Part shown: positions 1 through 64,000 of the stretch, piece by piece
Numbering within the stretch: position 1 is the first letter of the stretch
Layout: every line of letters starts with the position of its first letter
Source: a phage
Length of the DNA stretch: 64,000 nucleotides
Direction: 5' to 3' (one strand)
Assembly: GCA_027262695.1 (NCBI GenBank)
Contig: GCA_027262695.1_4722.1
Notes under the pieces: generated by a model
The model's input: the letters and a program-made list of their open reading frames with translations, nothing else
Databases searched by the model: none
Told to the model about the DNA's origin: nothing
Program-made: the position numbers and the translations under genes

Positions 1-452
1 TTTTTCCATCCTGTGTTTCTCTTGTTAGGCGTATGTATTAACGACGCCACCGTCTTTTCTGGATCATCCCATAATGCGCGACGAAAACTGGACACCACCA
101 TAACGGTAGGATAGATCTGTACGACCTCCCAACCGTAACGATGCGCATTCGTCGTGCGCCCAACATTGAACAAACACAATTGATTTAAGAAACAGAGCTG
201 CATCTTCGTAAACAACAGCGTGTCTTCACGTTTCACGTAACCGAGGATGTAGGCGTTCTCGAACGCTTCACGTGCTAAGACAGGACGGTTAAGATAACGT
301 AGCGACAACACCAACAACGCAGTGATACGCAACGGATCTTCGGGTCCTTTTAAATCATTCAGCTCGTTCTGCAACCAATCCGGAATCGCCACCGTTAGGC
401 GATAGGTGTCTGTTCCACGGTCAACCACATTTAATGTTGAAAAAGGCAACAT
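1..452 (-). CDS. hypothetical protein, 3' end truncated by window edge (begins MLPFSTLNVVDRG)
   Basis: Manual minus-strand translation stays open from the ATG at 452..450 to position 1; AAGGAA RBS about 10 nt upstream; not in the ORF track because no stop lies inside the window. Confidence 0.45.
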   Translation of the reverse strand, partial: MLPFSTLNVVDRGTDTYRLTVAIPDWLQNELNDLKGPEDPLRITALLVLSLRYLNRPVLAREAFENAYILGYVKREDTLLFTKMQLCFLNQLCLFNVGRTTNAHRYGWEVVQIYPTVMVVSSFRRALWDDPEKTVASLIHTPNKRNTGWK

Positions 453-1044
453 ACCCGTGAATTCCTTCTAACTCGAGGTCGTTCTCGTCGGTTTTCGGTA
501 AAAGTCCGTTAGCTGCCAGCATCCTTGTCATCGCGCCATCGAAGCACGGGAAGATAAGGTTAATAGTTTCATTAATCGCATCAACGTAGCTATACACCGC
601 TTCGAAGTAATCGCCGTCATGATCGATACTCACCAGATCTTGACATAGGTCTTCGGCAATCGTTTCATATACCGGCGGATACCACGAATGAAACGGTCGC
701 TGCATACGTAACGACCAATACTCATACGTCGTATACTGAAGCACGTCATAGGCTGATACGTTAATGCAGTCAAAGAAAGCATACGTGTCCATGTGTTGGT
801 ACAACATCGCCAACACGGTTTCCAAACACACAGCTATCCGCACGCCATCATCTTTCCCGTTAAGGAAATTCGGTTTCTGCCGGTAACGCACGAATGCCGA
901 TAGCCTTGATTGTACTATTCCACCACCAACCATAATGTCATACTCGTATCTAACGTGAAATTGAAATGCCACCAATCTTCCACGCGTGGAATCCAGGTGC
1001 GGAGGATCTGATGAACCTCGCTTCGCATCACGGACAACCGACAA
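421..1044 (-). CDS. hypothetical protein (start uncertain, possibly internal Met near 933)
   Basis: ORF track; N-terminal ~37 aa look like out-of-frame read-through of the upstream gene, the remainder has balanced composition. Confidence 0.4.
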   Translation of the reverse strand: MSVVRDAKRGSSDPPHLDSTRGRLVAFQFHVRYEYDIMVGGGIVQSRLSAFVRYRQKPNFLNGKDDGVRIAVCLETVLAMLYQHMDTYAFFDCINVSAYDVLQYTTYEYWSLRMQRPFHSWYPPVYETIAEDLCQDLVSIDHDGDYFEAVYSYVDAINETINLIFPCFDGAMTRMLAANGLLPKTDENDLELEGIHGYVAFFNIKCG

Positions 1045-1472
1045 CGGAAATCAAACTTCTCATCACGGCCGTAGTCTTCATGCAGGAAAACTTCATCCAA
1101 AACAAACTCAAGTTGTGTATCGACATCACGACCCGAGATATTTCGTTTGTACAGATAAAGTTCAATCGTGTCATAAAGCAACGTATGGATATCGTAATTG
1201 CCATTCGGTGAGAAATAAGGTAAGCGCTCATCGAACATCAAAAACAGATATTCACTGTAGTTTAAGAACGGGATGATGTACCGACGTCCTGTCTGTGGTG
1301 CGCGAATATGTATCGAAACCTGACCTGGACGCGGAATCGCCGACGGTTTAGCATCGTCTCTCTGAAATTGCTCTAAAGATCGCAACAAAGGTGGCCGCAT
1401 TGTAACTCTCCAACGCCCAATTGTAAGGCCCTTCCAACATATGTTCCCATACGTGAATAAACTCACTACCAA
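915..1472 (-). CDS. hypothetical protein (start uncertain)
   Basis: ORF track; overlaps both neighbours out of frame; only the C-terminal ~120 aa look protein-like. Confidence 0.35.
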   Translation of the reverse strand: MVVSLFTYGNICWKGLTIGRWRVTMRPPLLRSLEQFQRDDAKPSAIPRPGQVSIHIRAPQTGRRYIIPFLNYSEYLFLMFDERLPYFSPNGNYDIHTLLYDTIELYLYKRNISGRDVDTQLEFVLDEVFLHEDYGRDEKFDFRCRLSVMRSEVHQILRTWIPRVEDWWHFNFTLDTSMTLWLVVE

Positions 1473-1977
1473 AAACCGGTTCTAACGTCATCGTAAGATG
1501 CGTAAGTTCAGAAGCTGCAGCGTGATACGCGTCCACGTGTCTTTCCATCGAAGGTTCGTCTTCGTTGAAAATCCGCTCGGTATCACCAGCGCATTCAATA
1601 AGTTCGGTAATGAGATCGATCCAGGTTTCGTGGCATGTCAGCGTTTCCTGTTCTCGACTTTGTATGCCGATGTCGGCGTGTACGCTGGACTCGAACCGGT
1701 CGAAAAGGACCCGAAGAACGTGCACCTTGTCGATGTATTTCACCGTTATCCAGGAAAGCGGTTGCCATCGACTCAGCATCCATCCGGTGCTCGGGAACCC
1801 CAAACTCATATAGTACGGGTTGCACGGGGCCAAGGACGGAACGGCGTTGTTTGTAGCGTTCCTTAACGGCGAGGCCTTGTTTAACATAAATGGGTTCATT
1901 GGCGAGTTCTGCGGCTTTTCGTTTTGCGTGGGCCAATCGAAGTTCTTCCAATTGTCCAAGCCATTCAAATTGTTCAT
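1348..1977 (-). CDS. hypothetical protein (start uncertain; may be a frameshifted continuation of 1595..2572)
   Basis: ORF track; N-terminal ~60 aa are low-complexity N/P-rich (alternate frame of the upstream gene), the rest is protein-like. Confidence 0.35.
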   Translation of the reverse strand: MNNLNGLDNWKNFDWPTQNEKPQNSPMNPFMLNKASPLRNATNNAVPSLAPCNPYYMSLGFPSTGWMLSRWQPLSWITVKYIDKVHVLRVLFDRFESSVHADIGIQSREQETLTCHETWIDLITELIECAGDTERIFNEDEPSMERHVDAYHAAASELTHLTMTLEPVFGSEFIHVWEHMLEGPYNWALESYNAATFVAIFRAISERRC

Positions 1978-2572
1978 CTGTTAGCTCCTGGGGACGTTCA
2001 ACAACCACGCCCGATGGGCAGACATTGATCGTAATGTTAATTGATGGCATCGCCATCACGCGAGGATGACTGTTGCGCATCCGAACAACGTGTTGACCTG
2101 CATTCTTACGATCGACATGAAATTCTGTTTCCTTAAAGTCAAAGGCTTGTACAGGAACAGGTTTCCTTTTACGTTTCGGAACGCGGCCAAGATCGACGAT
2201 GAAAATGTAATCACAAACACGCTCGACCCCATAAACACGATTTTCAGACCAACTCTTACCGAATACATTCGGATGGTAATACGACAAATACTCGGTTACC
2301 ATTCCCTGGACAAGATCGAAGTCTTCTCGAAATTCAGGTTGGTACCAAATCGGACCGAGGATTTCTGCAAACGCTTCATGTCGATAGCGGCAATCATGCC
2401 GTGTCCAGGGCATTCTCTGATTAAGATCGAAATCCACCAACAATTCGGTTAATTGCAGTTTTGCCTTCGGAGAAAGCTGGCGTTGATGATGCAAACTCAG
2501 GCAATCGATAAGCGGTAACGAAACCCACGACGCTAACGTATACAAATCGATCCTGGCTAATCTCTTGGTCAT
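1595..2572 (-). CDS. hypothetical protein
   Basis: ORF track, 325 aa; first ~250 aa protein-like, C-terminal ~80 aa Arg-rich and possibly out-of-frame read-through. Confidence 0.45.
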   Translation of the reverse strand: MTKRLARIDLYTLASWVSLPLIDCLSLHHQRQLSPKAKLQLTELLVDFDLNQRMPWTRHDCRYRHEAFAEILGPIWYQPEFREDFDLVQGMVTEYLSYYHPNVFGKSWSENRVYGVERVCDYIFIVDLGRVPKRKRKPVPVQAFDFKETEFHVDRKNAGQHVVRMRNSHPRVMAMPSINITINVCPSGVVVERPQELTDEQFEWLGQLEELRLAHAKRKAAELANEPIYVKQGLAVKERYKQRRSVLGPVQPVLYEFGVPEHRMDAESMATAFLDNGEIHRQGARSSGPFRPVRVQRTRRHRHTKSRTGNADMPRNLDRSHYRTY

Positions 2573-2663
2573 ACTCTTTTCCTAAGTCCCCATTGTTTAT
2601 ACACACGATATCTGGGAATAGTTAAAATATACGGCGTAAAACGAAACAGGAGAGTTTCTCGCG

Positions 2664-2984
2664 CTATTTTCTTCCTCTTTTGATACAACCGATACCCCTT
2701 TCATTTAAAGCCCCCCAGGCGCGGTTTATTTCATCTTCTGTTGCTCGCGTATCTCGCGGAACCACCATCACGCAGTCTTCTATCGGCCAATGCGTCGGTC
2801 GAGGATCAGCAAATAAATCGTCCCACTCAAACGTCCATTTCCTCTTCGAACGGTTATAGTAAAGCGTGAGGTACGTACGCGTATACGCTGGGTAGCCTTG
2901 TAACACGGCGAAGTCTTTTCGATCCTGATGTGCTTGATTCCATTCGTTAAAACGGTTTCTTATTCTTGTCCACCATTTTCCCAT
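2664..2984 (-). CDS. hypothetical small protein
   Basis: ORF track, 106 aa; GGAGAG RBS upstream of the ATG; sits directly downstream of a terminator hairpin and TATGCCG box. Confidence 0.6.
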   Translation of the reverse strand: MGKWWTRIRNRFNEWNQAHQDRKDFAVLQGYPAYTRTYLTLYYNRSKRKWTFEWDDLFADPRPTHWPIEDCVMVVPRDTRATEDEINRAWGALNERGIGCIKRGRK

Positions 2985-3006
2985 AAACTCTCCTACACGG
3001 CATAAA

Positions 3007-3028
3007 AGCCTGCCCCGAAGGACAGGCT
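3007..3028 (-). terminator. rho-independent terminator hairpin with UUCG loop and T-run (minus strand)
   Basis: Minus strand reads AGCCTGTCC-TTCG-GGGCAGGCT followed by TTTTATGCCG; the same 31 nt recur at 61927 in the opposite orientation. Confidence 0.6.
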
Positions 3029-3041
3029 CATCATGATACTT

Positions 3042-3239
3042 TTAACCTTCCATCTTCAATGAGGGATGGTTGACGATATGTGCATGTTTGGTTGGGTCGT
3101 ACGACTGATAAGGGAAATAGCCATGCCATTGACGGCCTTGACATTTCGTACACAGGAACTGACCATCACGGCGTTGATGCTCGTAGGCCAGTTCAGTGCT
3201 ATCAACGTGACCGCAACGTTCGCAGATAAACAGCGACAT
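3042..3239 (-). CDS. small Cys-rich protein (CxxC...CxxC, zinc-ribbon-like)
   Basis: ORF track, 65 aa (MSLFICERCGH...CTKCQG); GGAG RBS; followed by the terminator at 3007. Confidence 0.55.
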   Translation of the reverse strand: MSLFICERCGHVDSTELAYEHQRRDGQFLCTKCQGRQWHGYFPYQSYDPTKHAHIVNHPSLKMEG

Positions 3240-3255
3240 AGCGCATCTCCATGGA

Positions 3256-4236
3256 TTAGAAAAGCAAGAAACCGCTGTTCTTCGCTTCCGCTACGGTTTC
3301 ATCACCCACCTTCGGTGCTTGTTGACGTGCGTTACGATGTTCAACAAAACGTTTTGCTTCGTCCGCGATTTGTTTGATAATACCCCCTAAACGATCGGTG
3401 CTTAATACGAACGATGTCGCTTCACGAATCGGGCTGCTTTCCGGCACAAAACCATCACAGCTATAAATAGCATTAACACCCATGACTTTCGTCGCGTCTT
3501 TCGGATACAACGTACAGAAAGCAATCGGGCTATCATGCTCTTTGGTCCACTCGTATCCCATGAACGTGTTCAATTCGGTGATGGTCGGTTCCAAACCGGT
3601 AACACGAGGATGGTTTAAGAAGTTCTCCAGATCAGCGCTATCCAAGCGACGGTTCTCACCAGAGAACAACACACAGAGTTGGCTGATAACGATCTGGACA
3701 TCCAGGTTAACGTCTTGCTCTGATTTTCCGTTTTCGCCATTCATGTGGTAGCTGACAATCACAGGACGTTTCAACCCTTCTGCGGCTGCCATCAGTCCTT
3801 TGAACGTACGGTCAGCATTGATGGTCTGACGTTCATCGTCAAAGGAGGCAACGATACAGCAAACAACACGCTCACCGCGTTCCAGCAGGTTAGCGACCAG
3901 CGCAGGGCCTGCAACGGAACCCGAACCACCGCTTAAGCTGAAGACGACGATGTTGAATTTACCTGGCGTATGCTTATTAAGAATACCTGGGATTTGTGAG
4001 CAGATCAGTTCAGCATTCTCATCGCGTTTCTTACCGGAACCATCAAGCTCGCGGCCTGCTGCATCTTTAAAGATGTAAATGTGATCATCGTCCAGTGCGC
4101 TATCACGTAGGTTAGCACGGCTGGTATCAACATACGTCATGCTGTGTAATCCTTTCGCGACTTCGCCTTCAAATGCTGAGCCGATTTCGCCACCACAACC
4201 ACCAACCGCCCAAATATGTACTTGGTTCTCTTGCAT
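3256..4236 (-). CDS. phuZ: tubulin/FtsZ-like GTPase, PhuZ-like phage tubulin
   Basis: 326 aa; N-terminal VGGCGGEIG resembles the tubulin GQCGNQIG loop and SGGSGSVAGP resembles the tubulin GGGTGSG signature; AGGAG RBS 6 nt upstream; size matches known PhuZ proteins. Confidence 0.65.
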   Translation of the reverse strand: MQENQVHIWAVGGCGGEIGSAFEGEVAKGLHSMTYVDTSRANLRDSALDDDHIYIFKDAAGRELDGSGKKRDENAELICSQIPGILNKHTPGKFNIVVFSLSGGSGSVAGPALVANLLERGERVVCCIVASFDDERQTINADRTFKGLMAAAEGLKRPVIVSYHMNGENGKSEQDVNLDVQIVISQLCVLFSGENRRLDSADLENFLNHPRVTGLEPTITELNTFMGYEWTKEHDSPIAFCTLYPKDATKVMGVNAIYSCDGFVPESSPIREATSFVLSTDRLGGIIKQIADEAKRFVEHRNARQQAPKVGDETVAEAKNSGFLLF

Positions 4237-4300
4237 GTGAACTCCTAACTTGATATGTATTTAACGCACAATGAATCTTTCTTTACTAAAGGGGTGACCC

Positions 4301-5143
4301 ATGGGTGCTATTGACTACAGTGTCGATCGTATCTGCCGTACAATACCGGCAGATATTCTACAGTATTGCTATATCGATCGTTACGATTGGCGTAACCGCT
4401 ATCCGCGTTCCGTTGAAGATATCATTACCGATTGGGTAATCCGTAAACGGGTTATCGGGGACATCGACATCTACGGGGGACTACAAACCGTTATCCCTCT
4501 TGATGATGCAGGCGTTACGATTGAAGAAGTCACCATTAACTGTTATGTTTTCCATATTCCGCTGGAAGCGACACAGGGACGTTACATCACGTCAGCCTTG
4601 TCGATTATCTCCGGAAGCGTGAATAACTACGGAATCAACTATAACGGTCAATGGGGGGCGTTCAACCAAACCCAGTTCCAACGTCAACTTTGCGGATGGA
4701 ACCCCGCAAGCAACGCATTGCAACAAGGAATGAATGCATTCGGTCCTGTGAACATCCTCAGTACCGCTAACGTTGACATCATCGCACCTAACACCATCAT
4801 GGTGAACAACGTCACACCGGTTCAATTCCCGTTGAGCTTACGCTGTTTCCTTGCCCATGATCCAGAACTAACCAACCTCAGCATGGAAGTCTGGAACGAC
4901 TTTTACAAGCTCTGTTTATACGCCACACAAAGTGACATCTATAACAGAACCGTTATTCGTCTCGATCGTGGTGTTACCGCACAAGGTCAAGAAGTCGGTG
5001 CATTCAAGGAATACATCGATCGCTTCGCTGATGCGGAAAACACCTACCAGGAATTCCTGAACGAGACGTGGGCAGGCGTTGCTGCATGGAACGACCCACA
5101 AACGAAACGTCGGGCAATACGTCTGCAAACCGGTTACTTCTAA
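4301..5143 (+). CDS. hypothetical protein
   Basis: ORF track, 280 aa; AGGGG RBS; transcribed divergently from the phuZ candidate. Confidence 0.6.
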   Translation: MGAIDYSVDRICRTIPADILQYCYIDRYDWRNRYPRSVEDIITDWVIRKRVIGDIDIYGGLQTVIPLDDAGVTIEEVTINCYVFHIPLEATQGRYITSALSIISGSVNNYGINYNGQWGAFNQTQFQRQLCGWNPASNALQQGMNAFGPVNILSTANVDIIAPNTIMVNNVTPVQFPLSLRCFLAHDPELTNLSMEVWNDFYKLCLYATQSDIYNRTVIRLDRGVTAQGQEVGAFKEYIDRFADAENTYQEFLNETWAGVAAWNDPQTKRRAIRLQTGYF

Positions 5144-5146
5144 AGA

Positions 5147-5668
5147 CTATGCCGCCTTTTCCAACAATGTTGGTTGAGGCGGTTGTTGTTTGAAAACCAC
5201 CATCATATCAGCAAACATCGCAGCCACAGTCCCTACGGACGTCGCTAACTGAATGCTCAATTCGACATCAGGTGGAAGACAATCAAAATGAACACCGTAT
5301 TGCGTATGTGTCTGTTCAACAACGATACGGGGAACGATCTTGCTCTTAACCGCATCGGTCATGAACAAACGTAAGAACGTTTCACCGTCTTCGCTATCCG
5401 TAAAGCGATACGCGTTACCAGAAAACTCGACGCTTGGCGTAACGATAAACTGCACGCGATCGTCAGTCGGATGGATATTTAGCCACCGTGCAACATCGTC
5501 CGTGTTAACGTTACGCATACTCAGCACGGTATACGCAAACAACGTATCATGGTGTTTAGAATAATGCAGTACATAAGCCGCATCTTTCTTTTTGTGAACC
5601 CCTTCATTGTATTCTATTGTCGTGTAGCCTGATTTATATAGCTTTACTTGCGGTTTCTCGCTCATCAT
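5147..5668 (-). CDS. hypothetical protein
   Basis: ORF 5147..5749 trimmed to the ATG that overlaps the upstream stop (ATGATGA). Confidence 0.5.
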   Translation of the reverse strand: MMSEKPQVKLYKSGYTTIEYNEGVHKKKDAAYVLHYSKHHDTLFAYTVLSMRNVNTDDVARWLNIHPTDDRVQFIVTPSVEFSGNAYRFTDSEDGETFLRLFMTDAVKSKIVPRIVVEQTHTQYGVHFDCLPPDVELSIQLATSVGTVAAMFADMMVVFKQQPPQPTLLEKAA

Positions 5669-5964
5669 AACAACCCTTCCCGTTTCATCGCAGAACGCAT
5701 ACTTGCGTAAAGCGCATTCTTCATTGCACCTGGACGTAACGGATAACAAATCTCATATCGACGTCCTTGTTTTACAGCGATCTTTCTTCCATTCAAAAAC
5801 AACGTTCCATTATCCAGCAAGAGCTCACCTTGCAATACCATGAGCCCTGCCTTAACATGCCGTCCTTCTTCTTTGGTTAACACTTTGTAGCCGTGTTTAT
5901 CCAATAACCACAACTCGTAAATACCGTGCGCAGCCTTTGGCGTTACTTTCTTTTTCGTCGTCAT
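5665..5964 (-). CDS. hypothetical protein
   Basis: ORF track, 99 aa; strong AAGGAGG RBS. Confidence 0.6.
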   Translation of the reverse strand: MTTKKKVTPKAAHGIYELWLLDKHGYKVLTKEEGRHVKAGLMVLQGELLLDNGTLFLNGRKIAVKQGRRYEICYPLRPGAMKNALYASMRSAMKREGLL

Positions 5965-5976
5965 GATCGATCCTCC

Positions 5977-6357
5977 TTAAACTCCTTGTCGGATCATCAC
6001 CAACCGGAGCATATTGTATTCCAACGTGGCGCTTTCTAATTCGAATTCATATCGATACCAGAAATTCGGCTCCAATTGGTTTACAATACAACAACGCACC
6101 TTCGTTTGCACCTTCCTTGACAGCTCACGTAAGAAACGGGTTACCTCCGGTTTGAAGTAATACGCCAAACCTAACTGATCGGAATAAAACAGGCCGCTAT
6201 CATTCGCAGCCTGCAGGATAACATATTCGACCATCAGATGACGTACATTCGGTTCAGGTACCGACGAACATAACGCAAGATCCAACACATCAACGATCGG
6301 ACCAACGTACACGGCAGCACGGTATTCACGAATAACATCAACGTTATCCATGGCCAC
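5977..6357 (-). CDS. hypothetical protein
   Basis: ORF track, 126 aa; AGGTGG RBS. Confidence 0.55.
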   Translation of the reverse strand: MAMDNVDVIREYRAAVYVGPIVDVLDLALCSSVPEPNVRHLMVEYVILQAANDSGLFYSDQLGLAYYFKPEVTRFLRELSRKVQTKVRCCIVNQLEPNFWYRYEFELESATLEYNMLRLVMIRQGV

Positions 6358-6364
6358 CTACTGA

Positions 6365-7189
6365 TTAGTTGTTGTTTTCCGATAAGCTGATATAGTTAAA
6401 CGTACGATCGCGTAAACAGGCATAGCGCGGTAATGCGCTAAGGATGATCATCTTCAGCTGCATCGCAAGCGATGTGCGTTCTTCATCGGTCGCATCATCC
6501 CCCCATTTACCCGGTTTAACCTGGATGGGTTCCTGAGGATCCTGCGGAAAGATAAAACTCAACAGCAGGTAATCCGTGCGGAATTCCCATACCTCCCGTC
6601 CATCGCTATTGGTTTCTTTACGCAACGTGAACGGCTGACGCTCCGTGGTAGGATCCAACATCAGTGGACGACCACGAACAACCTCAAGTTTACGTGGGCT
6701 GACGAACGTTGTTCGTTCTGGAAGATGCTTTTCAACCTCGTCGGTATCTAACAAGAACAAAATGATATCATCAAAATGCTCGGGTGCGAACGTGTGTATT
6801 GGCTCACCGTCGGTGTAGGAACAGATCGCCTGGAGTATGGGTGTTTTATCCGAGAAGCTCTGGCATGACCCGCGCGTGATCGGTAAGGTATTCCAAAGAT
6901 GTTCTGTAGACAACTCCACCGGCACCAACGGCTGATCATCGATGAACACCACGCAGGTCATCCCAACAGGAATATGTCCGTCGTTATTCGGTTCGAAGAC
7001 CAAGCGAAGTTTACCGGTGATCAATGCTAACTCATCCGGCAGTAAACGATTCGCTGAACGCGCCAAACGGAATCCGGTTGCTTGGTGATACGGTTCGGGT
7101 TTATAACCACGGACAATAAGGGAAACCTCCGCAAGTTCGATGCTTACGAAGGCGTTTTTGATGTCCTTATTGTTCATCGTTAACGTCAT
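6365..7189 (-). CDS. hypothetical protein
   Basis: ORF track, 274 aa. Confidence 0.55.
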   Translation of the reverse strand: MTLTMNNKDIKNAFVSIELAEVSLIVRGYKPEPYHQATGFRLARSANRLLPDELALITGKLRLVFEPNNDGHIPVGMTCVVFIDDQPLVPVELSTEHLWNTLPITRGSCQSFSDKTPILQAICSYTDGEPIHTFAPEHFDDIILFLLDTDEVEKHLPERTTFVSPRKLEVVRGRPLMLDPTTERQPFTLRKETNSDGREVWEFRTDYLLLSFIFPQDPQEPIQVKPGKWGDDATDEERTSLAMQLKMIILSALPRYACLRDRTFNYISLSENNN

Positions 7190-8204
7190 TGTTCATTTTC
7201 TCCGTTGCAACAAATCGTTCAAGTTCATTCAGTAAACGTGCTTTTAACGTCGCATCCACGTCTGGTGCATGTTTATCACGGTACCATTCTGTTCCGTTGT
7301 ACTGTAAACTTACATGCCATGTGCCTAATGGACTATCTTCTGCCGCTGCGATGAAGTTCTTAACACCGGTTTTGGTTGGATACTTCATGATCGGCACGGC
7401 TTTATCTGGATCCATCAGTGTAAGATCCTGGAAGTTATAATCCAGAAGCGTCAACATGCGTTGCTTGCGTAATAACACCCCGCATTGCAGGATGGTAAAA
7501 TCGATTCCCCAGAAACGAAGTTTACCTCCTACGCCTATTGGCGTATGCCCACGATAAACCGCAAGATAGATTTCCCCTTTATCGGTTTCTTTGTTGTAGC
7601 CTGCGATGAATGCCGCGGTGATCAACGGTTGATCGCCTTTCGCTAAAAAAGCGGGATGGCTACGATACAACCAATCGCTACGGATCAAATCGGTAACCTG
7701 ACCTAAACGTGCGGTTGGTACCATCGTTGATCCTAAAGTTTCATCAACAGGAATCTGATAATACTCGAACAGAACCCCATCGATTTCTTCGGTTGCATAA
7801 GGCGTACGCTCTGGATCGTTAAGCACCTTACGAAGTTTCTCATCGATTTCGTTTACACGATCGTCATGCGCTTTCTCACGGCTTCCAACAACGAAAGCAA
7901 CCAGATTGCGTACACTTACGAAGACGTCATCTTTTTCGGTCTCGGTAAGATCTTCCGCATCAGGCATCGTTGTCCAGTGCAAAGGACCTTCTACCACCTT
8001 AAGCCACTTATCTTCACGTTCAGGATAAACAAACGGTTTATGAACAGGAACATCCGTGTGTTGAACACGTAACAGTAAATTGCATAACGGAGGTAATGTT
8101 TTCTCTAACGGTGGAACAATACCTGATGTAACAGCAATGACATAACGGTTAAGAACAAGAGAAGCGGAATAGGTAATGTTATCTAATCCTGGTAATTGAT
8201 CCAT
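7167..8204 (-). CDS. hypothetical protein
   Basis: ORF track, 345 aa; AAGGA RBS; preceded by an AT-rich intergenic region. Confidence 0.6.
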   Translation of the reverse strand: MDQLPGLDNITYSASLVLNRYVIAVTSGIVPPLEKTLPPLCNLLLRVQHTDVPVHKPFVYPEREDKWLKVVEGPLHWTTMPDAEDLTETEKDDVFVSVRNLVAFVVGSREKAHDDRVNEIDEKLRKVLNDPERTPYATEEIDGVLFEYYQIPVDETLGSTMVPTARLGQVTDLIRSDWLYRSHPAFLAKGDQPLITAAFIAGYNKETDKGEIYLAVYRGHTPIGVGGKLRFWGIDFTILQCGVLLRKQRMLTLLDYNFQDLTLMDPDKAVPIMKYPTKTGVKNFIAAAEDSPLGTWHVSLQYNGTEWYRDKHAPDVDATLKARLLNELERFVATEKMNNDVNDEQ

Positions 8205-8420
8205 GATAGAAATCCTTATTGGTTTTGATCTGTTGTTTAATTAACATATTAAGTTTTAAAGAGGTTATGTTTTACGTCATATTCGATGTTTGTATTGATG
8301 AATTAGAATACTTGTATTTTTAAGCGAGTATAATAATAGTAATAAACCTAAATTAATCTCTGTTACTTACTGTTCTATCTAAAGATAGTAAACTGATATA
8401 ATGCTCCCCACCACCCCATT
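8205..8420 (-). promoter_or_regulatory. AT-rich intergenic region, putative promoter for the 7167..8204 operon
   Basis: Long AT-rich stretch with several TATAAT-like boxes between two minus-strand genes. Confidence 0.3.
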
Positions 8421-8432
8421 CTCCCAAGTAAT

Positions 8433-8488
8433 ACTGGCCTACCGGCCCTCTCCTTTTTAGGGAGAGAGGTAAGCAACCAGTATTGCTC
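8433..8488. other. nested stem-loop element (outer 11-bp stem with G-U wobble, inner CTCTCC/GGAGAG hairpin)
   Basis: AGTAATACTGG...CCAGTATTGCT enclose CCCTCTCC-TTTTTA-GGGAGAGAGG; lies downstream of gene 8542..8892. Confidence 0.3.
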
Positions 8489-8541
8489 AAATGAATAAGC
8501 AAAGCTGTAGAGATTTACTGCCGCTTTACCTCTCTTATCTA

Positions 8542-8892
8542 TCAACACCCTATCTCTGCATAAACCTTCAATGCTTCGAATGCATCTCCCTTCTTTGTCA
8601 TCGTCTTGTACAGACGTGATTGAGCAATGATTTTTACCCATTGCTTAGGATCATGAAAATTCACGTTTTCAAAATGAGGTGTGTGATCATCATTGAATTT
8701 GATGTACCCTAAAAGCAATCCGGTATGAGAACCTCGACGGAGTTCGATATGGGGTTTGAAGAAGATACGATTGTCTGGTGGATACCAGCTTACCGTGTAG
8801 TAATGGTTTCCCGAAACAACGATTTCATGAACCTGTTTTGTTTCGTCATCGATAACCGCGTTCACGCAAGGAATCATTAATTTTTGAAGCAT
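8542..8892 (-). CDS. hypothetical protein
   Basis: ORF track, 116 aa. Confidence 0.5.
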   Translation of the reverse strand: MLQKLMIPCVNAVIDDETKQVHEIVVSGNHYYTVSWYPPDNRIFFKPHIELRRGSHTGLLLGYIKFNDDHTPHFENVNFHDPKQWVKIIAQSRLYKTMTKKGDAFEALKVYAEIGC

Positions 8893-9476
8893 GGGACATA
8901 AACCTCCATCAACATCGCATAAAGCGCACCAAGCCCGTGTAGGACTCGGTTAGGGGCAAAGGTAGGTGTATAGCAGACTTGTTCAGTGGGCGCTTGCTGA
9001 CGCAGATCGAGAGGATCCCCGTTGATAAGCATTTGCAGAAGGTCGGTGTCGTCCTGTAAGGTATCTTCATCGATATATGCATCAACACAGAGCAGTCGAT
9101 GTAACTGTTCGGGTTTAATTGAAATGCCGACAACCATGCAGTTGTTGTAGGTCGCGTTGTCCAGAAAGAAGTGAATAACCCCTGCCTGCGGATCGCCGCT
9201 GTAATGTAGCCATTGAGTAAAACCCGCCGACATCATCCACAACGGGTTATGTTGCAATGCGCCGACAACACGGGTTTCGAATTCCAAACCGAACTTCTGG
9301 AAGATCGCGCCCATCTGGAAACGATCTTCATCCAAACGGTAACGGAAGATACAGGCATCAGAGCCTGTTGAGTTATCATACACCGAAAGATACCCACGAT
9401 GGATTTCCACGGTAACGTTGTTATCATTAAGCGTAGCGCTTGCGACGCCGTTAGCAAAGGTTGGTACAAAGCTCAT
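8877..9476 (-). CDS. hypothetical protein
   Basis: ORF track, 199 aa; AAGGA RBS. Confidence 0.55.
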   Translation of the reverse strand: MSFVPTFANGVASATLNDNNVTVEIHRGYLSVYDNSTGSDACIFRYRLDEDRFQMGAIFQKFGLEFETRVVGALQHNPLWMMSAGFTQWLHYSGDPQAGVIHFFLDNATYNNCMVVGISIKPEQLHRLLCVDAYIDEDTLQDDTDLLQMLINGDPLDLRQQAPTEQVCYTPTFAPNRVLHGLGALYAMLMEVYVPCFKN

Positions 9477-10024
9477 CTTGTAATCCTTAATTTACCTGAA
9501 TGAATGATTGTTGTTGGGTCGACGACGCGACCGTATTTCGCGTTACGTAGTACACGATGCCCAAAGAAGTCAGCGGTTTCTAACACAACCGTATAACAAC
9601 CCAGTTGATGTTGGTGCCCCCAAAACCGCTCAATGGGAATCCAGCATGGTGTCATGCCTTTATGTCGCCAATCGGTAACGCAACCAAATTCAGCAAACTG
9701 CTCAGTAAACCACTCGTCGATATCGGTATCCGTAAAGAGAAAGACATGATCTCTAACCAGATAAGCGAATCCAGGATAAAAAAGCTGCGGGTCGTCAGCG
9801 TCACGAAGATAGACACGAAGTTTATCTAACGTGCCCTCGATAACGATCGTATCGGGTAATCCTGGCGGTGTGAATCGAAGTTGGAAATTATCCTCGTTTG
9901 CTGAAGCGTTAACCAAATACCCCAATTGAAGAGGTCGATGCAATTCGAAGAGATTGAACGTTAGTGCATATTCGATATACTCTAATCCTATATTCATGTT
10001 TGACCTATGTGGTATGGATGACAT
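9473..10024 (-). CDS. hypothetical protein
   Basis: ORF 9473..10051 trimmed to the Met (MSSIPHR) that has a GAAGG RBS. Confidence 0.5.
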   Translation of the reverse strand: MSSIPHRSNMNIGLEYIEYALTFNLFELHRPLQLGYLVNASANEDNFQLRFTPPGLPDTIVIEGTLDKLRVYLRDADDPQLFYPGFAYLVRDHVFLFTDTDIDEWFTEQFAEFGCVTDWRHKGMTPCWIPIERFWGHQHQLGCYTVVLETADFFGHRVLRNAKYGRVVDPTTIIHSGKLRITR

Positions 10025-10135
10025 TACGTTGCCTTCCGCGGATATAATCATGAAGGTAATGTAGGTTTATTTTAATCTCCATTTCGCGATGATATGACAG
10101 TCTTTATTACGTTTACCATCTGAGGGAGCATGCTC

Positions 10136-11374
10136 ATGTCTTCTATTTTACAGGTGTTTAATGCGCATGCGGAAGGCATTGACATCGACGAGTATTTTGT
10201 TAATCAGGTTATCCGTTACGCAACACGCTTCCGTACGCAAGACCAAGAACACATGCGTTTTTTCGGTGGGGTTTTATTAGGCGTACAGAAAATCCGATTC
10301 ACAACAAGACATAACGATATGTGGTTTTCCGACGTCTTGATGATGGATGAAGAAAGCTTACGACGCGATTTAAGTAAACTACCTTTTTACAACACGCAAA
10401 CCAACCGTGTTGCGTCAAACGCGTTTAACCTTAGCTGCTGTTGGTTGCTTCATGCGATTTTCCACAGCAAACAGATCAAAAAAGAAAAGGTTCGTGAAGC
10501 CGGGATGCTTGCAGCAATGCAAGTCCTTCATTATAAATTCATTTGTGGCCTGGTGGCACGCCGTTATCCGTACAACGCTGATCCAGCGATTGCTATTAAG
10601 GCGTATGATGAGTTGACCCTCAAATCAGGCATCAAGCGCATGAACAGCTGGAACGAGTATATCGATGAACGCTGTAATGCCATCATTGCGCGTAACAGTA
10701 CCCACTTCAGTCGTTGGTCGACCTTAGAACCGGATAGCGTTGCTGAGCGTTTCGTACGTGACGTGAATACGGGGATTCGTAAAGTGATCAACCGTATCAC
10801 CGACACCTATTACGCGATGTATGAAGAAGGTAAGAAAATCGGCACGTCATCACAAACCGTAGAATTAGATGACGGTCTCGCTGTTCGCGACATTAAACGT
10901 AACGAAACCACCTACCGGCAATACCTGTTCGAAATCGCTTATGACCGAACAAGTTTCGTTAAACGCGAACTAATGGTGGTTATCCTCGACGTGCATCATA
11001 CAACCAACCTCCTGTCTCTTGAACGCGCATTAAGCTATATCAGCGCTAATGTAGAACGTCCAACGAAAGACGGAAAACAGGTCTCTCAAATGCTGCGGCT
11101 TGTAATGGAACATGCGATCGAATACATCATCTTGAATAAAGTCGATATGCGTGACTTAACGTTCTTATTCTACATGCGTAACGTCTACACGTCTAACCGT
11201 ACCAGCAACCCGAAACTGTTAGAACTTCGTAAGATCGGCTCTGAAGTCATTAAGAAAGCAACCAACGCAAGAAACGATGCTGAAGCAGCAGCAACCCGCA
11301 CCGGGGTCTTTCTGTATATCCTGCTTCGTGTGTTTAGTCGCAACTATTACGTTCGTCGTGCGATGTCACGGTAA
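10136..11374 (+). CDS. hypothetical protein
   Basis: ORF 10130..11374; second ATG preferred because of GAGGGAG RBS spacing. Confidence 0.6.
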   Translation: MSSILQVFNAHAEGIDIDEYFVNQVIRYATRFRTQDQEHMRFFGGVLLGVQKIRFTTRHNDMWFSDVLMMDEESLRRDLSKLPFYNTQTNRVASNAFNLSCCWLLHAIFHSKQIKKEKVREAGMLAAMQVLHYKFICGLVARRYPYNADPAIAIKAYDELTLKSGIKRMNSWNEYIDERCNAIIARNSTHFSRWSTLEPDSVAERFVRDVNTGIRKVINRITDTYYAMYEEGKKIGTSSQTVELDDGLAVRDIKRNETTYRQYLFEIAYDRTSFVKRELMVVILDVHHTTNLLSLERALSYISANVERPTKDGKQVSQMLRLVMEHAIEYIILNKVDMRDLTFLFYMRNVYTSNRTSNPKLLELRKIGSEVIKKATNARNDAEAAATRTGVFLYILLRVFSRNYYVRRAMSR

Positions 11375-11513
11375 AGTTTTACTGCCGTTGGTTATTATTT
11401 GAAGCATAGGGCTTCACCCAGGAGTACCATCCCTTTAAGCCATTTATCCTCTCCTGGTTAACTGTCGTTCTCTCACAGTGCTCGACAGACCAAAAATGCT
11501 CAGGCCCCATAGT

Positions 11514-11542
11514 CCTCCTCTGGGAATGGAACCCAGAGGAGG
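11514..11542. terminator. GC-rich hairpin CCTCCTCTGGG-AATGGAA-CCCAGAGGAGG, putative terminator
   Basis: Perfect 11-bp stem followed on the plus strand by CTATGTTTATT. Confidence 0.4.
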
Positions 11543-11562
11543 CTATGTTTATTATGCTGTCG

Positions 11563-11871
11563 TTAAAACTCAATTCGACCTTTTGTGGTAAATAATACAC
11601 CTCTTTGCCAACAGAAAAGATCCTCCGATTGCGCACATACACGAATACCCGCATCGAACAAATGTTTTGTTCTGGCGCTTAAACAATCTGAATCTTCTAC
11701 GTACAACAGAAGACGTTGACATTTATTCTGAATGCGTTCAACAAGAATGTTCTTATCGCTTAAAATAGAATGCGCGTTATCCGTTAAGTTATCGTCTGTT
11801 TCCAGCTGTTTAACAAGTTTGATTAAAATACGTAATTGCTCGAGTGTGTCATGATCAAGTGAATCGCCCAT
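11563..11871 (-). CDS. hypothetical protein
   Basis: ORF 11563..11883 (TTG start in track) trimmed to the ATG with a GAGGT RBS. Confidence 0.45.
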   Translation of the reverse strand: MGDSLDHDTLEQLRILIKLVKQLETDDNLTDNAHSILSDKNILVERIQNKCQRLLLYVEDSDCLSARTKHLFDAGIRVCAQSEDLFCWQRGVLFTTKGRIEF

Positions 11872-11953
11872 GGCGTACCTCAACGTTATACGTCGTTCGT
11901 ATTATAATACTTAGACTCCCCATCGGAATTAACGGGGAGTCTGCAAATCGTGC

Positions 11954-14185
11954 TTAGAAAAAACCTCCCGGACGGTATTGTCCCATCGTCATCCACGCGT
12001 TACGAGAAATATTCCGTTCGTTTGAGGAGCGGCTTATTTGACGATACGTGTTCGCGCGTTCTTCCCTTGCTTTCGTGATCATCGCGTCAATAGAAACAGA
12101 CGCTGAATCCTCCCCACGTATCTTCCCTTTATACGTAAGAAGCTCTGCCTCCAAACGATCCAAAATGAGGCCGTTGGTTTCGGTTTTGAGCAGCTCATAG
12201 ATTTCAGCAACACGTTGACGTAACTTCGCCTGCTGTTGGTTCAGATACGCTTCGTAGGGGTCTATTTCACCGGTCACCGATGCCGGTAAACGACTCATGA
12301 CTTTAAGGGGATCGATACCATAATGGATCTGTTTCTTAGCACGCTTAATGAACCACATCGCCAACATCCACGCAAAGGTCATGTCATCATGCATTCCATC
12401 TTGGTGGTCAACACGTCCGTCTTTAATCACCAGTCCGAGAATCTCAGAACACAGCATCTTGTCGCGTAATTGTCCACGCGTTTCTACAATACCTTCCATC
12501 AAGATGTCGGAATATAATTCCATACGTTTGCGCGCATCCGTGGTGAAACCCAGATGCTTCTTACGTTGTGCGTACCAGCTTTCATCACGCATGCTTAACG
12601 GTAATTTCAAGTCTTCAAACATCGCCGGGTTGTCAGCATGTCTGTCCACAATGGTGTTATAGACACGTTTGAATACATCGATACCCGCTTGTCTTAGGAA
12701 CTCCTCGATCGCGTCTAACAGCATAATCGCACTGCTTTTACGTTCAGGAATCAACGTCACATTTTTATATCGCATCAGGAAGTTCGCTATCCAGCGCGCA
12801 AATGAAAGCAAGCTTAACTTATTAAAACGACCTGTCGCCACAACCTCTGCTGTTTCCACGTCAACCATGACCAGACCGATAGCATCTCGACCAATCGCAT
12901 CACTGGTATCCAAACCCGCAACCACCTTATTGTTCTGCATGTAGGTTTCGATCTGACCTCGAGGGATATACCAGTTAACGCAGTAGCCTTCAGGTGAAAT
13001 CTCAATGTGGTCGATTTCACGTTGTCCCGCCATGATCATTTCAACCATCTCAGCGGTTAACGGGCTTTCTGCTGAACCGTTGGTCCAGATGTTCATGTAG
13101 TCGCGGTCTTTCTGGAGTTTGTCACCTTCCGTTTCGTTCATGGTTTTCGCTAACCATTCATCACTGAATCCCAGCTGGGCATGGTTCCATTGCGCACCAA
13201 TCCTGACGGTCGCCTTGCTAAGTTCGCACGGTACATTGTTCAATACCGTTTGATGTAAATGTTTTTCGTTACGGCAATCAAAGAAACTTTCAGAGAACGG
13301 CGCTGAACGCATGAAAACTTCATACGCCCATTTTCCTTCACGTTTATCCAATTCCCCAGCCGTTGTTGTGTAGATGATACTGGTTAAGTCACCGTTACTT
13401 AACGCTTCATCACGTGCCGCACCCATCGCACCGATACCGGCAGGAACAATGATTTCAATGTATTTCGTAAACGCGGTTTCGTCGCTATGGAATATCGGGG
13501 TGGTTAGACCACGGCCGATGTTCGTGGCTTGTTTCTTATCCGATCGCGGAATCTTCACCGAAAGCTTGTTCTTAAAACGCGTGTAGGTGACGTTTTCTTT
13601 GTTCGATGAGTCACGGCTATCCAGCGTCCAGAGATACGCCGGTAACAGATCACGGATACTACGCACGTCTTCTACTGTTTTCGTACGCGCATCACCGTCT
13701 TTTGTTAGCTGGATGACTTCGGTGTTACGACTGCGTACATACGTCAGATAGCAAAACAAACCTAACATGGTCATGGATTTACCAGTCTGACGTATCTGTA
13801 TCTGATACCAGTTCGTTCGTGTGAATATCCCCCACAGCATCGGAATATTACCGCGGTTAGCACGGAATGAGATTTTGTTGTCACCCGCTTTTGCTGGGAC
13901 ACGCATCACTTCACGGAAGAAGTACCATGGATTGAGGTAACATTCTGCACTGATCATCTGAATCTGTTCAGACGTCAAATTCGGCGCATGAGGATCCACA
14001 CCAATCAATCTTGGATTCAACAACGCCATGAAGAACGCGGAGTTACGAACGCCGAATTCACGACGGTATAAAATCGCTAAATCACGCCAACTTGTGTTTG
14101 TTGTTTCCCAGTGCGGAACCGCTTGAGGAAAATAATCCCAATCCTCCTCAAACAGAATGATTTTCTTCGGATCAACAATCGACAT
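11954..14185 (-). CDS. terL: terminase large subunit (ATPase plus nuclease)
   Basis: 743 aa; Walker A-like QTGKS in the N-terminal half, AGLDTSD...D nuclease-type acidic motif in the C-terminal half; GGAGGAG RBS. Confidence 0.65.
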   Translation of the reverse strand: MSIVDPKKIILFEEDWDYFPQAVPHWETTNTSWRDLAILYRREFGVRNSAFFMALLNPRLIGVDPHAPNLTSEQIQMISAECYLNPWYFFREVMRVPAKAGDNKISFRANRGNIPMLWGIFTRTNWYQIQIRQTGKSMTMLGLFCYLTYVRSRNTEVIQLTKDGDARTKTVEDVRSIRDLLPAYLWTLDSRDSSNKENVTYTRFKNKLSVKIPRSDKKQATNIGRGLTTPIFHSDETAFTKYIEIIVPAGIGAMGAARDEALSNGDLTSIIYTTTAGELDKREGKWAYEVFMRSAPFSESFFDCRNEKHLHQTVLNNVPCELSKATVRIGAQWNHAQLGFSDEWLAKTMNETEGDKLQKDRDYMNIWTNGSAESPLTAEMVEMIMAGQREIDHIEISPEGYCVNWYIPRGQIETYMQNNKVVAGLDTSDAIGRDAIGLVMVDVETAEVVATGRFNKLSLLSFARWIANFLMRYKNVTLIPERKSSAIMLLDAIEEFLRQAGIDVFKRVYNTIVDRHADNPAMFEDLKLPLSMRDESWYAQRKKHLGFTTDARKRMELYSDILMEGIVETRGQLRDKMLCSEILGLVIKDGRVDHQDGMHDDMTFAWMLAMWFIKRAKKQIHYGIDPLKVMSRLPASVTGEIDPYEAYLNQQQAKLRQRVAEIYELLKTETNGLILDRLEAELLTYKGKIRGEDSASVSIDAMITKAREERANTYRQISRSSNERNISRNAWMTMGQYRPGGFF

Positions 14186-14235
14186 ATAAACTCCTCCGAT
14201 GGAGGGTGCTCGGCACCCTCCATCGTTGTATTACC

Positions 14236-15975
14236 TTATGCGACTTTACTAATAACGACGGCAGTGATACCGAGATGGAGGTCAACGCCGTTCTGTACTT
14301 TAATCCAGCGGATATACAGGTTAGCGTTATCCTGTCCCGTACCACCTGGGACGTTATTGTTCTTATTCCATTGTGAGATTTCGAAACGTTTCTGCACGTT
14401 AGGGCCAACCATGATTTCAAAGTGGGTTGGTTCTGGTGCTTTCGATTCCGTCTTCTCAAGATAAAGCGGATGGGTTGAGTAGTAAAGCTGATTCAACCAT
14501 TCACCCAGGTCTGAGTGTTTGTTCGTCAAGTCAACGTACGCGTTACCGGCAACGTCGTAAGAGAACAACGCTTTCGTATTACGGCCGTATACATCCGTTG
14601 TTGTTGGGGTGGTCTGCGAACTGAAGGTAACTGTCCAGTAATCACCGGATGTTGCCGAACCGGCTTGCAGCAACGTCATGCGAATCGTCTGTGTATGACG
14701 TACACGTTTGTAAACGGTAGGGTCGACTTCATCCAGCCAGATGTTGTACGCAAACTCTTGAGGTTGTCCGTATTTCTTCGGACTGAACTCAGGACTGTTC
14801 AACGCTAATTGGACTTTGTCGGTAACGTTGTAATACCGTTCACGGTCAACGTTATACAGCCAGAACACCAGCTCGTAACCCACAGCGTCAGATACCCATT
14901 GCGGATAACAGAACAGCTTAACGCTATACGCGCCCTTCGCTTCTTTCGAAACGACGGTGTATGGAACACTGATGTGTTTCACTGCACCTGGTAATGCGTA
15001 GGAGGTATCTTCATCATCATCCAGGTAGTAGTGCAGCGCCAGTGGGTGTTTGCTGTTAATGACCTGAGACGTGAAGACGTTAAGGCCATCCAACACAACC
15101 TTGTTCCCGGTAACAGGCCAGTACTTGATAGAACCGTCGCTGTACGTGACTTCTGCCTGAAGGTCGACGGAGTCCAAGTTGACGTTGATTGGTAGCTCAA
15201 GGAGTTTGGAATCGCTGCTGCTAAGCCAGGTCGATTTCAGTCGTACTCCGTCTTCCAGGATGTACTTAATACCTTGGTCTGGTGTACGGACATAATCAGT
15301 AATACGAACGATCATGCGTTTCATCGACAACGGTTGTGGACCATCACCGTAACCGACCACCATCACTTGTTCGAAGTCTTCTACAGGTTTAATGCAGTAG
15401 CCTTCACGGGGTGCCCAGATGGCTTTGTTCGTTCCGTCTTTATAAGCGATAAGCTGACAGGGAATAAAATCGCTGATCTTATTACCGCTATTATCATACA
15501 TCGCACTGATGATTTCGCCGTTGGCGCTGATATCAGAACCACGGAAGACCGCAATACGTCGAATATCCGAACCGTGTAGATGGAAACGACGGTCGATGTT
15601 CATCGTTGCTGGAATAGTGTTCGTATTAATCAATACCCGCCAGGTATCGTACGACCAGGTTGGGTCGATCCCTTCAAAGGTTGTTGTTTCATCACCTTTG
15701 CCATCGAAGGGCGCTGACAATTGACCAATGAGCTTAAGGGTACTCAGTTTCGTTCTGTCATCAACAGCGATAACCCGATACACCGCGTTGGTGTCCCAGT
15801 CTTCAACTTTATCATCCACGTTAGGAACATAAAGCTTCCAGTCTTCTTCAACACCATTGTAGATCTCTTTATACGCATATGTGGTATAGCGTCTGTCGAG
15901 ATCCTGAATAGCGAGTTTATCCGGATGCTGTTGTGCGTAAAGCACCGGATTGGTAATCTCTCTTCCCATTATCAC
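14236..15975 (-). CDS. hypothetical protein (possibly virion structural)
   Basis: ORF track, 579 aa; adjacent to terL and overlaps the next gene by 4 nt. Confidence 0.55.
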   Translation of the reverse strand: MIMGREITNPVLYAQQHPDKLAIQDLDRRYTTYAYKEIYNGVEEDWKLYVPNVDDKVEDWDTNAVYRVIAVDDRTKLSTLKLIGQLSAPFDGKGDETTTFEGIDPTWSYDTWRVLINTNTIPATMNIDRRFHLHGSDIRRIAVFRGSDISANGEIISAMYDNSGNKISDFIPCQLIAYKDGTNKAIWAPREGYCIKPVEDFEQVMVVGYGDGPQPLSMKRMIVRITDYVRTPDQGIKYILEDGVRLKSTWLSSSDSKLLELPINVNLDSVDLQAEVTYSDGSIKYWPVTGNKVVLDGLNVFTSQVINSKHPLALHYYLDDDEDTSYALPGAVKHISVPYTVVSKEAKGAYSVKLFCYPQWVSDAVGYELVFWLYNVDRERYYNVTDKVQLALNSPEFSPKKYGQPQEFAYNIWLDEVDPTVYKRVRHTQTIRMTLLQAGSATSGDYWTVTFSSQTTPTTTDVYGRNTKALFSYDVAGNAYVDLTNKHSDLGEWLNQLYYSTHPLYLEKTESKAPEPTHFEIMVGPNVQKRFEISQWNKNNNVPGGTGQDNANLYIRWIKVQNGVDLHLGITAVVISKVA

Positions 15976-18566
15976 TCACCTTTGATTGTGTAAAACTTCG
16001 TGAAGTCCACGCGATCTTTCAAGAACTCACGACTGACACGTTCTAAGAACCGCAACTGTTTAACTGTGACTTCAAGCGGTGTCCAACTGTCGTGTGGATG
16101 AATAGAAACCATCCGCCAATCGTAATTGCGTAACGCAGGATCGTAATCATAGAACCATTTATACGGTTTCATGAAATCCATCAACTTAACGTCCTGCATA
16201 TCGGGATCGGGATCGATAACACCGTTGATAAGATCGTACGTTACCGCCATCAGCGTTGGACTGATCAGCTGATATTTGTTTTCGATCGTGACCGGCGTAT
16301 CGTACTGCACGCGAGGGAAATACAAGGACATATAGTCTTCAACGCGTTTGTCGGTTTCAAGACTCTTATCACGCAGGTAATACGTGTCTGTATTAACCAG
16401 ACCACGGATGGGGGCAATAACACGGTAAATCGCATAAGGCAATCCATCATTGACTTTGATGGTTGCTGGGTATTGGGTATCTTCAGCCAACACCACTTCG
16501 CTGCGATCCCAAATCCGACCACCGGCAACGATACGAACAACATGATCGTCACGAACGTTGAACACATCATCGTAAGACAGCTGACCATGCATCGTCCAAC
16601 CGGTGTCATACACGGTTTCACCGGTTAAGTCCGTACGTGGGAAACCCGTGCATCTTATCGTGACCGTATGTGTATTCCCTTCACCGAAATAACGCTTCGC
16701 ATTGATGACGATCGTTGGCCATTTTACGATATAGTCGATATCGCGTACCAGACTGTAGCTCTTAGTAGCTTTTTCGTCACCTAACCAGACTTCGATTTGA
16801 CCGGGTTCGAACGGCAGCGGGTATTCGATATCGATACCCGTAGTAACGTCCAACCACACGGTATGGTTACGATGTTGTATGGTGGTCTTGTAGGCCAAGA
16901 AGTAGGTGTCGAACAATACCAACCCGGTTTGTTTTCTTCCATCCAACGACCACTTAATCACACCGTTCTCTTCCGTTACCACAGAAGCATCATCGGTAAC
17001 ATCTTTCCATGTGTTTGCGACAGGTTGCCCATTACGAAGATTGACGCTATAGCAGCGATAACTTGCCCATTCACGAACAGGTACATCAGCAACACCCTTC
17101 ACGTAATCAAGCGTTCTTCCACCGACACCTGAACGACCCTCAACATACGACGTTGTTGGGTATTGTGGATAGAAATGTCGTCCAGCAGGATGTTGGGTGA
17201 TCCCTAACAAAAGGCCATTGCTATCATACTCGAAGAACGTTGCATTTGCACGCAACCCCCATGGGACTTCAGCAGCAGGCGTACCCATATCGTCGGTAAC
17301 ACGTTGTGGGCTATCCGCAACCAGTTTCGCCATCGCGTTATACCCGTAAGCAGAAGTCACCATGTCGATCGTGATATTGCTTTCCTTATTACGCATGATG
17401 CGTGTATAGTTGCTGGCTTCAAGTGTGCGTGCAAAGAACTCGGGTATATTCGCGTTCTGTTCTAACATCGCACCGATAATGACGTCGTCTGGAAGTTTAT
17501 ACAACTCGTGGATGCGATTATGTTCGAAGGTCAAATGCGTTTTCAAGCCGCTATCACGGACAATAACTTCCAACGTTAAATCGCGAAGTGATTCAGCCCC
17601 ATCAACACGTTCAACGAAATAGCTGACGTAATCAACAGGAATCCCGTAATCACGATGCGTAAGCATGCGGATACTATTTTCCTGGTTGGTGTGGTAGTAA
17701 CGTCCTTTTCCGTTAGGGCCTTTCACGTAAATATCGACATCATCACGATACTGAATCTTAATATCTTTCTCATCTTTCGGTGGATGAATCAGATACTTCA
17801 CTTTCTTGTCCAGATCGCTGTTATACGTTTTAAGGTCTTCGACACGGAAACTGTAACGATGGACAACCGTACCGTCGTAAACGACCTGAATGCTATCACC
17901 GATCTTAAAACTTGACGGCGGAATGTCTTCAACCGCTTCACCATTGATGCTGCAGTGCGTCCAGCCGATACCGGTTTCCTGGATCTTTTTACGCCATGCG
18001 TATAGCTGACGTTGCCACTGCAGAACCTGTGTGGAACTCGTCACGATACCGCCCAGGATATGCACTTCACGACCCGTCGGTTTTGTATACGCTGGATAAC
18101 CTTCAGCGAAGTCTGCGTTGAGATAGGTACGCCAGTAATAATCACCAACACCAAGATCGGCGATATTCGGTTGATCCAGTACGCAGATCAACATCGTTTC
18201 ATTTTCCAGGTTACCGGTCCACGTCAGTGTTAACGGGAATTCTTTACCGTCTTCGGTATAGATGTTGTAATAAGACCCTTTCACTTCGCAGAACTTGCTC
18301 AGTTCTCGCCACCATAACCGACCCGCCCCGACATTAAAATCCTCCCCCATATGGCGTCCGATAACAAACACATGGAACGTATTGGTATCATCAGGAAGAT
18401 TGAAGGTTCGATGCCAAGCGGTAAAATTTTTTACAGCGCCGGTTTTTCCGGTGATACGACGCATCTTGATACGATGCTGGTTGTCCATTAACGGACGGCA
18501 GTTCACGTTCAGCGCAGCATGATTGATCAAGTATTGCGCGGTAGGATTAGAAGCGTTCAACACCAC
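15972..18566 (-). CDS. hypothetical large protein (possibly virion structural)
   Basis: ORF track, 864 aa. Confidence 0.6.
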   Translation of the reverse strand: MVLNASNPTAQYLINHAALNVNCRPLMDNQHRIKMRRITGKTGAVKNFTAWHRTFNLPDDTNTFHVFVIGRHMGEDFNVGAGRLWWRELSKFCEVKGSYYNIYTEDGKEFPLTLTWTGNLENETMLICVLDQPNIADLGVGDYYWRTYLNADFAEGYPAYTKPTGREVHILGGIVTSSTQVLQWQRQLYAWRKKIQETGIGWTHCSINGEAVEDIPPSSFKIGDSIQVVYDGTVVHRYSFRVEDLKTYNSDLDKKVKYLIHPPKDEKDIKIQYRDDVDIYVKGPNGKGRYYHTNQENSIRMLTHRDYGIPVDYVSYFVERVDGAESLRDLTLEVIVRDSGLKTHLTFEHNRIHELYKLPDDVIIGAMLEQNANIPEFFARTLEASNYTRIMRNKESNITIDMVTSAYGYNAMAKLVADSPQRVTDDMGTPAAEVPWGLRANATFFEYDSNGLLLGITQHPAGRHFYPQYPTTSYVEGRSGVGGRTLDYVKGVADVPVREWASYRCYSVNLRNGQPVANTWKDVTDDASVVTEENGVIKWSLDGRKQTGLVLFDTYFLAYKTTIQHRNHTVWLDVTTGIDIEYPLPFEPGQIEVWLGDEKATKSYSLVRDIDYIVKWPTIVINAKRYFGEGNTHTVTIRCTGFPRTDLTGETVYDTGWTMHGQLSYDDVFNVRDDHVVRIVAGGRIWDRSEVVLAEDTQYPATIKVNDGLPYAIYRVIAPIRGLVNTDTYYLRDKSLETDKRVEDYMSLYFPRVQYDTPVTIENKYQLISPTLMAVTYDLINGVIDPDPDMQDVKLMDFMKPYKWFYDYDPALRNYDWRMVSIHPHDSWTPLEVTVKQLRFLERVSREFLKDRVDFTKFYTIKGE

Positions 18567-19494
18567 GGCATGCCTCCAGGAGGTATTTCATGTTGGCTTG
18601 GAAGTCGTTGACGTCACGCGCCATGCGACGCTGATCCGCCATGAGACGAGCCAACACGGTATCACGATAACCACGGTCGTGGTCAGCAGCAGAGCATAAA
18701 AGAATAAATGTTGGCGGATGCTCTAAAGCGATCCCGGCAACTTCTTTACTGTACCCCCCAACCCAACTGTAGGCGGTAATCTCAAACAACAGCGCTTGCG
18801 TTAACGTGTTCAAACGTGGGCTGATATTGCTTTCTTTTAATGCGGTAACAAAAGCCGCCATGTTAGGGATAAAGCCCAGGTTCTCGGTAACGATTCCGAT
18901 GCTCGCAAAGTCGTAACGAAGCGTTGTCTGGATGGTGCGTACCATCGTGAGTCTTTCATTATTTGTAAGGCTATCTTTAAATAAGCAAAGATAGTACCAC
19001 GCTGTTATGATGGCAACATCACGACGTTGTTGGAGATCCAGACCTAAACGTTGAGTAATTTGTCCGCTGATCCAATCGCAGAAGACACGCATTGGGATAG
19101 GACCAAGGCGTTCAAAAGGACGTGTGCCCAAGGATTCCCATCCTACCTGAAGATACGCACGTGATTGAAGAAAGTTATATTCACGTTCGTTAACGACGGT
19201 AGTACGCGATCCTGGGCGTGAAGTGTCAGTTGGTGTGCGGGCATAGGCACGCTGGTCGATGACGACGCGTTGCCCATCCATCACCGTTTTAATCACCAGC
19301 GGATGACCGAAGGAAGGAATATCGTCTAACGTGTTTTTGTTACCGATAACTTCTAAGACGGGGGTGTTTACACCATTTTCTTCTCCGGGTGCGCTTAACA
19401 ACCCACCGACATAAGCAACCTCGATGGCGGTGCGAATACGGTCAATCCCTTTGAGTTTTGTTCCAACAGTTGTGTCGTAAGGAGAGATGAACAT
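18547..19494 (-). CDS. hypothetical protein
   Basis: ORF 18547..19539 trimmed to Met 16 (MFISPYD), which has an AAGGAA RBS. Confidence 0.5.
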   Translation of the reverse strand: MFISPYDTTVGTKLKGIDRIRTAIEVAYVGGLLSAPGEENGVNTPVLEVIGNKNTLDDIPSFGHPLVIKTVMDGQRVVIDQRAYARTPTDTSRPGSRTTVVNEREYNFLQSRAYLQVGWESLGTRPFERLGPIPMRVFCDWISGQITQRLGLDLQQRRDVAIITAWYYLCLFKDSLTNNERLTMVRTIQTTLRYDFASIGIVTENLGFIPNMAAFVTALKESNISPRLNTLTQALLFEITAYSWVGGYSKEVAGIALEHPPTFILLCSAADHDRGYRDTVLARLMADQRRMARDVNDFQANMKYLLEACRGVERF

Positions 19495-19639
19495 AGATAA
19501 TTCCTTTATTACGGCATAGTAAGAAAACGGGTTACGCACACAGATTTAAGCATAATGGTAATATTTTACGTAATGCCTATGACATTGTGTCACGTGTGCA
19601 ATTATGTCATACAATTTCCTTAATTTAAGGAGAGTTATA

Positions 19640-21718
19640 ATGAGGCTCAAAAACAGTACGCCTCGCGCGATTTTCACGGGCTTTAAAGAGGGTCTCACTA
19701 CGGATCCGGTAACCGCCCCTGAGATCACGCCCATTCACCTCCCGTATGTATACATTCAGGGTGGTCGTGGTAAAGAGGATACCTTGCTTTTAACAGGGGA
19801 CGCCCTGTCCACCGTTTACGGTGACGAAATGTTGAATTACCGTAGTAAGTATGCTTCTCCTGCAACACTGATTGCACGTCAAGCGGCTTCAACCGGTAGC
19901 GCAATTTTCACCAAACGTTTGGTATCACCCGATGCAAAATACGCACGTATTCGTATCGGCGTAGAAGTGGTTGACGATGTTCTTCCGGTATGGCAACGTA
20001 ACCCCGACGGTTCCTATAAAAAGGATCAGGACGGCAACCGTATTCAGGACGGCGACAAAGTCACCAATAAAATCAAAATGCGTTGGGTCGTTAACCACGA
20101 CAAAGACGCTGACTCACCGCATGAATTCGGTAAAGATGAAGCCACTATCGGATCAATGACCGCAACCGCGGACGACGCTCAGAGTAACTACTATCCGATT
20201 CTGGATGGTCTGGTAAGCTGGCGCGGTGAGGAAGGTAACAATATCGGTCTGCGTTTAGAAGCGCCGACCGCATTGAGCAGCAATCCGACCCGTACCGACA
20301 TCATCGAACGCATCGGTGCATTCCTGTACCGCATCCAGTTCGTTGAACGTAAGTCTGCACGTACTGCGCCGACGGTCATCCGTACCATCAGCGGTATGGA
20401 GCAAGAAACGTTCGCATTGCAGACAGGTGTTATCCATCCGGACGACGAGACCGATCTGTCCTTTGATAAAGTCGTTGTTGATGCCTACGAGTACAATGAA
20501 ACGGGGAATACCCCGATCTTTGCACCGATGGATCAACTCCACATTTATCAGAAGAATATCGACGAGCTGACTAAGCGTCTGTATGATGCTGAGAAAGCGG
20601 AAGCCGGAAACCATCTGCTGACCGACGTGGAATTCGTTGAAGGTCAGATGAACATCCTTACCGGTGTTGACTATAACGGTATTCCGTACTACGCGGTGGA
20701 AGTCCTGGATGCAGACGAAGGCGGCGTTATCTTTGATGGCAGCAGCACCTTCTACGCGATCGACGGTAGCGATGGCACCGTTGACTGGGATACCTTCGAT
20801 GCGTTAGCGCAACAGCAGTTCGCGTCGTTCGGTAACATGGGTGAAGACCTGGAAGACATGGCGTATTATCCGTTCTCTATCGTGTACGACATTGGTTACA
20901 AAGTCGATACGAAGAAAGCAATGGCTAATGTCTTGTCCCTGCGTCCAGACGTCATGATCATTGCGTCAACCCATACCTGGAAAGGTGTGGAACTGAACGT
21001 CGACGAAGAAAGCTCCATGGGTGCAATGCTACGTAACTATTACCGCCTGCATCCAGAAAGCGTGCTTTACAACACCCCAGCGTGTCGTGCTGCTGTGTTC
21101 ATGCAGTACGGTGAAAGCATCGAAGCGCCGAGCTTAGGTAAAGTTCCATTAACCATGGAAGTGGCTAACAAGCTGGCAACCTACATGGGTGCTTCCGATG
21201 GGGTTATTCGTGGAACCCGCATCGATAACAACCCTGGTAACGTTGTCACAACGATGCGTAAAATCAACAAGACGTATCGTAACGCAACGGTTCGCGATCG
21301 TGATTGGGAAAACGGTTTGAACTATGTTCAGACTTATAACCGTAATTCCAACTTCTTCCCAGCGTGGGGCACGATATACAACAACGACCGTTCGGTATGG
21401 CGTTCGTTGATCAACGTGATCATCGGTTGCGATCTGACTCGCGTGTGCTATCGTCTCTGGGCAGAAACCACCGGTACAACAGGAATGGATGAAACCCTGT
21501 TCCTGAAACTGATGGGCGAACGCTTCCTGGAATACACCACGGGTCGTTATAACGACCACGTGACTGTTAAGGGACGTTTCTACCTGGATAAAGAAGACGG
21601 TTATAACGGCTTCAGCTATCATGGTGATATTAGCCTGATCGGTGATCCGGGTATGACCGTGGGTACGTTTACCATCACCGGGCTGCGTCGTAACACCGAA
21701 GCAGCTGAAGCGGCGTAA
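19640..21718 (+). CDS. putative tail sheath protein
   Basis: 692 aa from the ATG after an AAGGAGAG RBS; size and the following ~296-aa gene match the myovirus sheath-tube pair; no motif-level proof. Confidence 0.4.
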   Translation: MRLKNSTPRAIFTGFKEGLTTDPVTAPEITPIHLPYVYIQGGRGKEDTLLLTGDALSTVYGDEMLNYRSKYASPATLIARQAASTGSAIFTKRLVSPDAKYARIRIGVEVVDDVLPVWQRNPDGSYKKDQDGNRIQDGDKVTNKIKMRWVVNHDKDADSPHEFGKDEATIGSMTATADDAQSNYYPILDGLVSWRGEEGNNIGLRLEAPTALSSNPTRTDIIERIGAFLYRIQFVERKSARTAPTVIRTISGMEQETFALQTGVIHPDDETDLSFDKVVVDAYEYNETGNTPIFAPMDQLHIYQKNIDELTKRLYDAEKAEAGNHLLTDVEFVEGQMNILTGVDYNGIPYYAVEVLDADEGGVIFDGSSTFYAIDGSDGTVDWDTFDALAQQQFASFGNMGEDLEDMAYYPFSIVYDIGYKVDTKKAMANVLSLRPDVMIIASTHTWKGVELNVDEESSMGAMLRNYYRLHPESVLYNTPACRAAVFMQYGESIEAPSLGKVPLTMEVANKLATYMGASDGVIRGTRIDNNPGNVVTTMRKINKTYRNATVRDRDWENGLNYVQTYNRNSNFFPAWGTIYNNDRSVWRSLINVIIGCDLTRVCYRLWAETTGTTGMDETLFLKLMGERFLEYTTGRYNDHVTVKGRFYLDKEDGYNGFSYHGDISLIGDPGMTVGTFTITGLRRNTEAAEAA

Positions 21719-21733
21719 TGAGAGGAGTCCATA

Positions 21734-22624
21734 ATGCGTCCTGATAATACCCTACTCGGTGAACAGGGTGTTGGTGCTCTTAGCAACGCGGCTATGGTCG
21801 ATATTCGTGCAGGTGCCCAAAACGGGTACATCAGCAATATCGGTACGTACGTTGCTAACGCCAACTACATTCCGAACCAAATGTTCTGCCTCCTGCTGGA
21901 GGCACCACGTGGTTTCAACTACCTGCCTAACCCGGATGTCCAGATCGGCTATCTGAAAGCGCTGGTAGAAGAAGTTGCGCATTCGATTACCGGTCTGCAA
22001 CGTGGACTGGAAGTTGAATTCGTTAGCGTCCCGGTTTCTGGTTCCGGTGAAATCCAGGAAGAAGTCTCTGACGTTAAACGTCCTCGCTCTAACCCGACCT
22101 TCGGGATCTATGAGAAAGAAGGTCGTTCCGTTAGTTACTTCCTGGAACAATGGATCACGTATTTGTTGATGGATCCGGATGCCAAATACCCGATGTTGTC
22201 GTCTATCGTATCCACCGGTGGTCCAACCGACCTGCTGGCGGATTATCGTAGCGCAACAATGCTGTTCGTTGAGCCAGACCGTCAACACAAGAAAGTGGTT
22301 AACGCCTGGCTGTGCACGAACATGATGCCTCACGGTACCGGTGACTGGACATCACGTCGTAATAAGAACGACGCACCGAACGTTGTAGAACTGAGTATTC
22401 AGTTCACCGCGTTAACGCAGACCAACTACGGCGTGCGTGCATTTGCACAACGTCTGCTGGATAAGATGAACCTGCTCAAAGTTAACCCGGATTTCCGTCC
22501 GGCTTACTTAAGCGATATCGATCCGGCTGTTGCTGCACAGAAGGTGGGTTATACCTTCGACTTTGATAACAACGATACCTTCGAGGTACCGAGCGCTTAT
22601 CAAAACGTAACACCTCGCGTGTAA
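21734..22624 (+). CDS. putative tail tube protein
   Basis: 296 aa immediately after the sheath candidate, followed by a strong terminator; call by context only. Confidence 0.3.
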   Translation: MRPDNTLLGEQGVGALSNAAMVDIRAGAQNGYISNIGTYVANANYIPNQMFCLLLEAPRGFNYLPNPDVQIGYLKALVEEVAHSITGLQRGLEVEFVSVPVSGSGEIQEEVSDVKRPRSNPTFGIYEKEGRSVSYFLEQWITYLLMDPDAKYPMLSSIVSTGGPTDLLADYRSATMLFVEPDRQHKKVVNAWLCTNMMPHGTGDWTSRRNKNDAPNVVELSIQFTALTQTNYGVRAFAQRLLDKMNLLKVNPDFRPAYLSDIDPAVAAQKVGYTFDFDNNDTFEVPSAYQNVTPRV

Positions 22625-22644
22625 CGTAAAAAAAAAAAATATTA

Positions 22645-22684
22645 CATCCTCCTTCCCTAGCCATCAGGCCGGGGAAGGAGGATT
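22645..22684. terminator. bidirectional rho-independent terminator
   Basis: ATCCTCCTTCCC...GGGAAGGAGGAT hairpin flanked by an A12 run upstream and a T-rich run downstream, between convergent genes. Confidence 0.6.
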
Positions 22685-22693
22685 ATGGTTTAT

Positions 22694-23233
22694 TTACTGT
22701 TGGTTCTTAGCTTCACGAATGAAAATGACATCAGGGTATTCTTGGGATTCAATGAATTCAGGATTACGATAACGACGAATATGACGCATCGTCGTACAGG
22801 CAAGTTTGTAAAGGTGTTCCTCCTCACGTTGGGTTAACAACATCAATTGCGCATCAGGGATCACAAAAGGAAGCCTCTCATTCACGTATTCTCGCAGATC
22901 ATCGAGATCGTCATGATGTATCCCCTCTGAGAGTTTGTAGAGCGCTTCTAATAGCTCCAAACCACCGAACTGGTAGCTTCCTATTGTTGTTTTAAACAAT
23001 GCGCCAGAACGCGTGGTGGATGCCCTATCGGCAACATCGTACTGTTCTAGCATATAACCATAAACCATGCTGCGTTTATCTAGCGTATCCTTAACGAGAT
23101 TACGCCATCGTTCTAACCTTTCGAGTGCCTTGTCGATAGAATAGACGATCATACCGTGCTCATCTAACTCTTCGGCGATACCCAGAAGTTCTGTATCGTT
23201 AGGTTTTGCAGCACCGATAAGAAAAACGCTCAT
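22694..23233 (-). CDS. hypothetical protein
   Basis: ORF track, 179 aa. Confidence 0.55.
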   Translation of the reverse strand: MSVFLIGAAKPNDTELLGIAEELDEHGMIVYSIDKALERLERWRNLVKDTLDKRSMVYGYMLEQYDVADRASTTRSGALFKTTIGSYQFGGLELLEALYKLSEGIHHDDLDDLREYVNERLPFVIPDAQLMLLTQREEEHLYKLACTTMRHIRRYRNPEFIESQEYPDVIFIREAKNQQ

Positions 23234-23646
23234 TACTCAAACTCCTTATTCCAAAACTCGATTAATGAATCGAGCTGTTCCTTACTGGTTATCTCACCCC
23301 CTCTAACAAAATGGAATCGTTCTTGGATTGCGATCTTTTCAAGAATGTCGGTGAGTAAGTGACGGTGACAGAAACTCCCTGCCGGACAGTAACACCCTAA
23401 CACAACAACTGGATGGGAAAATAACGCCAGCCATGACGGGGTGTTTTCAACGAAGCTTTTACGCATCATCGCGTAAAAGCCTGCTGTGTATTCATCCTCG
23501 GTTAACGTTTTTGATTTGATTCCGGTAACAAGCTCCCATGAGGGTGCAAAAAGCGGGTTACCTGTTTTCACCGTCGTGTCCAGTAGGAACGCTCGTGTGT
23601 CTGAAAGCCAACGGTATTTGGCTAATTGAAGGGTATATAAAAACAC
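23233..23646 (-). CDS. DUF488-family protein
   Basis: 137 aa; FAPSWEL ... VVVLGCYCPAGSFCHRHLL matches the DUF488 (YeaO-like) pattern APSxxL...LLCxC...CHR. Confidence 0.5.
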   Translation of the reverse strand: MFLYTLQLAKYRWLSDTRAFLLDTTVKTGNPLFAPSWELVTGIKSKTLTEDEYTAGFYAMMRKSFVENTPSWLALFSHPVVVLGCYCPAGSFCHRHLLTDILEKIAIQERFHFVRGGEITSKEQLDSLIEFWNKEFE

Positions 23647-23688
23647 AGCGCTAACCCCAAAGGATAAAAATAAAACCGTAACATAGCC

Positions 23689-23719
23689 ACCACCGCAACC
23701 CCATGACAGGGCTACGGTG
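23689..23719 (-). terminator. possible terminator hairpin
   Basis: CCACCG...CGGTGG stem; on the minus strand a T-rich run follows after a ~14-nt spacer; weak. Confidence 0.25.
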
Positions 23720-23752
23720 GGGTTTATACAGAGAGACGAGTTAAATTACAAA

Positions 23753-24232
23753 TTAGCCTTTCAGCAGCTCAGCGGCATATGCACTGATGTTATCGCGAAT
23801 ATGCTTAACCTGAGTTGTTGGGAAGGATTTCTTATACGCGGTAGTCAGACGTCCGTAAACCTGTTTCTTCTCGTTAGAACCGAAACCAACTTCAGCGCTA
23901 CGTTGAACGGTTGCTGATACAACGTCTTTACCCAGCGGCAGCGTAACAGAAACAACGTCAACCTGCTTGTTGTCTGCCATGAACTGCGCACCAACGCGAC
24001 CTACTGCCAGACCATGAGCCAGACCGATGTCTGTTGTCAGTTTCTGTGCTTTTTCCAGGATTTCTTTTTCTTCTGGTGTTACCAGCGTACCAATGAAATC
24101 ACTGCCCAGCTTCTGGCTACCTGATTCGTCCAGTTTGAGACCAGCAGCGATTTTATCAGAAAGAGCCTGAACTTCCGGACGTACGTTAGAAGTGGTTTCA
24201 GTCGCTACGGTGGTTTCTACAGCTTCAGACAT
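23753..24232 (-). CDS. hypothetical protein (Ala/Val/Thr-rich)
   Basis: ORF 23753..24265 trimmed to Met 12 (MSEAVETT), which has a GGAG RBS. Confidence 0.55.
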   Translation of the reverse strand: MSEAVETTVATETTSNVRPEVQALSDKIAAGLKLDESGSQKLGSDFIGTLVTPEEKEILEKAQKLTTDIGLAHGLAVGRVGAQFMADNKQVDVVSVTLPLGKDVVSATVQRSAEVGFGSNEKKQVYGRLTTAYKKSFPTTQVKHIRDNISAYAAELLKG

Positions 24233-24367
24233 GTTAATACTCCAATTAGTTTTTCGATCGATCAAAAGGATAAAATCAGAAGATTCATTTCTTCATAGGG
24301 AAAACACAAGTCGGTTAAGGTTTACTTCTCAAACTCCTTGCGTTCTATCAGTTAGGTAATATAGACC

Positions 24368-25165
24368 TCAACTTTTTTCCAATAATGTCGCAACGGAACG
24401 GGCGAATCGGATAACCTTGTAGTTGCGTGTCTGTGTGACATCTTCCCCATCGCTGTCCTCTTCGGACGGATCTTCCCACGTGAACTCTTGTTCCTCCGCT
24501 TTCTGGAGGTAACGATACAACTGCACCATACTGCGGGCTGTCGGAGAGATCGCTTGAAGTTCAGTTAAGTCATCTTCCGTCAACAACACGTGCGGTGAAC
24601 GCAGCGGTTCCATCGTGGTATTGCATAACAGACGAATCAGAAGATCCACGCATGGAATAATCGAACCTGGTGACGCGATTTCAGGATGCAGCGTATACTG
24701 CCAATATACGGTGTTGTAATACGTCAATACCGCAGGTAACGACGGGTGTTCCATTACACGTGCGATTTGCTGTCTTACGATAGAAGCGCGATCATTCAGA
24801 ACATCAAGCGTGATCTGTTGTGGTTCCATCACCGCCATTGAAATGCCGTATGCGTCAGCCACGCCCAGGATTTCATGAAGGGACTGACGTTCTTCTTCAA
24901 CAGATGTTGTTCCAACGGCTTTACGTCCAGCCAGCTCAATAAGCATGGGTGTAACGGTCTCTTTAACCGCGTTAAAAGAAGCCTGGTAAGCATGCTTGTG
25001 GAGATACAACGTCCAGGCTAATGCACGTTCTGCCGTATGCAGAAGATCAACATAAGACAGATCTTGATAACAAGGTCCGTATACGCTTACGGCAAGCTTG
25101 GTGGCTTTCTCGGATGCAGCCATAATAGCATCTGGTGATTTAGGCATATCGCGTTCTTCTTGCAT
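24368..25165 (-). CDS. hypothetical protein
   Basis: ORF track, 265 aa. Confidence 0.6.
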   Translation of the reverse strand: MQEERDMPKSPDAIMAASEKATKLAVSVYGPCYQDLSYVDLLHTAERALAWTLYLHKHAYQASFNAVKETVTPMLIELAGRKAVGTTSVEEERQSLHEILGVADAYGISMAVMEPQQITLDVLNDRASIVRQQIARVMEHPSLPAVLTYYNTVYWQYTLHPEIASPGSIIPCVDLLIRLLCNTTMEPLRSPHVLLTEDDLTELQAISPTARSMVQLYRYLQKAEEQEFTWEDPSEEDSDGEDVTQTRNYKVIRFARSVATLLEKS

Positions 25166-25273
25166 CTTTTTAATTCCTACTCAACAAAAGGTTCATGTTC
25201 GACATCACGTGTCATGTATCCGTAGAATAATGAGTCCTGGTAAGCTTTTACATCAAAAGGCGGCATAAAAAGT

Positions 25274-25302
25274 ACCTCCTCACCCACAAGGGGCAAGGAG
25301 GT
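25274..25302 (-). terminator. terminator hairpin followed by TTTTTATGCCG (minus strand)
   Basis: Minus strand: ACCTCCTTGCCCCTTGTGGGTGAGGAGGT then ACTTTTTATGCCG; downstream of gene 25450..26259. Confidence 0.5.
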
Positions 25303-25449
25303 TCGTCCATCACGACGGAAGGACGTTATGTGACGCGGTGTCCATAACGGCCCTGGTAGCAGGCATTAAAGATAACAAAAAGGATGTAAGTTGAGCTAAA
25401 CCACCTAAATACGGTAACGATGACTTCCGTACACAATATACTGCAACAC

Positions 25450-26259
25450 TTACCACTGATTAAAGCTTCCTGCTTTAACGACGTCGCAACGCAGATGGTT
25501 ACGTAATTGATCCAGGAAGACAACCGGGCTATCGCCGGATAGCATGGTCAGGGCGTGCTGCCCACCGGAACGAACAACCAGCTCATCAACCATCGGTGCG
25601 GTAATCGGAAGATCGTACGCATCCATGATGGCTTTAGCTTCCTGTTCGAGGTCTTTCTGGAAGCCTTCCATCGTCGGAGAGTCGTATTTGGTTGCAAACT
25701 CGATCCCAGGTAAGTTGACATAATCGTACGTCATAACGCGGGTCATTACACGACGTCGCTCACGTTGCCAAATCTGAGGATCGGTTAACGCACGTACTGA
25801 AAAACACACGTTCACCAACGGCGTTTCAAAGTCTTTACGTAACGCATCGCCATACGGACCACAAGGAATAACATCCCCCATCACCATCACGACAGGACGA
25901 CCGCGACGATCGCGTCCCGATTCCTCTAACCAAATCTTAGAAAAGCAATGGCTTACCTTGGTTTCTTCGATTCGTAACGCACGCTGTAAAAAACTGGTTG
26001 CGTCCTGCCCAACTTCTGGTTTCGGATGACCGTACTCACCTTTCAATGAACGGTTACGTGCGTTCGTTTGCAACAAGCTGTTTTCTAAGAACAGCGGTTT
26101 CGAACGTTCAAGTTCGTAATATTCTTCGGTATTGTTAAAGCAGTTAAATCCGCCTATGACACAGGTGTAGGCACCGTCGGCGTTAGGACGGATAATGCCT
26201 TTCTTATTCACACCAAGATAACTGGTGCAAACAAGATTACTAATTGGTGGTTGCATCAT
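25450..26259 (-). CDS. hypothetical protein
   Basis: ORF track, 269 aa. Confidence 0.6.
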   Translation of the reverse strand: MMQPPISNLVCTSYLGVNKKGIIRPNADGAYTCVIGGFNCFNNTEEYYELERSKPLFLENSLLQTNARNRSLKGEYGHPKPEVGQDATSFLQRALRIEETKVSHCFSKIWLEESGRDRRGRPVVMVMGDVIPCGPYGDALRKDFETPLVNVCFSVRALTDPQIWQRERRRVMTRVMTYDYVNLPGIEFATKYDSPTMEGFQKDLEQEAKAIMDAYDLPITAPMVDELVVRSGGQHALTMLSGDSPVVFLDQLRNHLRCDVVKAGSFNQW

Positions 26260-26292
26260 AACCCCTTAATAAGCAACTAAATGAAAACACGA

Positions 26293-27024
26293 TTACCACG
26301 CATACGATCCAGCGCTTTGATGTCCTAAAAGGACTAACGCATCATCTTTAGCAGCCAGGTATTTATCCATTGTAATTTTCGTTACCGACACATTGGAAAA
26401 ATCCATAACCCCCAATCGATGATCGTAATGGTTAATTTGCATTCGGTAATACCCTTTCTTTACAACCAGGAACTCACCTTGACGCAACCATAACGGAACA
26501 TCATCGACTTCCGCATGAATGTAGAACACAGGACACTCTGTCGATACGGAGCTGTCTTTTCCGTCTTTGTCCTTGATCTTACCTTTGGGTATAGCCGCAA
26601 TAAAACATTCGCCAATACGCTTGGTGTGATAACCTTCCGGGTATCGTGGGTCGTGAAATAACCAATGTTCGTCACTGATATCAACATCAGATAACAGCGT
26701 ACGATGAGGACGTAATGCAAGATCGAATGGAACCCGATAGATGACATACCCGCCCAACCAGTGCGCGAGATTACCACCGGAATAGTACTGCTTAATGGCG
26801 GTGCTATAACCGTATATGCAACCCATCAGGCTGCTGGATACACAAATCCGTGGAAATGAACCATCCTCCATTCTCAAGGTACGCTGAGGAATACGAGGTG
26901 TCATCGTTTTCAATTCGGTATCGGTGCTGATGTGTAATAAGCCGAACGGTAACGTTCTGCTGGGTACCCACGCACAGCGTTCCATAATTGCTCTTGGGAC
27001 AATTGTCTCGATAGCCGATAACAT
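26293..27024 (-). CDS. hypothetical protein
   Basis: ORF track, 243 aa. Confidence 0.6.
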   Translation of the reverse strand: MLSAIETIVPRAIMERCAWVPSRTLPFGLLHISTDTELKTMTPRIPQRTLRMEDGSFPRICVSSSLMGCIYGYSTAIKQYYSGGNLAHWLGGYVIYRVPFDLALRPHRTLLSDVDISDEHWLFHDPRYPEGYHTKRIGECFIAAIPKGKIKDKDGKDSSVSTECPVFYIHAEVDDVPLWLRQGEFLVVKKGYYRMQINHYDHRLGVMDFSNVSVTKITMDKYLAAKDDALVLLGHQSAGSYAW

Positions 27025-27025
27025 A

Positions 27026-27736
27026 TTACCCCCTCAGAATCGCTTCTGTTTCGCTGATCGTATCCGCAGGATAAACCAAACTACTGTCGATGGCGTTATT
27101 GACGTAACCACCCATTAAGTTGGTGATGGTGTTTGTACCGCTATCGATGATGTTTCGTAATCCGATATCGATGGCTTTTAACGTACTGCGTTCCTCATCA
27201 GAAAGCAAACGCCAGGCTCGACGACGGTCGTTGGGATCACGCGTGGTGATAGACGCCAGAACAGAATAAATGCTGCTGTCTGCGTTCAGCTTAACCCCAG
27301 CTAATTTTGCAGAGGTATACAACAACTGATATTTCTCTTTCTCGGTGTACCACCATGGCACCTTACCGAGTGTATAGATCTCGTTATACATCAACCAAGG
27401 AAAAGAGTTGCGCATAACAACATCGGTCGATACCAACACGGTATCACCTGGAAGAAAGACAAATTCATAAAACGGTTGACCATCCATGGTAATCTCACGG
27501 ATGTCGGACGGGTCGATATGGAGCTGGGTCAATGCGTGGCTGACACCATACTGACCATCGGGAAGAATAATCGGGCAGCACGCACAAACCCGGTTCTCAC
27601 TCCCGATGATAGATAAACCCAATCCCTCGTAACGGACGGGTGTCAGAATCGAACACCCGCCACGAGTAACAACAGATTTATCTTCTTGTATGTCCCAGTC
27701 CGCAAGCACCGCAGCACCGTTGCGGACAAGCGCCAT
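27026..27736 (-). CDS. hypothetical protein
   Basis: ORF track, 236 aa. Confidence 0.6.
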   Translation of the reverse strand: MALVRNGAAVLADWDIQEDKSVVTRGGCSILTPVRYEGLGLSIIGSENRVCACCPIILPDGQYGVSHALTQLHIDPSDIREITMDGQPFYEFVFLPGDTVLVSTDVVMRNSFPWLMYNEIYTLGKVPWWYTEKEKYQLLYTSAKLAGVKLNADSSIYSVLASITTRDPNDRRRAWRLLSDEERSTLKAIDIGLRNIIDSGTNTITNLMGGYVNNAIDSSLVYPADTISETEAILRG

Positions 27737-29257
27737 TTACACCTCGCTAATCTGGATAACGTAAAGCTGCTGGGCCACGTAATCGGTGGTCAGATGCATC
27801 GTTGCGATCGTTGCAGCTTCGAAAACGGTAAGCTCCGGACGTTCGCGCATGATCAAATCGATCTCGTCGATCAAACGGTTAACGCCCTGGGCGTCTTCAT
27901 GATGCATGACTTTGACGTATAGCGTACGGAAGTATTGCTGGAAGTTAGCCACGTCGGTATCGGTCAGATTAGCCACTTCACCACGCACGATTTCCAACAC
28001 TTTCTTACGGGTGTCTTCATCAAGGTCTACCGTAATCAAATCAGCAAATACGCCTTGCAGCGCCAACGCGTATGCGCGTAAGCGGTTTGCAGCTTGCTGG
28101 CTGGCTTTCATGTTAATATAATTACGATAGTGCTGCATGAAGCCTGCACCGTTCGCTAACAGTTCATCTTTGCTGATGAGTTCACGTTCCAACAGAACCG
28201 CTGCGGTTAATGCTTCTGGTGATCCACCTTCTTGCAGATAACTCATGTAGACGTCAGCATTCACGAAGATCGTCATCGTTGATGCATCTTCGGCGCGTTG
28301 AATCTGAGACACGGATGGCGCAGAAAGAATCAGTTCGCCACGCTCCATACGCAGGATACGATCACGACCAATACGTGCCATCCCGTTGATCGCTGCACTA
28401 CGGGCCTGTTGCATCTTCGCACGATAGTTCTCGAGCATCATGTCGTTACCGTCCTGGATATCTTCCAGTAGGTTAACCGCCCACATATAGCAGAGGAAAG
28501 CCGGTGTTGCAGCAGCACGTGAACCCTGGAAGGCGACGTTGTCGCTATCTGGATACGTGATCAGGAAAACGTTGTTGGTAGCGGACGCCGAACCACGGAA
28601 GAAATGATTGTAAATATCTTCCAGTGCTTGATCGCTCATTCCTTCGGTCGCTTGCTGTACGAAACGATCCAGGTTTTCATTACCGGTATACAACAAATTG
28701 CGGAGTTTGTCGCCGGTGATATAAGCCAGCTTCTCGGTTGGGGTAAATTCATTGTTAACATCGATCAGGCCGTTAAGGTTATACTCGCCCACCAACGCCT
28801 GATATTCTTCAGAGTTATAAAACTCAGGATAGTAACTCAAACTTACTGTCGGGATCAGTTTAGGTGCCAGGATGATCGCGTCGATGCGTTTCTCCAGTTC
28901 CGGGTACAAGGCACGGCATTTCGGCAGGATGGTATTACGTGCCAGCTCTTTGGCATACACCACCTTTTCCACCACGTCTTGAACTGCGGTCTGTAGAACT
29001 TCATCATGGATATAAACCTCGCGTTCACCAGCAGGTCGTACGGCACCGTCCTCGGTTTCATCAAGGGTTTCAGCGACCATCACACGCTCAGCACTCAGCT
29101 GTACTAACGCATCAGCATCTTCTGGCGGTTGGTTCCAATGCATGGTTTCACAAACCGCAGCAAGCGGGGTACCTGGAATTGCTGCAACGATTTGATTGCG
29201 TTTAATAAACCCTTCAACGATCGGCTCAACAGCATAAACGGTTTTATTGGTAATCAT
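27737..29257 (-). CDS. hypothetical protein
   Basis: ORF track, 506 aa; start overlaps the upstream stop. Confidence 0.6.
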   Translation of the reverse strand: MITNKTVYAVEPIVEGFIKRNQIVAAIPGTPLAAVCETMHWNQPPEDADALVQLSAERVMVAETLDETEDGAVRPAGEREVYIHDEVLQTAVQDVVEKVVYAKELARNTILPKCRALYPELEKRIDAIILAPKLIPTVSLSYYPEFYNSEEYQALVGEYNLNGLIDVNNEFTPTEKLAYITGDKLRNLLYTGNENLDRFVQQATEGMSDQALEDIYNHFFRGSASATNNVFLITYPDSDNVAFQGSRAAATPAFLCYMWAVNLLEDIQDGNDMMLENYRAKMQQARSAAINGMARIGRDRILRMERGELILSAPSVSQIQRAEDASTMTIFVNADVYMSYLQEGGSPEALTAAVLLERELISKDELLANGAGFMQHYRNYINMKASQQAANRLRAYALALQGVFADLITVDLDEDTRKKVLEIVRGEVANLTDTDVANFQQYFRTLYVKVMHHEDAQGVNRLIDEIDLIMRERPELTVFEAATIATMHLTTDYVAQQLYVIQISEV

Positions 29258-29490
29258 TACTGCGCTCCCTCCAACGCGTTATTACGTACCGGCTCTTTGG
29301 TTTCCAGACGGCTGTTCAAGCGCGCAGCAACCGCATCTTCCAATCCCAACGGCATAACCTTTTTATTCACATCAGGATCCGCTGCATCGTTACCGACGGT
29401 CTGACGGACGACCTCAGCAACCAACGTTACCGCGTTCGTCAGCGCAACAAAGCTCGCTGCCCGAGCCGTATTAAGTTGTTCTTGGTTCAT
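29257..29490 (-). CDS. hypothetical small protein
   Basis: ORF track, 77 aa; AGGAA RBS. Confidence 0.5.
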   Translation of the reverse strand: MNQEQLNTARAASFVALTNAVTLVAEVVRQTVGNDAADPDVNKKVMPLGLEDAVAARLNSRLETKEPVRNNALEGAQ

Positions 29491-29524
29491 TCACTTTTCC
29501 TTTACCACGTTCAGCGAAATAAAT

Positions 29525-29550
29525 GAGCAGGGGCATAACGCCCCTTGCTC
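29525..29550 (-). terminator. terminator hairpin after the RNAP beta 3' exon
   Basis: GAGCAGGGGC...GCCCCTTGCTC; on the minus strand followed by ATTTATTTCG. Confidence 0.5.
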
Positions 29551-30651
29551 TTATTTGGCTTCGTTAAAATAAATATCAACGGCACGTTCCGTTGCGTAGA
29601 GAAGACCCAGATTCACGGTCCCTACCACTTCCGGTGAACCGATGATACGGTTAGCGATACTGGTGCCACTGAAGATAGCATCAAGGGTGTGCCCGTCTTC
29701 GGTTTTGTTCACACCATGACCCACGGAAGAGACAACGGATTTTGCCTGTGCTGCGAAGGTACCTTTATCCCCCATTCCCGCACCCAGGTCGTAACGCATG
29801 AAAATACGGATGGCGATCTGGTTCTCGCCTAACGGATTACCGTCTATTCTCACGTTACTGTTGTTGATGCGTCCCGTTGTTGCTTCGTTGAGTTTCAGTT
29901 CCTTAACGCGTTTAGCTCGCGCTTTATCCGCTTCACCCACAAGTGCTGCCATGGTTTCACTCATGTCTTCAATCTGGGCACGATACAACACATCGATCTG
30001 TACGACTTCACCATGCACGTCAGCCCGTGGGTTATACTGACTCATACGGCGTAACGCTTCAACCGCTTCCTGACTTTCATCGCTCAGATCGGTCGCAATC
30101 GGTTCTTCCAGTGTTGCCAGGATCGTCCGAGGTTCAACATGATCGCCGATTTTCACCAAACCACGAATGTTGAGATGAGCGTCAACAATGAGCGTACGAC
30201 TCTTAATCGATGGTGTTACGAGACGATCAGCGAGATTGTCGAAGATATACGAACTGTCCTCGTGCGTTTCTGGAATATCCAAAATACCAACCAAAGACAG
30301 AACGCCTGCGCGCCAAACCACCTGACCTGGGTTCCACCAATCCCGTTTGAAATAAAGACGATGGAATACCACTACATCCTGATCCTTAACGCGATCACCA
30401 ACTTTATAATCGGTAATGAGATCGTGAGGATAATACTTACCTGGTCCTTTCCCGATTATCGTACCGAGTTGGAAAACCTCTTCCCCTAATTCTGGATCGT
30501 CGTATTGTATCGTAAGCGCTGTTTTGGTGACCTTCTTCACAACACCATCGCCTTGAGCAGCTGCTGCGAAGAGTTTACCAACACGATGCGCGATAACAGT
30601 CTCACCACCTGTACGCCATGGTTGTACGTCGTAACCTTCAGCAGCTATCAT
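29551..30651 (-). CDS. RNA polymerase beta-subunit segment, 3' exon (GDK catalytic-region motif)
   Basis: 366 aa ORF; ...YDLGAGMGDKGTFAAQAKSVVS aligns to the E. coli rpoB GDKMAGRHGNKGVIS region, and IGDHVEPRTILATL / PRADVHGEVVQIDVLY align to upstream rpoB segments; the frame stays open upstream to a stop at 30796..30798, so the exon probably starts between 30652 and 30795. Confidence 0.6.
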   Translation of the reverse strand: MIAAEGYDVQPWRTGGETVIAHRVGKLFAAAAQGDGVVKKVTKTALTIQYDDPELGEEVFQLGTIIGKGPGKYYPHDLITDYKVGDRVKDQDVVVFHRLYFKRDWWNPGQVVWRAGVLSLVGILDIPETHEDSSYIFDNLADRLVTPSIKSRTLIVDAHLNIRGLVKIGDHVEPRTILATLEEPIATDLSDESQEAVEALRRMSQYNPRADVHGEVVQIDVLYRAQIEDMSETMAALVGEADKARAKRVKELKLNEATTGRINNSNVRIDGNPLGENQIAIRIFMRYDLGAGMGDKGTFAAQAKSVVSSVGHGVNKTEDGHTLDAIFSGTSIANRIIGSPEVVGTVNLGLLYATERAVDIYFNEAK

Positions 30652-31148
30652 GCGGTTGTGCTGTATACCTATAAATACGAGACGCTTTGGCGAAATCCAG
30701 CAAAATACAATTACTGTGCGTCTAGATTGTTCAGATAAGGTCGTTAATCTTATCCCGGTGGTGATGATAGGTGCATCACCAACCCGCTTGCGCTCTCACG
30801 CAAGAGCAGACTATATCACATCTCGTTTCAAACGGTGCTTCTTCAGCGCCTCAACGAGAGTTCACTTCTTCCCAGCGCATCCAGCGCCATTCTCTTATCC
30901 AAGGAGAATGCCTCACTCGAGGGGTACAGGGGGATGAATCCCTTAGTCGTTGAACCGTCACCCTAGAACGTTTCACAACGATCCTTAGGCGATTGGCTGC
31001 GGATTGTCCTTAAGCTATTATCTGTTTTATAACCATACCGTCTTTCTTTTCAGAATCCGTTTTGGTCGATAACAGCGATGGATGTCTTCGCAATTCAGTG
31101 AATCTCATCTACATGTCGCCATATAGACGGACCCTGCTATTAAAAGCG
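30652..31148 (-). ncRNA. group I self-splicing intron (boundaries approximate) in the RNAP beta gene
   Basis: Minus strand carries an R-like element GGTTCAACGACTAAGGGATT (30956..30937) and an S-like element TGATATAGTCT (30818..30808) that can form P7 (GACTA/TAGTC), followed by a P9-like hairpin (30806..30786); no ORF >60 aa in the correct orientation. Confidence 0.55.
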
Positions 31149-34100
31149 TTAATCATCTCTGTCGGCAGCAGGTACTGCAAGTGCCGATGTACTCATTATT
31201 GACGAGCTACCATCCGTTTTCTCGTCGTAAGGTTTTGTTTCACCGTATACAGACACGATGTTTGCGTTAGGTGCAAGATAAGCAGAGATACCTACATCGC
31301 CACTGTCCTTCGTACCTTCAGATACCACACCGATGTCTGACTTGTCGTATTCACGATCGCGTGCGCGTCGAAGCGATGTTTTCGAACGACCCCCGATACC
31401 GGTCATCGTTGCTTCTTCACCCTGCTTGATATCCAACATCGGGTTGGTTTCATCGATGACAATAGAAGCACTGTCGTCAAGGATTTGGTTCCAAACGCTC
31501 ACCGGACTGATTGAGATCTTCTGTCGGTTGCCTTGGCTGCTGTTCTCGTTTTGACGAATAGCACCAACCAGATCCTTATACACCAACTCAGCGAACTTAT
31601 CGTACGTTTTGAAGCGCTGGTAGTTCACATCGTTCGTGTTCGGTGCCCAATCATCCAGAAGCAGTTCAACAGCACGTAATAACAACATGGCGAAATCAGT
31701 CGGTTCACCCATGTTCTGCAATAATGTACGACTTACCGGGTCGACGAAAAGACGCTCCATGAGTTCAAGTTCGCGAAGATGACGAACCTTAAGACCTGCA
31801 CCATCGACAACGTTAAAATAGATATCCCGATTGTCAAAAGCGCCGCGAGCGTAACCGATGTAATTACGGTATTCGTTAAATCCACCCAACAACAATGTCG
31901 TCATTCGATCATCTTTACTGAAGATCAAACTTTCATCGTCGAAGCTTACCGCGAATTCATCCGATGCTAAGCCCATACGAGAACCACGAACTACCGTACG
32001 GTAGTTCGCTTTAAGATGTTCTAATAACGGAGTAAGTCCGCCTAGGTAACTTAGCACAACGCCAACCGGGATACGTACGCCCATGAACTCAAGGTCAGCG
32101 GCTTCGATAGGCATCTTCGCGGCATTGATACCGAAGAAATCAGGGAACGTTCCAACCGGCGTTGGGGTTTGATTCGGTTCGTAAACGTACAACTGATTCT
32201 GATTATCCACCGCCAGGAATTCACCGTTGGTGTTTTTGGCGAACGTTAAGAATCCACCCGCCAGCTGTTCGGTGAACAAATCTGCGCCGATATGTTCTGG
32301 CAACGTTTTGATATCGAGGCGTATGTCCCAATCCGCAAATTGAATTTGGGTGTAGTTACGCGCAAGCACAGCGAAGTAATACGGAACTTTGACAGCCGGA
32401 TCAAAGACGTTACCACGTTTTAAGGTGGTTAGCGGGGAGGTTTTATCGTAATACATCGCTGTGAGTTGACGTGTTAACCAACGACCAGCATTATTCACGA
32501 CACGCTCTGAACGTTTAACAAACACCTTACCGTAGGCGGTACTCAACGCAACTTCGGATGATGATACCTTTCTGATAGGTTTATCAACACGTTGTTTACG
32601 CATCCGGTATTTAATACCGTTAACGACATAAATACCGTCCTTACGAACCTTCGGTAACATCACCGGGAACGTCGTTGGAACACCACCCACCGGAGCCAGC
32701 TTGATCGTGATGACCTGGTAATCACCCATCACGTCAACAACATCTTCAACTTTATATCCGGTAACAGGATAGCCTGCTTGTTGCACTGCCACAACGGCCG
32801 CTGCGATGTCCTTTTGCATCACGTGTTCAACGTAATGTTTATCCCACACCGCAAGCGTCGATTTACATAGGCTCTTATCGACGATAACATCCGCTTCCGG
32901 CATAACCTTTGCTGGCGCTAATTTCGCGGCTTTTGGTTTAACCTCAACGTATTCAGCAAGCGTTAGTCCAGAACCGTCAGGTGCTTCAATTTCATGAATC
33001 GCGTCAGCGTTACGCATCGCGGCTTTATATTGAACGCCGCTTAATTGACCCGCATCCGCGAGGTCGCTCGCACGTACCAACACCGCATCGGATAACGACT
33101 GAATATATTCACCGTGCGTTTTCGGCAACGTTGCCGCATCGAAGACATCATCTTTTTCTTCCGGCACGTCGTCGTTGACGACCTCAAAGAGATCATCGGT
33201 GATGTCTTGATCTTCGTCCGGTTGAAAATCGGGCTGAACTTCAACGCCCGGGACTTCACGAACATCTTCGAACGCACGCTCAACAACCGCGTTCCATGCT
33301 TCAGCGTCGTCATCCTCATCCGATCCTCCGATCAACTCGCTTTCCAGTTCATCGGGGTCAAGAACGGTATCGAGATCCTCACCGTTAGGAAGCACGACAT
33401 CACGTTCATCGTACTCCGCATCGGGACTGTCTGCGAGAATATCACGCTCCTGACGAAGAACCTGCTCCTCTTCTTGTTTCTGTTCTTCTTCGTTGGCGCT
33501 CTGCGACCACAGACGGGTTACCGCCATCATCCAACGACGCTGGAATGTTTCAAGCGTTGTCTTATCAAGTTCCTCGCCTTCCTTCGCCAAACCCGAACGC
33601 CATTCTTCCATTAAACCAAGATTCAGGGTAAAGAAATAGACGCCGTCCGTAAATACAACGTTAAGCTTATCCAGCGAAGCACGATCCAATGACGCCATCG
33701 TACTGTTCTCACGATCGACACCTAACCAGCGGAAGAAGTCAAAGAACGACAGCTCCTCTGAGGTGGCAAAATTCATGAGGTTATTACGGGTTGGGGCTTG
33801 TTGTGTCGTACGCATCAACGATATCTTCGGTAACGTCGACGGGATACGGAATAACAAGAACTGCTGACGGTCGCTTTGCTTGGCGATCTCGTTTGCTTGC
33901 GTCCAAATCGTTTTACGCACGTTGAACCACTCATCATACCAACGTGTTAGCGTCGGACGATAGATGTACATGTGGTTAAGATGCGCATAGTTAGCCACGA
34001 TCTGGGCGTTGATGTTCTTCTCAACCTTGCTAAGATCGGTGACCAAACGAAAACGACGATGCGATGCACGGTAATCCAGTTTCGCACGCGGTAGCTGAAA

Positions 34101-34358
34101 TCGCTGATCGCGTCGAGGCGCGCCTTGCTTGGTTGCGAGGTCATCCGCGAACGATATCCAAAGCTGTGCACTTTCTTTGCTCAGCATGTATTCGTTTTCA
34201 GGAGGACCTATTAACGAAGGATCGGTTGCTGTGTAATGATAAACAGCATAACGCGGCAGCTGCAAAAGCTGCACCAAACGCAATCTAGGTGATAATAACT
34301 CTTGATAACGTCGTACACCGAATTGTCTGTAGTAATCAAGGTATTTAAGTTTTGCCAT
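31149..34358 (-). CDS. RNA polymerase beta-like subunit, N-terminal and middle part (5' exon), with a long N-terminal extension
   Basis: 1069 aa; C-terminal region NPMLDIKQGEEATMTGIGGRSK...VSVYGETKPY aligns to the rpoB fork segment [26 protein letters not shown]...LSVYAQTNEY; own ATG with a GGAG RBS; acidic low-complexity insert. Confidence 0.65.
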   Translation of the reverse strand: MAKLKYLDYYRQFGVRRYQELLSPRLRLVQLLQLPRYAVYHYTATDPSLIGPPENEYMLSKESAQLWISFADDLATKQGAPRRDQRFQLPRAKLDYRASHRRFRLVTDLSKVEKNINAQIVANYAHLNHMYIYRPTLTRWYDEWFNVRKTIWTQANEIAKQSDRQQFLLFRIPSTLPKISLMRTTQQAPTRNNLMNFATSEELSFFDFFRWLGVDRENSTMASLDRASLDKLNVVFTDGVYFFTLNLGLMEEWRSGLAKEGEELDKTTLETFQRRWMMAVTRLWSQSANEEEQKQEEEQVLRQERDILADSPDAEYDERDVVLPNGEDLDTVLDPDELESELIGGSDEDDDAEAWNAVVERAFEDVREVPGVEVQPDFQPDEDQDITDDLFEVVNDDVPEEKDDVFDAATLPKTHGEYIQSLSDAVLVRASDLADAGQLSGVQYKAAMRNADAIHEIEAPDGSGLTLAEYVEVKPKAAKLAPAKVMPEADVIVDKSLCKSTLAVWDKHYVEHVMQKDIAAAVVAVQQAGYPVTGYKVEDVVDVMGDYQVITIKLAPVGGVPTTFPVMLPKVRKDGIYVVNGIKYRMRKQRVDKPIRKVSSSEVALSTAYGKVFVKRSERVVNNAGRWLTRQLTAMYYDKTSPLTTLKRGNVFDPAVKVPYYFAVLARNYTQIQFADWDIRLDIKTLPEHIGADLFTEQLAGGFLTFAKNTNGEFLAVDNQNQLYVYEPNQTPTPVGTFPDFFGINAAKMPIEAADLEFMGVRIPVGVVLSYLGGLTPLLEHLKANYRTVVRGSRMGLASDEFAVSFDDESLIFSKDDRMTTLLLGGFNEYRNYIGYARGAFDNRDIYFNVVDGAGLKVRHLRELELMERLFVDPVSRTLLQNMGEPTDFAMLLLRAVELLLDDWAPNTNDVNYQRFKTYDKFAELVYKDLVGAIRQNENSSQGNRQKISISPVSVWNQILDDSASIVIDETNPMLDIKQGEEATMTGIGGRSKTSLRRARDREYDKSDIGVVSEGTKDSGDVGISAYLAPNANIVSVYGETKPYDEKTDGSSSIMSTSALAVPAADRDD

Positions 34359-34361
34359 GGG

Positions 34362-34548
34362 TTAGGCTCCACGAGGTCCCGTTAAGTTGCGTAATAGGAA
34401 CGCAACCGTATCGTAACCAATATCAATGTTGAATTTATTTTTACCGCTTACCCAGAAAGCACGCTTCTTGTGCGAGTTGGTAATTTCGTCGATGGCTTCC
34501 ATGGAATAAAGAACGTTAACCGAGACCGTATCACCGTCGAACCTTGTC
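34362..34548 (-). CDS. RNA polymerase beta-prime N-terminal subunit, 3' exon carrying the FDGD catalytic motif
   Basis: Minus-strand frame open from 34562: RTEAKTRFDGDTVSVNVLYSMEAIDEITNSHKKRAFWVSGKNKFNIDIGYDTVAFLLRNLTGPRGA-stop; resembles rpoC [20 protein letters not shown]...SQDVVLGLYY; stop TAA lies 3 nt before the beta-gene ATG. Confidence 0.5.
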
Positions 34549-35198
34549 TTCGCCTCAGTTCGCTACGCTGAGACCGCCTGCATGGATACGTACATGACAG
34601 GCTGCTTGCACTTTCATGCAAGAGGAGACTATATCAAACCGGCAGCTTCACCTTCTCGATCGTATCGAGAATGCGGTGCTGAAGTATTCTTCAGCAGCAC
34701 CTGCTACGGTAACCTACACTTCGAAGACGCTTGTCCTCTACAGGGTGGTAAATCCCTTAGTCGTTGAACCTGCGTTGTTTCCCATTCTTGGTTGCAAGAA
34801 TGCCGTATTACTACGCAACAACCAGGCTGCTGATTGCCCATTGTCTCGCACCTTAGCACCGCTTACGCGGCTTTTCTTTCAGCCTAAGCCTCTTACGGAG
34901 GTAGTGCATCTCAACTGTTGTTTCTGCCTTTCGGCACCCCATGGGTCGTTGAGCTTTAGGGGTTCCCAGCAATTCGTAGGTTTTTCAAGCACTCCCTTTC
35001 GGGAATACCGGACAACTTCCCTTGAAAAAAGTCTTTATTTTTCAAGGACTTATCCCCGCCGAGTCCCTGGAGGTACGGGCTCGGAATGCAAACCGTTTCT
35101 ACGAACGATGCTTTTTGTTTCCAATCAGGGTATTCCCATGCGATATATCGTTCGTCAGTAATCGGTTCCCAATTACTATCAAGTTCTGTCTTGGGAGA
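34549..35198 (-). ncRNA. group I self-splicing intron (boundaries approximate) in the RNAP beta-prime gene
   Basis: Minus strand carries R-like GGTTCAACGACTAAGGGATT (34770..34751), S-like TGATATAGTCT (34636..34626) and a P9-like hairpin (34622..34605) that shows a compensatory pair change relative to the other intron. Confidence 0.55.
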
Positions 35199-36518
35199 AG
35201 CGTTAACGGTTGTACGCGCATAACAGGTTAACGGAATGACTGACTGCATGCCCGATACCGGATAACGTGTTACCATCGCAGCCAGGTTGTTCCAGTATTT
35301 ATATCCTGCGATATAGATAAGCTCAGTATAAGTAATGGGGTGAACATCCGCACCAGGTTTGTTAAGCATCTCTGGCGGTATTTCACTCATACCGCGGAAA
35401 AGTCGGAATGAATCGTTGTTTACATAAACCAAACAGAGATAACGACCATTCACCATGATAGGTTCGTTACGTACGCCTGGATCGCTTAGCGTGTTCAATA
35501 AACGTTCGATACCATCCCAAGTAGTAAAGTCATCGATGGTGTCAGGATCAAGTACGACTCGTTCACGTTCCATCGTTTCGGTATCGATAAGCTCAACCTC
35601 GGTAACATCACGGACGAAGATCTCTTGCAAAATACCAGTACGTAATGCGTGTTGCGTTATCGGAAGGGCTGCTTTGCTCATCTGGTATAGACCAAGCTGT
35701 ACAGATGTACATGACGTTTGGTTTGGAGAACCGAGAACCTCCGTTGTGGGGTTAATTGCCGAAATAACGTTACGGGTTGAGTTCCAAACACGACGTGAAC
35801 CGAACTTACCTTGGAAGATCCCTTTCTTACCCTGGAACATATCCAACAGCAATGCGTAGATATCATTGAAGGTTCTTTGCAGGCTCCAGCGCTGTCCGTC
35901 GTAGACAGGATCGTTGTAGTCCTTTAATCCATCGGGAACGGTATTGGAGATAGCAAGGAAACGACGGTAGAGCTCCGTGATTTCTTGTTCGCTTTCATAC
36001 CCGCCTTCCTTTACTTCTATTTCACGAAGACCAGCAGGTAACACCAATAAATGACGGGTCATCGCTTTGAACATGTTTTCTTCGACAACTTTAATACGCA
36101 GTTCTCGTTGCGCTGAACCTGTTGAAACGAACTTGATCTCCGCAACGTGTTGTGCGAAGAAACCGTAGCCGGTTTGTCCCGTTAATGCGTCAGCAGCAAC
36201 GAAATCACGCTGTTCTGGATCCCATCGTGCATAAGCTTTACCGGACATGATATCGCCATAAAGGTGTTTCAATCGAATAAGGCGATCGTAAATGACCGGA
36301 TGCAAGATTTCCACTTTACACTCGATGACCGCAAAGCGGCGATCACGATCTTCACTACCCGCACTCCCAAAGATGGTGTATGAATAAAAACCATCATCAT
36401 GGAAATTACCCGTACTCGGGTCACGGATACTCATGCTGGTAATCTTAGGAAGGAAACGCAACTGCTGCTTATCAAGATGCAGTATACTGATATTGAACGG
36501 CTCTCTGACTTTAGCCAT
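35199..36518 (-). CDS. RNA polymerase beta-prime N-terminal subunit, 5' exon (ORF reads through into the intron to 34956)
   Basis: ORF 34956..36551; start trimmed to Met 12 (AAGGAG RBS); LPAGLREI...GGYESEQEITELYRRF resembles rpoC [44 protein letters not shown] resembles GKRVDYSGRSVI; homology ends near ...ARTTVNA (about 35199). Confidence 0.6.
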
Positions 36519-36691
36519 GGATGCACTCCTTAAATAAGGCGGCGGTATCATCTGAACACATGAGAGACGTAATGGGTGAAGCCATCACCCATCGCTTCCC
36601 TGCTTGATGCGAGGAAGGTATTAAATTACGTACCTGTCCGATGGCCTCGAACAGGCGATGTATGAAGCTATGCTTCAATTTGGAGGTATAC

Positions 36692-39600
36692 ATGGTAGAT
36701 AAAACCCGTGTTGAGGGTGATGATAATTGGGATAACTGGGATGAGGACTTCTCCCTGGATCTCGATTTTGATGAACCCAAAGACGACCGTAAGCCCATAA
36801 CCCGTTATGCAATAGGTGTCGCCAAAGGGGCTGCTGAAGATCTTACTTCCTACGAAAGAATGAAGGAGATCGCCAGAAACGCATTACCTAAGGGTTATAG
36901 CGACGGTATGGATCTTATCGATTCCGCCGTCGGATCCACGAAGGAACTATACAATGAAGCCGTTCGTGACATTCTTCCGAAGGTACAAAGCTCAAAACGG
37001 TTAGCCGCACAACTGACGAAAAAATACCGTGCGAGCATGCCCGATTTCTCGAAGAAAATTATCGAGCGTTGGGAGCAAGAAGCCAAGGAAGAAGACGAAC
37101 GTAAACAGGCGGAAGCCGATCTTAAACAACGCATGGCGAATGCAGGTGATGAAGAAATCGCTCGCAAGGTCGCTGAGGCGTTAGGAGAAGCGGCTAACCA
37201 GAACGCGGATCAGTTTGCAGAACAACAAGCAAAAGAAAGTATCCGTGACGATATTGCTGATAAACGTTATAATGTCACCAACAAACAGATGAGCGCGATG
37301 CAGGAAGGCATCGCCAAGATGGTTGGTTTCAATAACGAATTCGCCGCACGCTATATGCGTAAAAGCCTGGAACTAAAATACCGTTCTTTGGCGATACAAC
37401 GCGCGAGTTTCGATCAGCATAAAAAGTTAGCCGAAGTCTATATCGGTTTATTACAGAACATCCAAAAGAACACGGCTTTACCGGATGCGGCTAAAGCAAA
37501 AATGTCGGAAGAATTTCGTCGCACAGCGTACCAACGTTTCTTTGGTAACGCATTGAATGCGATGAGTTCTTTCGAGAACCGTTTCTTTGCTGATGTTAAG
37601 AAAAACCTTGCAACCAATGCGTTGGGTGCGTTGAAAGGTGTTGTGTCTGGCGCACACGACGCCCTCTCCGGTTTAAACGAAGCACGCGACTCGATGTCCA
37701 TGATGGACGGTATGGGGTCAGAAGGCGATATTAAGGAAATGCAAGGGAAGATGCTGGGTCAGTTGATCGGCTCAACCGTTGCACCATGGATGGCGAATAA
37801 AGGCATGACGGCATTGCGGGATTTAGCAAAACGTCATCCTAACGCTAAATTCGCCAACGCGTTAAAAGCGGTCGATCAAGGCGGTGAAGCTGCTGCTTAT
37901 ACAACGCGTAACGTTGGGAAACTGCTGCAAGAAGATCTTCGTAAAAACGAATTCAACCTCAGCGATCCCTTCTACAAACAGTTCCTGCGTGGGGCTGGAC
38001 GTTGGGCCTTCAATCTGGACGGTGGTCGTAACTTCCGTGTGATGAACGACACCGCGGAGACGTTAGCTGAACAAACATCTTTCGATGGTTTAACCTATCG
38101 TAGCATCAACGAGGTCATTCCCGGATTTCTTGCTCGTATACTGAAAAGCACTGAAGGTATCCGTACCGGTGAAAATGATCCTGATTACGAGGTCTATGAT
38201 GGCATCAGCGGGCAATTCGTTGCTCAACGTACCCGCGAACAAGGTGTAACCGACACCCTCTTTAACAAACGTTCGTTCGGTTATTACGCCGGTCGTTTTA
38301 ATGAAGTTATCTCGGTTATCGATCCCGATAAACAGCTGTCAGAAAAGGCAAGGAAAGCCTTGGCTAAACAGTTAGCACGCGACAGCGATGCGAACATGGC
38401 TTTCGATCCTGCTCGATATACCGACGAAAGTAACTTTGATCGCAGCATCGATAGAGACGCCATTAAAGAACTTTCTGCGTATTTCAAAGATCGTTACGGC
38501 ATTCGTGACGATGTTGATGATGAAGGTAACCGTCAACAGGTTATTGAAAACCGTGGGCAGTACTACACGGAACGTAACCGCGCTGATCTGCGGTACGGTA
38601 ATCTGAAATCCTTGCAGCCGGATATCCAACGCAACCTTAACCTTCTGAAACGTACCGGTGATGTTCAATACCTGGAACGCATCGGGATCGTAACAAGAAA
38701 CAGCGATGGCAGTTATTCGGTTAATCACGATCGTTACTTCTCTGAAATCGATCAATACATCGACCGACCGGAATACGCTGACCGTGGTGATGTTAACACG
38801 CGACTCAGTGCCCAACAGACCAGGGCGTTGGCGTTAGGCTATCGTGACGACGTTGCGTCAAACGCTGACGTACAAAATCGTGCGTTACCAAACCTCGATC
38901 GAACAACGGTCGGAACGGTAAACATCGATGAGAACATCGGATACGAGAAATGGTGGAACGATGCGGGTGTTATCACCACATCGCTTGAAGACCAAAATCG
39001 AGCATGGCAAGAACTCTATCTTGAAGCGCTTCAGGAAGCTTCGCATCAACGTGAAACGATGCTGGAACTTCTGAAAGCGATCTCAGAAAAAGAATGGGGT
39101 GGTAGCGGCGTTGGCCGCCAGGGCGAACCTGGCGGTGAAGAAAGTGATGATCGCTCTATGTTAGGTCGGATCTCCGACCTAACACTAGGTAAAGCCGGTA
39201 GCTATGCCTGGAAAGGTGCAAAAGGAGCTGCCAAGTTCGGATGGAAATGGGGTCGAAAAGCGGCGACATGGGGCGCAAAACGTACGTGGGGAAGCTTCGT
39301 AAACTCAGCGCGTCGAATTATCAACTTCAACCGTTTTGTGTTCGGTGCGTTATCCAAGGTCGATCAAGTTCCGTTTGACATTTACGTTAAAGGTGAAGAT
39401 CGTCCACGTATCTTAGCTGCAAAACTTCGTCAAGGTCTGTATTTCGATGAAGCCACCGGCAAAGCCGTCAAACGGATGAAGGATATTAAAGGTCCGTTAG
39501 TTGATGCTGACGGCAACATCGTCATCAGCGCTGAAGATATCGAGAAGGGATTGATTACGCGCGCTGGACGTGCCTTCGAAAACTCCGGTTTGAAAGCATG

Positions 39601-42600
39601 GGCACGTGAAGGTATCAACGGCATCACCACGGTATTAAGTTTACCAAGACTTTTAAAACGCGGTGCTACGGAGCTTTACAAGCATTTCGATAAAACACCT
39701 GACGTATACGTGACTGGTGAATCCACTCCACGTCTGCTTTCTCTGGTGATGGCGGCAGGCGGTTATTTCCGTAAGTCCGATGGGAAAGTCATCAAGCATC
39801 TGGAAGACATCGACGGTGATGTGGTTGACGCACAAGGAAACGTCATCCTGACCCACGCTGATATGCAGAAAGGGTTGGTCGATAAATACGGTAAGAAGAT
39901 ACGTCGCCTGAAAGAAAAGCTGATCAACTTCGGTGTGAAAGCTTTCACCTTACCGTTAACCTTATTGCGTAAGACAAAAGACATCCTGAAGAATCTCCCC
40001 ACGAAAGCCATGAACGGGTTGCGTCGTATGGGCCTGAACTTCCGTTTACCGGAAGAGGTGCTTATCGGTACAACCGCAGGCATGGTGGATCGTCTCGACG
40101 CTATTTATCAGCTTCTTGATAAACGCATGCCAGGTGGGGATAAGGATTATCGTGATTGGAACGGTGATGGTGTTCGTGAAGGATCGCTTGAAGATCTGAA
40201 ACGTAAACGCGCTGAGAAAGAAGGAGAAAAAGGAGAAGGTACAGGTAAAGGATCCGGGAAAGGAGAAGAGAAGGAGAAGAAAAAAGGAATTCTTGGGAGC
40301 CTTTTCGACATGCTTGGTGACACCGCACTTGGTAAACGTTTAATGGCGAGTCCGCTTGGAAAGATTCTGGGTGGCCTTGGATCCATTCTCAGCGGTGGTG
40401 CATCATTAACGGGGTTACTTGGGAAAGGTTTGCTTAAAGGCTCAGGCGCACTCCTCAGAGGGGGTTTAAGTGCTGCGGGTTGGTTAGGACGTGGTGCCCT
40501 GATGGCAGGCGGTGCTGCGCTTAATGCGGTAGGAGGATTATCCGGGCTTGGTGCTGCGCTTATCTCCCCGGTTGGGTTAGCGATTGCGGGCGGCGCATTA
40601 GCTGCCTATGCGGGTTGGAAAATCTATCAACATTTCGCTGATAAGCCTGACCCGATGCAGAAACTTCGTCTTATTGCATACGGTGCAAAAGGGGATGATA
40701 AGGACTTCAACAAGAAGTTATTGCAAACCGAAACCTACCTTACCGACCATGTGGTCATGACGGGAGATACCATCGGATTCAATCCAAAAGCAGATTCTGA
40801 AAAGATTCTTGAAATCTGGGAACTGTCATTGGAAGATACTGACCGGATGAATGAATGGAAGCGCTGGTATCTACATCGCTTTATCCCCGTTTTCGCTCGT
40901 GCGTTTAAACTCTGGAAAGAGCACATGCCGGACGAGAAGAAGTTCATGGAGATGGACGACTACCCCAACGGTGAGAACAAAGTCAAATGGTCAGAAGCCT
41001 TCATCTGGCCATCGGATAGTCCAGACAGCCCGTACTATGTTGAAGCTAACCCGTTAGGTTCGGCTGGCGCAACGTTATACATCGCGGGACAGGATGTTAA
41101 AAAGCTCATGGAAAGCCAGCTGGAAGTCATCAGGAAGGAATATCAAAACCAGATCAAGAAATACACGCACGATGAAGCGATTAAAGACTGGTCGAAGCTG
41201 TCTGACGCCCAACGTAAGTCCGTTGCGCCTAACGCGTTACGTGGACAGAAAGCCTCTTTACGTTTCAGCGATAACAAGTATAACAGTGCGGGTGTTAAAG
41301 GTCGTCAGAAACTGGACGCTACTGCGGTTGTTGAAAGCGTGGATCGTCGCGGTAAGAAATGGATGGCCGGTGGGTACATCGATGAACTTACCAGTTTACG
41401 TATCCGCGCCTACGGGTTAGAGGTTCCGCTGTTAAGCCAAATCAAGGTATTGATGGAACTGGAAGACGCGGTTGAACCTGGCGTTGTTGCTGAAGGTAAA
41501 GGCGTCAAATACGGCGGTAATCTCGCGGAGCTGTATAAGAAGTTCGCATCGAAATTCGGTCGGGATGTCAACGGCAAACAAGACCAGAACATCTGGTTTG
41601 CCTGGATGAACAACCGTTTCTTGCCGGTCTTCTTAACGTACTATCAGCAAGTTGGCGAGATGGGCGGACAAGGGCTGTTATCAGATGTTGTACAGAATCT
41701 GAAAGACAGCCAGCGTTGGGAAATCGGTGAGGCGTTGGTTGCTGCGCAATACAAGGATGAGAAGGGTGCGCTACAGCCGGTATGGTCGTGGAACAGTTGT
41801 GGTTTCTCTGGCACCAAAGCAAACATGTCCAGCAGTTCAACCAAGAGCCAACTCGATCTGTTAAAAGAATACGCAGATAAAGAGAAGGTTCGTGAGAAGA
41901 ACGCTGAAGCATCGCAGGAGGATGAAGATAAATTATCGAAAATCCAAGAGCAGTTGATGAAGCAAGCGGGATATGAGAAGAAGGACGGTGTTTGGCAGAA
42001 GAAATCACGTATCACGGGTGGGATGAGCAACGCGGAGGCGAACTACAATCCGAACCGTAACGAGGTTGGCAGAAGTAGCTTTACTGCTTCAGCAACCTCC
42101 AGCGCAGGTTTGGGTAGTGGTGGACCGGATATCACCGGGTTACCGAACATGGGACTGAAGAAACCCGCATCAGGTCCTGGTCCAGAAGCGGGTCGTCGTG
42201 CGGCAATTAAATCAGCGGTGAAGCACGGTATTACCGATCCGATGGAAATGGCGATGTTCTTATCGAACCTCGAACATGAATCCGGTAACTACAGGTATGT
42301 CCGCGAACTTAACTACACAAAACCCGACAGTCTGAAGAAAGCGTTCAGTCGTAAATTCAGGGATGAGCAGGACGCTGCCCAGACCATCAGCATGGGTCCA
42401 GAGGCGGTATTCGAACGTGTGTATGGAATGCGTAAGGATCTGGGAAATACCCAGAAAGGTGACGGAGCGAAATATCTGGGGCGTGGTTATATCCAGGTTA
42501 CAGGTAAAGCCAACTACGCACGATTGTCGAAGATCCTGAATAAAGATCTGGTTAGCGATCCATCGTATTTGGAAACCCCAGAAGGTGCAGCCGAAGGGAG

Positions 42601-43363
42601 TGTTGCGTGGTGGCTTAACAGGGGTAACGTATTACGCGATCCCGCAAAGCGTGGCGATGTTCGCCAGGTTCGTTACCTGGTTAACGGGGGGTATAACGGG
42701 CTACGCGATGTTGAGCAACGTTCAGCGTATTGGATTCAAGCTGCTAAAAGCGGTACATTGAAGAAAATGATGGATGAGGTTGCAGGTTCAACCTCAGACG
42801 ATCAAGCTGAAGGTCCGTCTACCGCCAGCCAAGTGAAGAACGAGGAGGCGCAAGAAACCAACAGCACACCAACATCAAGCAACGATCCGCAAGCACCGTC
42901 GGCAACCGCGACGCCTGAAGTCAAACCGTCAGCGGCCTCCGGTACCGCACCGGCACCCGGAACGGCAACACCGACACCAGGAAGTTTCGATACCGCAAAA
43001 GCTGCTGCTGGACAACCAGCGTCAACACCAGCGCCTAGCGAATTACCGTCAAACCCTGGTGCAAATCGAGGAATTTCAGTTCCAAATACACCTGCACAGG
43101 TTGCGCAGTCCGCAACACAAACATCGGCAGCAAGTGAAAACTTCTACGGTAGTGCAGGTGAGATTCTTCGTCAGCAGTTGACCGTGCAACAAAACATCGA
43201 GAAGAACACCGGTAAGACCAACGAACTGATCTCAGAATTGATCCAGGCTGTTAAAGGATCAACGATCGGTAAAGGTTCGACAGGATCTTCTCAACAACAG
43301 ACGATGTCGCTACCTAATCGTCCGCAAGGAATCTCTCCAACACGGACAAGGTACGCGCAGTAG
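36692..43363 (+). CDS. giant virion-associated protein with a C-terminal GH19 lysozyme-like domain (tape-measure or ejection-type)
   Basis: ORF 36641..43363 trimmed to the ATG after a GGAGG RBS; coiled-coil-rich N-terminal two thirds, Gly-rich hydrophobic block, GH19 motifs LEHESGN and YLGRGYIQVTGKANY plus SVAWWLNRG (about 42200..42760), then an Ala/Pro/Thr-rich tail; length close to phiKZ gp181 as recalled. Confidence 0.75.
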   Translation: MVDKTRVEGDDNWDNWDEDFSLDLDFDEPKDDRKPITRYAIGVAKGAAEDLTSYERMKEIARNALPKGYSDGMDLIDSAVGSTKELYNEAVRDILPKVQSSKRLAAQLTKKYRASMPDFSKKIIERWEQEAKEEDERKQAEADLKQRMANAGDEEIARKVAEALGEAANQNADQFAEQQAKESIRDDIADKRYNVTNKQMSAMQEGIAKMVGFNNEFAARYMRKSLELKYRSLAIQRASFDQHKKLAEVYIGLLQNIQKNTALPDAAKAKMSEEFRRTAYQRFFGNALNAMSSFENRFFADVKKNLATNALGALKGVVSGAHDALSGLNEARDSMSMMDGMGSEGDIKEMQGKMLGQLIGSTVAPWMANKGMTALRDLAKRHPNAKFANALKAVDQGGEAAAYTTRNVGKLLQEDLRKNEFNLSDPFYKQFLRGAGRWAFNLDGGRNFRVMNDTAETLAEQTSFDGLTYRSINEVIPGFLARILKSTEGIRTGENDPDYEVYDGISGQFVAQRTREQGVTDTLFNKRSFGYYAGRFNEVISVIDPDKQLSEKARKALAKQLARDSDANMAFDPARYTDESNFDRSIDRDAIKELSAYFKDRYGIRDDVDDEGNRQQVIENRGQYYTERNRADLRYGNLKSLQPDIQRNLNLLKRTGDVQYLERIGIVTRNSDGSYSVNHDRYFSEIDQYIDRPEYADRGDVNTRLSAQQTRALALGYRDDVASNADVQNRALPNLDRTTVGTVNIDENIGYEKWWNDAGVITTSLEDQNRAWQELYLEALQEASHQRETMLELLKAISEKEWGGSGVGRQGEPGGEESDDRSMLGRISDLTLGKAGSYAWKGAKGAAKFGWKWGRKAATWGAKRTWGSFVNSARRIINFNRFVFGALSKVDQVPFDIYVKGEDRPRILAAKLRQGLYFDEATGKAVKRMKDIKGPLVDADGNIVISAEDIEKGLITRAGRAFENSGLKAWAREGINGITTVLSLPRLLKRGATELYKHFDKTPDVYVTGESTPRLLSLVMAAGGYFRKSDGKVIKHLEDIDGDVVDAQGNVILTHADMQKGLVDKYGKKIRRLKEKLINFGVKAFTLPLTLLRKTKDILKNLPTKAMNGLRRMGLNFRLPEEVLIGTTAGMVDRLDAIYQLLDKRMPGGDKDYRDWNGDGVREGSLEDLKRKRAEKEGEKGEGTGKGSGKGEEKEKKKGILGSLFDMLGDTALGKRLMASPLGKILGGLGSILSGGASLTGLLGKGLLKGSGALLRGGLSAAGWLGRGALMAGGAALNAVGGLSGLGAALISPVGLAIAGGALAAYAGWKIYQHFADKPDPMQKLRLIAYGAKGDDKDFNKKLLQTETYLTDHVVMTGDTIGFNPKADSEKILEIWELSLEDTDRMNEWKRWYLHRFIPVFARAFKLWKEHMPDEKKFMEMDDYPNGENKVKWSEAFIWPSDSPDSPYYVEANPLGSAGATLYIAGQDVKKLMESQLEVIRKEYQNQIKKYTHDEAIKDWSKLSDAQRKSVAPNALRGQKASLRFSDNKYNSAGVKGRQKLDATAVVESVDRRGKKWMAGGYIDELTSLRIRAYGLEVPLLSQIKVLMELEDAVEPGVVAEGKGVKYGGNLAELYKKFASKFGRDVNGKQDQNIWFAWMNNRFLPVFLTYYQQVGEMGGQGLLSDVVQNLKDSQRWEIGEALVAAQYKDEKGALQPVWSWNSCGFSGTKANMSSSSTKSQLDLLKEYADKEKVREKNAEASQEDEDKLSKIQEQLMKQAGYEKKDGVWQKKSRITGGMSNAEANYNPNRNEVGRSSFTASATSSAGLGSGGPDITGLPNMGLKKPASGPGPEAGRRAAIKSAVKHGITDPMEMAMFLSNLEHESGNYRYVRELNYTKPDSLKKAFSRKFRDEQDAAQTISMGPEAVFERVYGMRKDLGNTQKGDGAKYLGRGYIQVTGKANYARLSKILNKDLVSDPSYLETPEGAAEGSVAWWLNRGNVLRDPAKRGDVRQVRYLVNGGYNGLRDVEQRSAYWIQAAKSGTLKKMMDEVAGSTSDDQAEGPSTASQVKNEEAQETNSTPTSSNDPQAPSATATPEVKPSAASGTAPAPGTATPTPGSFDTAKAAAGQPASTPAPSELPSNPGANRGISVPNTPAQVAQSATQTSAASENFYGSAGEILRQQLTVQQNIEKNTGKTNELISELIQAVKGSTIGKGSTGSSQQQTMSLPNRPQGISPTRTRYAQ

Positions 43364-43411
43364 TCATTAGTTCGGGGTGGGGAATCCCCACCCCCTTCTT
43401 GAGGAATGGTA

Positions 43412-45554
43412 CATGGGTATTCTTGTTCAAAACGCCCTCATCACAAAACAAGCCTTTTTATTACCCGGTGACAGCAGCACGCTTAGTGCTGACATGATTA
43501 AAGCGAGACATACACCCTATTCCTACGATAACGTCGATGATACAACACTGGGTGGTAACTGGGTACTTAACCCGCCACCGCAATATACGAAATTTGCTGA
43601 TATCAAAGAACGACGACGTGCGGTTATGCCTGGATCAACGGGCATGGGTCGAGGCTATAGTGAAAGCATCAACAGCTTTAAAGAAGTTGTTACCTTACGA
43701 TTCGGTAAACCGCGCTTTACCGGCGCAGCTATCTTCTTTACTGACTTCTACGACGCGGATGTTGCGGTTACCGTGAAAACCGGTCGCGATCCCGGTATTC
43801 TTTATTACGCCGCCAAAGCGTATACCACCGTGCTTTCTTACCTCACACCGTTACCCTATATCTACATGCTGGGTCGTATCGGTCGATACTTCATGGGCAA
43901 ACCGACCAGCCAGTATTATTATCAAGTACCGACCATGCACGTTTATTGGTCTTCGTTCCAGACGTTGGTCAACCAAGCAGCAATAAACATGGGTATTGTT
44001 GCAGGGATGGGTAAGGACAAAGGGTACGTTGAGGAAGGCGGTACTGTACTCCACCAATTCTCGATTGGTGGTCAGGATGTTGAAGAATTCATCAACTACG
44101 CTTCTAAAACGCTCCCAGGCATTTACAAGAAAGGCGGTGGGATCGATATCTATCAAATTGCAACACGTCGTCAGCGTATACAGAACGCATGGGTTCGACG
44201 TATTCAATCCATGATGGAAAACGATTACGCGTCTTACGAGGAATTCTGGAACGATCTTGATAAACGACTTGATAGCGGCGCGTTTCCATCGGACGTTACC
44301 GGTCGTACGCTAACACAATACCTTGCTGATACACAGAAGTCTGCTGTTTACAGTGCAGCAGCAGGTGATAACAAACAGACGATGGACGACCTGTTATTCG
44401 GAAGGGCTTCCTACAGCAACAAAGATGCTGATGCTAACTTCAATGTCTCTGCTGCCACCTCCGACGGCGGTACGTCAACACATAGTCAAGGTACGACAGC
44501 CAACGTCGGTAATTCAACATCAGGGACCACACAGGCTTCAACTACAGCATCAACGGCTGGAGGTGCGAACGTACAGAGCAAAGGCATCGGGCAAACGAAT
44601 GCGGCTGAAGAAGCGACGTTCCTTGATCTGATGGATGCTGAACTGGCCGATGGTGCTCAGTTTATCAGTTTTCGAGTCGATTCCGTAACCAGTGTAACCG
44701 AAACATTCTCAAACAGTGCATCGGAAAGTTCAATCGCTCAGACGATGAACAGCAAAGCGCAAGCGAACATCGAACGGCGCTTTACGTTGTCAGGTGGTCA
44801 AACCGGTTGGGGTACGCTGGACGCGGCGATAAAGGGTGTGTCGGATACCATCAACGGTGCTATTTCAGGAATGGGTTTGGATGGTATCTTTGGTGCCTTC
44901 ATGGGTTCTGGCTTCGCAGACATTCCAAAGTTCTATTCTGGGTCATCGGTAAGCCTTCCACGTGCAGATCTGACAATGGAATTACGTTCCTGGAGTGGAG
45001 ATCGTTGGTCGATCTTTACGAACCTCATGGTACCGCTTTTAGCGATCCTTGCAGGCGGTTTACCGCAGTCTACCGGTAAATCGTCTTACGGGATGCCATT
45101 CATGTGCGAGTGTTATATTCCTGGTAAGGTCCAGATTAAAATGGGTCTTATTGATAATATCACAGTTACACGCCATGTCGGGAACGTGCCGTCAACACGT
45201 GAACGCTTACCGTTAGGTATTGATGTCAGTTTCAGTGTGTATGACCTGTCGTCGATCGTTGCAATGCCGATCACCACCACAGCAGCATCATTAGCAAAAT
45301 TGGATCCTCGTGGCTTCTTAAGTGATCTTCTTGCTGATGATACGCCGCTGAACAACTATCTTGCTGTGTTATCGGCGTTGACGCTTACCGAACAGGTTTA
45401 CATGGTCCCGGATTTAAGTCGTCGTATGCATAAGACCATGGCTGATATCGATAGTTTCTGGAGCAAAGGTAATTTTGCTAACTGGTTATCGGACACCATG
45501 CCTGGCAGGATAGCATCAGGGCTGTTATGGAAACGTACCGAACGACCGTTCTGA
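43412..45554 (+). CDS. hypothetical protein with Ser/Thr-rich linker (possibly structural)
   Basis: ORF 43377..45554 trimmed to the ATG with a GAGG RBS; follows the giant protein in the same direction. Confidence 0.6.
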
Positions 45555-45570
45555 TATTCGCCGCATAGAA

Positions 45571-45602
45571 CCCTCCTCCAACCCGTAAGGGAAGGAGGAG
45601 GG
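45571..45602 (+). terminator. terminator hairpin CCCTCCTCCAACCC-GTAA-GGGAAGGAGGAGGG
   Basis: Long GC stem with a GNRA (GTAA) tetraloop followed by TTTATGTT; the identical 32-mer recurs at 58419..58450. Confidence 0.6.
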
Positions 45603-45608
45603 TTTATG

Positions 45609-46676
45609 TTAACCTAACGTCACTGTCGGTAAATCAGAATAAAGTTTCTTCAATCCTGCCATCGTGGTCGTCGTTGTGTAATTCTTACCCACCACAGCAA
45701 GCGATGCGTATTTCTTACTGCGTGAGAAAAGAGAATAAAACCCACTGGAGGTTTCCATCCACATCGTGAGGCGTTCTGCATCCTTACCGTGGTAATTCGT
45801 TTTACCCCATCCTGGTTTAAACGCATCAGCAAAATCAATTAAACGTGACGCTTCAGCGTCGTATTCTTTAAGGGTGATGTACGACGGTATACGGTAATTA
45901 CGAAACAGCAAAGTAATCAGTTCAGGAACCACGCTACGTGCGCGTTCAGCCGTAATAAGTTCGGTGATAACAGCAGCTGTACGGAAATCGCCGTTCTGTC
46001 CAACGCTACTTAATGACTCTGCTAAAGTGGTTGCCATCGCCACTTTATCTTCCGCTGATCCTGAATCATACAAACTACGCACGTCGATATAGTTGCCCGC
46101 TAATGCAGCTTGACGAATCAACGACGTAACAACAGTTTGGTTCGTCTTGTAGTCGTTATAGCTGAACGACGTACGTTCCTTTCCTTGATCAGAAAGATAC
46201 TGATCAACGATCGTAGACAGTTTGTAATACTCATCGCCAGACATCAGACTGTCGAGAAGTTTTACATTACCCTCTTTATCGATAAGCTTCCCTAGCGCAC
46301 CATTAGACTGTTGGTTGATGGTGCTGTAAATCTGATCTTTGACTTGCGATAAGATGTTATCCGTTGATGTGATATTCAAGCCGGTAACATCTTTGATCTT
46401 ATTCATTAACGCGTTTTCATTCAGCGAGATTTTACCGCCGCTGATGTCGATGAAAGAGTTAAGATCACTGATGGAAATCAGGTTTCCTGTTAACGCTGAT
46501 AATGTACTGTTGATGCTGTTCGTAATACTGCTACGAAAACTGGTTAACGCGTCTGCTGCTGAAACAGCGGTACCGCTAACCGCTTTAAGGAGCGTGTCAC
46601 GCCCGGTTGAAAAATCGCTGGTGATAGTTTTGATCTTGGACGTATCTATACTCGGCAGTTTGTCGTAAAGACTCAT
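45609..46676 (-). CDS. hypothetical Ser/Thr/Ile-rich protein (possibly structural)
   Basis: ORF 45609..46727 trimmed to Met 18 (MSLYDKL), which has a CAGGAGG RBS. Confidence 0.55.
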   Translation of the reverse strand: MSLYDKLPSIDTSKIKTITSDFSTGRDTLLKAVSGTAVSAADALTSFRSSITNSINSTLSALTGNLISISDLNSFIDISGGKISLNENALMNKIKDVTGLNITSTDNILSQVKDQIYSTINQQSNGALGKLIDKEGNVKLLDSLMSGDEYYKLSTIVDQYLSDQGKERTSFSYNDYKTNQTVVTSLIRQAALAGNYIDVRSLYDSGSAEDKVAMATTLAESLSSVGQNGDFRTAAVITELITAERARSVVPELITLLFRNYRIPSYITLKEYDAEASRLIDFADAFKPGWGKTNYHGKDAERLTMWMETSSGFYSLFSRSKKYASLAVVGKNYTTTTTMAGLKKLYSDLPTVTLG

Positions 46677-46758
46677 CACGTCCTCCTGAAAAAGAAAAAA
46701 GAAATACGGCATAAAGCCTACCCACACAATGGTGGGTAGGCTAAGATCAACATCGATG

Positions 46759-47271
46759 TTAAACTTCTTCGTTTTCTGAACCTAATGATTCAGCATCTGG
46801 ATCGTCAACAGGAACGGTTGCATCAAAATACCGCTTCGTATGCGTGGTTGTGTACCCTACGCTATCCGTAATGGAAATCGTAAACGTCACTTCCCTTGCA
46901 CGTATTAAACGCAACTTGTTCATGAAGTTCCGAAAAGGCATGGATCCACGATTCAACTCCTTGATGACGTTTCCTCGAATGCTGGAAATGTCTTTATTCG
47001 TTTTATCGGGATGCCGTTTCTTCACGTCACGCATATGTCGGGTGATATACGAATTGAGCTGATTTGCGCCGATCCCTCTCTCCGTATAAATCTGCAACAA
47101 GAACTCCGTCAGGAAATCCTGTCTACCCGTAGGCGTCCAGAAGTTGTTACCGTGGTTATAGTTAGTCGCTCGTCCTCGATTACTTTGAGGATTTTCATCA
47201 TCGCTTTCGTCACGACGCTTAAGCGGATTAATGCGTGCGCGAAAAGAGACTTCGTTATATTTATCTATCAT
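46759..47271 (-). CDS. hypothetical basic protein
   Basis: ORF 46759..47316 (TTG start in track) trimmed to the first ATG (MIDKYNE); RBS weak. Confidence 0.45.
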   Translation of the reverse strand: MIDKYNEVSFRARINPLKRRDESDDENPQSNRGRATNYNHGNNFWTPTGRQDFLTEFLLQIYTERGIGANQLNSYITRHMRDVKKRHPDKTNKDISSIRGNVIKELNRGSMPFRNFMNKLRLIRAREVTFTISITDSVGYTTTHTKRYFDATVPVDDPDAESLGSENEEV

Positions 47272-47783
47272 AGTACACCAGTGTATTGACTGAGTGCGAA
47301 GGTTAGGAGTTCGCAACAGTCTCTCGCTAGTTTCCTTGTTTTGCGTAATCCATAAGCCGCATCCAAATCGTCACGTTCCGCCAGCGCGTCTAACCACGTC
47401 GCAAGTATGCGTCCATACTCGATAACGTCACGCATGAGAACGTCGAACTGGATAACACGACCATCGGCATCAGCAAGCCAACGATTGAATGTAATTTGTG
47501 GTGCTAATATTGCATAGGTTCTCTCCTCTAATGTTATTATGTTTATGTTGCCTTCGTTATCGAACGCTTGATGCCAACGGCGTAGGTCAAGCATCAACGA
47601 CTCAGCATCCATATACCACAACGGTAAATACGTTTTACGTGCAACACGTATATCGTAGATGTTGTGAACCCAGGACGTTGTTTTATAGAGCAACAAGAGT
47701 TCGTTTAACCGTTGCCTATCATCTTGAAACGTCTTCCTTTTATAACGTTGGAAAGCACGCCTCAAGAAAAAGCGATGTAACAT
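47268..47783 (-). CDS. hypothetical protein
   Basis: ORF track, 171 aa; ATG start confirmed in the sequence. Confidence 0.55.
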   Translation of the reverse strand: MLHRFFLRRAFQRYKRKTFQDDRQRLNELLLLYKTTSWVHNIYDIRVARKTYLPLWYMDAESLMLDLRRWHQAFDNEGNINIITLEERTYAILAPQITFNRWLADADGRVIQFDVLMRDVIEYGRILATWLDALAERDDLDAAYGLRKTRKLARDCCELLTFALSQYTGVL

Positions 47784-47851
47784 GGCATCACCTATGTATC
47801 ATTCTTGCAGGTATCAATGATACCGTCACAAGAAGGTAACGTTTTACGTCG

Positions 47852-47875
47852 CCTCCATGACTGTTATCATGGAGG
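47852..47875 (+). promoter_or_regulatory. leader hairpin CCTCCATGA-CTGTTA-TCATGGAGG with a nearby T-tract upstream of gene 47918
   Basis: Perfect 9-bp stem with a T7 run about 18 nt downstream; overlaps a CTATATTAC box on the minus strand. Confidence 0.3.
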
Positions 47876-47917
47876 TAATATAGTCCTGATATTTTTTTCA
47901 ATACGGAGAATAGAATA

Positions 47918-48532
47918 ATGAGCGAATACGGTGTTGTCCCCGTAGATGATGAACCGCAAGAGGCACCCGATAAATTCGAGGTCCGTCTCGATGAAACTCG
48001 TAACATCCGTCAACGATTTATTCAGCGTCTTGAAATGCTGTTAGATAGCGAATTCAAGGAATTTGAGCATAATCCCGGTGCGGATAATAAAGCCATCGTT
48101 GACGTAGAAAACGTCGACCGAATCGGGAAACTATTGCTGAAATCGTTGGGTGATAATGATAAAGTCGACTTAACGCTGAAACGTATTAGTGCTGACCAGG
48201 CCATGAACGACAGCGCATTGAAAACAGCGCAGGCCCTAACCGAAACCATGCTGCGCCGCTTAGGTCAGATGGATCAACATCCTCTCGCAGCAGGGGCTGT
48301 TTATGATGGCGAAGTCGTGCAACCGGTTACACCGGAAGAGCGCGATCGTCGACTTGGTTTTGCGTCGTTGGAAGAATTCGACAGCAAAGAGTTTTCACCG
48401 GGTATTCTCATCCAGGGACGTGTTGAAGAAACCAGCGATGCTTTTTACGCTAGAATGGCTCAACTGACGGCGTCGGTTCGTGAAGAGGTGTCTCAGCAGA
48501 TGACTGCTGAGGACGCACGCGAGGGGGAATAA
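47918..48532 (+). CDS. hypothetical acidic protein
   Basis: ORF track, 204 aa; GGAGAA RBS. Confidence 0.6.
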   Translation: MSEYGVVPVDDEPQEAPDKFEVRLDETRNIRQRFIQRLEMLLDSEFKEFEHNPGADNKAIVDVENVDRIGKLLLKSLGDNDKVDLTLKRISADQAMNDSALKTAQALTETMLRRLGQMDQHPLAAGAVYDGEVVQPVTPEERDRRLGFASLEEFDSKEFSPGILIQGRVEETSDAFYARMAQLTASVREEVSQQMTAEDAREGE

Positions 48533-49229
48533 AATAACTGAACCATTTTATTCCAAAGAACCGCATGAACATCACGGGTGCGTTAGAAAGTTCAATCGCT
48601 TCGTAAAGTTGATCGTAAGCCAGATCGGAGTCAGGAATGGTTTCGCTGATCCGTCTGGCTACCACCAATACGTTACAAATCGGATTATCTTCCAACAGCA
48701 TTTGATTCGGGAGATGCCAACGTTTGAAATCGTAAAAGAACATCGCGTTATACGTTTTACGGATTTCTGCGGGATGCATCGTCGCCGGATGACGGTAGAT
48801 AATCTCGACGATATCTTGCGCACCGAGATACTGTTGAATACCCTCTTTTAACGCAACAGCTGCATCACCGACAAACTCAAACGGGTATGTGTTGACATGA
48901 ACCGAAAAATCCGGCGATGCGATACCGGTTAATCGATCCTTCATGTAATCCGCAACCACATAACACAACCGCCACATTAACTCCGTAGGAATGCATTTAT
49001 CGAGAATGGTTTCGTCAATATTTGCTAACGCGTTCTTAAACTCCTCGTAGGTGTAGTTTACTCCCGCCTGTTTCTCAGGTTCCAGGTTATAGGGCCTGTA
49101 ATGCCATTTCTTTCCCCACTTCCTGATCGCTTCTGGATCCAACGTTGTCGCTACTGCCATCTCAATGTCGAGCAGCGCTTCGAGTTCGACATAAACCGTA
49201 ACATACGCTGCGCTTTCAATCATCATCAC
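48450..49229 (-). CDS. hypothetical protein
   Basis: ORF track, 259 aa; its 3' end overlaps the 3' end of the convergent gene 47918..48532 by 83 nt. Confidence 0.5.
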   Translation of the reverse strand: MMMIESAAYVTVYVELEALLDIEMAVATTLDPEAIRKWGKKWHYRPYNLEPEKQAGVNYTYEEFKNALANIDETILDKCIPTELMWRLCYVVADYMKDRLTGIASPDFSVHVNTYPFEFVGDAAVALKEGIQQYLGAQDIVEIIYRHPATMHPAEIRKTYNAMFFYDFKRWHLPNQMLLEDNPICNVLVVARRISETIPDSDLAYDQLYEAIELSNAPVMFMRFFGIKWFSYFIPPRVRPQQSSAETPLHEPTPSVEPF

Positions 49230-49927
49230 TCTCCAGTATTACCCGTTAGCATCTGCGCGTCAGGCGACGTTGCCATTTTCTTCTCGTACTCTTTGGTTTG
49301 TTTGAAGACCAACTCACCGATTTCTTCCAGTTCTTCAACGGTGACGGTATGCAAATAGAGTAGCGGAATAATCCAGGTGTTCGCATTAAGCATGTCGCGG
49401 ATATCATCAACGGATGGGAGTTCGGTAAAGAACTGTTCATCAACTGCGAATAAATCCCGTGCGATGCCGTCAACGAGTTTGTGATTGCTTTCATGGATCC
49501 ATGCGAAACTTTCAGCAAGATGTTCCACGAGCATTTTAATATCATCGTCCGTTGAGAACACCGTACGACGAACATGCGTTGTAAGATCCATCGTGAATCC
49601 CATCAGCGAAGGGGTATCCTCAGAACGGAGTTCGCGCCACAAACGAAGCATGTTTTCAGGGATAAACAAATCATGGATAAAGGTGACACTGAACTTCGTC
49701 ACCCAATCTCGAATCGTCGCGCCTTTCGAATACTGTTGCGGCGGGGAATACAAATACACCCAGCGTTTTGTATACGCGATGACTTCCTTTCGCATCATCG
49801 CATCTAAAACAAGCACATAACGATCGGAAGCAAGTTCTTCCAATAAAAGCTCGAACGCCGTATCGCTTTCTGGAGAGAACGATCGTTTGATCTCTGCAAT
49901 ACGTCGTGATAACGAACTACGTAGCAT
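49226..49927 (-). CDS. hypothetical protein
   Basis: ORF track, 233 aa. Confidence 0.6.
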   Translation of the reverse strand: MLRSSLSRRIAEIKRSFSPESDTAFELLLEELASDRYVLVLDAMMRKEVIAYTKRWVYLYSPPQQYSKGATIRDWVTKFSVTFIHDLFIPENMLRLWRELRSEDTPSLMGFTMDLTTHVRRTVFSTDDDIKMLVEHLAESFAWIHESNHKLVDGIARDLFAVDEQFFTELPSVDDIRDMLNANTWIIPLLYLHTVTVEELEEIGELVFKQTKEYEKKMATSPDAQMLTGNTGE

Positions 49928-49929
49928 GA

Positions 49930-50604
49930 TTAACCCTCGTCGAGATTATTCTGGAGATGCATTGCGGTGAGAATAACGCCAACTGCTGAAACCGATTTTG
50001 CTTTACTGTCTTCCGGAAGCTGTTCCAGACTTACCGTACCGGTTTCTAACAACATGCGGTTCATCGCGTTGAACTTCTTATCGTCACCACCACGCGCCTG
50101 CATCAACTCTCGGTTTACGTTCGGCATCGACCGTCCTAACGTCGCCTGCATTTCTGGCTGGCTCCACGTTGAGCCTTTACTGCCACCCGTCGGCTGGTTG
50201 GTCAACTGGTCTTTGGTGTTGTTGTTTTTCGGGATCGATATTTTAGCACTCAACGTTTCGGCTTGTCGGCGGTTTGGAATCAGGTACAATCTGGTTGGGC
50301 GGTCACGAAGCACCAATTGCCCTGTTTTCTGGTCGGTGAGATAAATGCGCTGGAAGAAGGGGAAACCGTATTTCTTACCAACTTCCAACGCACGTTTTAT
50401 CGTCACCTCGTTTTTGTTCATGTTGGGTACCCAGATGGGTAGAATCTCTTTCTTATCCCGACATAAACGCATATAGGCATCAAACGTCTCATCATCGATT
50501 TCAGCAAAACGTTTTTTGTAAATAGCGTAAGTCGGGCTAGATTCACCCACCAGGTCTTTGATATACCCAAGAATGAATTTTTCTGCTGCAGCGCGGTTGG
50601 ACAT
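49930..50604 (-). CDS. hypothetical protein
   Basis: ORF track, 224 aa. Confidence 0.6.
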   Translation of the reverse strand: MSNRAAAEKFILGYIKDLVGESSPTYAIYKKRFAEIDDETFDAYMRLCRDKKEILPIWVPNMNKNEVTIKRALEVGKKYGFPFFQRIYLTDQKTGQLVLRDRPTRLYLIPNRRQAETLSAKISIPKNNNTKDQLTNQPTGGSKGSTWSQPEMQATLGRSMPNVNRELMQARGGDDKKFNAMNRMLLETGTVSLEQLPEDSKAKSVSAVGVILTAMHLQNNLDEG

Positions 50605-50613
50605 AAACGTCTC

Positions 50614-50955
50614 CTATTGTCGTGTCTGTTGCGGAAATACCCGAAACACCTGGACAATGATGTTCTTGTCCTCGCGGTTGGCGATGTCGATCATGTGTTT
50701 TGTTCCAGGACTTTTGAAATCCCAGAACGCAATTAGATGCGTAATGACATCACCCATCCACTCATTGCGTCTGAATCCAGCACCTTTACGATAAGGACCA
50801 TCCCAATCGGCAGGAAACGTGGTGTATTTAAACCCGTAATCCTTCGCGTAGCGGCGCACATGCAAATCAGCACCTGAATGCGCACCGCCAGCAATGAGAT
50901 GAACTTTGTCGTGAGGAAGGTTGTGTAACATCTGGTTCATACGCTTTTCGAACAA
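50614..50955 (-). CDS. DUF2493-like (SLOG / DprA-like fold) protein
   Basis: 113 aa; HLIAGGAHSGADLH...FPADWD...GAGFRRNEWMGDVITHLIAFWDFKSPGTKHMIDIA matches the DUF2493 pattern GGxxGAD...ADW...AGxxRN...AFWDGxSxGT as recalled. Confidence 0.45.
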   Translation of the reverse strand: MFEKRMNQMLHNLPHDKVHLIAGGAHSGADLHVRRYAKDYGFKYTTFPADWDGPYRKGAGFRRNEWMGDVITHLIAFWDFKSPGTKHMIDIANREDKNIIVQVFRVFPQQTRQ

Positions 50956-51008
50956 GGGATAATCATCCCAGTAGCGTGATCCCGATACCCCTACACGATA
51001 GGGTTCGC

Positions 51009-51329
51009 TTATCTTCCACCGCGCAATGACTTTACGTTGCGTGCAATAAACGGTGCAACGTAGTCGCGGAAATTATGGATCCATCCTTTAATGGGTTGGT
51101 TGTCGAGCAAACATTCTCGTACTGAGAATGTGCTGACTTCTAATACGCCAAACTGCAATCGCCAATAACGGTTAATTTCAGCTTGGGTATGTTCTAATGT
51201 CATGTACTCAGGAACACGAGCCAGCAGGTCGTGTTTAAATTGCTCAGCAATCGCTGGTTGATGTGACGCAATTGTCTGCGTGATAACATCAATCAGTTCA
51301 TGCGCGTGCTTGATAGCAGGTGCTGTCAT
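51009..51329 (-). CDS. hypothetical protein
   Basis: ORF track, 106 aa. Confidence 0.55.
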   Translation of the reverse strand: MTAPAIKHAHELIDVITQTIASHQPAIAEQFKHDLLARVPEYMTLEHTQAEINRYWRLQFGVLEVSTFSVRECLLDNQPIKGWIHNFRDYVAPFIARNVKSLRGGR

Positions 51330-51341
51330 TTATTTAGCCTT

Positions 51342-52832
51342 TTATTTTTTACTCGGACGATTCAGCGCAGGCACCGGATTTTTCGGTTGCTTTGTTTTTT
51401 CATCCATCCAGTACGGGAAGTATTCACCTGTACGCATGCGCAGTAAGTCCATGGTGGAAAGGAACGGAAGCGGATTTGGGTCGTCCAGATACGTCCAATA
51501 ACCACGTGTGTTTAACAGTACATCCCAGTCGAAACCTTTTGCTTTAAGATCGTCGTACAGTTCCTGTGGGGTGCAATAGAGCTGTGGGTTCTCGTAAACT
51601 TCTTGACGCCAGAGATTATGCATCTGGCACAACTCCGAGGTAATCTCCAGAGCGCGTTGCAGATACTCATCTTCTTCACAGAGAGAACGAATGGTTGTAC
51701 GCTGTAGTGCAACATCCGGATAAATATCCAAATACACCGTAGAAGCACCCTCAGCAGGTTTACCACCGGATGCATGCATACCCCAACCACGCATCCATTC
51801 TTTATCGCGTAGGTAATGGTATTCTGTTAACGACGGTTTAACGCCTTCGCTCTGACTGACGACAATCGGAAACGGTAAACCTGTCGGTCCGTTTTTAGCA
51901 CGCATGTTGAAAACCTGAATCAACTGCAGATCGGTATCACCAATAAGGTTATCACCAGGTCCACGAGGATACAACACACGTTTATCGGCGTTCTGAAGAA
52001 TCGTCAGTTTATCGATTTTCCAGAGGTTGTTAGTATAAAACGTAAAACGTTCAGGGACGTTCTTAAACTTCTCGTCACCTTTAAACCCTTTCAGTTTTCG
52101 TACCGGTTGCTGGCCTGGCATACCGCCAACGTTGACACCATCACCAAGGTGGGCCGTCATGGTGATATAAATGCCTGCTGACGCGGTGAGTACCGGCATC
52201 TGGGATAAAATCTGGCTTTTTGCTGCTGCTGAACGCATGGCTTCAGCATTTAGCTTTGCACCACCTGCGGTTTCTTTATCGAACAATGCATCAACAGCAT
52301 CGATTGGTAATCCAGAGAAACTGTCAATGAGGACAACGGTTGGTAACCACCAGGTGTAGTTCTCGCCGTGTTTGTTAATAAATGGAACGGCTTTGCGTTG
52401 TGACTTGTCTTTAACTTTGTCGTCACGGAATTTCTTGATTGCGTCGAACCAGATGTTACCACTCATCTGAACAGCGTCGGTGATAAACACACGTTCTTCT
52501 TCGAACAGGTCAACACCCGCGATATTAGACATGTTCATCGCAAGCGTTAAGATACGTGTTGTCGTTAACGACATTTCTGTGTCGTAAACGCTACTATTGC
52601 TGTTCGCGTAACGATCGATAACACGTAACAAGCGAAACATTATGAACGTGGTTTTGTTCATGTTGCCGCGAGCGCCTGCGCCCTCAACAAGCATCATACC
52701 GCCGTTACAAATGCTTTCACCGTGTTTACCGACGTAGTACCGACCACCAGATGTGGGAATATCCATTAAGCAACCAATGTTGAGATTAAAACGCATCTCT
52801 TCACCGGGAGAAAGGTACTTATTAAGATTCAT
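51342..52832 (-). CDS. putative RecA/UvsX-fold recombinase-like protein with a degenerate Walker A
   Basis: 496 aa; LVEGAGARGNMNKTTF (P-loop-like, not canonical GxxxxGKT), VVLIDSFSGL (Walker B-like) and AMRSAAAKSQIL / GIYITMTAHLGDG resemble the RecA core as recalled. Confidence 0.35.
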   Translation of the reverse strand: MNLNKYLSPGEEMRFNLNIGCLMDIPTSGGRYYVGKHGESICNGGMMLVEGAGARGNMNKTTFIMFRLLRVIDRYANSNSSVYDTEMSLTTTRILTLAMNMSNIAGVDLFEEERVFITDAVQMSGNIWFDAIKKFRDDKVKDKSQRKAVPFINKHGENYTWWLPTVVLIDSFSGLPIDAVDALFDKETAGGAKLNAEAMRSAAAKSQILSQMPVLTASAGIYITMTAHLGDGVNVGGMPGQQPVRKLKGFKGDEKFKNVPERFTFYTNNLWKIDKLTILQNADKRVLYPRGPGDNLIGDTDLQLIQVFNMRAKNGPTGLPFPIVVSQSEGVKPSLTEYHYLRDKEWMRGWGMHASGGKPAEGASTVYLDIYPDVALQRTTIRSLCEEDEYLQRALEITSELCQMHNLWRQEVYENPQLYCTPQELYDDLKAKGFDWDVLLNTRGYWTYLDDPNPLPFLSTMDLLRMRTGEYFPYWMDEKTKQPKNPVPALNRPSKK

Positions 52833-52930
52833 TGGGTAAAAACTCCTTCGATTCTTCGACTAATTCTTAGTGTTCAGAGAATAACTATTTTTAGTTAAGA
52901 CTGACAACCGCTATTTCCACGAGGACAATC

Positions 52931-53773
52931 ATGCATAAATTTACCATTCCTGAAGACCCGATTACACTGCAGACCCTTTGGGATTCACATCGTGCTCTAT
53001 CAATGGAAGGCTTTGCACAAGACTTCGCTTCACTTACTGCAGTAACGAATCTTCGTAGTATGTTTACTAACGGTAAGAAGTTCGTTACCGATTGGCTTAA
53101 AAAACGTGATGTGACGGTTTATCCTAAAGTCTCCGATGACCTCGATACCATCTTTAGCAACAACGCTTACAGCGATCTCATTGGGTATCGTGCTTTTATT
53201 CCGAATGGTTTAAATGCGCCGATGTCAGATTATGTTGTTGCTTTAACCCAGAGCCTGGATAGCGTAATTGGTACCATCTTGCCCGATTTGGATAAGTTGA
53301 CCGTAACGTGCGCTAAAGCCGTCAACGACGTTAACTTCCGTCGTAGTAGTGGTATGGCTCAAACACTACCTAAAAACGACCCAGAGAACGTTTTAGAGAC
53401 GTTACGTGCGATGTTCAAACGTGGGACGGTAACACAGACCACTGTAGGTCGTGCATATAAGAACGAAGACGATATCCGTCAGATCGGAAAAGATCTGGAT
53501 GTTTCCCGTACCCGTGCGCTCGACGTTAATCCTAAAGACGTGAAGAAAGCAATCGAACGTTTCATGGAGGTGGCTGACCGCTTAACCGAAATCCTGGTTC
53601 AAGATTACAATGAGGGTGCGGTGAGCAACGCAATGATTCGTGATATTAGCGACGCTATCTACCAAACAGCCAAGCAGGCTGAACTGTATGCGTTTCTCGT
53701 GAACGCTTTGGCTGAAGCGATCATCGCATATAACGACACATGGGACGCCGTTAAAAAGAACGCGAAAAAATAA
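52931..53773 (+). CDS. hypothetical protein
   Basis: ORF track, 280 aa; GAGGA RBS. Confidence 0.6.
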   Translation: MHKFTIPEDPITLQTLWDSHRALSMEGFAQDFASLTAVTNLRSMFTNGKKFVTDWLKKRDVTVYPKVSDDLDTIFSNNAYSDLIGYRAFIPNGLNAPMSDYVVALTQSLDSVIGTILPDLDKLTVTCAKAVNDVNFRRSSGMAQTLPKNDPENVLETLRAMFKRGTVTQTTVGRAYKNEDDIRQIGKDLDVSRTRALDVNPKDVKKAIERFMEVADRLTEILVQDYNEGAVSNAMIRDISDAIYQTAKQAELYAFLVNALAEAIIAYNDTWDAVKKNAKK

Positions 53774-53781
53774 CATAATAA

Positions 53782-53817
53782 CCCACCCTACTACCCCGTT
53801 AAGGGCGGTAGGGTGGG
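53782..53817. terminator. bidirectional terminator hairpin
   Basis: CCCACCCTAC...GTAGGGTGGG 10-bp stem with inner CCCCGTTAAGGG, between convergent genes; T-rich run follows on the plus strand. Confidence 0.55.
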
Positions 53818-53824
53818 ATAAGGT

Positions 53825-54256
53825 TTATTTGCTGTATAGCTGTACCACTCGTTGTGTCGTAGGAACGCAGACTCTTACCAGAAGCTTTTTAATCTCCTGA
53901 CGAATCGTTGCTTTATCATCATAATAAAGCCATGGTGGAACGCGTTGCATTATGCGCTGCACGGCTTCATCGTAGTTCGTCGTCTCATTGAGTAACGTCT
54001 CACTATCCAGATCTTTCCATGCAGTAATACCAAGCCGCGCAGCAAACATCAGCGCTGAAACTGACTCCGCTATCTCCAGTCGCTCATTCATATCCGCAAG
54101 ACCTTTTAGCATGATGTAATTATCATCGTGCCGATGTAAGGTACCAAACAAACTTCCAAAGAGGAGGATGCGTTTGGCTTTTGCGGTTAAGAGGAACGAC
54201 AGGAGAGCGTGTTTCAACGGTTGTTTCTCACGTTCTACCTGTTCGACCATCTCCAT
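53825..54256 (-). CDS. hypothetical protein
   Basis: ORF track, 143 aa. Confidence 0.55.
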   Translation of the reverse strand: MEMVEQVEREKQPLKHALLSFLLTAKAKRILLFGSLFGTLHRHDDNYIMLKGLADMNERLEIAESVSALMFAARLGITAWKDLDSETLLNETTNYDEAVQRIMQRVPPWLYYDDKATIRQEIKKLLVRVCVPTTQRVVQLYSK

Positions 54257-54259
54257 TGA

Positions 54260-55786
54260 TTACTCCAACACATAACGTGGGTTACTGTATATGTTAGCCC
54301 ATATCCCCACATCGTTACCTGATTCAATAATCACAGCAAAACGAAACGCAATATCAGACTCACGATAGGTTACTGCATACGCTTTCGTTTCGGGCGATGC
54401 TAAATAGCTCAAGTTCAGACGTTGAGGCAGGTCTAACCCCAAGGACATGGTACATGACGTAACACCTTGTTTATCAGGGTTCAGTCTGTAGTTCATGTCC
54501 ACTTTTAGGCTTTTCGTCACCTGCGTAATCGCACTATGCACTTTGGTAACCGTTTTGCCTTTCTTATCCTTTTCTGTTTCGAAAAGAACGTCGGTAATTT
54601 CGGTTACGACCAGACGCGGTGTGGATTCACGGTTATTGTCCAGCCATTCATCCAGTAACGTCTTCAAGAAGTTCAAGGAATCAATCGCACGCCAAGCAAG
54701 GTTCGGCGGATTACATGCTTCCATGAGAATCGCGGTGTTCGATCCACCCAACGGAAGATGCACGCTCTTACCGAGGCCCGTTGGACGCATGGTAAGATCG
54801 CACTCGCCCTCAAGAATATCGCGATGGTATTGACGATGATGAAGGTTATCGATGTATGCAATATACACTGATTCCGTTGTCCCATGCTCTAATACCCGAG
54901 ATGCATGCATACGCATAATCTCGACAGCATCATCTGGTTTGCTTAGATAGACAACGCTATACGCACTATCGCTGATTCTTTTCCCTAATTCAAGACGTCC
55001 TTTATTATCTTTATCGGTGTTACCACCGAAGTAGATATAGCGACCATCTTTCGCACGTTCTTGCTGCTGGTTGGTGGTGAAGTAACAGCGCGAGAACGTA
55101 AAGAACGGGCTTATTTCCGGCTCGGGGTTCCAATAACCTTTCGCTGGAAGCTCTCGGCGTATTTGGGTTCGTACAGCCCAGTCCTGGTTTTGTGACAGAT
55201 ACGTTCCACGCGTCGCCAGCATATCGGCACGCTCGTTACCGATATTGCCCTCGTGTCCAGGAACGTATCGCAGCGAAATATCGATAGCGTCGCGCTTTGC
55301 ATCCCTGATTGCACTATCGAGTTTTCGCCACCGTTCAGCATTCAACAACGGTTTATTATCGGATTTCACCCAGTTGTTTTCTCGCCAGTTAGCAAGATGG
55401 TTGGTGGTACCTACAACAACATATTGGCTATCCGACAATAGCTGAATCCGTTTTGCCCCCTTCGCTTTTCCAAGTTCAATCGCACGAATCGCTGCGTCCA
55501 ACTCCGCCTGATTGTTCGTCACGTTGAAACCTAACGCTTCTAACTCATCCACGTACTCTTTGGGTTCGACCAGCACAGCGTCTTTAGGAAAGTCGAGTTT
55601 AGGATCGACGTAACCGTATTGCGTCGGTTTGGGCTTTCCACTTTTTGAAGGTTCCAAGGTGCCTTTCACTTCTTTCATCAAATCGTAGGTGTAGCCATGT
55701 ACACCATAGCCACCGTACCCACTTGACGTTGGACGGGATCCCCCGTCACAATAGAAAACGGCACCAAGCTCGTTATTTCCTGCCAT
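54260..55786 (-). CDS. RNase HI-domain protein with a ~320-aa C-terminal extension of unknown function
   Basis: ORF 54260..55798 trimmed to the Met (MAGNNE) with a GAGGT RBS; RNase HI motifs CDGGSR, NNQAELDAAIRA, LLSDSQYVV, VPGHEGNIGNERADMLA in the N-terminal ~190 aa. Confidence 0.65.
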   Translation of the reverse strand: MAGNNELGAVFYCDGGSRPTSSGYGGYGVHGYTYDLMKEVKGTLEPSKSGKPKPTQYGYVDPKLDFPKDAVLVEPKEYVDELEALGFNVTNNQAELDAAIRAIELGKAKGAKRIQLLSDSQYVVVGTTNHLANWRENNWVKSDNKPLLNAERWRKLDSAIRDAKRDAIDISLRYVPGHEGNIGNERADMLATRGTYLSQNQDWAVRTQIRRELPAKGYWNPEPEISPFFTFSRCYFTTNQQQERAKDGRYIYFGGNTDKDNKGRLELGKRISDSAYSVVYLSKPDDAVEIMRMHASRVLEHGTTESVYIAYIDNLHHRQYHRDILEGECDLTMRPTGLGKSVHLPLGGSNTAILMEACNPPNLAWRAIDSLNFLKTLLDEWLDNNRESTPRLVVTEITDVLFETEKDKKGKTVTKVHSAITQVTKSLKVDMNYRLNPDKQGVTSCTMSLGLDLPQRLNLSYLASPETKAYAVTYRESDIAFRFAVIIESGNDVGIWANIYSNPRYVLE

Positions 55787-55836
55787 TGTAAACCTCATTA
55801 ATCATTGTCCGTATGATAGCCCAAAGTTGTACGGTA

Positions 55837-56388
55837 TTACCGATTCTGTTCTGTTGATGTCGATTGATTGCGATTGACCTTCATTGACCTTAATTTTCCT
55901 CCGTTAATCACGCATTGATCGCGTTGTTCGACAGTAGTGAGGCTATTGCAGACGTAGTAAGTATCAATGAAACGATCCACGCGTTCTTGAAACTTCCTTT
56001 CATCAGCTTGTTCTCGTTCGTAAGTTCGTAACGCACGATCAACTTCACCCTGCAGGATCCGGTTCTGTTCAACCATACTGTCGATTAAACGGCCTCTTAC
56101 TTCGTTCGATGTGTAGAGTTGACGAATCAGTTCTCGGTTGGTATCACGCGCATAACGCAATGTTGCATTCTCCTGACGTAAGCTATTAACATCAGCCATC
56201 AGGGTAATGATTTTTTCGCCAGCAAATAACGTCACGATACCCAATACGATGAAAAAACCCGTAATCAAGAATATCGAGGACTGCCGAGCTCCATCTCGAC
56301 GAGAACGTGCAGGCGGTCGCTTACTTCGCCGAAACAGCTCGCGAAGAAAAGGGAAAAGCCAGGGCAACGCCTTGAGTGTAGTAAACAT
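55837..56388 (-). CDS. membrane-anchored coiled-coil protein (i-spanin-like topology)
   Basis: ORF 55837..56532 trimmed to Met 49 (MFTTLK) with an AAGGA RBS; basic N-terminus, one TM helix (IFLITGFFIVLGIVTLFAG), then a coiled-coil region containing Cys. Confidence 0.45.
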   Translation of the reverse strand: MFTTLKALPWLFPFLRELFRRSKRPPARSRRDGARQSSIFLITGFFIVLGIVTLFAGEKIITLMADVNSLRQENATLRYARDTNRELIRQLYTSNEVRGRLIDSMVEQNRILQGEVDRALRTYEREQADERKFQERVDRFIDTYYVCNSLTTVEQRDQCVINGGKLRSMKVNRNQSTSTEQNR

Positions 56389-56442
56389 GCGTGTGTCCTT
56401 GATAGTATGAAATTTCCAATACAACTTAACCGAGGACGTCGA

Positions 56443-57783
56443 ATGATTAATATTTTTGGTTTTTATACGTACAAAGGGTACGCTAATAACCACCCAAAAA
56501 CCACGGCGAAATTCGGTGAGTTCAGTCAGCACAGTGCTACGTTCAGTCGCGAGATCGGCATCTATACCAACACGGCGTACGCACGTACGACCTTATTAGT
56601 GTTGAATGCAGAAAACGAAGCTGGTGAGGCACAAACGCTGGATGACGACACCGCAGGCCGCATTCTTCAGGTTGGTCAATGGTTGCTGGAAAAAGCCTCA
56701 TCGGGCGAAATCCAGGAAGACAGAGACCAAGTTATCAGCTACCTAAAAGACGACTTCACAACGTATCTTGATTCTATCGACATCCCAACACCCACCACCG
56801 ATGGGAAAGTCTATCTACCGGCGTGGATCAGTTTCAAGATAACAGCCACCGGCGATGTTGTCAAGATTTGGTTGTCTGATAGCGTATTCCAAAGTCAATA
56901 TCCAAAATACGAATATGAAGTCGTTCCTCCTGTTCCTAAGGATCAGTTAGATACCTTCTTCGAAGATCTGGCAACATTGAAGAAACTGGTTGACAGTCGA
57001 AGCAGCGAGAAACTGACCGAAGAAATCAACGAGGTGCGCGACCAATTCCCAGACACACAATTGTGGACGAAAACCTATAAAGCGTACGATTACACCGACG
57101 ATTCGAAATACATTAATACCGATTGGACGGTGATCATCTACGGTGCGGCAGGTAACAACATTGATAATATCAAGGAGTTCCTGCAAAACTGGGTTCTTAG
57201 CAACAGCACGCACGGACGTCCAGACTGGGAAATCGTTCTGCCGGATCTTTTTATTCCGACGGAACACATCTTCATCCCAATCTGGAACCGCCACAGCGCC
57301 CCGGAAATGACCAATCAGGCACGTATCTATAGTCCTATCTTCGATGATTCGTTGATGGATACCTACCTGAAAAACTTTGCTGATGGTTACGGTGAAACCA
57401 CCGAAGTCCGTAAATCGCTTCAAGCTGTGCCGACGTTGTGGCGCTCGATCGGTTTCTTAAGCGTTGGTAACTCACGTAACCGTGACGGTAAGCTTAAGTT
57501 CTACGATCGCTGGCCGCAATACGCACTTATCAGCACAACCAGTATCGACATTAACCGTATCGACGATGCGACACGTGAATTCATCACCTTCACTTACGAA
57601 ATGCTGAAACTGGCAGAATCGCTCACCGAAGACGATCCAGTACCGTTGGGCTATAGTCGTGTTACGCGTGGCAGCAATAGCTTCTTAGCGAAAAGCCACA
57701 ACGATGTTCAGTATCTCTTCTTAACAAAAGAAGCGTTCCTGAAGAAAATGCCGGATGAAGCCGACACACCTGTTGGAGGTTGA
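56443..57783 (+). CDS. hypothetical protein
   Basis: ORF 56407..57783 trimmed to the Met (MINIFGF) with a GAGGA RBS. Confidence 0.6.
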   Translation: MINIFGFYTYKGYANNHPKTTAKFGEFSQHSATFSREIGIYTNTAYARTTLLVLNAENEAGEAQTLDDDTAGRILQVGQWLLEKASSGEIQEDRDQVISYLKDDFTTYLDSIDIPTPTTDGKVYLPAWISFKITATGDVVKIWLSDSVFQSQYPKYEYEVVPPVPKDQLDTFFEDLATLKKLVDSRSSEKLTEEINEVRDQFPDTQLWTKTYKAYDYTDDSKYINTDWTVIIYGAAGNNIDNIKEFLQNWVLSNSTHGRPDWEIVLPDLFIPTEHIFIPIWNRHSAPEMTNQARIYSPIFDDSLMDTYLKNFADGYGETTEVRKSLQAVPTLWRSIGFLSVGNSRNRDGKLKFYDRWPQYALISTTSIDINRIDDATREFITFTYEMLKLAESLTEDDPVPLGYSRVTRGSNSFLAKSHNDVQYLFLTKEAFLKKMPDEADTPVGG

Positions 57784-57785
57784 TT

Positions 57786-58412
57786 ATGGCTGTAACACGC
57801 ATGACGCCAAGTCCCGGTGCGGTCGGGGTATTCACAGTATCAGCGCCGTTCTCCGTTGGTGCATCGACGTTATATACCGTTACAGCGTTGCGAAGATTCA
57901 GCGAAGTCATCGGTAGTGGAATCGATCTATTTACGGAACTATACGAACCGTTATCGATAGACAAATCCACTTTCGAAGCGCATCTTGAAGCAAATGCTTA
58001 TCTCGTCACGTTACAGCCGGATTATGGTGCGCCAGTACTGGTACCAGATACGTATATCACGTCGTACCCAAAGAACGATTCCTTACGGTATCGCCGCATT
58101 ATTCTGGGTATTGATTTCGGGCCTCTTCCTCCCGGTCTTGACCTTTCGTATTTAACAACGATATTGAAAGGTAAAGCCAGTGATATTCTTGGTGTCGAAC
58201 CTGAAGTTAAAACGATGGAAATCACTCTCGATGATACCGTTACTCAGGAACAACATCAGATAAACGAAGCCCGTCGTCAGGCTGCGATAAAAGAGCGAGA
58301 TACCATTTACGCACGCTGTGAAACACAAGAGAAGCAGATAACGGCTTTACTTGCAACCCAAAAGCAACTTATCAAATTGCTTCAAGACGCCGGAATCAAT
58401 CCGACACCTTAA
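57786..58412 (+). CDS. hypothetical protein
   Basis: ORF 57780..58412 (TTG start in track) trimmed to the ATG after a GGAGGT RBS. Confidence 0.55.
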   Translation: MAVTRMTPSPGAVGVFTVSAPFSVGASTLYTVTALRRFSEVIGSGIDLFTELYEPLSIDKSTFEAHLEANAYLVTLQPDYGAPVLVPDTYITSYPKNDSLRYRRIILGIDFGPLPPGLDLSYLTTILKGKASDILGVEPEVKTMEITLDDTVTQEQHQINEARRQAAIKERDTIYARCETQEKQITALLATQKQLIKLLQDAGINPTP

Positions 58413-58418
58413 CATATT

Positions 58419-58450
58419 CCCTCCTCCAACCCGTAAGGGAAGGAGGAGGG
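58419..58450 (+). terminator. terminator hairpin, exact copy of the 45571..45602 element, followed by CTATGCCGTAAAG
   Basis: Identical 32-nt CCCTCCTCCAACCCGTAAGGGAAGGAGGAGGG directly after the stop of gene 57786..58412. Confidence 0.5.
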
Positions 58451-58481
58451 CTATGCCGTAAAGCAAAAAAAAAAAATGATA

Positions 58482-58514
58482 GTCACGAGCCCTCCAATGA
58501 AGGAGAGCCGTGAC
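58482..58514 (-). terminator. rho-independent terminator for minus-strand gene 58522..59223
   Basis: Minus strand: GTCACGGCTCTCC...GGAGGGCTCGTGAC hairpin followed by a T13 run. Confidence 0.55.
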
Positions 58515-58521
58515 CGTCAGT

Positions 58522-59223
58522 TTAGGATGCGGATAATCTAGCGTACTTTTGTCGAATATGGTTCTTACGGCGAACTTCGTCATCCTCGTCGCGCCATTCG
58601 AGGTAAGCTACGAATCGCCGTAACTGCGCTGCAGTCATTGTTGCTGACAGATCTTCTATTTCTAAAACAACATAGTGAACTTCGCCGACACCATCGCAGT
58701 CAGTATAACGGAATACCAAAAGATCCTTATCATATTCCGTGATAATAACCTTGAATCGTTTCTCGAACAAATAAAACAGTTCCGATTCGATAATCATCGG
58801 GATAACACAATTATCGTCACGTTCAATGATTTTCATCATCACACGTAACGCACGAAGCGCGTGATGGGCGAACGAACCATTAAATCGTTGATTCATTGCT
58901 TGTCCCACATCAACGATCTTTGTTCCTGGCCAGGGACGGATTACTGATTTCGGTGGTGTAAGACGGCAGCGGTACGCTTGTATAAACAACAGAATATCGG
59001 CGACATTAGGAAATTCTTCCTGGTCTTTGTACAGCTTACGGATAATATCCGGGATCGTAGTCAACAAATATTTCCTATCGCCTCCTACTTTCTCGAGATT
59101 AGCGATATGCCCTTCTACCACTGGCTGGTAAACGAAATTATACCAGTGGTGGTATTTTGCAACGTGTTGGTATTTCGGGATGAAATTAAGAACAGCGTTC
59201 ACTGCGCGTTTTAATGGGTTCAT
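58522..59223 (-). CDS. hypothetical protein
   Basis: ORF track, 233 aa. Confidence 0.6.
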   Translation of the reverse strand: MNPLKRAVNAVLNFIPKYQHVAKYHHWYNFVYQPVVEGHIANLEKVGGDRKYLLTTIPDIIRKLYKDQEEFPNVADILLFIQAYRCRLTPPKSVIRPWPGTKIVDVGQAMNQRFNGSFAHHALRALRVMMKIIERDDNCVIPMIIESELFYLFEKRFKVIITEYDKDLLVFRYTDCDGVGEVHYVVLEIEDLSATMTAAQLRRFVAYLEWRDEDDEVRRKNHIRQKYARLSAS

Positions 59224-59237
59224 CAGAAGAATCCTTC

Positions 59238-59672
59238 TTATGTTTTAATATGCACATCGTCAATCCCCTCGGTAATCCAGCCGATGGGAAGGACAATCGT
59301 TGTTATCGTGTTATGGGTGTAAGGATTAAGAAAATGGAAATAGTAATTTGTGTTAGATTGTTCGATGCGTAGGTCGAGCTGTGCGTCTTCAGGTAACCGT
59401 AACCAGGCACCGTACAGTTCATTAAACTTACGCTGAATTTTACCTGGGTTCATTGGAACCCCACGACCACGTTGATGTAGCTGACGTAATGATTCAATCA
59501 AACACTCAGAGATACCCGTTGTCGTTCCGTTATCGCTTGTATCGACAACGATGAACTCTCGTGACCCACGACCAAGATAAAAACCAGCAACAAAAGCTGC
59601 AGCAACAAAAAATATCGTACCGATACCAATATACCAATAGTAAGTATCCATAACGGCCTCACTTATACCCAA
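59238..59672 (-). CDS. hypothetical membrane protein (N-terminal TM helix)
   Basis: 144 aa; N-terminal YYWYIGIGTIFFVAAAFVAGFYLG hydrophobic segment. Confidence 0.55.
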   Translation of the reverse strand: MGISEAVMDTYYWYIGIGTIFFVAAAFVAGFYLGRGSREFIVVDTSDNGTTTGISECLIESLRQLHQRGRGVPMNPGKIQRKFNELYGAWLRLPEDAQLDLRIEQSNTNYYFHFLNPYTHNTITTIVLPIGWITEGIDDVHIKT

Positions 59673-60190
59673 TAGTCGGCAAGCGGTTTCACCTTATTAA
59701 CGGGTAATTGTACTTTACCGATATTCTCTACATCTGCATCCGCGTAGAGAACAATTTTATCATTGTCTCTTTCCCAACGAATAATAAATCGACCAGGAAG
59801 AAGATTACCCTGTTCAAGAGACGCAGTAACCTGCTGCGTTAACACCGACAACCAAGCAGGCATCAGTGTTGCAATATCTAAGTCATTTGACCATTCAGCA
59901 CGTTGCTCCACAGGGCGTAACATCCGTTGGATGGTGCGTTGAACCGTCGCAGTGATATAGCCTTTATCTTCATCACTGATCGGATCCGGACGAGACACAA
60001 AACGTTCAGTAGGCTTGTGGGTAATATGTTCATGCAATTCGATGAGTGGTGTTGTCATAGTACTCGCTCCGTCAGAATGTAATTGGGTAACCCGCAGGGT
60101 TGTCTGCATGGTATTCAGAAGCGCAAAAGCGCCATAAACAACAACGACACTAAGTACAACCAAAACAGAAATCATTAACGTATATTGCAT
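59663..60190 (-). CDS. hypothetical membrane protein (N-terminal TM helix)
   Basis: ORF 59663..60238 trimmed to Met 17 (MQYTLMISVLVVLSVVVVYGAF) with a GAGGAG RBS. Confidence 0.5.
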   Translation of the reverse strand: MQYTLMISVLVVLSVVVVYGAFALLNTMQTTLRVTQLHSDGASTMTTPLIELHEHITHKPTERFVSRPDPISDEDKGYITATVQRTIQRMLRPVEQRAEWSNDLDIATLMPAWLSVLTQQVTASLEQGNLLPGRFIIRWERDNDKIVLYADADVENIGKVQLPVNKVKPLADYWV

Positions 60191-60291
60191 TGATATCTCC
60201 TCTTCATACGCATCTTGAAGATTAGTTAAAATCAACAAAAGAAAAAACGATATAAAGCAAGGTCCTCTGATATCAGAGGACCTTGGATCAA

Positions 60292-60948
60292 TTAGCTTGC
60301 AGCTTCTTCATTTGTTTCAGGTTTGCTTCCCCCTAACAAACCGTCGAACAGACCCGTATGTTTCAGGTAGAAGAGAGCGATAGCGCCCATTGCTGCTGCG
60401 CTCGTCGCCGTTAATGCAACCCCTGCACGATACTGCCATTTACGGTCAGGCTTTTGATCAAGCGCCATACGACGCATGTATTCAGCCTCTGCTTCATTCC
60501 GATGAATTTCGGATTCGGCCAAGCGGGCTAAGGTATCGCGGTCAAGGTTATCATAACGTGCGTTCATGGTGGTTTCCTCTTGTTTGGAAGTTGATTGCTT
60601 GGTAGATTCTTGGTCAACAGTCGTTTCGGTTGGTTCAAACGGCTGGTTGTTCATTTTCTGATCTTTATTGGACATGATAGGCTCCTTCGATTTTTGAGAC
60701 GAAATTGATTTAAACCATCGTGGATGGCGGTATTCGGTTTTACATGTGCAGTTAAGTTTCTCGTGCAGGAAAGCGTAAAAACGTTTTGCGCCTACACGTA
60801 AGGCTTTCAGCATTACCCATCCACGAGCACTCAAACGGTGTAGCTGTTGCGGTATGTCGAGTTTCCTAGCCAAGCGAAAGTATCTTTCAATCACTTCGAT
60901 AGGAAACCATTGTTGTTCCACATCGGTGAGACTGAAAGTCTTATCCAT
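60292..60948 (-). CDS. hypothetical protein with C-terminal hydrophobic segment; strong internal in-frame start at 60675
   Basis: ORF track, 218 aa; internal MSNKDQ start has a GAAGGAGC RBS; C-terminal ALTATSAAAMGAIALFYL is TM-like. Confidence 0.5.
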   Translation of the reverse strand: MDKTFSLTDVEQQWFPIEVIERYFRLARKLDIPQQLHRLSARGWVMLKALRVGAKRFYAFLHEKLNCTCKTEYRHPRWFKSISSQKSKEPIMSNKDQKMNNQPFEPTETTVDQESTKQSTSKQEETTMNARYDNLDRDTLARLAESEIHRNEAEAEYMRRMALDQKPDRKWQYRAGVALTATSAAAMGAIALFYLKHTGLFDGLLGGSKPETNEEAAS

Positions 60949-61098
60949 GATTGAAATCTCGCTGGCTTACTTCACTTAAGTAATATAGCCGTGAAAAATG
61001 TTGGATTAAGTTAAATACCGCAACCGCAGCTAATTTTATAGGCTTTTAGCCTAAACCAATCATCTTCGGAATCATCATCTTTGAAACAGGAATCTATC

Positions 61099-61920
61099 AT
61101 GGAAAAAGTATTTGTTTGTAAGTTGTTTACCAACGGCAATAGCCAACCAATGTATCTGACCGATCCTGTTCTAGGTAATCGGAACAGTACCGTATTCAAA
61201 GAGGCTTTCGAATACGCTAAAAATAAAGCCGTGAGAACACTGACGTCTGATGACTGTATCGACGGTATCACGTGGGCAGAGTTAATCGGTGATGCCGTTC
61301 GACACTTCGTTCGGGATGCGAGAAAACGGGAAATCTGTCTCACGACTATTGTTGTGCGTGAAAACGCAGAAATTTTATCAAACGTTTTGGTTGATTTTAA
61401 TGACGTTTGCGTGTTTAATCCAGAGAACACGTTTGAACAATACCTTACTGCCCTGAACAACCAGCTCGGTAAAGATATTCATCCCGAATTCGCCAAGTTA
61501 ACGTATCAAGTGCTTTTTAACGACGTCGATCCAAACACAAAGATCAACACCAGCTTATCGCCCCTGGTAAAGAAATACGGATCGGTTCTTGCTACGGCAA
61601 CACCCACCACCGATGGCGGTTATGATATCGAATTGGATGGTCCATTAAAAGAACAAGAACCTACTGGGATTCGGGCGGTACATCACAACCTCGTCGTTAA
61701 ATCTGATGGATGCGATGAACATTACGCTATGATAAACGATGAAAACAATTACCGTTTAAGTCAAGCGATTGGTGTTCTACGCTATACCGAACCCACTGTT
61801 GTAGACGATTATACATCGACAACAACACACACCACGTGTTTCATTTTCATCTATCCCAATGAAAGTGTATACATTACCGACTGCTATGGCAATACCGTAG
61901 ATAGCTTACGTCGTTATTAA
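61099..61920 (+). CDS. hypothetical protein
   Basis: ORF 61081..61920 (TTG start in track) trimmed to the first ATG (MEKVFVCK). Confidence 0.55.
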   Translation: MEKVFVCKLFTNGNSQPMYLTDPVLGNRNSTVFKEAFEYAKNKAVRTLTSDDCIDGITWAELIGDAVRHFVRDARKREICLTTIVVRENAEILSNVLVDFNDVCVFNPENTFEQYLTALNNQLGKDIHPEFAKLTYQVLFNDVDPNTKINTSLSPLVKKYGSVLATATPTTDGGYDIELDGPLKEQEPTGIRAVHHNLVVKSDGCDEHYAMINDENNYRLSQAIGVLRYTEPTVVDDYTSTTTHTTCFIFIYPNESVYITDCYGNTVDSLRRY

Positions 61921-61926
61921 TCATCA

Positions 61927-61952
61927 AGCCTGTCCTTCGGGGCAGGCTTTTA
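61927..61952 (+). terminator. rho-independent terminator, UUCG-loop hairpin plus T4, followed by ATGCCGTTAAA
   Basis: AGCCTGTCC-TTCG-GGGCAGGCT then TTTTATGCCG; identical to the reverse complement of the 3000..3028 region. Confidence 0.65.
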
Positions 61953-62019
61953 TGCCGTTAAATAACTGGAATAAGAATTAACAAAATAGGAAAATGGTGT
62001 GAATATAACACAAAGGAGG

Positions 62020-62136
62020 GAGATGATTATGTTACTCATTCTAATGGAGAGAGCATTGCTGGCGGGTATCTGCGCATTCTCTGTTAAACACGCTGTTACT
62101 ATCATGACTGAAGAAAGGCGTAATACGCATAATGTA
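62020..62136 (+). CDS. candidate small hydrophobic peptide (38 aa)
   Basis: AAAGGAGGGAG RBS 8 nt before the ATG at 62020; MLLILMERALLAGICAFSVKHAVTIMTEERRNTHNVLR; below the ORF-track size cutoff; stop lies within a CGTAATAC/GTATTACG palindrome. Confidence 0.3.
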
Positions 62137-62255
62137 TTACGCTGAAAACAATGTCTGCATTAGTGTATGACGAGAAATCGTCGAGGCCCCCGTCTTCACG
62201 AGGGCCAACACCTATGCATGATTATTCATCGTCTGTTAAACAAAAGGTTATAAAC

Positions 62256-62564
62256 ATGAGCAATTTGAACGTTGAATTTACTTCAACAACGCCTGTCATG
62301 AATGGTGTTGGCACTGAAACCAAAATCGTATTAGAACCCATTCCAGGGTTACGCGATCTCGGTGATTTTTATCAACTGATGCCGCGTATACGGAAGGCCT
62401 TAAACAGTATCGATCTTGATTCTAATAAAGATTTCCAACACGATACAGAAAATACCGATCATGTATTGCTGCCATCAGGGATCGCAAAATTCACCTACAC
62501 GCAAACATTGAAAGCCTCCGATGGTGAAATCCGTCGTTTTATCGTTGAAGTAGAAAGCGCATAA
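62256..62564 (+). CDS. hypothetical protein
   Basis: ORF 62151..62564 trimmed to Met 36 (MSNLNVE) with an AAAGG RBS; the upstream part may be 5' leader. Confidence 0.45.
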   Translation: MSNLNVEFTSTTPVMNGVGTETKIVLEPIPGLRDLGDFYQLMPRIRKALNSIDLDSNKDFQHDTENTDHVLLPSGIAKFTYTQTLKASDGEIRRFIVEVESA

Positions 62565-62568
62565 AAAC

Positions 62569-62600
62569 CATCCTCCCGACCCGTAAGGGAAGGGAGGATG
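62569..62600 (+). terminator. terminator-family hairpin CATCCTCCCGACCC-GTAA-GGGAAGGGAGGATG followed by AAATATGCCGTTAAACG
   Basis: Same CCCGTAAGGGAAGG core as the 45571 and 58419 elements; lies between convergent genes. Confidence 0.45.
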
Positions 62601-62617
62601 AAATATGCCGTTAAACG

Positions 62618-63259
62618 TTATTCAACAAACCCTGCATTCAACAGATTGTCGTAAACACGATTAGCGACATCAACAGGAGAATGTGTGTTACTGGTATCTA
62701 TACGCAGCGTTTTCGCGTCGCCGAGATAGTCCATAAAATCCATGTAACGATAACGTCGTTTATTGAATGTCGCTTCATCGATGTTATCAAACATCTGATG
62801 TTTAGCGTGACGAACACGGAACCGCCTTAAATACGTAGGATAGTCGATATCCAGATAAACATAGTAAGACGGCATGATAATCGACGGTAGGTTCGGCAAC
62901 AATGCGTCAAACAACTTAACGTTGGCATCATTAACCTGATAAACATACGTCGAAGCAATCGAACGATCGCTAAGCACAGTCTTCCCTTCGTTAAGGGCTG
63001 GATGAATCACCTTGTTGAAGAGATGATTACGTTGCGACATCATCGCCAATAGTTCAGTTTCTGGATCGAATCTGTTCGTTGGTGTCTGATCTTCCAGGAT
63101 AAGTTTACGAATGGCTTCTCCGTAGAGCGTACCACCGGGTTCACGTACGACACAGACGTTGTTTAAACGACTGTGTAAAGACGAGATAACCGAACTCTTT
63201 CCTGAATAATCCAGACCTTCAATAACGATATATTTATTACGAGACATTCCCCGCTCCAA
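62618..63259 (-). CDS. tmk: thymidylate kinase (dTMP kinase)
   Basis: 213 aa; KYIVIEGLDYSGKSS P-loop, REPGGT, DRSIASTYVYQ match E. coli Tmk KYIVIEGLEGAGKTT, REPGGT, DRHDLSTQAYQ as recalled. Confidence 0.85.
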   Translation of the reverse strand: MERGMSRNKYIVIEGLDYSGKSSVISSLHSRLNNVCVVREPGGTLYGEAIRKLILEDQTPTNRFDPETELLAMMSQRNHLFNKVIHPALNEGKTVLSDRSIASTYVYQVNDANVKLFDALLPNLPSIIMPSYYVYLDIDYPTYLRRFRVRHAKHQMFDNIDEATFNKRRYRYMDFMDYLGDAKTLRIDTSNTHSPVDVANRVYDNLLNAGFVE

Positions 63260-63263
63260 TTAA

Positions 63264-63983
63264 CTACTTCGTTTTCGCCGTTATCGGCTGCGATACTGTA
63301 ATCTCGACCCGATCGACATCGGTACGTTTAACGATGATAAGGCTGCGTTCATCACCGAATGGTTCTGAGATCTTACAAGCCTCTTTAAGATTTTCGAGAA
63401 TCGTGCCATGGGGTTCAAACACCGCAAAACCGGAACTAGCGTCGATTCTTATTAAATATACACGCACATTGTTTACGGTAATGGTGTCATCCGTCTTGAA
63501 CCCACAGCAGGAGGGTAGACAGAACTGACCATTAACGCAATTAGCTAAGTATGCCTCACCACCGAACATTTCTATTAACGTCACCGGTTTAAATGTTTTC
63601 TCTGGGAAAGCATTATTAAGAATATCGTTTCCATTCACAAACCAGATCGTTACTTTATCTTCGGAATACGCTAGTCTGTATGGTTGGGTTGCGGACGCCT
63701 GCGCTTTATGCTGGTTAAATAACTTTGATTTTGTCGCAATCACAGCACGACCTTGGGCGTCAAAGTACAGAACTTCATACCCAACACATCCGATAAACAC
63801 GCGACGGTTATTAAGTTCCGGAATTCTGACTACTAACGCATTACCATCTTCCGTCGGTGTAATACCACGTAGGATGATAGATTCGTTGTTCAATGTTGAG
63901 TTGCTCACGATGACGCTTCGCATTACCGCTGGCGACACTATTTCATCTGCTGCAGGTTCAAGTTGCTCAGCTGTTACAGTCAC
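63264..63983 (-). CDS. hypothetical protein (GTG start as listed)
   Basis: ORF track, 239 aa; first codon is GTG with an AGGAAG RBS about 9 nt upstream. Confidence 0.5.
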   Translation of the reverse strand: MTVTAEQLEPAADEIVSPAVMRSVIVSNSTLNNESIILRGITPTEDGNALVVRIPELNNRRVFIGCVGYEVLYFDAQGRAVIATKSKLFNQHKAQASATQPYRLAYSEDKVTIWFVNGNDILNNAFPEKTFKPVTLIEMFGGEAYLANCVNGQFCLPSCCGFKTDDTITVNNVRVYLIRIDASSGFAVFEPHGTILENLKEACKISEPFGDERSLIIVKRTDVDRVEITVSQPITAKTK

Positions 63984-64000
63984 GGATCTGTCTTCCTTTT

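Follow-up and report, generated by a model that had tools for sequence, protein, structure and literature searches.

Well-described overprinting pairs of viruses and phages are A/B/K and D/E of phiX174, the lysis gene of MS2, which lies over the coat and replicase genes, and Rz/Rz1 of lambda. Another kind of overlap is met in translationally coupled phage operons, where the start of one gene and the stop of the preceding one overlap over a short stretch (of the ATGA type, or up to tens of bases), usually by 1–4 nt, and where overlapping gene ends are normal. The prfB gene of E. coli is decoded by programmed +1 frameshifting. Here we analysed a window of 64,000 nt of phage DNA, meaning the whole stretch that was available, and focused on a chain of four consecutive open reading frames close to its first position, all on the minus strand. 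The initial annotation had suspected that frameshifts, due to sequencing errors, decay or programmed shifts, break up a single gene of about 700 aa, and had offered several small genes with late internal starts as the alternative. We propose that the four frames, called A to D in the following, are almost certainly separate conserved genes and not one broken gene. In the overall explanation that we consider probable, the ends of these genes overlap and the overlap between A and B arose by overprinting.

The DNA of the window is 86% identical to Escherichia phage Goslar, with an identical gene layout, and its source is a relative of this nucleus-forming jumbo phage. Orthologues of A–D are gp237–gp240 in the RefSeq numbering of Goslar (HOV27_gp237-240; GenBank Goslar_00198-00195), which are annotated as hypothetical and follow each other in the same order and frames as in the window, with a protein identity of 84–87% for A. 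The chain is tightly packed and co-directional and lies between the tubulin PhuZ and DNA polymerase. Pfam and PHROGs scans of A–D yielded no family, and the literature on A–D under both Goslar numbering schemes returned nothing, expression and proteomic data included. The 'gp196' of two Goslar papers is not ORF C; this label denotes a vRNAP subunit in RefSeq numbering. The features of the chain are the following:

1595..2572, minus strand: gene A, 325 aa, orthologue of Goslar RefSeq gp237 / GenBank Goslar_00198
1595..1783, minus strand: tail of A, residues 264–325 with 12 Arg, in frame A over the 5' part of gene B
1645..1825, minus strand: constrained zone in the A/B overlap, with third-position variation about four-fold lower in both frames
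1348..1779, minus strand: gene B, 143 aa if started at ATG 1779, as drawn here; orthologue of Goslar gp238 / Goslar_00197
1408..1411, minus strand: Shine-Dalgarno sequence GGAG of gene C, located within gene B, 7 nt before ATG 1400
915..1400, minus strand: gene C, 161 aa from ATG 1400, overlapping B by 53 nt; orthologue of Goslar gp239 / Goslar_00196
421..933, minus strand: gene D, 170 aa from ATG 933, overlapping C by 19 nt; orthologue of Goslar gp240 / Goslar_00195
1..452, minus strand: 5' part of gene E from ATG 452, running off the window; orthologue of Goslar gp241 / Goslar_00194

Conservation of the four frames

The four maximal ORFs lie at 1595..2572, 1348..1977, 915..1472 and 421..1044, exactly where the initial annotation had placed them, and two of its three overlaps (125 and 130 nt) were reproduced, while the first measured 383 nt instead of 380 nt. 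These ORFs were listed at their longest possible extent, from the first ATG, GTG or TTG after a stop, and this backward extension, up to the preceding stop, accounts for most of the apparent overlap. The arginine-rich or low-complexity tails ascribed to the ORFs could be confirmed for A, with 12 Arg among its last 62 residues, and are not notably present in B and C.

For comparison, we assembled a close set of ten Goslar-like genomes, which are at most 15% divergent, were independently assembled and fall into two clades and a sub-clade. Among these ten, no indels were observed in 1..3037. Synonymous changes track frame A down to ~1826, frame B to ~1400, frame C to ~934 and frame D to ~453, and the codon-usage profile, which had been suggested as a check, resolves into the same four clean frame blocks. 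The synonymous fraction amounts to 0.61–0.81 in the proper frame versus 0.06–0.14 in the other frames, so that in every segment purifying selection acts on the frame proper to it. In numbers, 95 synonymous versus 60 non-synonymous changes were found in frame A at 2569-1826 and 29 versus 7 in frame B at 1594-1401, with a synonymous excess also in frame D at 914-453 and a frame-2 synonymous pattern below 450, which belongs to gene E.

In the search for relatives, word-indexed protein searches with A and B returned close relatives only, Goslar was the sole match of tblastn against isolated phages, and only one more Goslar-like genome came from profile scans of contigs from viruses and metagenomes. 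Two distant homologues were found only by exhaustive HMMER search. In the distant syntenic relatives L011 and L012, whose A proteins are ~28–30% identical to that of the window, A, B, C and D are encoded as separate genes with chain overlaps of 20–41 nt, and blastp matches are one-to-one, each ORF of the window pairing with a different protein whose match stays within that ORF, an outcome that the initial annotation had named as refuting a single broken gene. A single uninterrupted ORF covering the pieces was found neither in the ten close genomes nor in the two distant relatives.

The starts of C and D could be placed because of the substitution pattern, the stops in the ORF heads and the strength of Shine-Dalgarno pairing. 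For C, pairing at ATG 1400 reaches -6.4 kcal/mol. Changes at third positions of frame C start at 1347, those within 1472-1401 are synonymous when read in B but not when read in C, and throughout the head upstream of ATG 1400 frame C shows non-synonymous changes only, with a TTG start that is not conserved. The stretch 1440-1353 contains one variable site among ten genomes, and L011 and L012 encode the orthologues of C as genes of their own. For D, ATG 933 is common to 10/10 genomes and was chosen by gene callers in L005 and L007, and the D frame upstream of it is closed by stops at 1020 or 1013 in 7/9 genomes compared. Further along the chain, D and E overlap by 32 nt, and ATG 452 of gene E pairs with -5.7 kcal/mol.

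These observations bear directly on the reading of the chain as one gene of ~700 aa that is interrupted by frameshifts, caused by sequencing errors or pseudogene decay. Four successive same-strand ORFs in different frames with long overlaps of their maximal forms, encoding proteins that match no known family, speak in favour of such a gene. It would have to be reconciled, however, with an identical, indel-free frame layout in ten independent assemblies at up to 15% divergence, with strong purifying selection in every frame, with orthologues in L011 and L012 that form four genes, each having a start and a stop of its own, with different gaps and overlaps, and with heads of C and D that carry stops or evolve non-synonymously. 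We therefore regard an interrupted gene as scarcely credible, and the earlier suggestion of a single gene broken by errors, decay or programmed shifts is refuted by both the missing indels and the selection acting on each frame.

With the conserved starts, the overlaps shrink to 53 nt for B/C and 19 nt for C/D, and only that of A/B stays long, at 149–215 nt depending on the start chosen for B. In the B/C, C/D and D/E pairs the downstream start is conserved and at most a few tens of bases away from the stop of the preceding gene, which is not the case for A/B. As in translationally coupled operons, the starts in these three pairs, together with the ribosome-binding site of C, fall within the last part of the preceding gene, although the overlaps exceed the usual 1–4 nt. 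Coupling by termination and reinitiation would not span the A/B overlap, which is at least 149 nt long. The alternative of several small genes with late internal starts was thus correct for C and D; A and B are likewise two genes, but share a long stretch that is apparently dual-coding.

Probable dual coding in the A/B overlap

Gene A comprises 325 aa in close relatives and 334 and 280 aa in the distant homologues P0008 and P0009. Its conserved core spans residues 1 to ~263 (nt 2572 to ~1784), and the remainder constitutes the tail over gene B. In the AF2 model of A, residues 1–135 form a confident N-terminal domain and residues 227–325 are of low confidence, and a fold search of this model against viral structures gave weak matches only, to uncharacterised jumbo-phage proteins. 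No structure is predicted for the tail, which is basic and probably disordered. Its codon usage is non-native, with a negative LLR from ~1745. In comparison with L011 the tail is poorly conserved (3/15 residues between LD..E and RPVR), and its Arg-rich likeness may be a by-product of the conserved DRF..SV of B. The length of the tail after the conserved Arg varies by lineage (17, 43 and 62 aa); in addition, A ends 3 codons early in L015 and is truncated at codon 262 in the metagenomic variant L006, by a frame-A stop at 1789-1787.

Within the zone 1825-1645, third positions of A vary at 3/27 sites versus 111/248 in the non-overlapping part of A (p=7e-4), and those of B at 4/33 versus 32/65 in the non-overlapping part of B (p=3e-4). 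Each of the eight lineage pairs tested showed depleted divergence in the zone, for example with 6 changes observed versus 29.6 expected, the variable sites inside the zone being few (11–20). Across 1825-1598, changes are synonymous at 9/20 sites in A, at 11/20 in B and at 0/20 in the third frame, so that about half of the changes are synonymous in either of these frames, compared with 6–14% in non-coding frames (p=5e-7 and 2e-5). Frame A remains open for 64 codons, which in codon resampling has a probability of P=0.0022 given the B protein and the codon usage of the phage, and of P=0.011 in L011, where A and B also overlap. Both frames are open across 1809-1598 in 8/10 Goslar-like genomes, the exceptions being L006 and L015.

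Folding of 1850-1590 revealed no RNA structure relative to shuffled sequences (z=+0.5), no Rfam family matched in the A/B zone, and sigma-70 promoter and terminator motifs occurred at chance level, none of them in the zone. An antisense ORF was rejected as the source of the constraint, as it contains stops in several genomes.

It is conceivable that A and B are separate genes and that the tail of A is a tolerated read-through without function, in which case the low variation would stem from the nucleotide needs of the B start or from local recombination. Non-native codon usage and missing predicted structure are in line with such a tail, as are its lineage-dependent length, its weak long-range protein conservation and its shortening in L006 and L015. 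Low-divergence patches also occur elsewhere in the genome, in ~4% of 62-codon windows in a phage-pair comparison. However, the depletion recurs at every phylogenetic depth and not just in one lineage pair, for which reason a single recombination patch was rejected as its cause, and it reaches ~100 nt into B, beyond the usual span of initiation signals. Moreover, the codon choice of B avoids stops in frame A (P=0.002 in the window, 0.011 in L011), and the synonymous excess is found in both frames. A functionless tail is consequently unlikely in our view, and on balance we lean towards an A/B stretch that is truly dual-coding, with a tail maintained by selection.

In the dual-coding model, A would be translated as far as its stop at 1595, when coding of B is already under way, one base out of phase, and ~150–215 nt would thus be read in two frames. 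The most likely origin of this arrangement is overprinting, in which the stop of A would have shifted downstream across the 5' end of B and provided A with a basic tail. From ~47 nt in the relative that is most distant, the overlap increases to ~128 nt in the next one and to ~185 nt in the Goslar-like phages, and this growth fits a 3' end of A that was extended over B. We infer that the tail itself is selected for and that translation of B starts independently, at a ribosome-binding site that is weak.

As in the overprinted pairs of phiX174, MS2 and lambda, two (here predicted) proteins share one stretch on the same strand in different frames, and silent-site variation is suppressed. Furthermore, frame B has the look of an ancestral, well-adapted frame, whereas the tail of A is skewed in composition, poor in codon usage and probably disordered, again as in those pairs. 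Unlike them, A/B constitutes a 3' extension of the first gene across the 5' end of the second and not an embedded new gene, and it resides in a 240-kb jumbo phage with little pressure for genome compression.

Initiation of gene B

Candidate starts for B are ATG 1809, present in 10/10 genomes, ATG 1779, GTG 1743 and, further upstream, ATG 1977 with its strong Shine-Dalgarno sequence. Conserved coding in frame B begins at ~1788-1743, and from ~1788 onwards residues are kept with different codons in comparison with both L012 and L011. ATG 1779 is replaced by ACG in two genomes, which counts against our account of B initiation. At the conserved starts nearby, Shine-Dalgarno pairing reaches at best -3.1 kcal/mol versus a median of -6.4 kcal/mol for annotated genes. 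The single-sequence structure model of B is of low confidence. Gene callers call no B gene in the clade of the window. In Goslar, gp238 is annotated with 98 aa from ATG 1644, a codon that reads ACG in the window genome (variation at 1643/1641). Because the sister clade lacks this start codon and the conserved coding sequence reaches at least 100 nt further upstream, the gp238 annotation is probably too short.

The most conspicuous ribosome-binding site belongs to ATG 1977, an ideal AGGAG with a 7-nt spacer and a pairing energy of -6.6 kcal/mol. Starting here, as drawn in the initial annotation, B would comprise 209 aa and overlap A by 383 nt, and its first ~50 residues would form a leader without constraint. 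In L011 (-9.5) and L012 (-9.3) as well, the maximal B ORF has a strong site at its first ATG, with all later candidates weak, and ATG 1977 was selected by a gene caller on a contig in which A is cut off (P0007). Nevertheless, there is no purifying selection on frame B across 1977-1826, where 4/29 variable sites are synonymous at normal variation density, and the openness of the B frame upstream fits chance (P=0.07, 0.53, 0.26). In the window genome and in L011, the site and its ATG are spelled by the invariant ..E-L-T-D-E.. motif of A, which renders conservation of the site uninformative, and in L012 the strong site is located at a different position. Initiation at ATG 1977 is therefore rather improbable.

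A different way to account for the weak starts is programmed +1 frameshifting from A into B near 1790-1700, which would yield an A–B fusion of ~400 aa and leave B without an initiation site of its own. In all three lineages the conserved nearby starts of B have no good ribosome-binding site, frame-A conservation ends (P-x-R, ~1784) almost where that of frame B begins (T-G, 1788), and the junction is highly conserved. The window genome also offers possible slip sites, namely CCC-G at 1797-1794 and TTT-C at ~1706-1703, the latter preceding a rare CGA codon. Yet no slippery motif at the junction is common to the window, L011 and L012, TTT-CGA reads TTT-AGA in the Goslar clade, and the region, as described above, folds no better than shuffled sequence and has no Rfam match. 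Frame A stays open far past the plausible shift sites and beyond chance, which is not what a model with a shift alone predicts, and silent sites are depleted on both sides, where a simple switch would leave them free. Compared with prfB, frame B is likewise +1 relative to A, has no strong initiation site and follows a conserved junction. In contrast to prfB, no slippery codon, stimulatory stop or rare codon is common across the lineages, no stimulatory Shine-Dalgarno sequence or structure is found, and the zero frame of A does not end soon after the junction but remains open for at least 60 codons. Recoding of this type is very unlikely here. Translational bypassing (hopping) was dropped, as the sequence contains no matched take-off and landing codons.

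Implications for Goslar-like phages

Goslar_00193, a member of the same gene chain, has been reported to associate with the phage nucleus (PMC9891218), which makes A–D reasonable candidates for replication-compartment biology. In a far-reaching version of our model, A/B would form an ancient dual-coding module that Goslar-like nucleus-forming phages maintain actively, in which the basic tail of A arose de novo from the alternative frame of B and gained a function, for example in nucleic-acid binding or targeting, and in which B has no ribosome-binding site of its own and is made by a non-standard route, either from ATG 1977 inside A or by recoding from A. We consider this version a long shot; if it were true, translation of A would directly set the level of B.

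Overlaps of this sort are an ordinary kind of feature, and the one described here is a modest curiosity. The chief value of the analysis is the correction of the annotation, in that the stretch should be annotated as separate genes and not flagged as broken. Beyond that, the A/B series, with overlaps of ~47, 128 and 185 nt, provides a small but useful example of new peptide sequence arising by overprinting.

Four conserved genes in a Goslar-like neighbourhood

The first 4500 nt of the window (1-4500) align over their full length, at 86% identity, with Escherichia phage vB_EcoM_Goslar, a member of the nucleus-forming jumbo phages (Chimalliviridae). Next to the chain, ORF 3256..4236 encodes the tubulin PhuZ, and the co-directional gene order reads PhuZ, gp235, terminator, gp236, A, B, C, D, E (gp241), gp242, gp243 with its SH3DP domain, terminator, DNA polymerase, where A to D correspond to Goslar gp237, gp238, gp239 and gp240 in RefSeq and to Goslar_00198 to Goslar_00195 in GenBank. 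With each ORF opened at the first ATG, GTG or TTG past a stop, the maximal ORFs lie where the initial annotation had placed them:

1595..2572, minus strand, ORF A
1348..1977, minus strand, ORF B
915..1472, minus strand, ORF C
421..1044, minus strand, ORF D

ORF calling yields overlaps of 383, 125 and 130 nt, so that only the first, reported as 380 nt, had to be corrected; owing to the start rule, all three are upper bounds. Of the tails described earlier, only that of A is Arg-rich (12 of the last 62 residues); those of B and C are not.

We aligned the window with nine further Goslar-like sequences: L002-L004 from IMG/VR (L003 being Goslar itself), L005 and L007-L009 from Logan assemblies, L006 from ENA and the 249-kb metagenome contig L015. 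Sequences of the window clade share 97-98% identity with the window and those of the Goslar clade about 86%; L015 is 94% identical to Goslar. The chain had been suspected to be one gene broken by frameshifts, through sequencing errors or pseudogenisation. However, no indel was found in 421-2572 among the ten sequences, and substitutions track each frame. Neither sequencing error nor a decaying pseudogene would yield one and the same frame layout across ten separately assembled sequences.

Table. Synonymous fraction of variable sites by segment
2569-1826: proper frame A, 0.61; other frames 0.14 and 0.08
1594-1401: proper frame B, 0.81; other frames 0.06-0.08
1347-934: proper frame C, 0.75; other frames 0.11
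914-453: proper frame D, 0.65; other frames 0.11-0.12

The frame-aware codon-usage check proposed earlier, run as a log-likelihood profile, resolved four blocks in agreement with these frames, switching near 1745-1700, 1430-1390 and 936. While word-indexed protein searches returned only close relatives and no distant homologue, an exhaustive HMMER search revealed two genuine distant homologues of A: P0008, with 334 aa and about 30% identity, and P0009, with 280 aa and about 28%. L011 and L012, the contigs that encode them, show synteny with the window (DUF7484, PhuZ, small gene, A, B, C, D ... SH3DP, DNA polymerase), and blastp of A, B, C and D against their called genes gave one-to-one matches to four different genes, the result that had been named beforehand as speaking against the single-gene idea. 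A to D are thus four separate conserved genes.

For Goslar A to D, no publication was found under either numbering scheme. An association with the phage nucleus of Goslar has been reported for Goslar_00193 (RefSeq gp242), two genes downstream of D (PMC9891218). PhuZ and chimallin (ChmA) are gp201 and gp189 in GenBank numbering (PMC9891218) and gp234 and gp246 in RefSeq numbering (bioRxiv 10.64898/2026.04.21.720040), so that names such as 'gp196' denote different genes across papers.

Several further differences were observed around the chain and in the wider comparison with Goslar. The gene just upstream of A (2664-2984, minus strand, 106 aa), the gp236 orthologue, matches phrog_5903 (E=5e-21, function unknown) and, with 74% nucleotide identity to Goslar, has diverged more than any other gene of the neighbourhood; L011 and L012 have no called gene between A and the small gene that resembles gp235. 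The window carries two group I introns, 30787-31153 and 34605-35037 (both minus strand; Rfam RF00028, 51 and 58 bits), and the equivalent 10 kb of Goslar only one (34237-34665 in the comparison sequence L010). The additional intron interrupts the gene for the RNA polymerase beta subunit, leaving ORFs 31149..34358 and 29551..30651 (both minus strand, 1069 + 366 codons), whereas Goslar gp207 is a single ORF of 1449 codons; the gene is genuinely split in the window. Goslar gp206 (L010 34658-36130), adjoining the annotated group I intron, has no blastn match in the window, and a 531-aa ORF occupies its place at about 34956-36551 (minus strand), indicating a replaced or highly diverged segment. Over the 49-kb comparison divergence is mosaic: the gp217 (95% identity) and gp200 (97%) orthologues lie far above the 80-90% identity to Goslar usual for other genes, and the alignment of the tail-fibre gene gp204 covers only about 60% of its length.

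Gene starts at the B/C, C/D and D/E junctions

Two of the three long overlaps are the product of over-extended ORF heads. At every variable site between 1472 and 1401 the change is silent in B and alters the residue in C, the maximal C start TTG 1472 reads TCG in the Goslar clade, and from 1347 onward variation sits at third positions of frame C; between 1440 and 1353 only one site varies in the ten genomes. Since ATG 1400 is the sole canonical start between the 1401 and 1347 limits, C can be assigned to 915..1400. This ATG is preceded by GGAG 7 nt upstream, and its Shine-Dalgarno (SD) pairing, -6.4 kcal/mol, matches the median for 40 annotated Goslar genes. Upstream of 933, the D frame is stopped at 1020 or 1013 in seven of the nine genomes then compared, and its variation is synonymous in C; ATG 933 is common to all genomes and chosen by gene callers.

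915..1400, minus strand, C, overlapping B by 53 nt
421..933, minus strand, D, overlapping C by 19 nt
from ATG 452, minus strand, E, overlapping D by 32 nt

The chain in L011 and L012 shows similar end overlaps of 20-41 nt, and moderately long end overlaps are the normal style of this operon.

The A/B overlap shows dual-frame constraint

In 1825-1744 only 3 of 27 third positions of frame A vary, against 111 of 248 in the rest of A (p=7e-4), and in 1743-1645 the same holds for frame B (4/33 against 32/65, p=3e-4); no constraint was seen in the last 16 codons of A. Over 1825-1598 there are 20 variable sites, of which 9 are synonymous in A, 11 in B and none in the third frame (p=5e-7 and 2e-5 against non-coding-frame backgrounds of 0.06 and 0.14). 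Some synonymous changes in frame A are first-position exchanges between CGA and AGA, favoured by the Arg-rich composition; we therefore weight the rate depletion above these fractions. Divergence is depleted in all eight lineage pairs tested, for example with 6 differences observed and 29.6 expected between window and Goslar, 2 and 11.1 between L015 and Goslar, and 0-1 and 3-6 within clades, which argues against a single recombination patch. Elsewhere in the window/Goslar pair, patches of low divergence make up about 4% of 62-codon windows and are concentrated in two globally conserved genes.

When the synonymous codons of B were resampled with the phage's own codon usage, frame A met a stop after a median of 16 codons, near the A end in L012, and an open stretch of the observed length had P=0.0022 in the window and P=0.011 in L011. 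As other sources of constraint in the A/B zone, RNA folding found no support (z=+0.5), Rfam gave no match, promoter and terminator motifs stayed at chance level, and no antisense ORF stays free of stops across all genomes.

In the ten Goslar-like genomes frame A runs without a stop to 1595, except in L015, with a TGA three codons early at 1606, and in L006. The latter, a metagenomic Goslar-clade variant (ENA ERZ28615158 scaffold_37289), carries a TAA at window-equivalent 1789-1787; A then stops at 261 aa, immediately short of the conserved ESMA..L motif, and frame B has Asn in place of Thr. The genome could be defective, the shorter A could be tolerated, or the TAA could stem from misassembly. 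A clearly resembles its distant homologues as far as a conserved P-x-R (residue 263, about nt 1784) and weakly through ESMA..L, where P0009 ends (residue 280). After the conserved Arg, the tail comprises 17 aa in L012, 43 aa in L011 and 62 aa in the window. The Arg-rich ends are alike (RPVRVQR and RPVRRQR), which may be a by-product of B conservation, since they coincide with the conserved DRF..SV of B. In an AF2 model of A, built on a four-sequence alignment, residues 1-135 form an N-terminal domain of moderate confidence (pLDDT about 75-88), and confidence is low from residue 227 on; no secondary structure is predicted in residues 277-325, and fold matches are weak, all to uncharacterised jumbo-phage proteins. 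B modelled alone is all-helical at low confidence, its first helix starting near residue 19 (counted from ATG 1809) at SWITVKY.

Start of B and consequences for annotation

Gene callers call no B gene in window-clade contigs, and the annotated start of Goslar gp238, ATG 1644, reads ACG there. Upstream of 1644, frame-B changes at 1681, 1720, 1768 and 1789 are synonymous, and frame B upstream of the called starts in L011 and L012 closely matches that of the window: TGWMLSRWQPLSWITVKYIDKVHVLR in the window aligns with TGILLNQWQPLCWVTVSYVNKLMVLR in L012, with 11 identical residues encoded by different codons, and with TAMVIRSFQAISWMTMKYVKPVNIIR in L011. This residue conservation, together with the synonymous changes, places the beginning of conserved B coding at ~1788-1743.

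Table. Candidate starts of B (minus strand)
ATG 1977: SD -6.6 kcal/mol; 383-nt overlap with A; first ATG of the maximal ORF
ATG 1809: SD +0.6 kcal/mol; 215-nt overlap; in 10 of 10 genomes
ATG 1779: SD -2.6 kcal/mol; 185-nt overlap; ACG in L004 and L005
GTG 1743: SD -3.1 kcal/mol; 149-nt overlap; aligns with an ATG of L011

Annotated genes have a median SD of -6.4 kcal/mol, with 90% at or below -3.7. ATG 1977 has equivalents with even stronger pairing in L011 (-9.5 kcal/mol) and L012 (-9.3 kcal/mol), but its conservation says little, since in the window and L011 both the strong site and the ATG are spelled by the invariant E-L-T-D-E motif of A. No purifying selection on frame B was seen in 1977-1826, where its openness is compatible with chance (P=0.07, 0.53 and 0.26). 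No site varies in 1825-1790, around ATG 1809, and ATG 1779 aligns within 1-2 codons of the ATG of L011 and the TTG of L012. The A/B overlap is real and long, at 149-215 nt.

A +1 ribosomal shift from A into B would account for the weak ribosome-binding sites of B and for A-type conservation meeting B-type conservation near 1788. We nevertheless regard it as very improbable: the window, L011 and L012 lineages share no slippery motif that we could find, TTT-CGA reads TTT-AGA in the Goslar clade, RNA folding gave no stimulatory structure, frame A is open downstream beyond chance, and silent-site variation is reduced both before and after any plausible point of switching.

The overlap most likely arose by extension of the 3' end of A over B. 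The A/B pair belongs to a familiar type, overprinted overlapping genes, here in a new setting. With its ATG absent from the sister clade and conserved frame-B coding reaching at least 100 nt further upstream, gp238 of Goslar NC_048170 (179224-178928, equivalent to window 1348-1644) is probably annotated too short. The annotation should accordingly be corrected to a B protein of probably 131-153 aa in place of Goslar's 98 aa, and to a D start at 933 in all genomes.

Follow-up and report, generated by a model that had tools for sequence, protein, structure and literature searches.

The window analysed here, a 64,000-nt stretch of one phage contig (GenBank assembly GCA_027262695.1), is collinear in gene order with Escherichia phage Goslar (Chimalliviridae), a close relative at 87-93% nucleotide identity, and PhuZ and RNA polymerase beta-subunit genes are present in the region. 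By gene content and collinearity we identify the phage as a Goslar-like nucleus-forming jumbo phage of E. coli, and on the same grounds as a phage with both virion and non-virion multisubunit RNA polymerases. Its intergenic regions hold stable hairpins, often with a short TATG-containing tail on one or both strands (Table 1).

Table 1. Predicted terminators, related hairpins and TATGCCG copies in the window.
Feature	Position	Strand	Hairpin	Tail	Context
Unidirectional terminator	2998..3028	-	UUCG hairpin 3007-3028, one G-U pair	TT + TATGCCGT (2998-3004)	Between Goslar gp235 and gp236 homologues; next start codon 2984; Goslar orthologue annotated as putative terminator
Bidirectional terminator	11508..11547		11512-11543	TATG 11544-11547(+), 11508-11511(-)	Convergent genes 10130-11374(+) and 11563-11883(-)
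Bidirectional terminator	22628..22687		22646-22683, -30 kcal/mol	(+) TATGGTTTAT at 22684-22687; (-) classical T12 run	Past tail-tube homologue
Unidirectional terminator	23682..23720	-	23690-23720; fold -24.2 on (-), -13.3 on (+)	TGGC + TATGTTACG	
Unidirectional terminator	25261..25302	-	25274-25302	ACTTTT + TATGCCGCC	Past head-maturation-protease homologue
Bidirectional terminator	45564..45608		Exact 32-nt hairpin 45571-45602	TATG 45605-45608(+) (TTTATGTTAA), 45564-45567(-) (CTATGCGGC)	Convergent genes
Unidirectional terminator	46707..46742	-	46715-46742	T + TATGCCGT	100% identical in Goslar
Bidirectional terminator	53774..53830		53782-53817, -28 kcal/mol	(-) TTATTATGTTATTTTTT, (+) ATAAGGTTTATTT	Goslar annotates terminator
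Bidirectional terminator	58413..58458		Exact 32-nt hairpin 58419-58450	TATGCCGT at 58452(+), TATGTTAAG at 58413-58416(-)	Convergent genes 57780-58412(+) and 58522-59223(-)
Unidirectional terminator	61927..61957	+	UUCG hairpin 61927-61948	TT + TATGCCGTTAAA	
Bidirectional terminator	62560..62610		62569-62600	TATGCCGTTAAA at 62604(+), TATGCGC at 62560-62563(-)	Convergent genes 62151-62564(+) and thymidylate-kinase homologue 62618-63259(-)
Terminator-like hairpin, U-tract type	58463..58515	-	58481-58515	T12, without TATG	
Other box-less intergenic hairpins			11912-11943, 14197-14225, 29525-29550, 43374-43394, 60253-60290		
TATGCCG copies after a hairpin	2998-3004, 25261-25267, 46707-46713	-			
TATGCCG copies after a hairpin	58452-58458, 61951-61957, 62604-62610	+			
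Hairpin-less TATGCCGT, promoter-like	19512..19518	-			Divergent spacer, about 20-24 nt upstream of start of Goslar gp219 homologue (structural gene); conserved in Goslar

Candidate hairpins were located with a stem finder and then folded, in the window and in Goslar. A 32-nt hairpin, CCCTCCTCCAACCCGTAAGGGAAGGAGGAGGG, is present in two exact copies (at 45571 and 58419; shuffles give no matches), with a variant, CATCCTCCCGACCCGTAAGGGAAGGGAGGATG, at 62569, and a UUCG hairpin, AGCCTGTCCTTCGGGGCAGGCT, at 61927 (+) recurs as an exact inverted copy at 3007 (-), just as a first-pass annotation of the sequence had described. The five hairpins which that annotation saw followed by TATGCCG are likewise real, and a sixth unit (46707-46742, -) had been missed; the hairpin at 45571, counted in the same family, is not followed by TATGCCG but by TTTATGTTAA. 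Predicted RNA folds range from -17 to -30 kcal/mol (z-scores -3.7 to -6.2). Pyrimidines dominate the 5' arm and purines the 3' arm (CCCTCCTCC…GGAGGAGGG and variants), and the resemblance of the arms to SD and anti-SD strings, although genuine, simply reflects this composition, as in the terminator motif of phage phiKZ. A hidden ribosome-binding site formed by the purine arm and the ATG, with a mini-ORF ATG-CCG-TAA (58453, 19517), was rejected, as frames after the ATG are inconsistent among copies.

The stems are maintained as stems. Across 16 family copies 97.9% of stem positions are paired, and compensatory double changes occur at five stem pairs (27 cells), with a score reached by none of 500 shuffles. 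Differences between orthologous hairpins of the window and Goslar are compensated in the stem, with TATG kept in every case. The RNA hairpin is stabler on the strand of incoming transcription at 37 loci against 15 (p = 0.003), an asymmetry of G-U pairs that speaks for a function as RNA on the transcribed strand.

TATGCCG is not enriched globally, with 12 copies on both strands of the window against 7.2 expected, a count reached by 6 of 100 shuffles; yet six of the 12 lie 1-6 nt past strong intergenic hairpins (binomial p = 1.4e-13), positions that make up 0.23% of all strand positions. TATG is the top 4-mer and TATGCCG the top 7-mer of hairpin tails in an unbiased count that assumed no prior motif. 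Within 13 nt past a hairpin, TATG is found at 15 of 37 intergenic but 3 of 85 coding-sequence hairpins in the window (Fisher p = 6e-7), and at 54 of 143 versus 9 of 230 in the Goslar genome (Fisher p = 2e-17). The consensus directly 3' of the stem is T-TATG-C/T-C/T-G-T, in agreement with TTAT-K-YY-GT; the element proper is TATG plus Y-Y-G-T, most often as TATGCCG, set 0-8 nt (mode 1-2) from the stem. The boxes do not lie inside T-runs, as had been proposed, but are preceded by 1-4 T/A, and the tails CTATGCCG, TTTATGCC and AAATATGC contain 2-4 T where a canonical run has at least five in the eight nucleotides directly after the stem; a T-run scan for terminators does not pick up the 3007 hairpin. 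Some 40% of the hairpins with an incoming gene have no TATG and carry T-runs or other tails instead, and T12 runs follow a few other hairpins (22646-, 58481-). Simple extension of the palindrome (CATA…TATG) was discarded as an explanation of the tail: at 58419 the CATA and TATG sides are not in register, and no CATA lies upstream at unidirectional sites.

Tails follow incoming transcription, being present at 14 of 24 hairpins with an incoming gene in the window and 42 of 79 in Goslar (background 2.5-2.7%), against 12 of 64 other Goslar hairpins (p = 3e-5). The sites lie after gene 3' ends; those between convergent genes at 11512, 45571, 58419 and 62569 carry TATG on the opposite strand as well, while unidirectional sites have the tail on one side only. 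Of the tails, 9 of 14 in the window and 23 of 42 in Goslar lack a downstream gene on the same strand, and in Goslar the tail is commoner where no such gene follows (23/34) than where one does (19/45). Nor does a plus-strand gene follow every copy: of the five hairpins originally cited, 58419 and 62569 precede minus-strand genes.

Mapped terminators of this architecture exist in phiKZ, where 61 of them define the motif 5'-BCCYCCCCHWWDGGGRRGGBYTTATKYYGT-3' (Putzeys et al., 2024, PMC10914365), and in 201phi2-1, whose similar “motif A” terminates in vivo in reporter constructs and whose terminators work in a two-reporter assay in uninfected cells, the strongest being those with co-occurring sequence motifs (PMC11512511). 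Both phages belong to the same family as the window phage (two multisubunit RNA polymerases, phage nucleus). Their terminators, like the sites here, consist of a GC-rich hairpin, its 5' arm rich in C/T and its 3' arm in G/A, then TTAT-G/T-Y-Y-G-T, and stand after gene ends, with bidirectional versions between convergent genes bearing tails on both strands; the phiKZ bidirectional pairs have mapped ends on both strands too. In the window phage the stem is longer, at 9-12 bp, or at 9+3 bp where there is a 2x2 internal loop; the spacer between stem and TATG varies (0-6 nt), CCG is favoured after TATG, and the host is E. coli. A search of the window with the 30-nt phiKZ consensus as published finds nothing even when 3 mismatches are allowed, and a tail pattern of fixed spacing is matched 4 times where 3.3 are expected, because spacer and stem length vary; on this comparison the resemblance is one of architecture and tail sequence, not of a fixed-length string. 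When we located published phiKZ 3' ends on the genome, they lay between TAT↓G and TATGYY↓GT (arrow, RNA end; from ONT data with a resolution of about 2 nt that may include trimmed ends), indicating that the box holds the RNA release site.

We conclude that the hairpin-plus-TATG sites are very probably (about 85%) factor-independent (intrinsic) terminators of a type conserved in phiKZ-like nucleus-forming jumbo phages, a known kind already mapped in phiKZ and here found in a Goslar-like phage; judging by their tails, many are bidirectional. The name of terminator hairpins that the first-pass annotation gave them is thus supported by gene-end position, stem covariation, G-U strand asymmetry and the phiKZ/201phi2-1 architecture. 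In the mechanism that we propose, a phage multisubunit RNA polymerase would pass a gene end and the RNA fold into a very stable hairpin with pyrimidine-rich 5' and purine-rich 3' arms, in many cases capped by a GNRA or UUCG loop or interrupted by a 2x2 internal loop. A short, weak terminal RNA-DNA hybrid would then be formed by the 7-10 nt that come next, (T/A)1-4-TATG-Y-Y, in place of a U-tract, with release at about TATGYY↓G, and a palindrome between convergent genes with tails on both strands would stop transcription from both sides. We infer that transcripts of the window phage end at these sites, and that the polymerase takes the conserved TATG, together with the Y↓G junction, as a signal to pause and release. 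We attribute the identical copies to a limited number of stem “types” held alike by selection; copy-to-copy replacement probably also contributes. Canonical bacterial intrinsic terminators likewise combine a stable GC hairpin with a short, weak A/U-rich hybrid, include bidirectional palindromes, and have their release point (a predicted one here) 5-9 nt past the stem. The sites here differ in that a specific sequence stands in for the U-tract, with no more than 2-4 T before ATG-CC, that a conserved G-T lies just beyond the predicted release point, and that the reader is probably the phage polymerases in the phage nucleus, not the host enzyme.

The outcome is a map of predicted transcription-unit ends and release points (…UAUGCC↓G) for this genome, which should help to annotate and engineer Goslar-like phages, a main E. 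coli model for phage-nucleus biology. The tail TTATGCCGN is also found in Erwinia phage Ea35-70. Hairpin-plus-TATGYYGT is common to Pseudomonas, Erwinia and Escherichia phages with weakly similar proteins, and is missing from some relatives: the chimalliviruses SPN3US (2/25) and EL (4/18) have little or none of it, which indicates that polymerases of this family do not all need the tail. Hairpin TATG tails are absent from T4 and AR9.

The invariant core of the tail is also the only promoter element known for the non-virion polymerase: the phiKZ late-promoter core is TATG, with the start at G, and every single substitution strongly lowers transcription (PMC4666361). Whether the same four bases serve for start and stop bears on how a 4-bp motif gives promoter specificity. 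It is possible, though we give it a low probability, that the tail is more than a weak hybrid and acts as a sequence-specific polymerase signal, in that a beta-like-subunit pocket that reads non-template TATG at late promoters would also read TATG in the elongation bubble and hold the enzyme at U↓G or Y↓G, 4-8 nt past the hairpin, making termination specific to the phage polymerase. The one 4-base element would then signal a stop where a hairpin precedes it and a start where none does, and the uneven spread among chimalliviruses (Goslar, phiKZ and Ea35-70 versus little or none in SPN3US) would follow polymerase specificity. NusG-dependent pausing and termination in Bacillus and Mycobacterium, where the factor reads a T-rich motif in the non-template strand, offers an analogy only, as any reader here would be the polymerase itself and no factor is known.

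The first-pass annotation had left the box as part of the terminator, an RNA processing site or a late-promoter element, and the first is favoured, as on either strand the tail accompanies incoming transcription, and phiKZ 3' ends lie inside the box. Its mention of a phiKZ late-promoter TATG was correct (PMC4666361), and tail and promoter share the identical four bases, conserved with equal strictness, in phages of the same family. The hairpin might stop upstream transcription and the TATG, as a late promoter of the non-virion polymerase, restart it for the next gene. Some sites would suit such a coupling: the box at 3001-3004 (-) lies 17 nt before a start codon with AGGAG, in a fitting co-directional geometry, that at 46710 (-) lies about 35 nt before a start, the hairpin-less copy at 19512 (-) precedes a structural gene in a divergent spacer, other divergent spacers have sense-strand TATGs 35-45 nt upstream of genes, and one phiKZ late start (P049), a borderline case, directly follows a hairpin. 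We nevertheless consider this unlikely as a general reading. The 14 window and 42 Goslar tails do not as a rule stand upstream of a same-strand gene to drive; they follow gene ends, are commoner where no same-strand gene follows, and at convergent pairs occur on both strands, which for a promoter would mean antisense transcription of the facing gene. Late promoters have neither the upstream hairpin nor the downstream YYGT, published logos showing no conservation after TATG, and no hairpin lies directly upstream of 26 of 27 listed phiKZ late starts, nor of promoter P119L. Apart from the borderline P049, none of the TATGs in phiKZ terminators is listed as a late start; where a start is near a terminator (P016, P054, P006), its TATG is a different one, 20-30 nt further downstream. 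TATG is enriched 1.5-fold in 24 divergent Goslar spacers (without YYGT), against about 20-fold in hairpin tails.

We regard as very unlikely a role in RNA processing or stability, in which the box would be a cleavage or trimming site, the hairpin would protect the 3' end and the mapped ends would be processed ones. The single-stranded, A/U-rich tail adjoining a stable stem would suit it, and ONT-mapped phiKZ ends alone cannot separate termination from processing; but the 201phi2-1 terminators terminate in the reporter assay, the geometry is that of an intrinsic terminator, with the end 5-9 nt past the stem, and the conserved G-T lies beyond the mapped phiKZ RNA end, which points to a signal at the level of DNA or polymerase.

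Least probable, to the point of being remote, is a mobile or DNA-level palindrome (REP/MITE-like, a cruciform, or a recombination or replication signal) placed between genes by chance. Identical 32-nt copies do stand at unrelated loci, three Goslar-like genomes each have 1-4 copies of the exact 32-mer, and between close relatives orthologous loci may differ in stem type or have the centre inverted, which suggests copy-to-copy exchange; but identity stops at the hairpin, the flanks are unrelated with no target duplications, and among viral contigs the 32-mer is found only in those three genomes, unlike REP or MITE elements with shared flanks. The G-U asymmetry, the one-sided tails of unidirectional sites, the tie to gene ends and the experimental terminator function of the related motif likewise speak against such an element.

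We conclude that the GC-rich hairpins of this phage belong to a terminator family known from phiKZ and 201phi2-1 and are its version in the Goslar lineage. Pieces of 9 kb and 25 kb from the window matched solely Escherichia phage vB_EcoM_Goslar, a nucleus-forming jumbo phage (Goslarvirus; Chimalliviridae according to the literature), at 93% and 87% identity; the match is collinear, with window position 1 at about Goslar 177,581 and window position 58,443 at Goslar 17. According to Goslar's annotation the region carries many structural genes, along with genes for the PhuZ tubulin, terminase and tail sheath and several for RNA polymerase beta subunits, and several of these hairpins already carry a putative-terminator annotation in the Goslar record. 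Our genome-wide statistics used the whole Goslar genome, beyond the part that matches the window.

The exact repeats reported by the first-pass annotation, a 32-nt hairpin and a UUCG-loop hairpin, are both real and absent from all shuffles, and the hairpin at 62569 is a variant as described there; the hairpins fold as RNA at -17 to -30 kcal/mol (z-scores -3.7 to -6.2). The observation of terminator hairpins holds, and the outline of its reading was correct. TATGCCG is not significantly enriched by itself across the window (12 copies against 7.2 expected); six of the 12 copies follow a strong intergenic hairpin at a distance of 1-6 nt, a placement for which 0.23% of strand positions qualify (p = 1.4e-13), and one of these six, on the minus strand at 46707-46742, had been overlooked. 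We catalogued all strong hairpins, for either strand of the window and of Goslar, and scored TATG within 13 nt past the stem end. TATG followed 15/37 intergenic hairpin strands in the window and 54/143 in Goslar, against 3/85 and 9/230 for hairpins within coding sequence (Fisher p = 6e-7 and 2e-17) and backgrounds of 2.5% and 2.7%. A motif-free count returned TATG as the top enriched 4-mer of the tails (14/24 in the window, 0.54 expected; 42/79 in Goslar, 1.9 expected) and TATGCCG as the top 7-mer in Goslar tails. Aligned on TATG, the tails read (T/A)-T-TATG-C/T-C/T-G-T, with G never directly before TATG. This makes TATGCCG the most frequent variant of a wider TATG-YYGT tail.

Features of the window and their positions
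Feature	Position (strand)	Remarks
Hairpin	3007	unidirectional site
Hairpin	11512	convergent pair
Hairpin	23690	unidirectional site
Hairpin	25274	unidirectional site
32-nt hairpin	45571-45602	convergent pair; Goslar 224384
Hairpin + TATGCCG unit	46707-46742 (-)	
Hairpin	46715 (hairpin of the 46707-46742 unit)	unidirectional site
32-nt hairpin	58419-58450	convergent pair; Goslar 237246
Hairpin	61927	unidirectional site
32-nt hairpin variant	62569-62600	convergent pair
Region with an A12/T12 run	58451-58520	run lies between hairpins 58419-58450 and 58481-58515; linear Goslar GenBank record ends exactly here
Box ahead of start codon	3001-3004 (-)	17 nt ahead
TATGCCG, no preceding hairpin	5148-5154 (+)	5 nt past stop codon of gene 4301-5143; overlaps end of facing gene
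TATGCCGT, no hairpin	19512-19518 (-)	Goslar ~197100; divergent spacer, 20-24 nt upstream of start of gp219 homologue (structural gene)
Group I intron	30787-31153 (-)	Rfam RF00028, 51 bits
Group I intron	34605-35037 (-)	58 bits; at position of Goslar Intron_gpI (211817-212245)
TATATTAC	24356 (-)	
TATATTAC	47875 (-)	
TATATTAC	60980 (-)	

ONT-cappable-seq mapped 133 termination regions in phiKZ, 61 of which share a conserved motif, 5'-BCCYCCCCHWWDGGGRRGGBYTTATKYYGT-3', in which a "TTAT region" comes after a hairpin (Putzeys et al., PMC10914365); 201phi2-1 has a closely similar motif, with terminator activity shown in reporter constructs (PMC11512511). The window tail TTATGCCGT fits the phiKZ TTATKYYGT exactly. 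The literal phiKZ 30-mer consensus has no match in the window, because stems there are longer and the spacer is variable, and membership in the phiKZ-type family therefore rests on architecture. We scanned for the tail in 100 kb of phiKZ, 50 kb each of SPN3US, EL and Ea35-70, and all of Goslar. Its distribution across chimalliviruses is uneven: strong in Goslar, phiKZ (18/57 incoming intergenic hairpins) and Erwinia phage Ea35-70 (9/19, nearly identical as TTATGCCGN), weak in EL (4/18), and all but missing from SPN3US (2/25), which has plain T-runs in its place. The same scan found it in 0/16 cases in AR9 and 1/15 in T4, essentially absent. The exact 32-mer occurs in three Goslar-like viral contigs only, followed by the TATG tail every time.

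The tail core is identical to the phiKZ late-promoter element, and the first-pass annotation was right that phiKZ late promoters carry a TATG motif: these promoters have the consensus TATG, start at the G, and lose transcription strongly with each single substitution (PMC4666361). The genomic context of the tail is that predicted for a terminator element and not that predicted for a promoter. The tail accompanies the end of an incoming gene on the same strand (Goslar 42/79 vs 12/64, p = 3e-5; window 14/24 vs 1/13), and at such ends it is found in 23/34 hairpins without a following same-strand gene vs 19/45 with one. Sites at convergent pairs are palindromes with TATG on both strands, and at unidirectional sites it is confined to one side. 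Across the 24 divergent spacers of Goslar that bear promoters, TATG is enriched just 1.5-fold, and YYGT was not seen after it. In phiKZ, the model promoter P119L has no hairpin upstream. The portion of the phiKZ start-site table covered here holds 27 late starts, of which only P049 directly follows a hairpin, with its start at a second TATG. In the same portion, P016, P054 and P006 are found 20-30 nt past a terminator tail, each with its own TATG, and about 40 nt separate such tails from the early promoters P001, P017 and P028 downstream. As far as these entries go, transcription does not usually start at the terminator TATG. A dual terminator and promoter role of the box is conceivable at some co-directional sites. 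The TATGCCGT copy, conserved in Goslar, is the sole place where the box sits promoter-like. A universal requirement for the box is opposed by the roughly 40% of hairpins at incoming ends that carry other tails, and by SPN3US, which lacks it.

To place RNA ends, we took start-site and end-site tables from the bioRxiv preprint of Putzeys et al. and positioned the published ends on the phiKZ sequence. For TATG-tailed terminators, with a slash marking the mapped 3' end, T059 and T021 end at TAT/, T046 at TATGC/, T065 at TATGT/, T011 and T057 at TATGTT/, T051 at TATGTC/ and T060 at TATGAC/. The last RNA bases therefore fall inside the box, with the conserved G-T just past the end and a pyrimidine-then-G junction. 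By transfer from phiKZ, the predicted RNA end in the window is …UAUGCC/G. In bidirectional phiKZ pairs, for example T059/T060 and T051/T052, each strand carries a tail and a mapped end, and the convergent sites of the window, with a tail on each strand, would resemble them.

Anatomy, context and the agreement with mapped terminators are observed; as a mechanism, the hairpin and a short weak hybrid (UUAUGYY) would together release the transcript. Multisubunit polymerases have a general pause preference. More speculatively, the Y/G junction with a G-rich 3' arm upstream may resemble it. It is rather unlikely that the polymerase pocket reading TATG at promoters also holds the elongating enzyme at the terminator.

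The evidence points to selection on hairpin structure, at the RNA level. The 16 copies of the 32-nt family use few stem types (CCCTCCTCC/GGAGGAGGG, CCCTCTCCC/GGGAGAGGG, CATCCTCCC/GGGAGGATG, CCTTCCTCC/GGAGGAAGG) and are paired in 97.9% of cells, with both-sided changes in five pairs (27 cells), a score reached by 0/500 shuffles. Differences between window and Goslar at orthologous hairpins 45571, 25274 and 23690 are compensated changes, the 58419 hairpin has an inverted centre relative to its orthologue, and TATG is retained in all those compared. At loci with one incoming strand, RNA hairpin stability was higher on that strand in 37 cases vs 15 (sign test p = 0.003), the expected trace because G-U pairs would be C-A mismatches on the opposite strand. 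Orthologues at 45571-45602 and 58419-58450, and L015/L016 against Goslar 93445, differ in stem type or by an inverted centre; in phages about 90% identical the centre reads AACCCGTAAGGGAA vs TTCCCTGATGGGTT between conserved flanks. This suggests concerted evolution of the terminator family, by copy-to-copy replacement or flipped palindrome centres.

The window also contains two group I introns. The first lies between ORFs 29551-30651 and 31149-34358, which together correspond to Goslar's single RNA polymerase beta-subunit gene gp207; as gp207 is uninterrupted, the window phage has an intron here that is missing from Goslar. The second adjoins an ORF resembling phiKZ ORF179 (homing-endonuclease-like). 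The TATATTAC sites, which come after an A-run and TTGAG-like bases (e.g. AAAAAAGTTGAGGTCTATATTACC), closely match phiKZ early, virion-polymerase promoters tabulated by Putzeys et al. (…AAAAAAGTTTAAGATCTATATTAC…). All three are located in spacers ahead of genes on the minus strand, and they probably represent early promoters that chimalliviruses of Pseudomonas and of E. coli have both conserved.

Follow-up and report, generated by a model that had tools for sequence, protein, structure and literature searches.

A PhuZ tubulin gene in a Goslar-like jumbo phage genome

The open reading frame at 3256..4236 on the minus strand of the 64,000-nt stretch of phage DNA that we analysed (the window) encodes PhuZ, a tubulin/FtsZ-superfamily GTPase of the phage PhuZ clade. 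We consider it almost certain that the phage is a Goslar-like jumbo phage of Enterobacteriaceae which forms a nucleus and encodes chimallin, and that this protein is its tubulin-like GTPase. The coding sequence, taken from the ORF list, starts with ATG and comprises 326 codons and a stop, and its assignment draws on PHROG 4733, PDB entry 9pm9, synteny with Goslar and Foldseek. Nothing about the gene is new, as its protein sequence, its lineage, and the structure and cell biology of a 98%-identical orthologue are all already public, and the main value of the identification is a confident, correct annotation. The name PhuZ can safely replace ‘hypothetical protein’ in the many identical entries from E. 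coli, Shigella and Salmonella assemblies, and the contigs that carry them are recognisable as genomes of nucleus-forming jumbo phages and not as bacterial DNA.

Sequence matches, fold and conserved residues of PhuZ

An earlier note, written from the letters of the window, had proposed a tubulin/FtsZ-like PhuZ candidate from a 326-aa protein with the motifs VGGCGGEIG and GGSGS. Both motifs are present in the ORF at 3256-4236, and PHROG 4733, PDB 9pm9 and Foldseek all agree with the proposal. The PHROG 4733 profile, ‘tubulin PhuZ’, matched with an E value of 2.1e-68, residues 1-323 of the protein aligning with positions 1-321 of 323 in the profile. Among PDB sequences the top matches were 9pm9 and 9pmk (E 6.5e-217, ~98% identity), and the comparison with characterised PhuZ proteins that the note had suggested recovered phiKZ PhuZ (3zbp) at E 2.6e-29 and 201phi2-1 PhuZ (3r4v, 3rb8 and 3j5v) at E ~6e-15. 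A tblastn search with PhuZ over 50,697 phage records matched 176, of which Goslar showed 97.9% identity and all others less than 60%; the matched records are nearly all jumbo phages, and many of them are annotated ‘tubulin PhuZ’. The sole Pfam match was the Tubulin/FtsZ GTPase domain PF00091 over residues 9-151 (30.2 bits, E 6.9e-07), which is significant but falls below the gathering cut-off of 33 bits, so that superfamily membership was set by structure. PF22334 (TubZ_C_2) was not matched by the window protein, and 16 of 23 relatives do match it.

An alignment of 23 homologues with 24-59% identity served as the basis for conservation counts, a profile and a structure model. Searched against the PDB, the profile retrieved all solved PhuZ chains first and at full length (E 1e-66 to 4e-58), with positions 2-326 aligned to phiKZ PhuZ (E 1e-66) and positions 1-326 to 201phi2-1 PhuZ (E 2e-58); TubZ followed at 8e-11, CetZ at 8e-08 and FtsZ at 2e-04. 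The AlphaFold (AF2) model built from the same alignment reached a pLDDT of 88.6 and a pTM of 0.87, and was used in place of a single-sequence model with a pLDDT of only 38.8. In a Foldseek comparison of this model with the PDB, which the earlier note had also suggested, PhuZ structures ranked first and no other GTPase family gave the best match. With TM-scores normalised by query length, the model scored 0.92 against 9pm9 (released 2025-12-24 under the title ‘PhuZ Tubulin from phage Goslar’), 0.84 against the phiKZ protofilament 3zbq and 0.81 against 201phi2-1 PhuZ-GDP (3r4v). Entries for phage c-st TubZ, for CetZ and for many FtsZ proteins (4xcq, 3v3t, 3zid, 4b46 and FtsZ entries) scored 0.52-0.73. 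The C-terminal tail is a low-confidence region of the model, as would be expected of a segment that becomes ordered only within the polymer.

The T1 glycine loop, VGGCGGEIG (residues 11-19; codons at 4180..4206, minus strand), contains G12, G13 and G15, which are nearly invariant in the 23 homologues, and it aligns with GGAGFRIG of phiKZ PhuZ. The T4 tubulin-signature loop, GGSGS (residues 103-107; codons at 3916..3930, minus strand), sits inside SLSGGSGSVAGP and is the equivalent of the GGGTGSG signature; G103, G104, G106 and S107 are invariant and S105 nearly so, and the loop aligns with GGASGS of phiKZ PhuZ and GGGSGS of 201phi2-1 PhuZ. The T7 loop carries the acidic pair of D199-S-A-D202 (codons at 3631..3642, minus strand), in which both aspartates are invariant and D202 is the putative GTP-hydrolysis residue. 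Altogether the residues invariant over the 23 homologues (M1, D37, T38, S39, N42, G66, G68, R71, G103, G104, G106, S107, V108, N140, Y163, N166, D199, D202 and G262) span the T1 and T4 nucleotide-binding loops and the T7 loop, and in the C-terminal tail G322 and the hydrophobic end are nearly invariant.

The closest characterised relative is Goslar PhuZ (HOV27_gp234 or Goslar_00201, called ‘gp201’ in Birkholz et al. 2022; PDB 9pm9 and 9pmk), which is likewise 326 aa long, is 97.9% identical and shares the T1, T4 and T7 motifs of the window protein, D202 included. Annotated as ‘tubulin PhuZ’ in RefSeq, HOV27_gp234 is syntenic with the window gene, with the same neighbourhood and orientation. 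The two phuZ genes differ at 105 of 981 nt (10.7%), and these differences amount to 90 synonymous and only 7 non-synonymous codons, which points to strong purifying selection on an intact gene. The substitutions, given with the window residue first and the Goslar residue second, are A47T, D49G, I182V, H234N, N255S, F297Y and V298I; all seven are conservative and none lies on an invariant column, and a functional difference between the two proteins is not expected. PhuZ of phiKZ (gp39; 3zbp and 3zbq) and of 201phi2-1 (gp59; 3r4v and 3j5v) belong to the same clade, can be aligned from end to end, C-terminal helix and tail included, and have the same GTP-binding and T7 residues, although they are only ~22-31% identical to the window protein. 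Like the Goslar type, they are encoded by jumbo phages that also encode chimallin.

Genome context and the phuZ locus

Collinearity with Goslar extends through the whole window, first along positions 177,581-237,303 of the Goslar record and then along 17-5,548, at 86-93% nucleotide identity. The usual species line lies at 95% nucleotide identity, and by this measure the window genome is a different Goslar-like lineage. Phage contigs of ~244 kb from Enterobacteriaceae assemblies are closer, being ~99% identical to the window, and at least 36 contigs, up to 248 kb long and drawn from assemblies of E. coli O157, Shigella and Salmonella, encode an identical 326-aa PhuZ. In entries filed under E. 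coli O157, Shigella sonnei, Shigella flexneri and Salmonella, on contigs of 240-248 kb, this identical protein is labelled ‘hypothetical protein’, probably because its PF00091 score lies just below the threshold. The 240-248-kb contigs in bacterial assemblies are complete jumbo-phage genomes; genomes recovered from bacterial assemblies have enlarged Goslarvirus from 1 to 237 genomes in 38 species (PMC12768965). The part of the window at 58442-63971 runs unbroken, at 93% identity, past the end of the Goslar record (237,303) and on into its start (17-5,548), which implies that the record ends are no fixed physical boundary relative to this genome and that the sequence is permuted or circularly assembled.

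The earlier note had placed PhuZ in a nucleus-forming, chimallivirus-like phage, a reading that is supported, and had recognised no chimallin in the window, which is correct. A tblastn search of the window with Goslar chimallin returned only noise (E ≥ 6), and the Goslar nuclear shell protein, HOV27_gp246, which lies 8 kb from phuZ in that genome, maps outside the window, to the left of position 1. Four contigs with the identical PhuZ (L003-L006), which match the first 14 kb of the window at 96-99% identity, each encode a 632-aa protein matching PF25677 (Chimallin_Phikzvirus), 4.65-6.55 kb beyond the left edge of the window. The distance between chimallin and phuZ is 7.9 kb in contigs ~99% identical to the window, and, on the strength of these near-identical contigs and of collinearity with Goslar, the window genome would be expected to form a phage nucleus. 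Two further elements of context named by the note concern the RNA polymerase, to which we return below, and a giant virion protein of ~2240 aa; the latter is borne out by the 2240-aa ORF at 36641-43363, which matches phrog_3201, is the counterpart of Goslar HOV27_gp204 and contains an endolysin/lysozyme-type domain at residues 1855-2063. Other window genes encode a large terminase, a UvsX-like recombinase, an RNase H-type ribonuclease and virion proteins, and the window contains no tRNA genes.

Within the locus, the phuZ ATG is preceded at a distance of 5 nt by a Shine-Dalgarno ribosome-binding site, AGGAG, read from the sequence at 4242..4246 on the minus strand. An ORF of 65 aa (3042..3239, minus strand) starts 16 nt past the phuZ stop in the same orientation and ahead of a terminator-like hairpin, and is probably co-transcribed with phuZ. 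Its product has two CxxC pairs and is zinc-ribbon-like, with no PHROG match and only sub-threshold matches to Pfam zinc ribbons. The ORF was taken from the ORF list and supported by synteny with Goslar HOV27_gp235, where its position is kept, and it is also called as a gene in L003-L006. The unit of phuZ and the 65-aa ORF is closed by a GC-rich hairpin followed by a T-run, resembling an intrinsic terminator and read from the sequence as AGCCTGTCC-TTCG-GGGCAGGCT and then TTTAT (3002..3028, minus strand). It was absent from the output of a simple consensus terminator scan, and it coincides with the mapped position of the terminator annotated in Goslar at 180588-180607. A scan for sigma-70 promoters and terminators around phuZ found no more sites than in shuffled controls, and is uninformative for this gene because chimalliviruses transcribe with their own, phage-encoded RNA polymerases.

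The divergent neighbour of phuZ encodes a 280-aa DUF7484 protein (4301-5143, plus strand; phrog_3179, E 6e-87). This is a chimallivirus-wide gene, found in 249 phage records as against 176 for PhuZ, and in a few records it is annotated as a virion protein. It often adjoins phuZ, also in distant phages (Erwinia phages Deimos-Minion and Desertfox, Vibrio phage BONAISHI and Klebsiella phage FBKp24), and lies 2-15 kb from phuZ in phiKZ, Phabio, RisingSun and PS1. We considered whether DUF7484 might be a partner of PhuZ; this is unlikely, given that Asesino and SPFM (Seoulvirus) have the gene but no PhuZ and that in other phages the distance to phuZ is 10-15 kb. Next to it, the ~213 nt at 5142-5354 gave no megablast match to the otherwise 96-99% identical contigs L003-L006. 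This segment lies at the 3′ end of a minus-strand ORF at 5147-5749, for which L003-L006 have a 166-aa gene and the mechanical ORF here has 200 aa, and it looks like a small local replacement or a hypervariable segment.

Proposed role of PhuZ and alternative readings

What we observed for the window protein itself is its identity and fold, the conservation of catalytic and nucleotide-binding residues, purifying selection and its genomic context; polymerisation, vortex formation and rotation of the nucleus may be transferred from Goslar PhuZ on the strength of 98% identity. The T1 and T4 glycine loops, whose residues are conserved here, would bind GTP, and monomers would then polymerise head to tail as the C-terminal tail of each docks on the neighbouring subunit, a contact with the next subunit that is known from the structures of 201phi2-1 and phiKZ PhuZ. 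The T7-loop residue D202 is predicted to complete the GTPase site of the neighbour and so to make the filaments dynamic. These filaments would form a vortex-like array around the chimallin-bounded nucleus, push on the cell envelope and rotate the nucleus, and this rotation is believed to distribute the docking of capsids and the packaging of DNA across the nucleus surface.

Experiments have demonstrated GTP-dependent polymerisation into dynamic filaments that move or rotate the phage nucleus only for Goslar PhuZ (PMC9891218) and for PhuZ of Pseudomonas phages (PMC12908238). During Goslar infection a vortex of GFP-PhuZ was seen, and the D202A substitution abolished it and reduced nucleus rotation from 97% to 29% of cells; Birkholz et al. 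found that PhuZ(D202A) formed hyperstable filaments, at a much lower expression level, and acted as a dominant negative (PMC9891218). The earlier note had pointed to phiKZ-like phages that build a spindle, and here its view needs refinement: the protein is indeed the PhuZ of a nucleus-forming phage, but of the Goslar type, which, unlike phiKZ and 201phi2-1 PhuZ, does not position the nucleus and forms a vortex-like array that rotates it instead of a bipolar spindle that centres it (PMC9891218; PMC12908238).

The seven substitutions relative to Goslar, or lineage-specific partners, might alter the architecture or role of the filaments, for example in relation to the carrier-like persistence that has been suggested for jumbo phages in bacterial isolate assemblies. 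We regard such a change as very unlikely, and nothing here points to it, since all seven substitutions are conservative and lie off the invariant columns.

Still less probable, in our judgement, is that the protein is a TubZ-type DNA-segregation tubulin that, together with TubR and a tubC centromere, partitions a plasmid-like prophage. TubZ (Clostridium phage c-st and Bacillus pXO1/pBtoxis), CetZ and FtsZ do have the GTPase fold and nucleotide-binding loops in common with PhuZ, at TM-scores of 0.55-0.73 and Foldseek E values of ~1e-13 to 1e-11, and TubZ structures rank next after PhuZ (4xcq and 3v3t; profile E ~1e-10, Foldseek TM 0.66-0.67). The phiKZ protein in entry 3zbq was itself named ‘TubZ’ by its depositors, and the recurrence of Goslar-like genomes in bacterial isolate assemblies could suggest persistence in the host (PMC12768965). 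Against this, the matches to PhuZ extend over the full length and are at least 50 orders of magnitude stronger than those to TubZ, and TubZ, CetZ and FtsZ are only 10-16% identical to the window protein and have other C-terminal regions. None of the partners of TubZ and FtsZ (TubR/tubC and divisome proteins) is found at the window locus, where the neighbours of phuZ (DUF7484, the 65-aa zinc-ribbon-like ORF and unknowns) include no TubR-like family, and scans for tandem repeats in 1-8500 and for direct repeats in 2500-5400, either of which could serve as a centromere, found none. The Goslar orthologue, moreover, has been shown to act on the phage nucleus (PMC9891218). We therefore reject a TubZ/TubR/tubC partition system, as the TubZ similarity is far weaker and both iterons or tandem repeats and a TubR-like neighbour are lacking, and retain the identification as PhuZ.

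That the gene is a decaying or functionally drifting tubulin remnant, which has perhaps lost the ability to form dynamic filaments, seems the most improbable reading, and the signature of selection together with the invariant residues that are kept leads us to reject it: repeated losses have removed PhuZ, which is non-essential and non-core, from about a third of chimalliviruses (PMC12908238; PMC12768965), and the Pfam Tubulin score here is under the gathering threshold, but the ORF is intact and as long as that of Goslar, synonymous codon differences outnumber non-synonymous ones 90 to 7, all invariant family residues are kept (D199, D202 and the T1 and T4 glycines among them), the identical protein recurs across the contigs described above, and the low Pfam score is common to the functional, 98%-identical Goslar PhuZ.

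Group I introns in the RNA polymerase genes

The earlier note had also cited a split multisubunit RNA polymerase as context for PhuZ. Its beta-type ORFs are confirmed at 31149-34358 (phrog_3148, E 1e-289) and 34956-36551 (phrog_2986, E 2e-162), but part of the apparent splitting is due to two group I introns on the minus strand and not to separate subunit genes. The first of these, at 34605-35037 (Rfam, 58.4 bits), is common to the window and Goslar, where it corresponds to the ncRNA at 211817-212245. The second (Rfam 30787-31153, 51 bits), an intron of 461 nt at ~30691-31151, splits an RNA polymerase beta-type gene into the ORFs at 31149-34358 and 29551-30651, and Goslar gp207 is uninterrupted at this point. 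Removing the 461 nt in silico yields a gapless protein of 1448 aa that is 96.5% identical to the Goslar RNA polymerase subunit gp207. The last nucleotide is U in the 5′ exon and G in the intron, whose length leaves no room for an endonuclease ORF.

At the first intron the two genomes differ in content. The 81 nt at window 35014-35094 stand opposite Goslar 212226-213840, a 1.6-kb segment that contains gp206. This protein of 490 aa, which has an HNH_3 domain and a sub-threshold match to NUMOD1, is probably a homing endonuclease. With only 81 nt opposite the Goslar segment, the window lineage carries a version of the intron that lacks the endonuclease ORF. The contrast between this ORF-less intron and the Goslar version is a possible case of intron-endonuclease competition among Goslar-like phages; for PhiPA3 and phiKZ, work cited in PMC12908238 is described there as presenting polymorphism of introns and endonucleases in chimallivirus RNA polymerase genes as a weapon between co-infecting phages.

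Follow-up and report, generated by a model that had tools for sequence, protein, structure and literature searches.

A strongly conserved, non-coding hairpin block appears to mark the boundary between two transcription units in jumbo phages related to Escherichia phage vB_EcoM_Goslar. The window, that is, the whole stretch of 64,000 nucleotides of phage DNA that was analyzed, contains a non-coding gap of 337 bp (8205-8541) inside a run of minus-strand genes, between the ORFs 7167..8204 and 8542..8892. Comparison with related genomes indicates that a block of about 130 nt in this gap (about 8373..8500, referred to as block B) is a real, strongly conserved and genus-specific non-coding block at a transcription-unit boundary. 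We tentatively read the gap as an early-operon boundary, in which the hairpin block is a non-canonical terminator or a 3'-end/processing structure and precedes a leader that has a conserved TATG start; the probability that we assign to this reading is about 40%.

In the proposed model, which follows the minus strand 5' to 3', a three-gene operon transcribed from an early promoter near 10060 would end at 8542, and a phiKZ-type intrinsic terminator, T1, would come next. The conserved block, with a nested stem-loop as its core, would then back up T1, its sense RNA being predicted to form an irregular hairpin at 8415-8499, and this hairpin may act as a second, non-canonical stop or as a structure that protects or processes the 3' end, leaving the early operon insulated from the next unit. 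A variable AT-rich spacer would lead from there to a conserved leader with a putative TATG start of the non-virion polymerase type and a Shine-Dalgarno sequence for the 345-aa gene. We favor this model on account of the terminator-like arms and the arrangement of an outer stem around an inner hairpin, the retention of the stem-loop where T1 has decayed, and the longer helix that is predicted for the sense RNA.

Goslar serves as the E. coli model for nucleus-forming jumbo phages, and its transcription signals have not yet been mapped; no end-mapped Goslar transcriptome was found in the literature. The present analysis yields a concrete transcription-unit boundary, in which early promoter, terminator, conserved hairpin block and leader can each be placed, and block B is one of a small number of non-coding blocks that are strictly conserved in this fast-evolving part of the genome, which is occupied by orphan genes. 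Elements of this kind are already known, as phage intergenic terminators, processing hairpins or candidate small RNAs. A mere boundary hairpin would be ordinary; a small RNA, or a terminator or insulator that needs no U-tail to work with the phage polymerases, would provide a usable part and add a regulatory layer.

The phage and the gap

Positions 7900-8900 of the window are 82.6% identical to Goslar, and across the 64 kb the coding DNA is 88.0% and the non-coding DNA 91.2% identical, which identifies the source, as far as nucleotide similarity can tell, as a phiKZ-like, nucleus-forming giant (jumbo) E. coli phage of the Goslar genus. Goslar-type phages, which are phiKZ-like, rely on RNA polymerases of their own for transcription (PMC7598289). 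Across the compared region, the window is identical to a metagenome contig, JACXXQ010000003.1 (L012), and window positions 8415-8535 correspond to about 185,960-186,100 in Goslar.

The gap is flanked on its downstream side by a 345-aa ORF (7167..8204, minus strand; homologue of Goslar_00207 / HOV27_gp228), the first gene of the downstream operon, and on its upstream side by a 116-aa ORF (8542..8892, minus strand; homologue of Goslar_00208 / HOV27_gp227), the last gene of the upstream three-gene operon. Neither protein had a match in Pfam or PHROG, and tblastn gave no match outside Goslar; by these searches, both are classed as orphans of the genus. The preliminary description had reported an AT-rich gap of 340 bp in the minus-strand run, and apart from the exact length this was borne out: GC is 0.245 at 8200-8399 versus about 0.45-0.48 in the flanks, and 0.34 over the full gap, and the homologous spot in Goslar ranks second for low GC among the 150-bp windows of the 237-kb genome. 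The same description had considered the ORF 8375..8641 to be of low quality, and it indeed runs into the 116-aa gene in a different frame and has no preserved counterpart in Goslar. Among small ORFs in the gap, only a plus-strand one of 19 aa (8401-8460), which has no Shine-Dalgarno sequence, is preserved, and no minus-strand one is.

Structure and stability of the nested stem-loop

Folding and inverted-repeat analysis placed the nested stem-loop at 8427..8487, in agreement with an earlier proposal of an 11-bp outer stem with one wobble around a CTCTCC/GGAGAG hairpin. In the outer stem, AGTAATACTGG (8427-8437) pairs with CCAGTATTGCT (8477-8487) over 11 nt (10 Watson-Crick pairs and one T-G pair), enclosing both a mini-hairpin, GGCC-TACC-GGCC (8436-8447), and the CTCTCC/GGAGAG inner hairpin (within 8445-8470). 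The 61-nt core folds with -29.2 kcal/mol on the plus strand and -26.5 kcal/mol on the minus strand, which ranks it in the top 0.17% (plus) and 0.41% (minus) of the 25,576 61-nt windows folded across the 64 kb. Its stability is of the same class as that of the terminator hairpins of this phage, and the windows that fold better are mainly those. Compared with dinucleotide shuffles, the segment 8412-8502 has z scores of -5.2 (plus strand) and -4.0 (minus strand).

The two strands differ in how the core is embedded. In plus-sense RNA, the 61-nt core stands alone and the fold is well defined, with a minimum-energy structure frequency of 0.29, an identical centroid, z scores of -4.8 to -5.2, and an outer-stem pair probability of 0.998 (0.82 on the minus strand); three G-U pairs occur on this strand only, and the outer-stem substitution C8477 to T keeps a G-U pair on the plus strand only. 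The last of these features counts against the boundary model, as does the fact that the plus-strand fold is the more unusual for its composition (z -5.2 vs -4.0). The plus-strand features favor the main rival reading, which we consider doubtful, namely that block B is a small-RNA gene in its own right, encoded on the plus strand and antisense to the run of genes. Such a gene would comprise a promoter region at about 8373-8402, a single-stranded C-rich 5' end at 8404-8425, the stem-loop as its body, and a bidirectional T1 as its end; the plus strand, however, lacks a U-tract after the stem-loop.

In minus-sense RNA only, the helix is predicted to continue into an extended irregular hairpin (8415..8499; 34 pairs, -37.8 kcal/mol, z = -4.0), in which the U-rich tail of T1 pairs with a G-rich tract and 13 pairs, 6 of them G-U, are added beyond the nested stem-loop; the centroid equals the minimum-energy fold. 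Because the minus-strand RNA gains this G-U-rich extension of the same helix, the G-U wobble does not settle the strand, and in the boundary reading the hairpin would work in minus-strand RNA, where it may terminate or stabilize transcripts.

Phage T7 carries intercistronic hairpins that are processed by RNase III. With its roughly 34 pairs and its internal loops, the minus-sense helix resembles such phage intercistronic sites in predicted size and shape, which is in line with block B belonging to the downstream operon, either in a long 5' leader or in a read-through transcript, and functioning as a cis-regulatory RNA, be it as a double-stranded site of the RNase III type that separates two mRNAs or as a 5' stabilizer or attenuator for the 345-aa gene. 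Like the T7 hairpins, the hairpin would be irregular, 60-90 nt long, interrupted by internal loops, strongly conserved and located between genes of the same strand; unlike T7, Goslar-type phages transcribe inside a protein shell, and the likeness is one of predicted fold. The conservation of both block B and the leader, with an intervening spacer that tolerates a 58-bp insertion, also fits a cis-acting RNA. Nevertheless, no promoter can be recognized upstream of the hairpin, because the T1 tail directly abuts it, and no known riboswitch or leader family matches. We regard this explanation as quite improbable. An alternative helix that would make block B a switch (8416-8425 with 8460-8469) came out about 7 kcal/mol worse, with a probability of < 0.01; a structural switch in block B is, by this modeling, unlikely.

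Rfam searches at permissive thresholds, of 1.8 kb and then of 206 nt, gave only chance-level microRNA matches (13-14 bits vs thresholds of 51-73); riboswitch, sRNA, ribozyme and leader families had no Rfam match, a result that speaks against a small RNA, and a tRNA/tmRNA search was empty.

Terminator T1 and the terminator family of the genus

The putative terminator of the upstream operon, T1 (8492..8535, minus strand), combines a hairpin with a phiKZ-type tail that fits the motif YTTATKYYGT. In the window, T1 is degenerate: only a weak hairpin at 8501-8527 (-11.5 kcal/mol, z = -0.9) precedes the tail GCTTATTCAT, while the nested stem-loop is retained. In Goslar-type genomes, T1 consists of a perfect hairpin of 10 bp, CCGTCTCGAG/CTCGAGACGG, with TTTATACTGT after it (-31 kcal/mol with flanks, z = -5.9). 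One of these genomes (L010) has a compensatory C-G to T-A change in the stem, and the loop ACAA is flipped to TTGT in L003 and reads ATAA in L013 and L024. With a strong terminator just upstream in the Goslar-type genomes, a second one is less needed, which counts against the boundary-hairpin model. The A-rich 5' flank and U-rich 3' flank that the Goslar-type T1 has on both strands would suit the end of a plus-strand small RNA, as would the position of block B, which stops just before a T1 whose sequence varies but whose structure stays.

T1 belongs to a wider context. The conserved intrinsic terminator of phiKZ has been described as BCCYCCCCHWWDGGGRRGGBYTTATKYYGT (Putzeys et al. 2024, PMC10914365), and Goslar has a terminator family of the form CCCTCYTCC-AACCCGTAAGGGAA-GGARGAGGG followed by TTATGCYGT, which motif agreement identifies as the same element. 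Copies in the window include 22625-22693, 45555-45608, 53774-53824, 58413-58521 and 62565-62617, and some copies are flanked by 12-nt runs of A or T.

The inner hairpin of block B, CCCTCTCC-TTTTTA-GGGAGAG (8446-8466), shares the phiKZ-type features of a C/Y-rich and a G/R-rich arm around a short A/T-rich loop. Its C/T-rich and G/A-rich arms (CCCTCTCC/GGGAGAG) are those of the terminator family of the genus, the 8-mer being intergenic in 10 of 11 copies in the Goslar genome. Further likenesses of the stem-loop to the phiKZ terminator are its intergenic position at the end of an operon, its comparable stability, and the enclosure of the hairpin by an A/U-rich outer stem, as is the case for the ACGGCATAA...TTATGCCGT flanks of Goslar terminators. 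In contrast to that terminator, the stem-loop has no TTAT(K)YYGT tail, carries the extra mini-hairpin GGCC-TACC-GGCC and 7-nt internal loops, is present in single copy with its own conserved flanks, and lies downstream of a genuine terminator in most genomes. The YTTATKYYGT tail was absent 3' of the stem-loop on both strands, where the plus strand continues with TAAGCAACC and the minus strand with CCGGTAGGCC; having neither a TTAT nor a U-rich tail on either strand, the stem-loop is therefore not a canonical member of the terminator family.

Conservation of block B among relatives

Ten genomes were obtained by DNA-pattern and protein-anchored searches, seven of which were used in the alignment. 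They fall into a Goslar type (n = 7; Goslar, L002, L003, L010, L011, L013 and L024) and a window type (n = 3; the window, identical to L012, together with L025 and L026). Block B is invariant in the seven Goslar-type genomes, in which 50-80% of the flanking coding columns are invariant (20-50% vary). The two types differ at about 7 positions of the block, and L025 and L026 share one further change, C8406 to T. Conservation in relatives had been set beforehand as a test of the stem-loop, and the structure is kept in every relative found, nearly unchanged across the ten genomes. Only two haplotypes of the stem-loop exist among them, in which no pair has changed on both sides and a few have changed on one side, to G-U, and for this reason covariation or compensatory change is not seen. 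Across the whole genome, 16% of 120-bp windows reach or exceed the similarity to Goslar that block B shows; judged by alignment, the block is exceptional relative to its fast-evolving neighborhood (flanks 79% identical), not relative to the whole genome.

Homologues appear to be confined to the genus. A sensitive blastn search of 50,697 phage records and of E. coli genomes returned none outside it, pattern scans of viral, metagenome and genome sequences and protein-anchored searches returned Goslar-genus genomes only, and three further candidates (L005, L006 and L014) proved to be chance matches. Within the genome, nhmmer and blastn-short found no paralogues of block B; the sole notable match was a 19-nt terminator-arm stretch. 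This stretch concerns a tract at 8404..8425 whose plus strand is rich in C and whose minus strand is rich in G. Its G4Hunter score (1.84) is the maximum for the window, and it matches one arm of the terminator between Goslar_00190 and Goslar_00191 at 18 of 19 bases. One of the Goslar-type relatives, L024 (GCA_007256055.1), is a 34.6-kb phage contig in an assembly of Salmonella enterica Typhimurium, which could reflect contamination or be a hint, from contig provenance, of a wider host range.

Conservation extends 55 nt beyond the hairpin (8373-8414), and this is left unexplained by the boundary model. The extension includes a perfect 6-2-6 palindrome, CTATCTAAAGATAG (8375..8388), followed by a conserved TATAAT (8397-8402, plus strand). 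A variable AT-rich spacer separates block B from the leader and contains a 58-bp AT-rich insertion (8284..8341) that is restricted to the window, L025 and L026; the insertion was considered as a duplicate of block B, and the similarity was not significant (204 of 300 shuffles scored equally well).

The palindrome, the strictness of conservation at the level of sequence and not of structure only, and the location at the second most AT-rich spot of the genome, adjoining inverted repeats, would all suit an element that acts as DNA, such as a binding platform for a phage protein, formed by the palindrome or a cruciform-prone repeat, or a replication or packaging signal that uses an easily melted AT-rich stretch. 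We hold this to be very improbable. The palindrome is unique in the genome, but palindromes of its type are common (86 in Goslar) and expected by chance; moreover, the gap has no iterons or repeated boxes, cumulative GC skew does not turn there, and conservation within the gap is lowest in its AT-rich part. A replication origin at the gap is unlikely in view of the missing iterons and skew turn, and a far better origin-like region exists at 14972-15825 of Goslar (L015), an 854-bp gap that holds the most AT-rich spot of the genome and many AGATAA(A/C) and TTATCC repeats and that looks like a replication origin.

Promoter signals around and within the gap

The whole Goslar genome was scanned for recurrent intergenic motifs, and an early-promoter motif, TTTCACGgCTAYATTACYTnnGTGA, was found at 13 strong sites, all upstream of genes, one of which is chmA (chimallin). 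The published phiKZ early-promoter consensus is TATATTAC (PMC7058600), and the motif of the Goslar genus agrees with the early promoters tabulated for phiKZ, EL and 201phi2-1 (PMC7058600), which are read by the virion RNA polymerase. Copies in the window, all on the minus strand, are located at 10052-10064, 24356-24364, 47875-47883 and 60980-60988. The first of these, outside the gap, has the phiKZ-type core CTACATTACCTTC (10052..10064, minus strand; Goslar site 187638-), and by motif and gene order this promoter near 10060 is assigned to the three-gene operon that ends at the gap.

The preliminary description had interpreted the gap as a possible promoter cluster on the strength of TATAAT-like boxes. 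Two exact plus-strand copies are present, at 8329-8334 and 8397-8402, and the interpretation as promoters did not hold up. These phages use their own RNA polymerases, the first box lies within the 58-bp insertion of window-type genomes, and TATAAT is not enriched in Goslar intergenic DNA, which contains 7 of 76 copies and makes up 9.4% of the genome. The second box is a perfect -10 element preceded by TG in the window only, with a -35 element of at best 2/6 at 16-18 bp spacing. A sigma-70 scan found no promoter in the gap, and together with the lack of enrichment this means that the TATAAT boxes are no promoter indication here. The early motif is likewise absent from the gap (CTAYATTAC core, upstream TTTCACG and downstream GTGA); the best match, CCAGTATTACTTGGGAG at 8434(-), mismatches the invariant TA (two invariant positions) and has a score for which about 0.3 chance matches are expected in DNA of the length of the gap and which 174-283 of 474,000 genome positions reach. 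When 115 upstream regions were searched for a second class of promoter, only terminator tails and Shine-Dalgarno motifs emerged.

These results bear on the plus-strand small-RNA gene introduced above. Block B has gene-like limits, in that it starts about 36 nt before a plausible start lying about 7 nt past the conserved TATAAT, and phiKZ and 201phi2-1 do produce short intergenic and 5'UTR-derived RNAs. Nevertheless, the promoter of neither phage polymerase is present (no early motif and no suitably placed TATG), TATAAT is a signal of the host type, and when the C-rich tract was examined for anti-Shine-Dalgarno targeting, its pairing with translation-initiation regions of the phage did not exceed that of shuffled seeds. 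Compared with the short RNAs of phiKZ and 201phi2-1 (PMC10914365, PMC11512511), block B is alike in phage family, predicted RNA size (about 70-140 nt), intergenic terminator-adjacent site and conservation. It differs in that those RNAs are defined by mapped 5' and 3' ends, whereas block B is known from sequence alone, and its sequence resembles neither theirs nor that of any phage outside the genus. A more specific proposal, namely that block B encodes a genus-specific, structured small RNA, in the simplest case the plus-strand antisense one with its single-stranded C-rich 5' end, that is transcribed from an undescribed class of phage-polymerase promoter and acts in trans during infection, appears unlikely to us. 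Of the earlier suggestions for the stem-loop, a termination or processing structure and a small non-coding RNA both stand as the leading readings, to which its placement in a regulatory gap at an operon boundary is now added.

The leader of the 345-aa gene

Under the boundary model, the next transcription unit would begin in a second conserved segment, block A, which the alignment places at 8153..8283 (minus strand) and which covers the leader (8205..8283) and the first codons of the 345-aa gene. The leader contains a box of a recurrent palindromic type, TTACGTCA (8272-8279), a Shine-Dalgarno sequence, AAGGA (8217..8213), and a TATG (8248..8245, G at 8245) that lies 41 nt ahead of the ATG and is present in 7 of 7 genomes. 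In phiKZ, the late promoter used by the non-virion polymerase is TATG, with the start at G, and the conserved copy may be a transcription start site. Against the boundary model, TATG alone is low in information, about one per strand being expected by chance in DNA of the size of the gap.

The palindromic boxes follow the pattern TKACGTMA (TGACGTCA, TTACGTAA) and recur in 5' leaders of Goslar, for example 39 nt upstream of the chmA start; from this recurrence, they may be a candidate binding site of a phage regulator. A further contig, L027 (Logan contig ERR13252275_158466), begins 39 nt upstream of the 345-aa gene, 2 nt past the G of the conserved TATG, which may be a coincidence.

Group I introns in the window

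Two group I introns lie elsewhere in the window. The first, at 30787-31153 (minus strand; Rfam RF00028, 51 bits), has a part without Goslar counterpart (30938-31148) and appears to split the homologue of Goslar_00228 into the ORFs 31149..34358 and 29551..30651; since Goslar_00228 is a single gene that is apparently split in the window, this intron looks like a lineage-specific gain. The second, at 34605-35037 (minus strand, 58 bits), corresponds to the Intron_gpI annotated in Goslar at 211817-212245.
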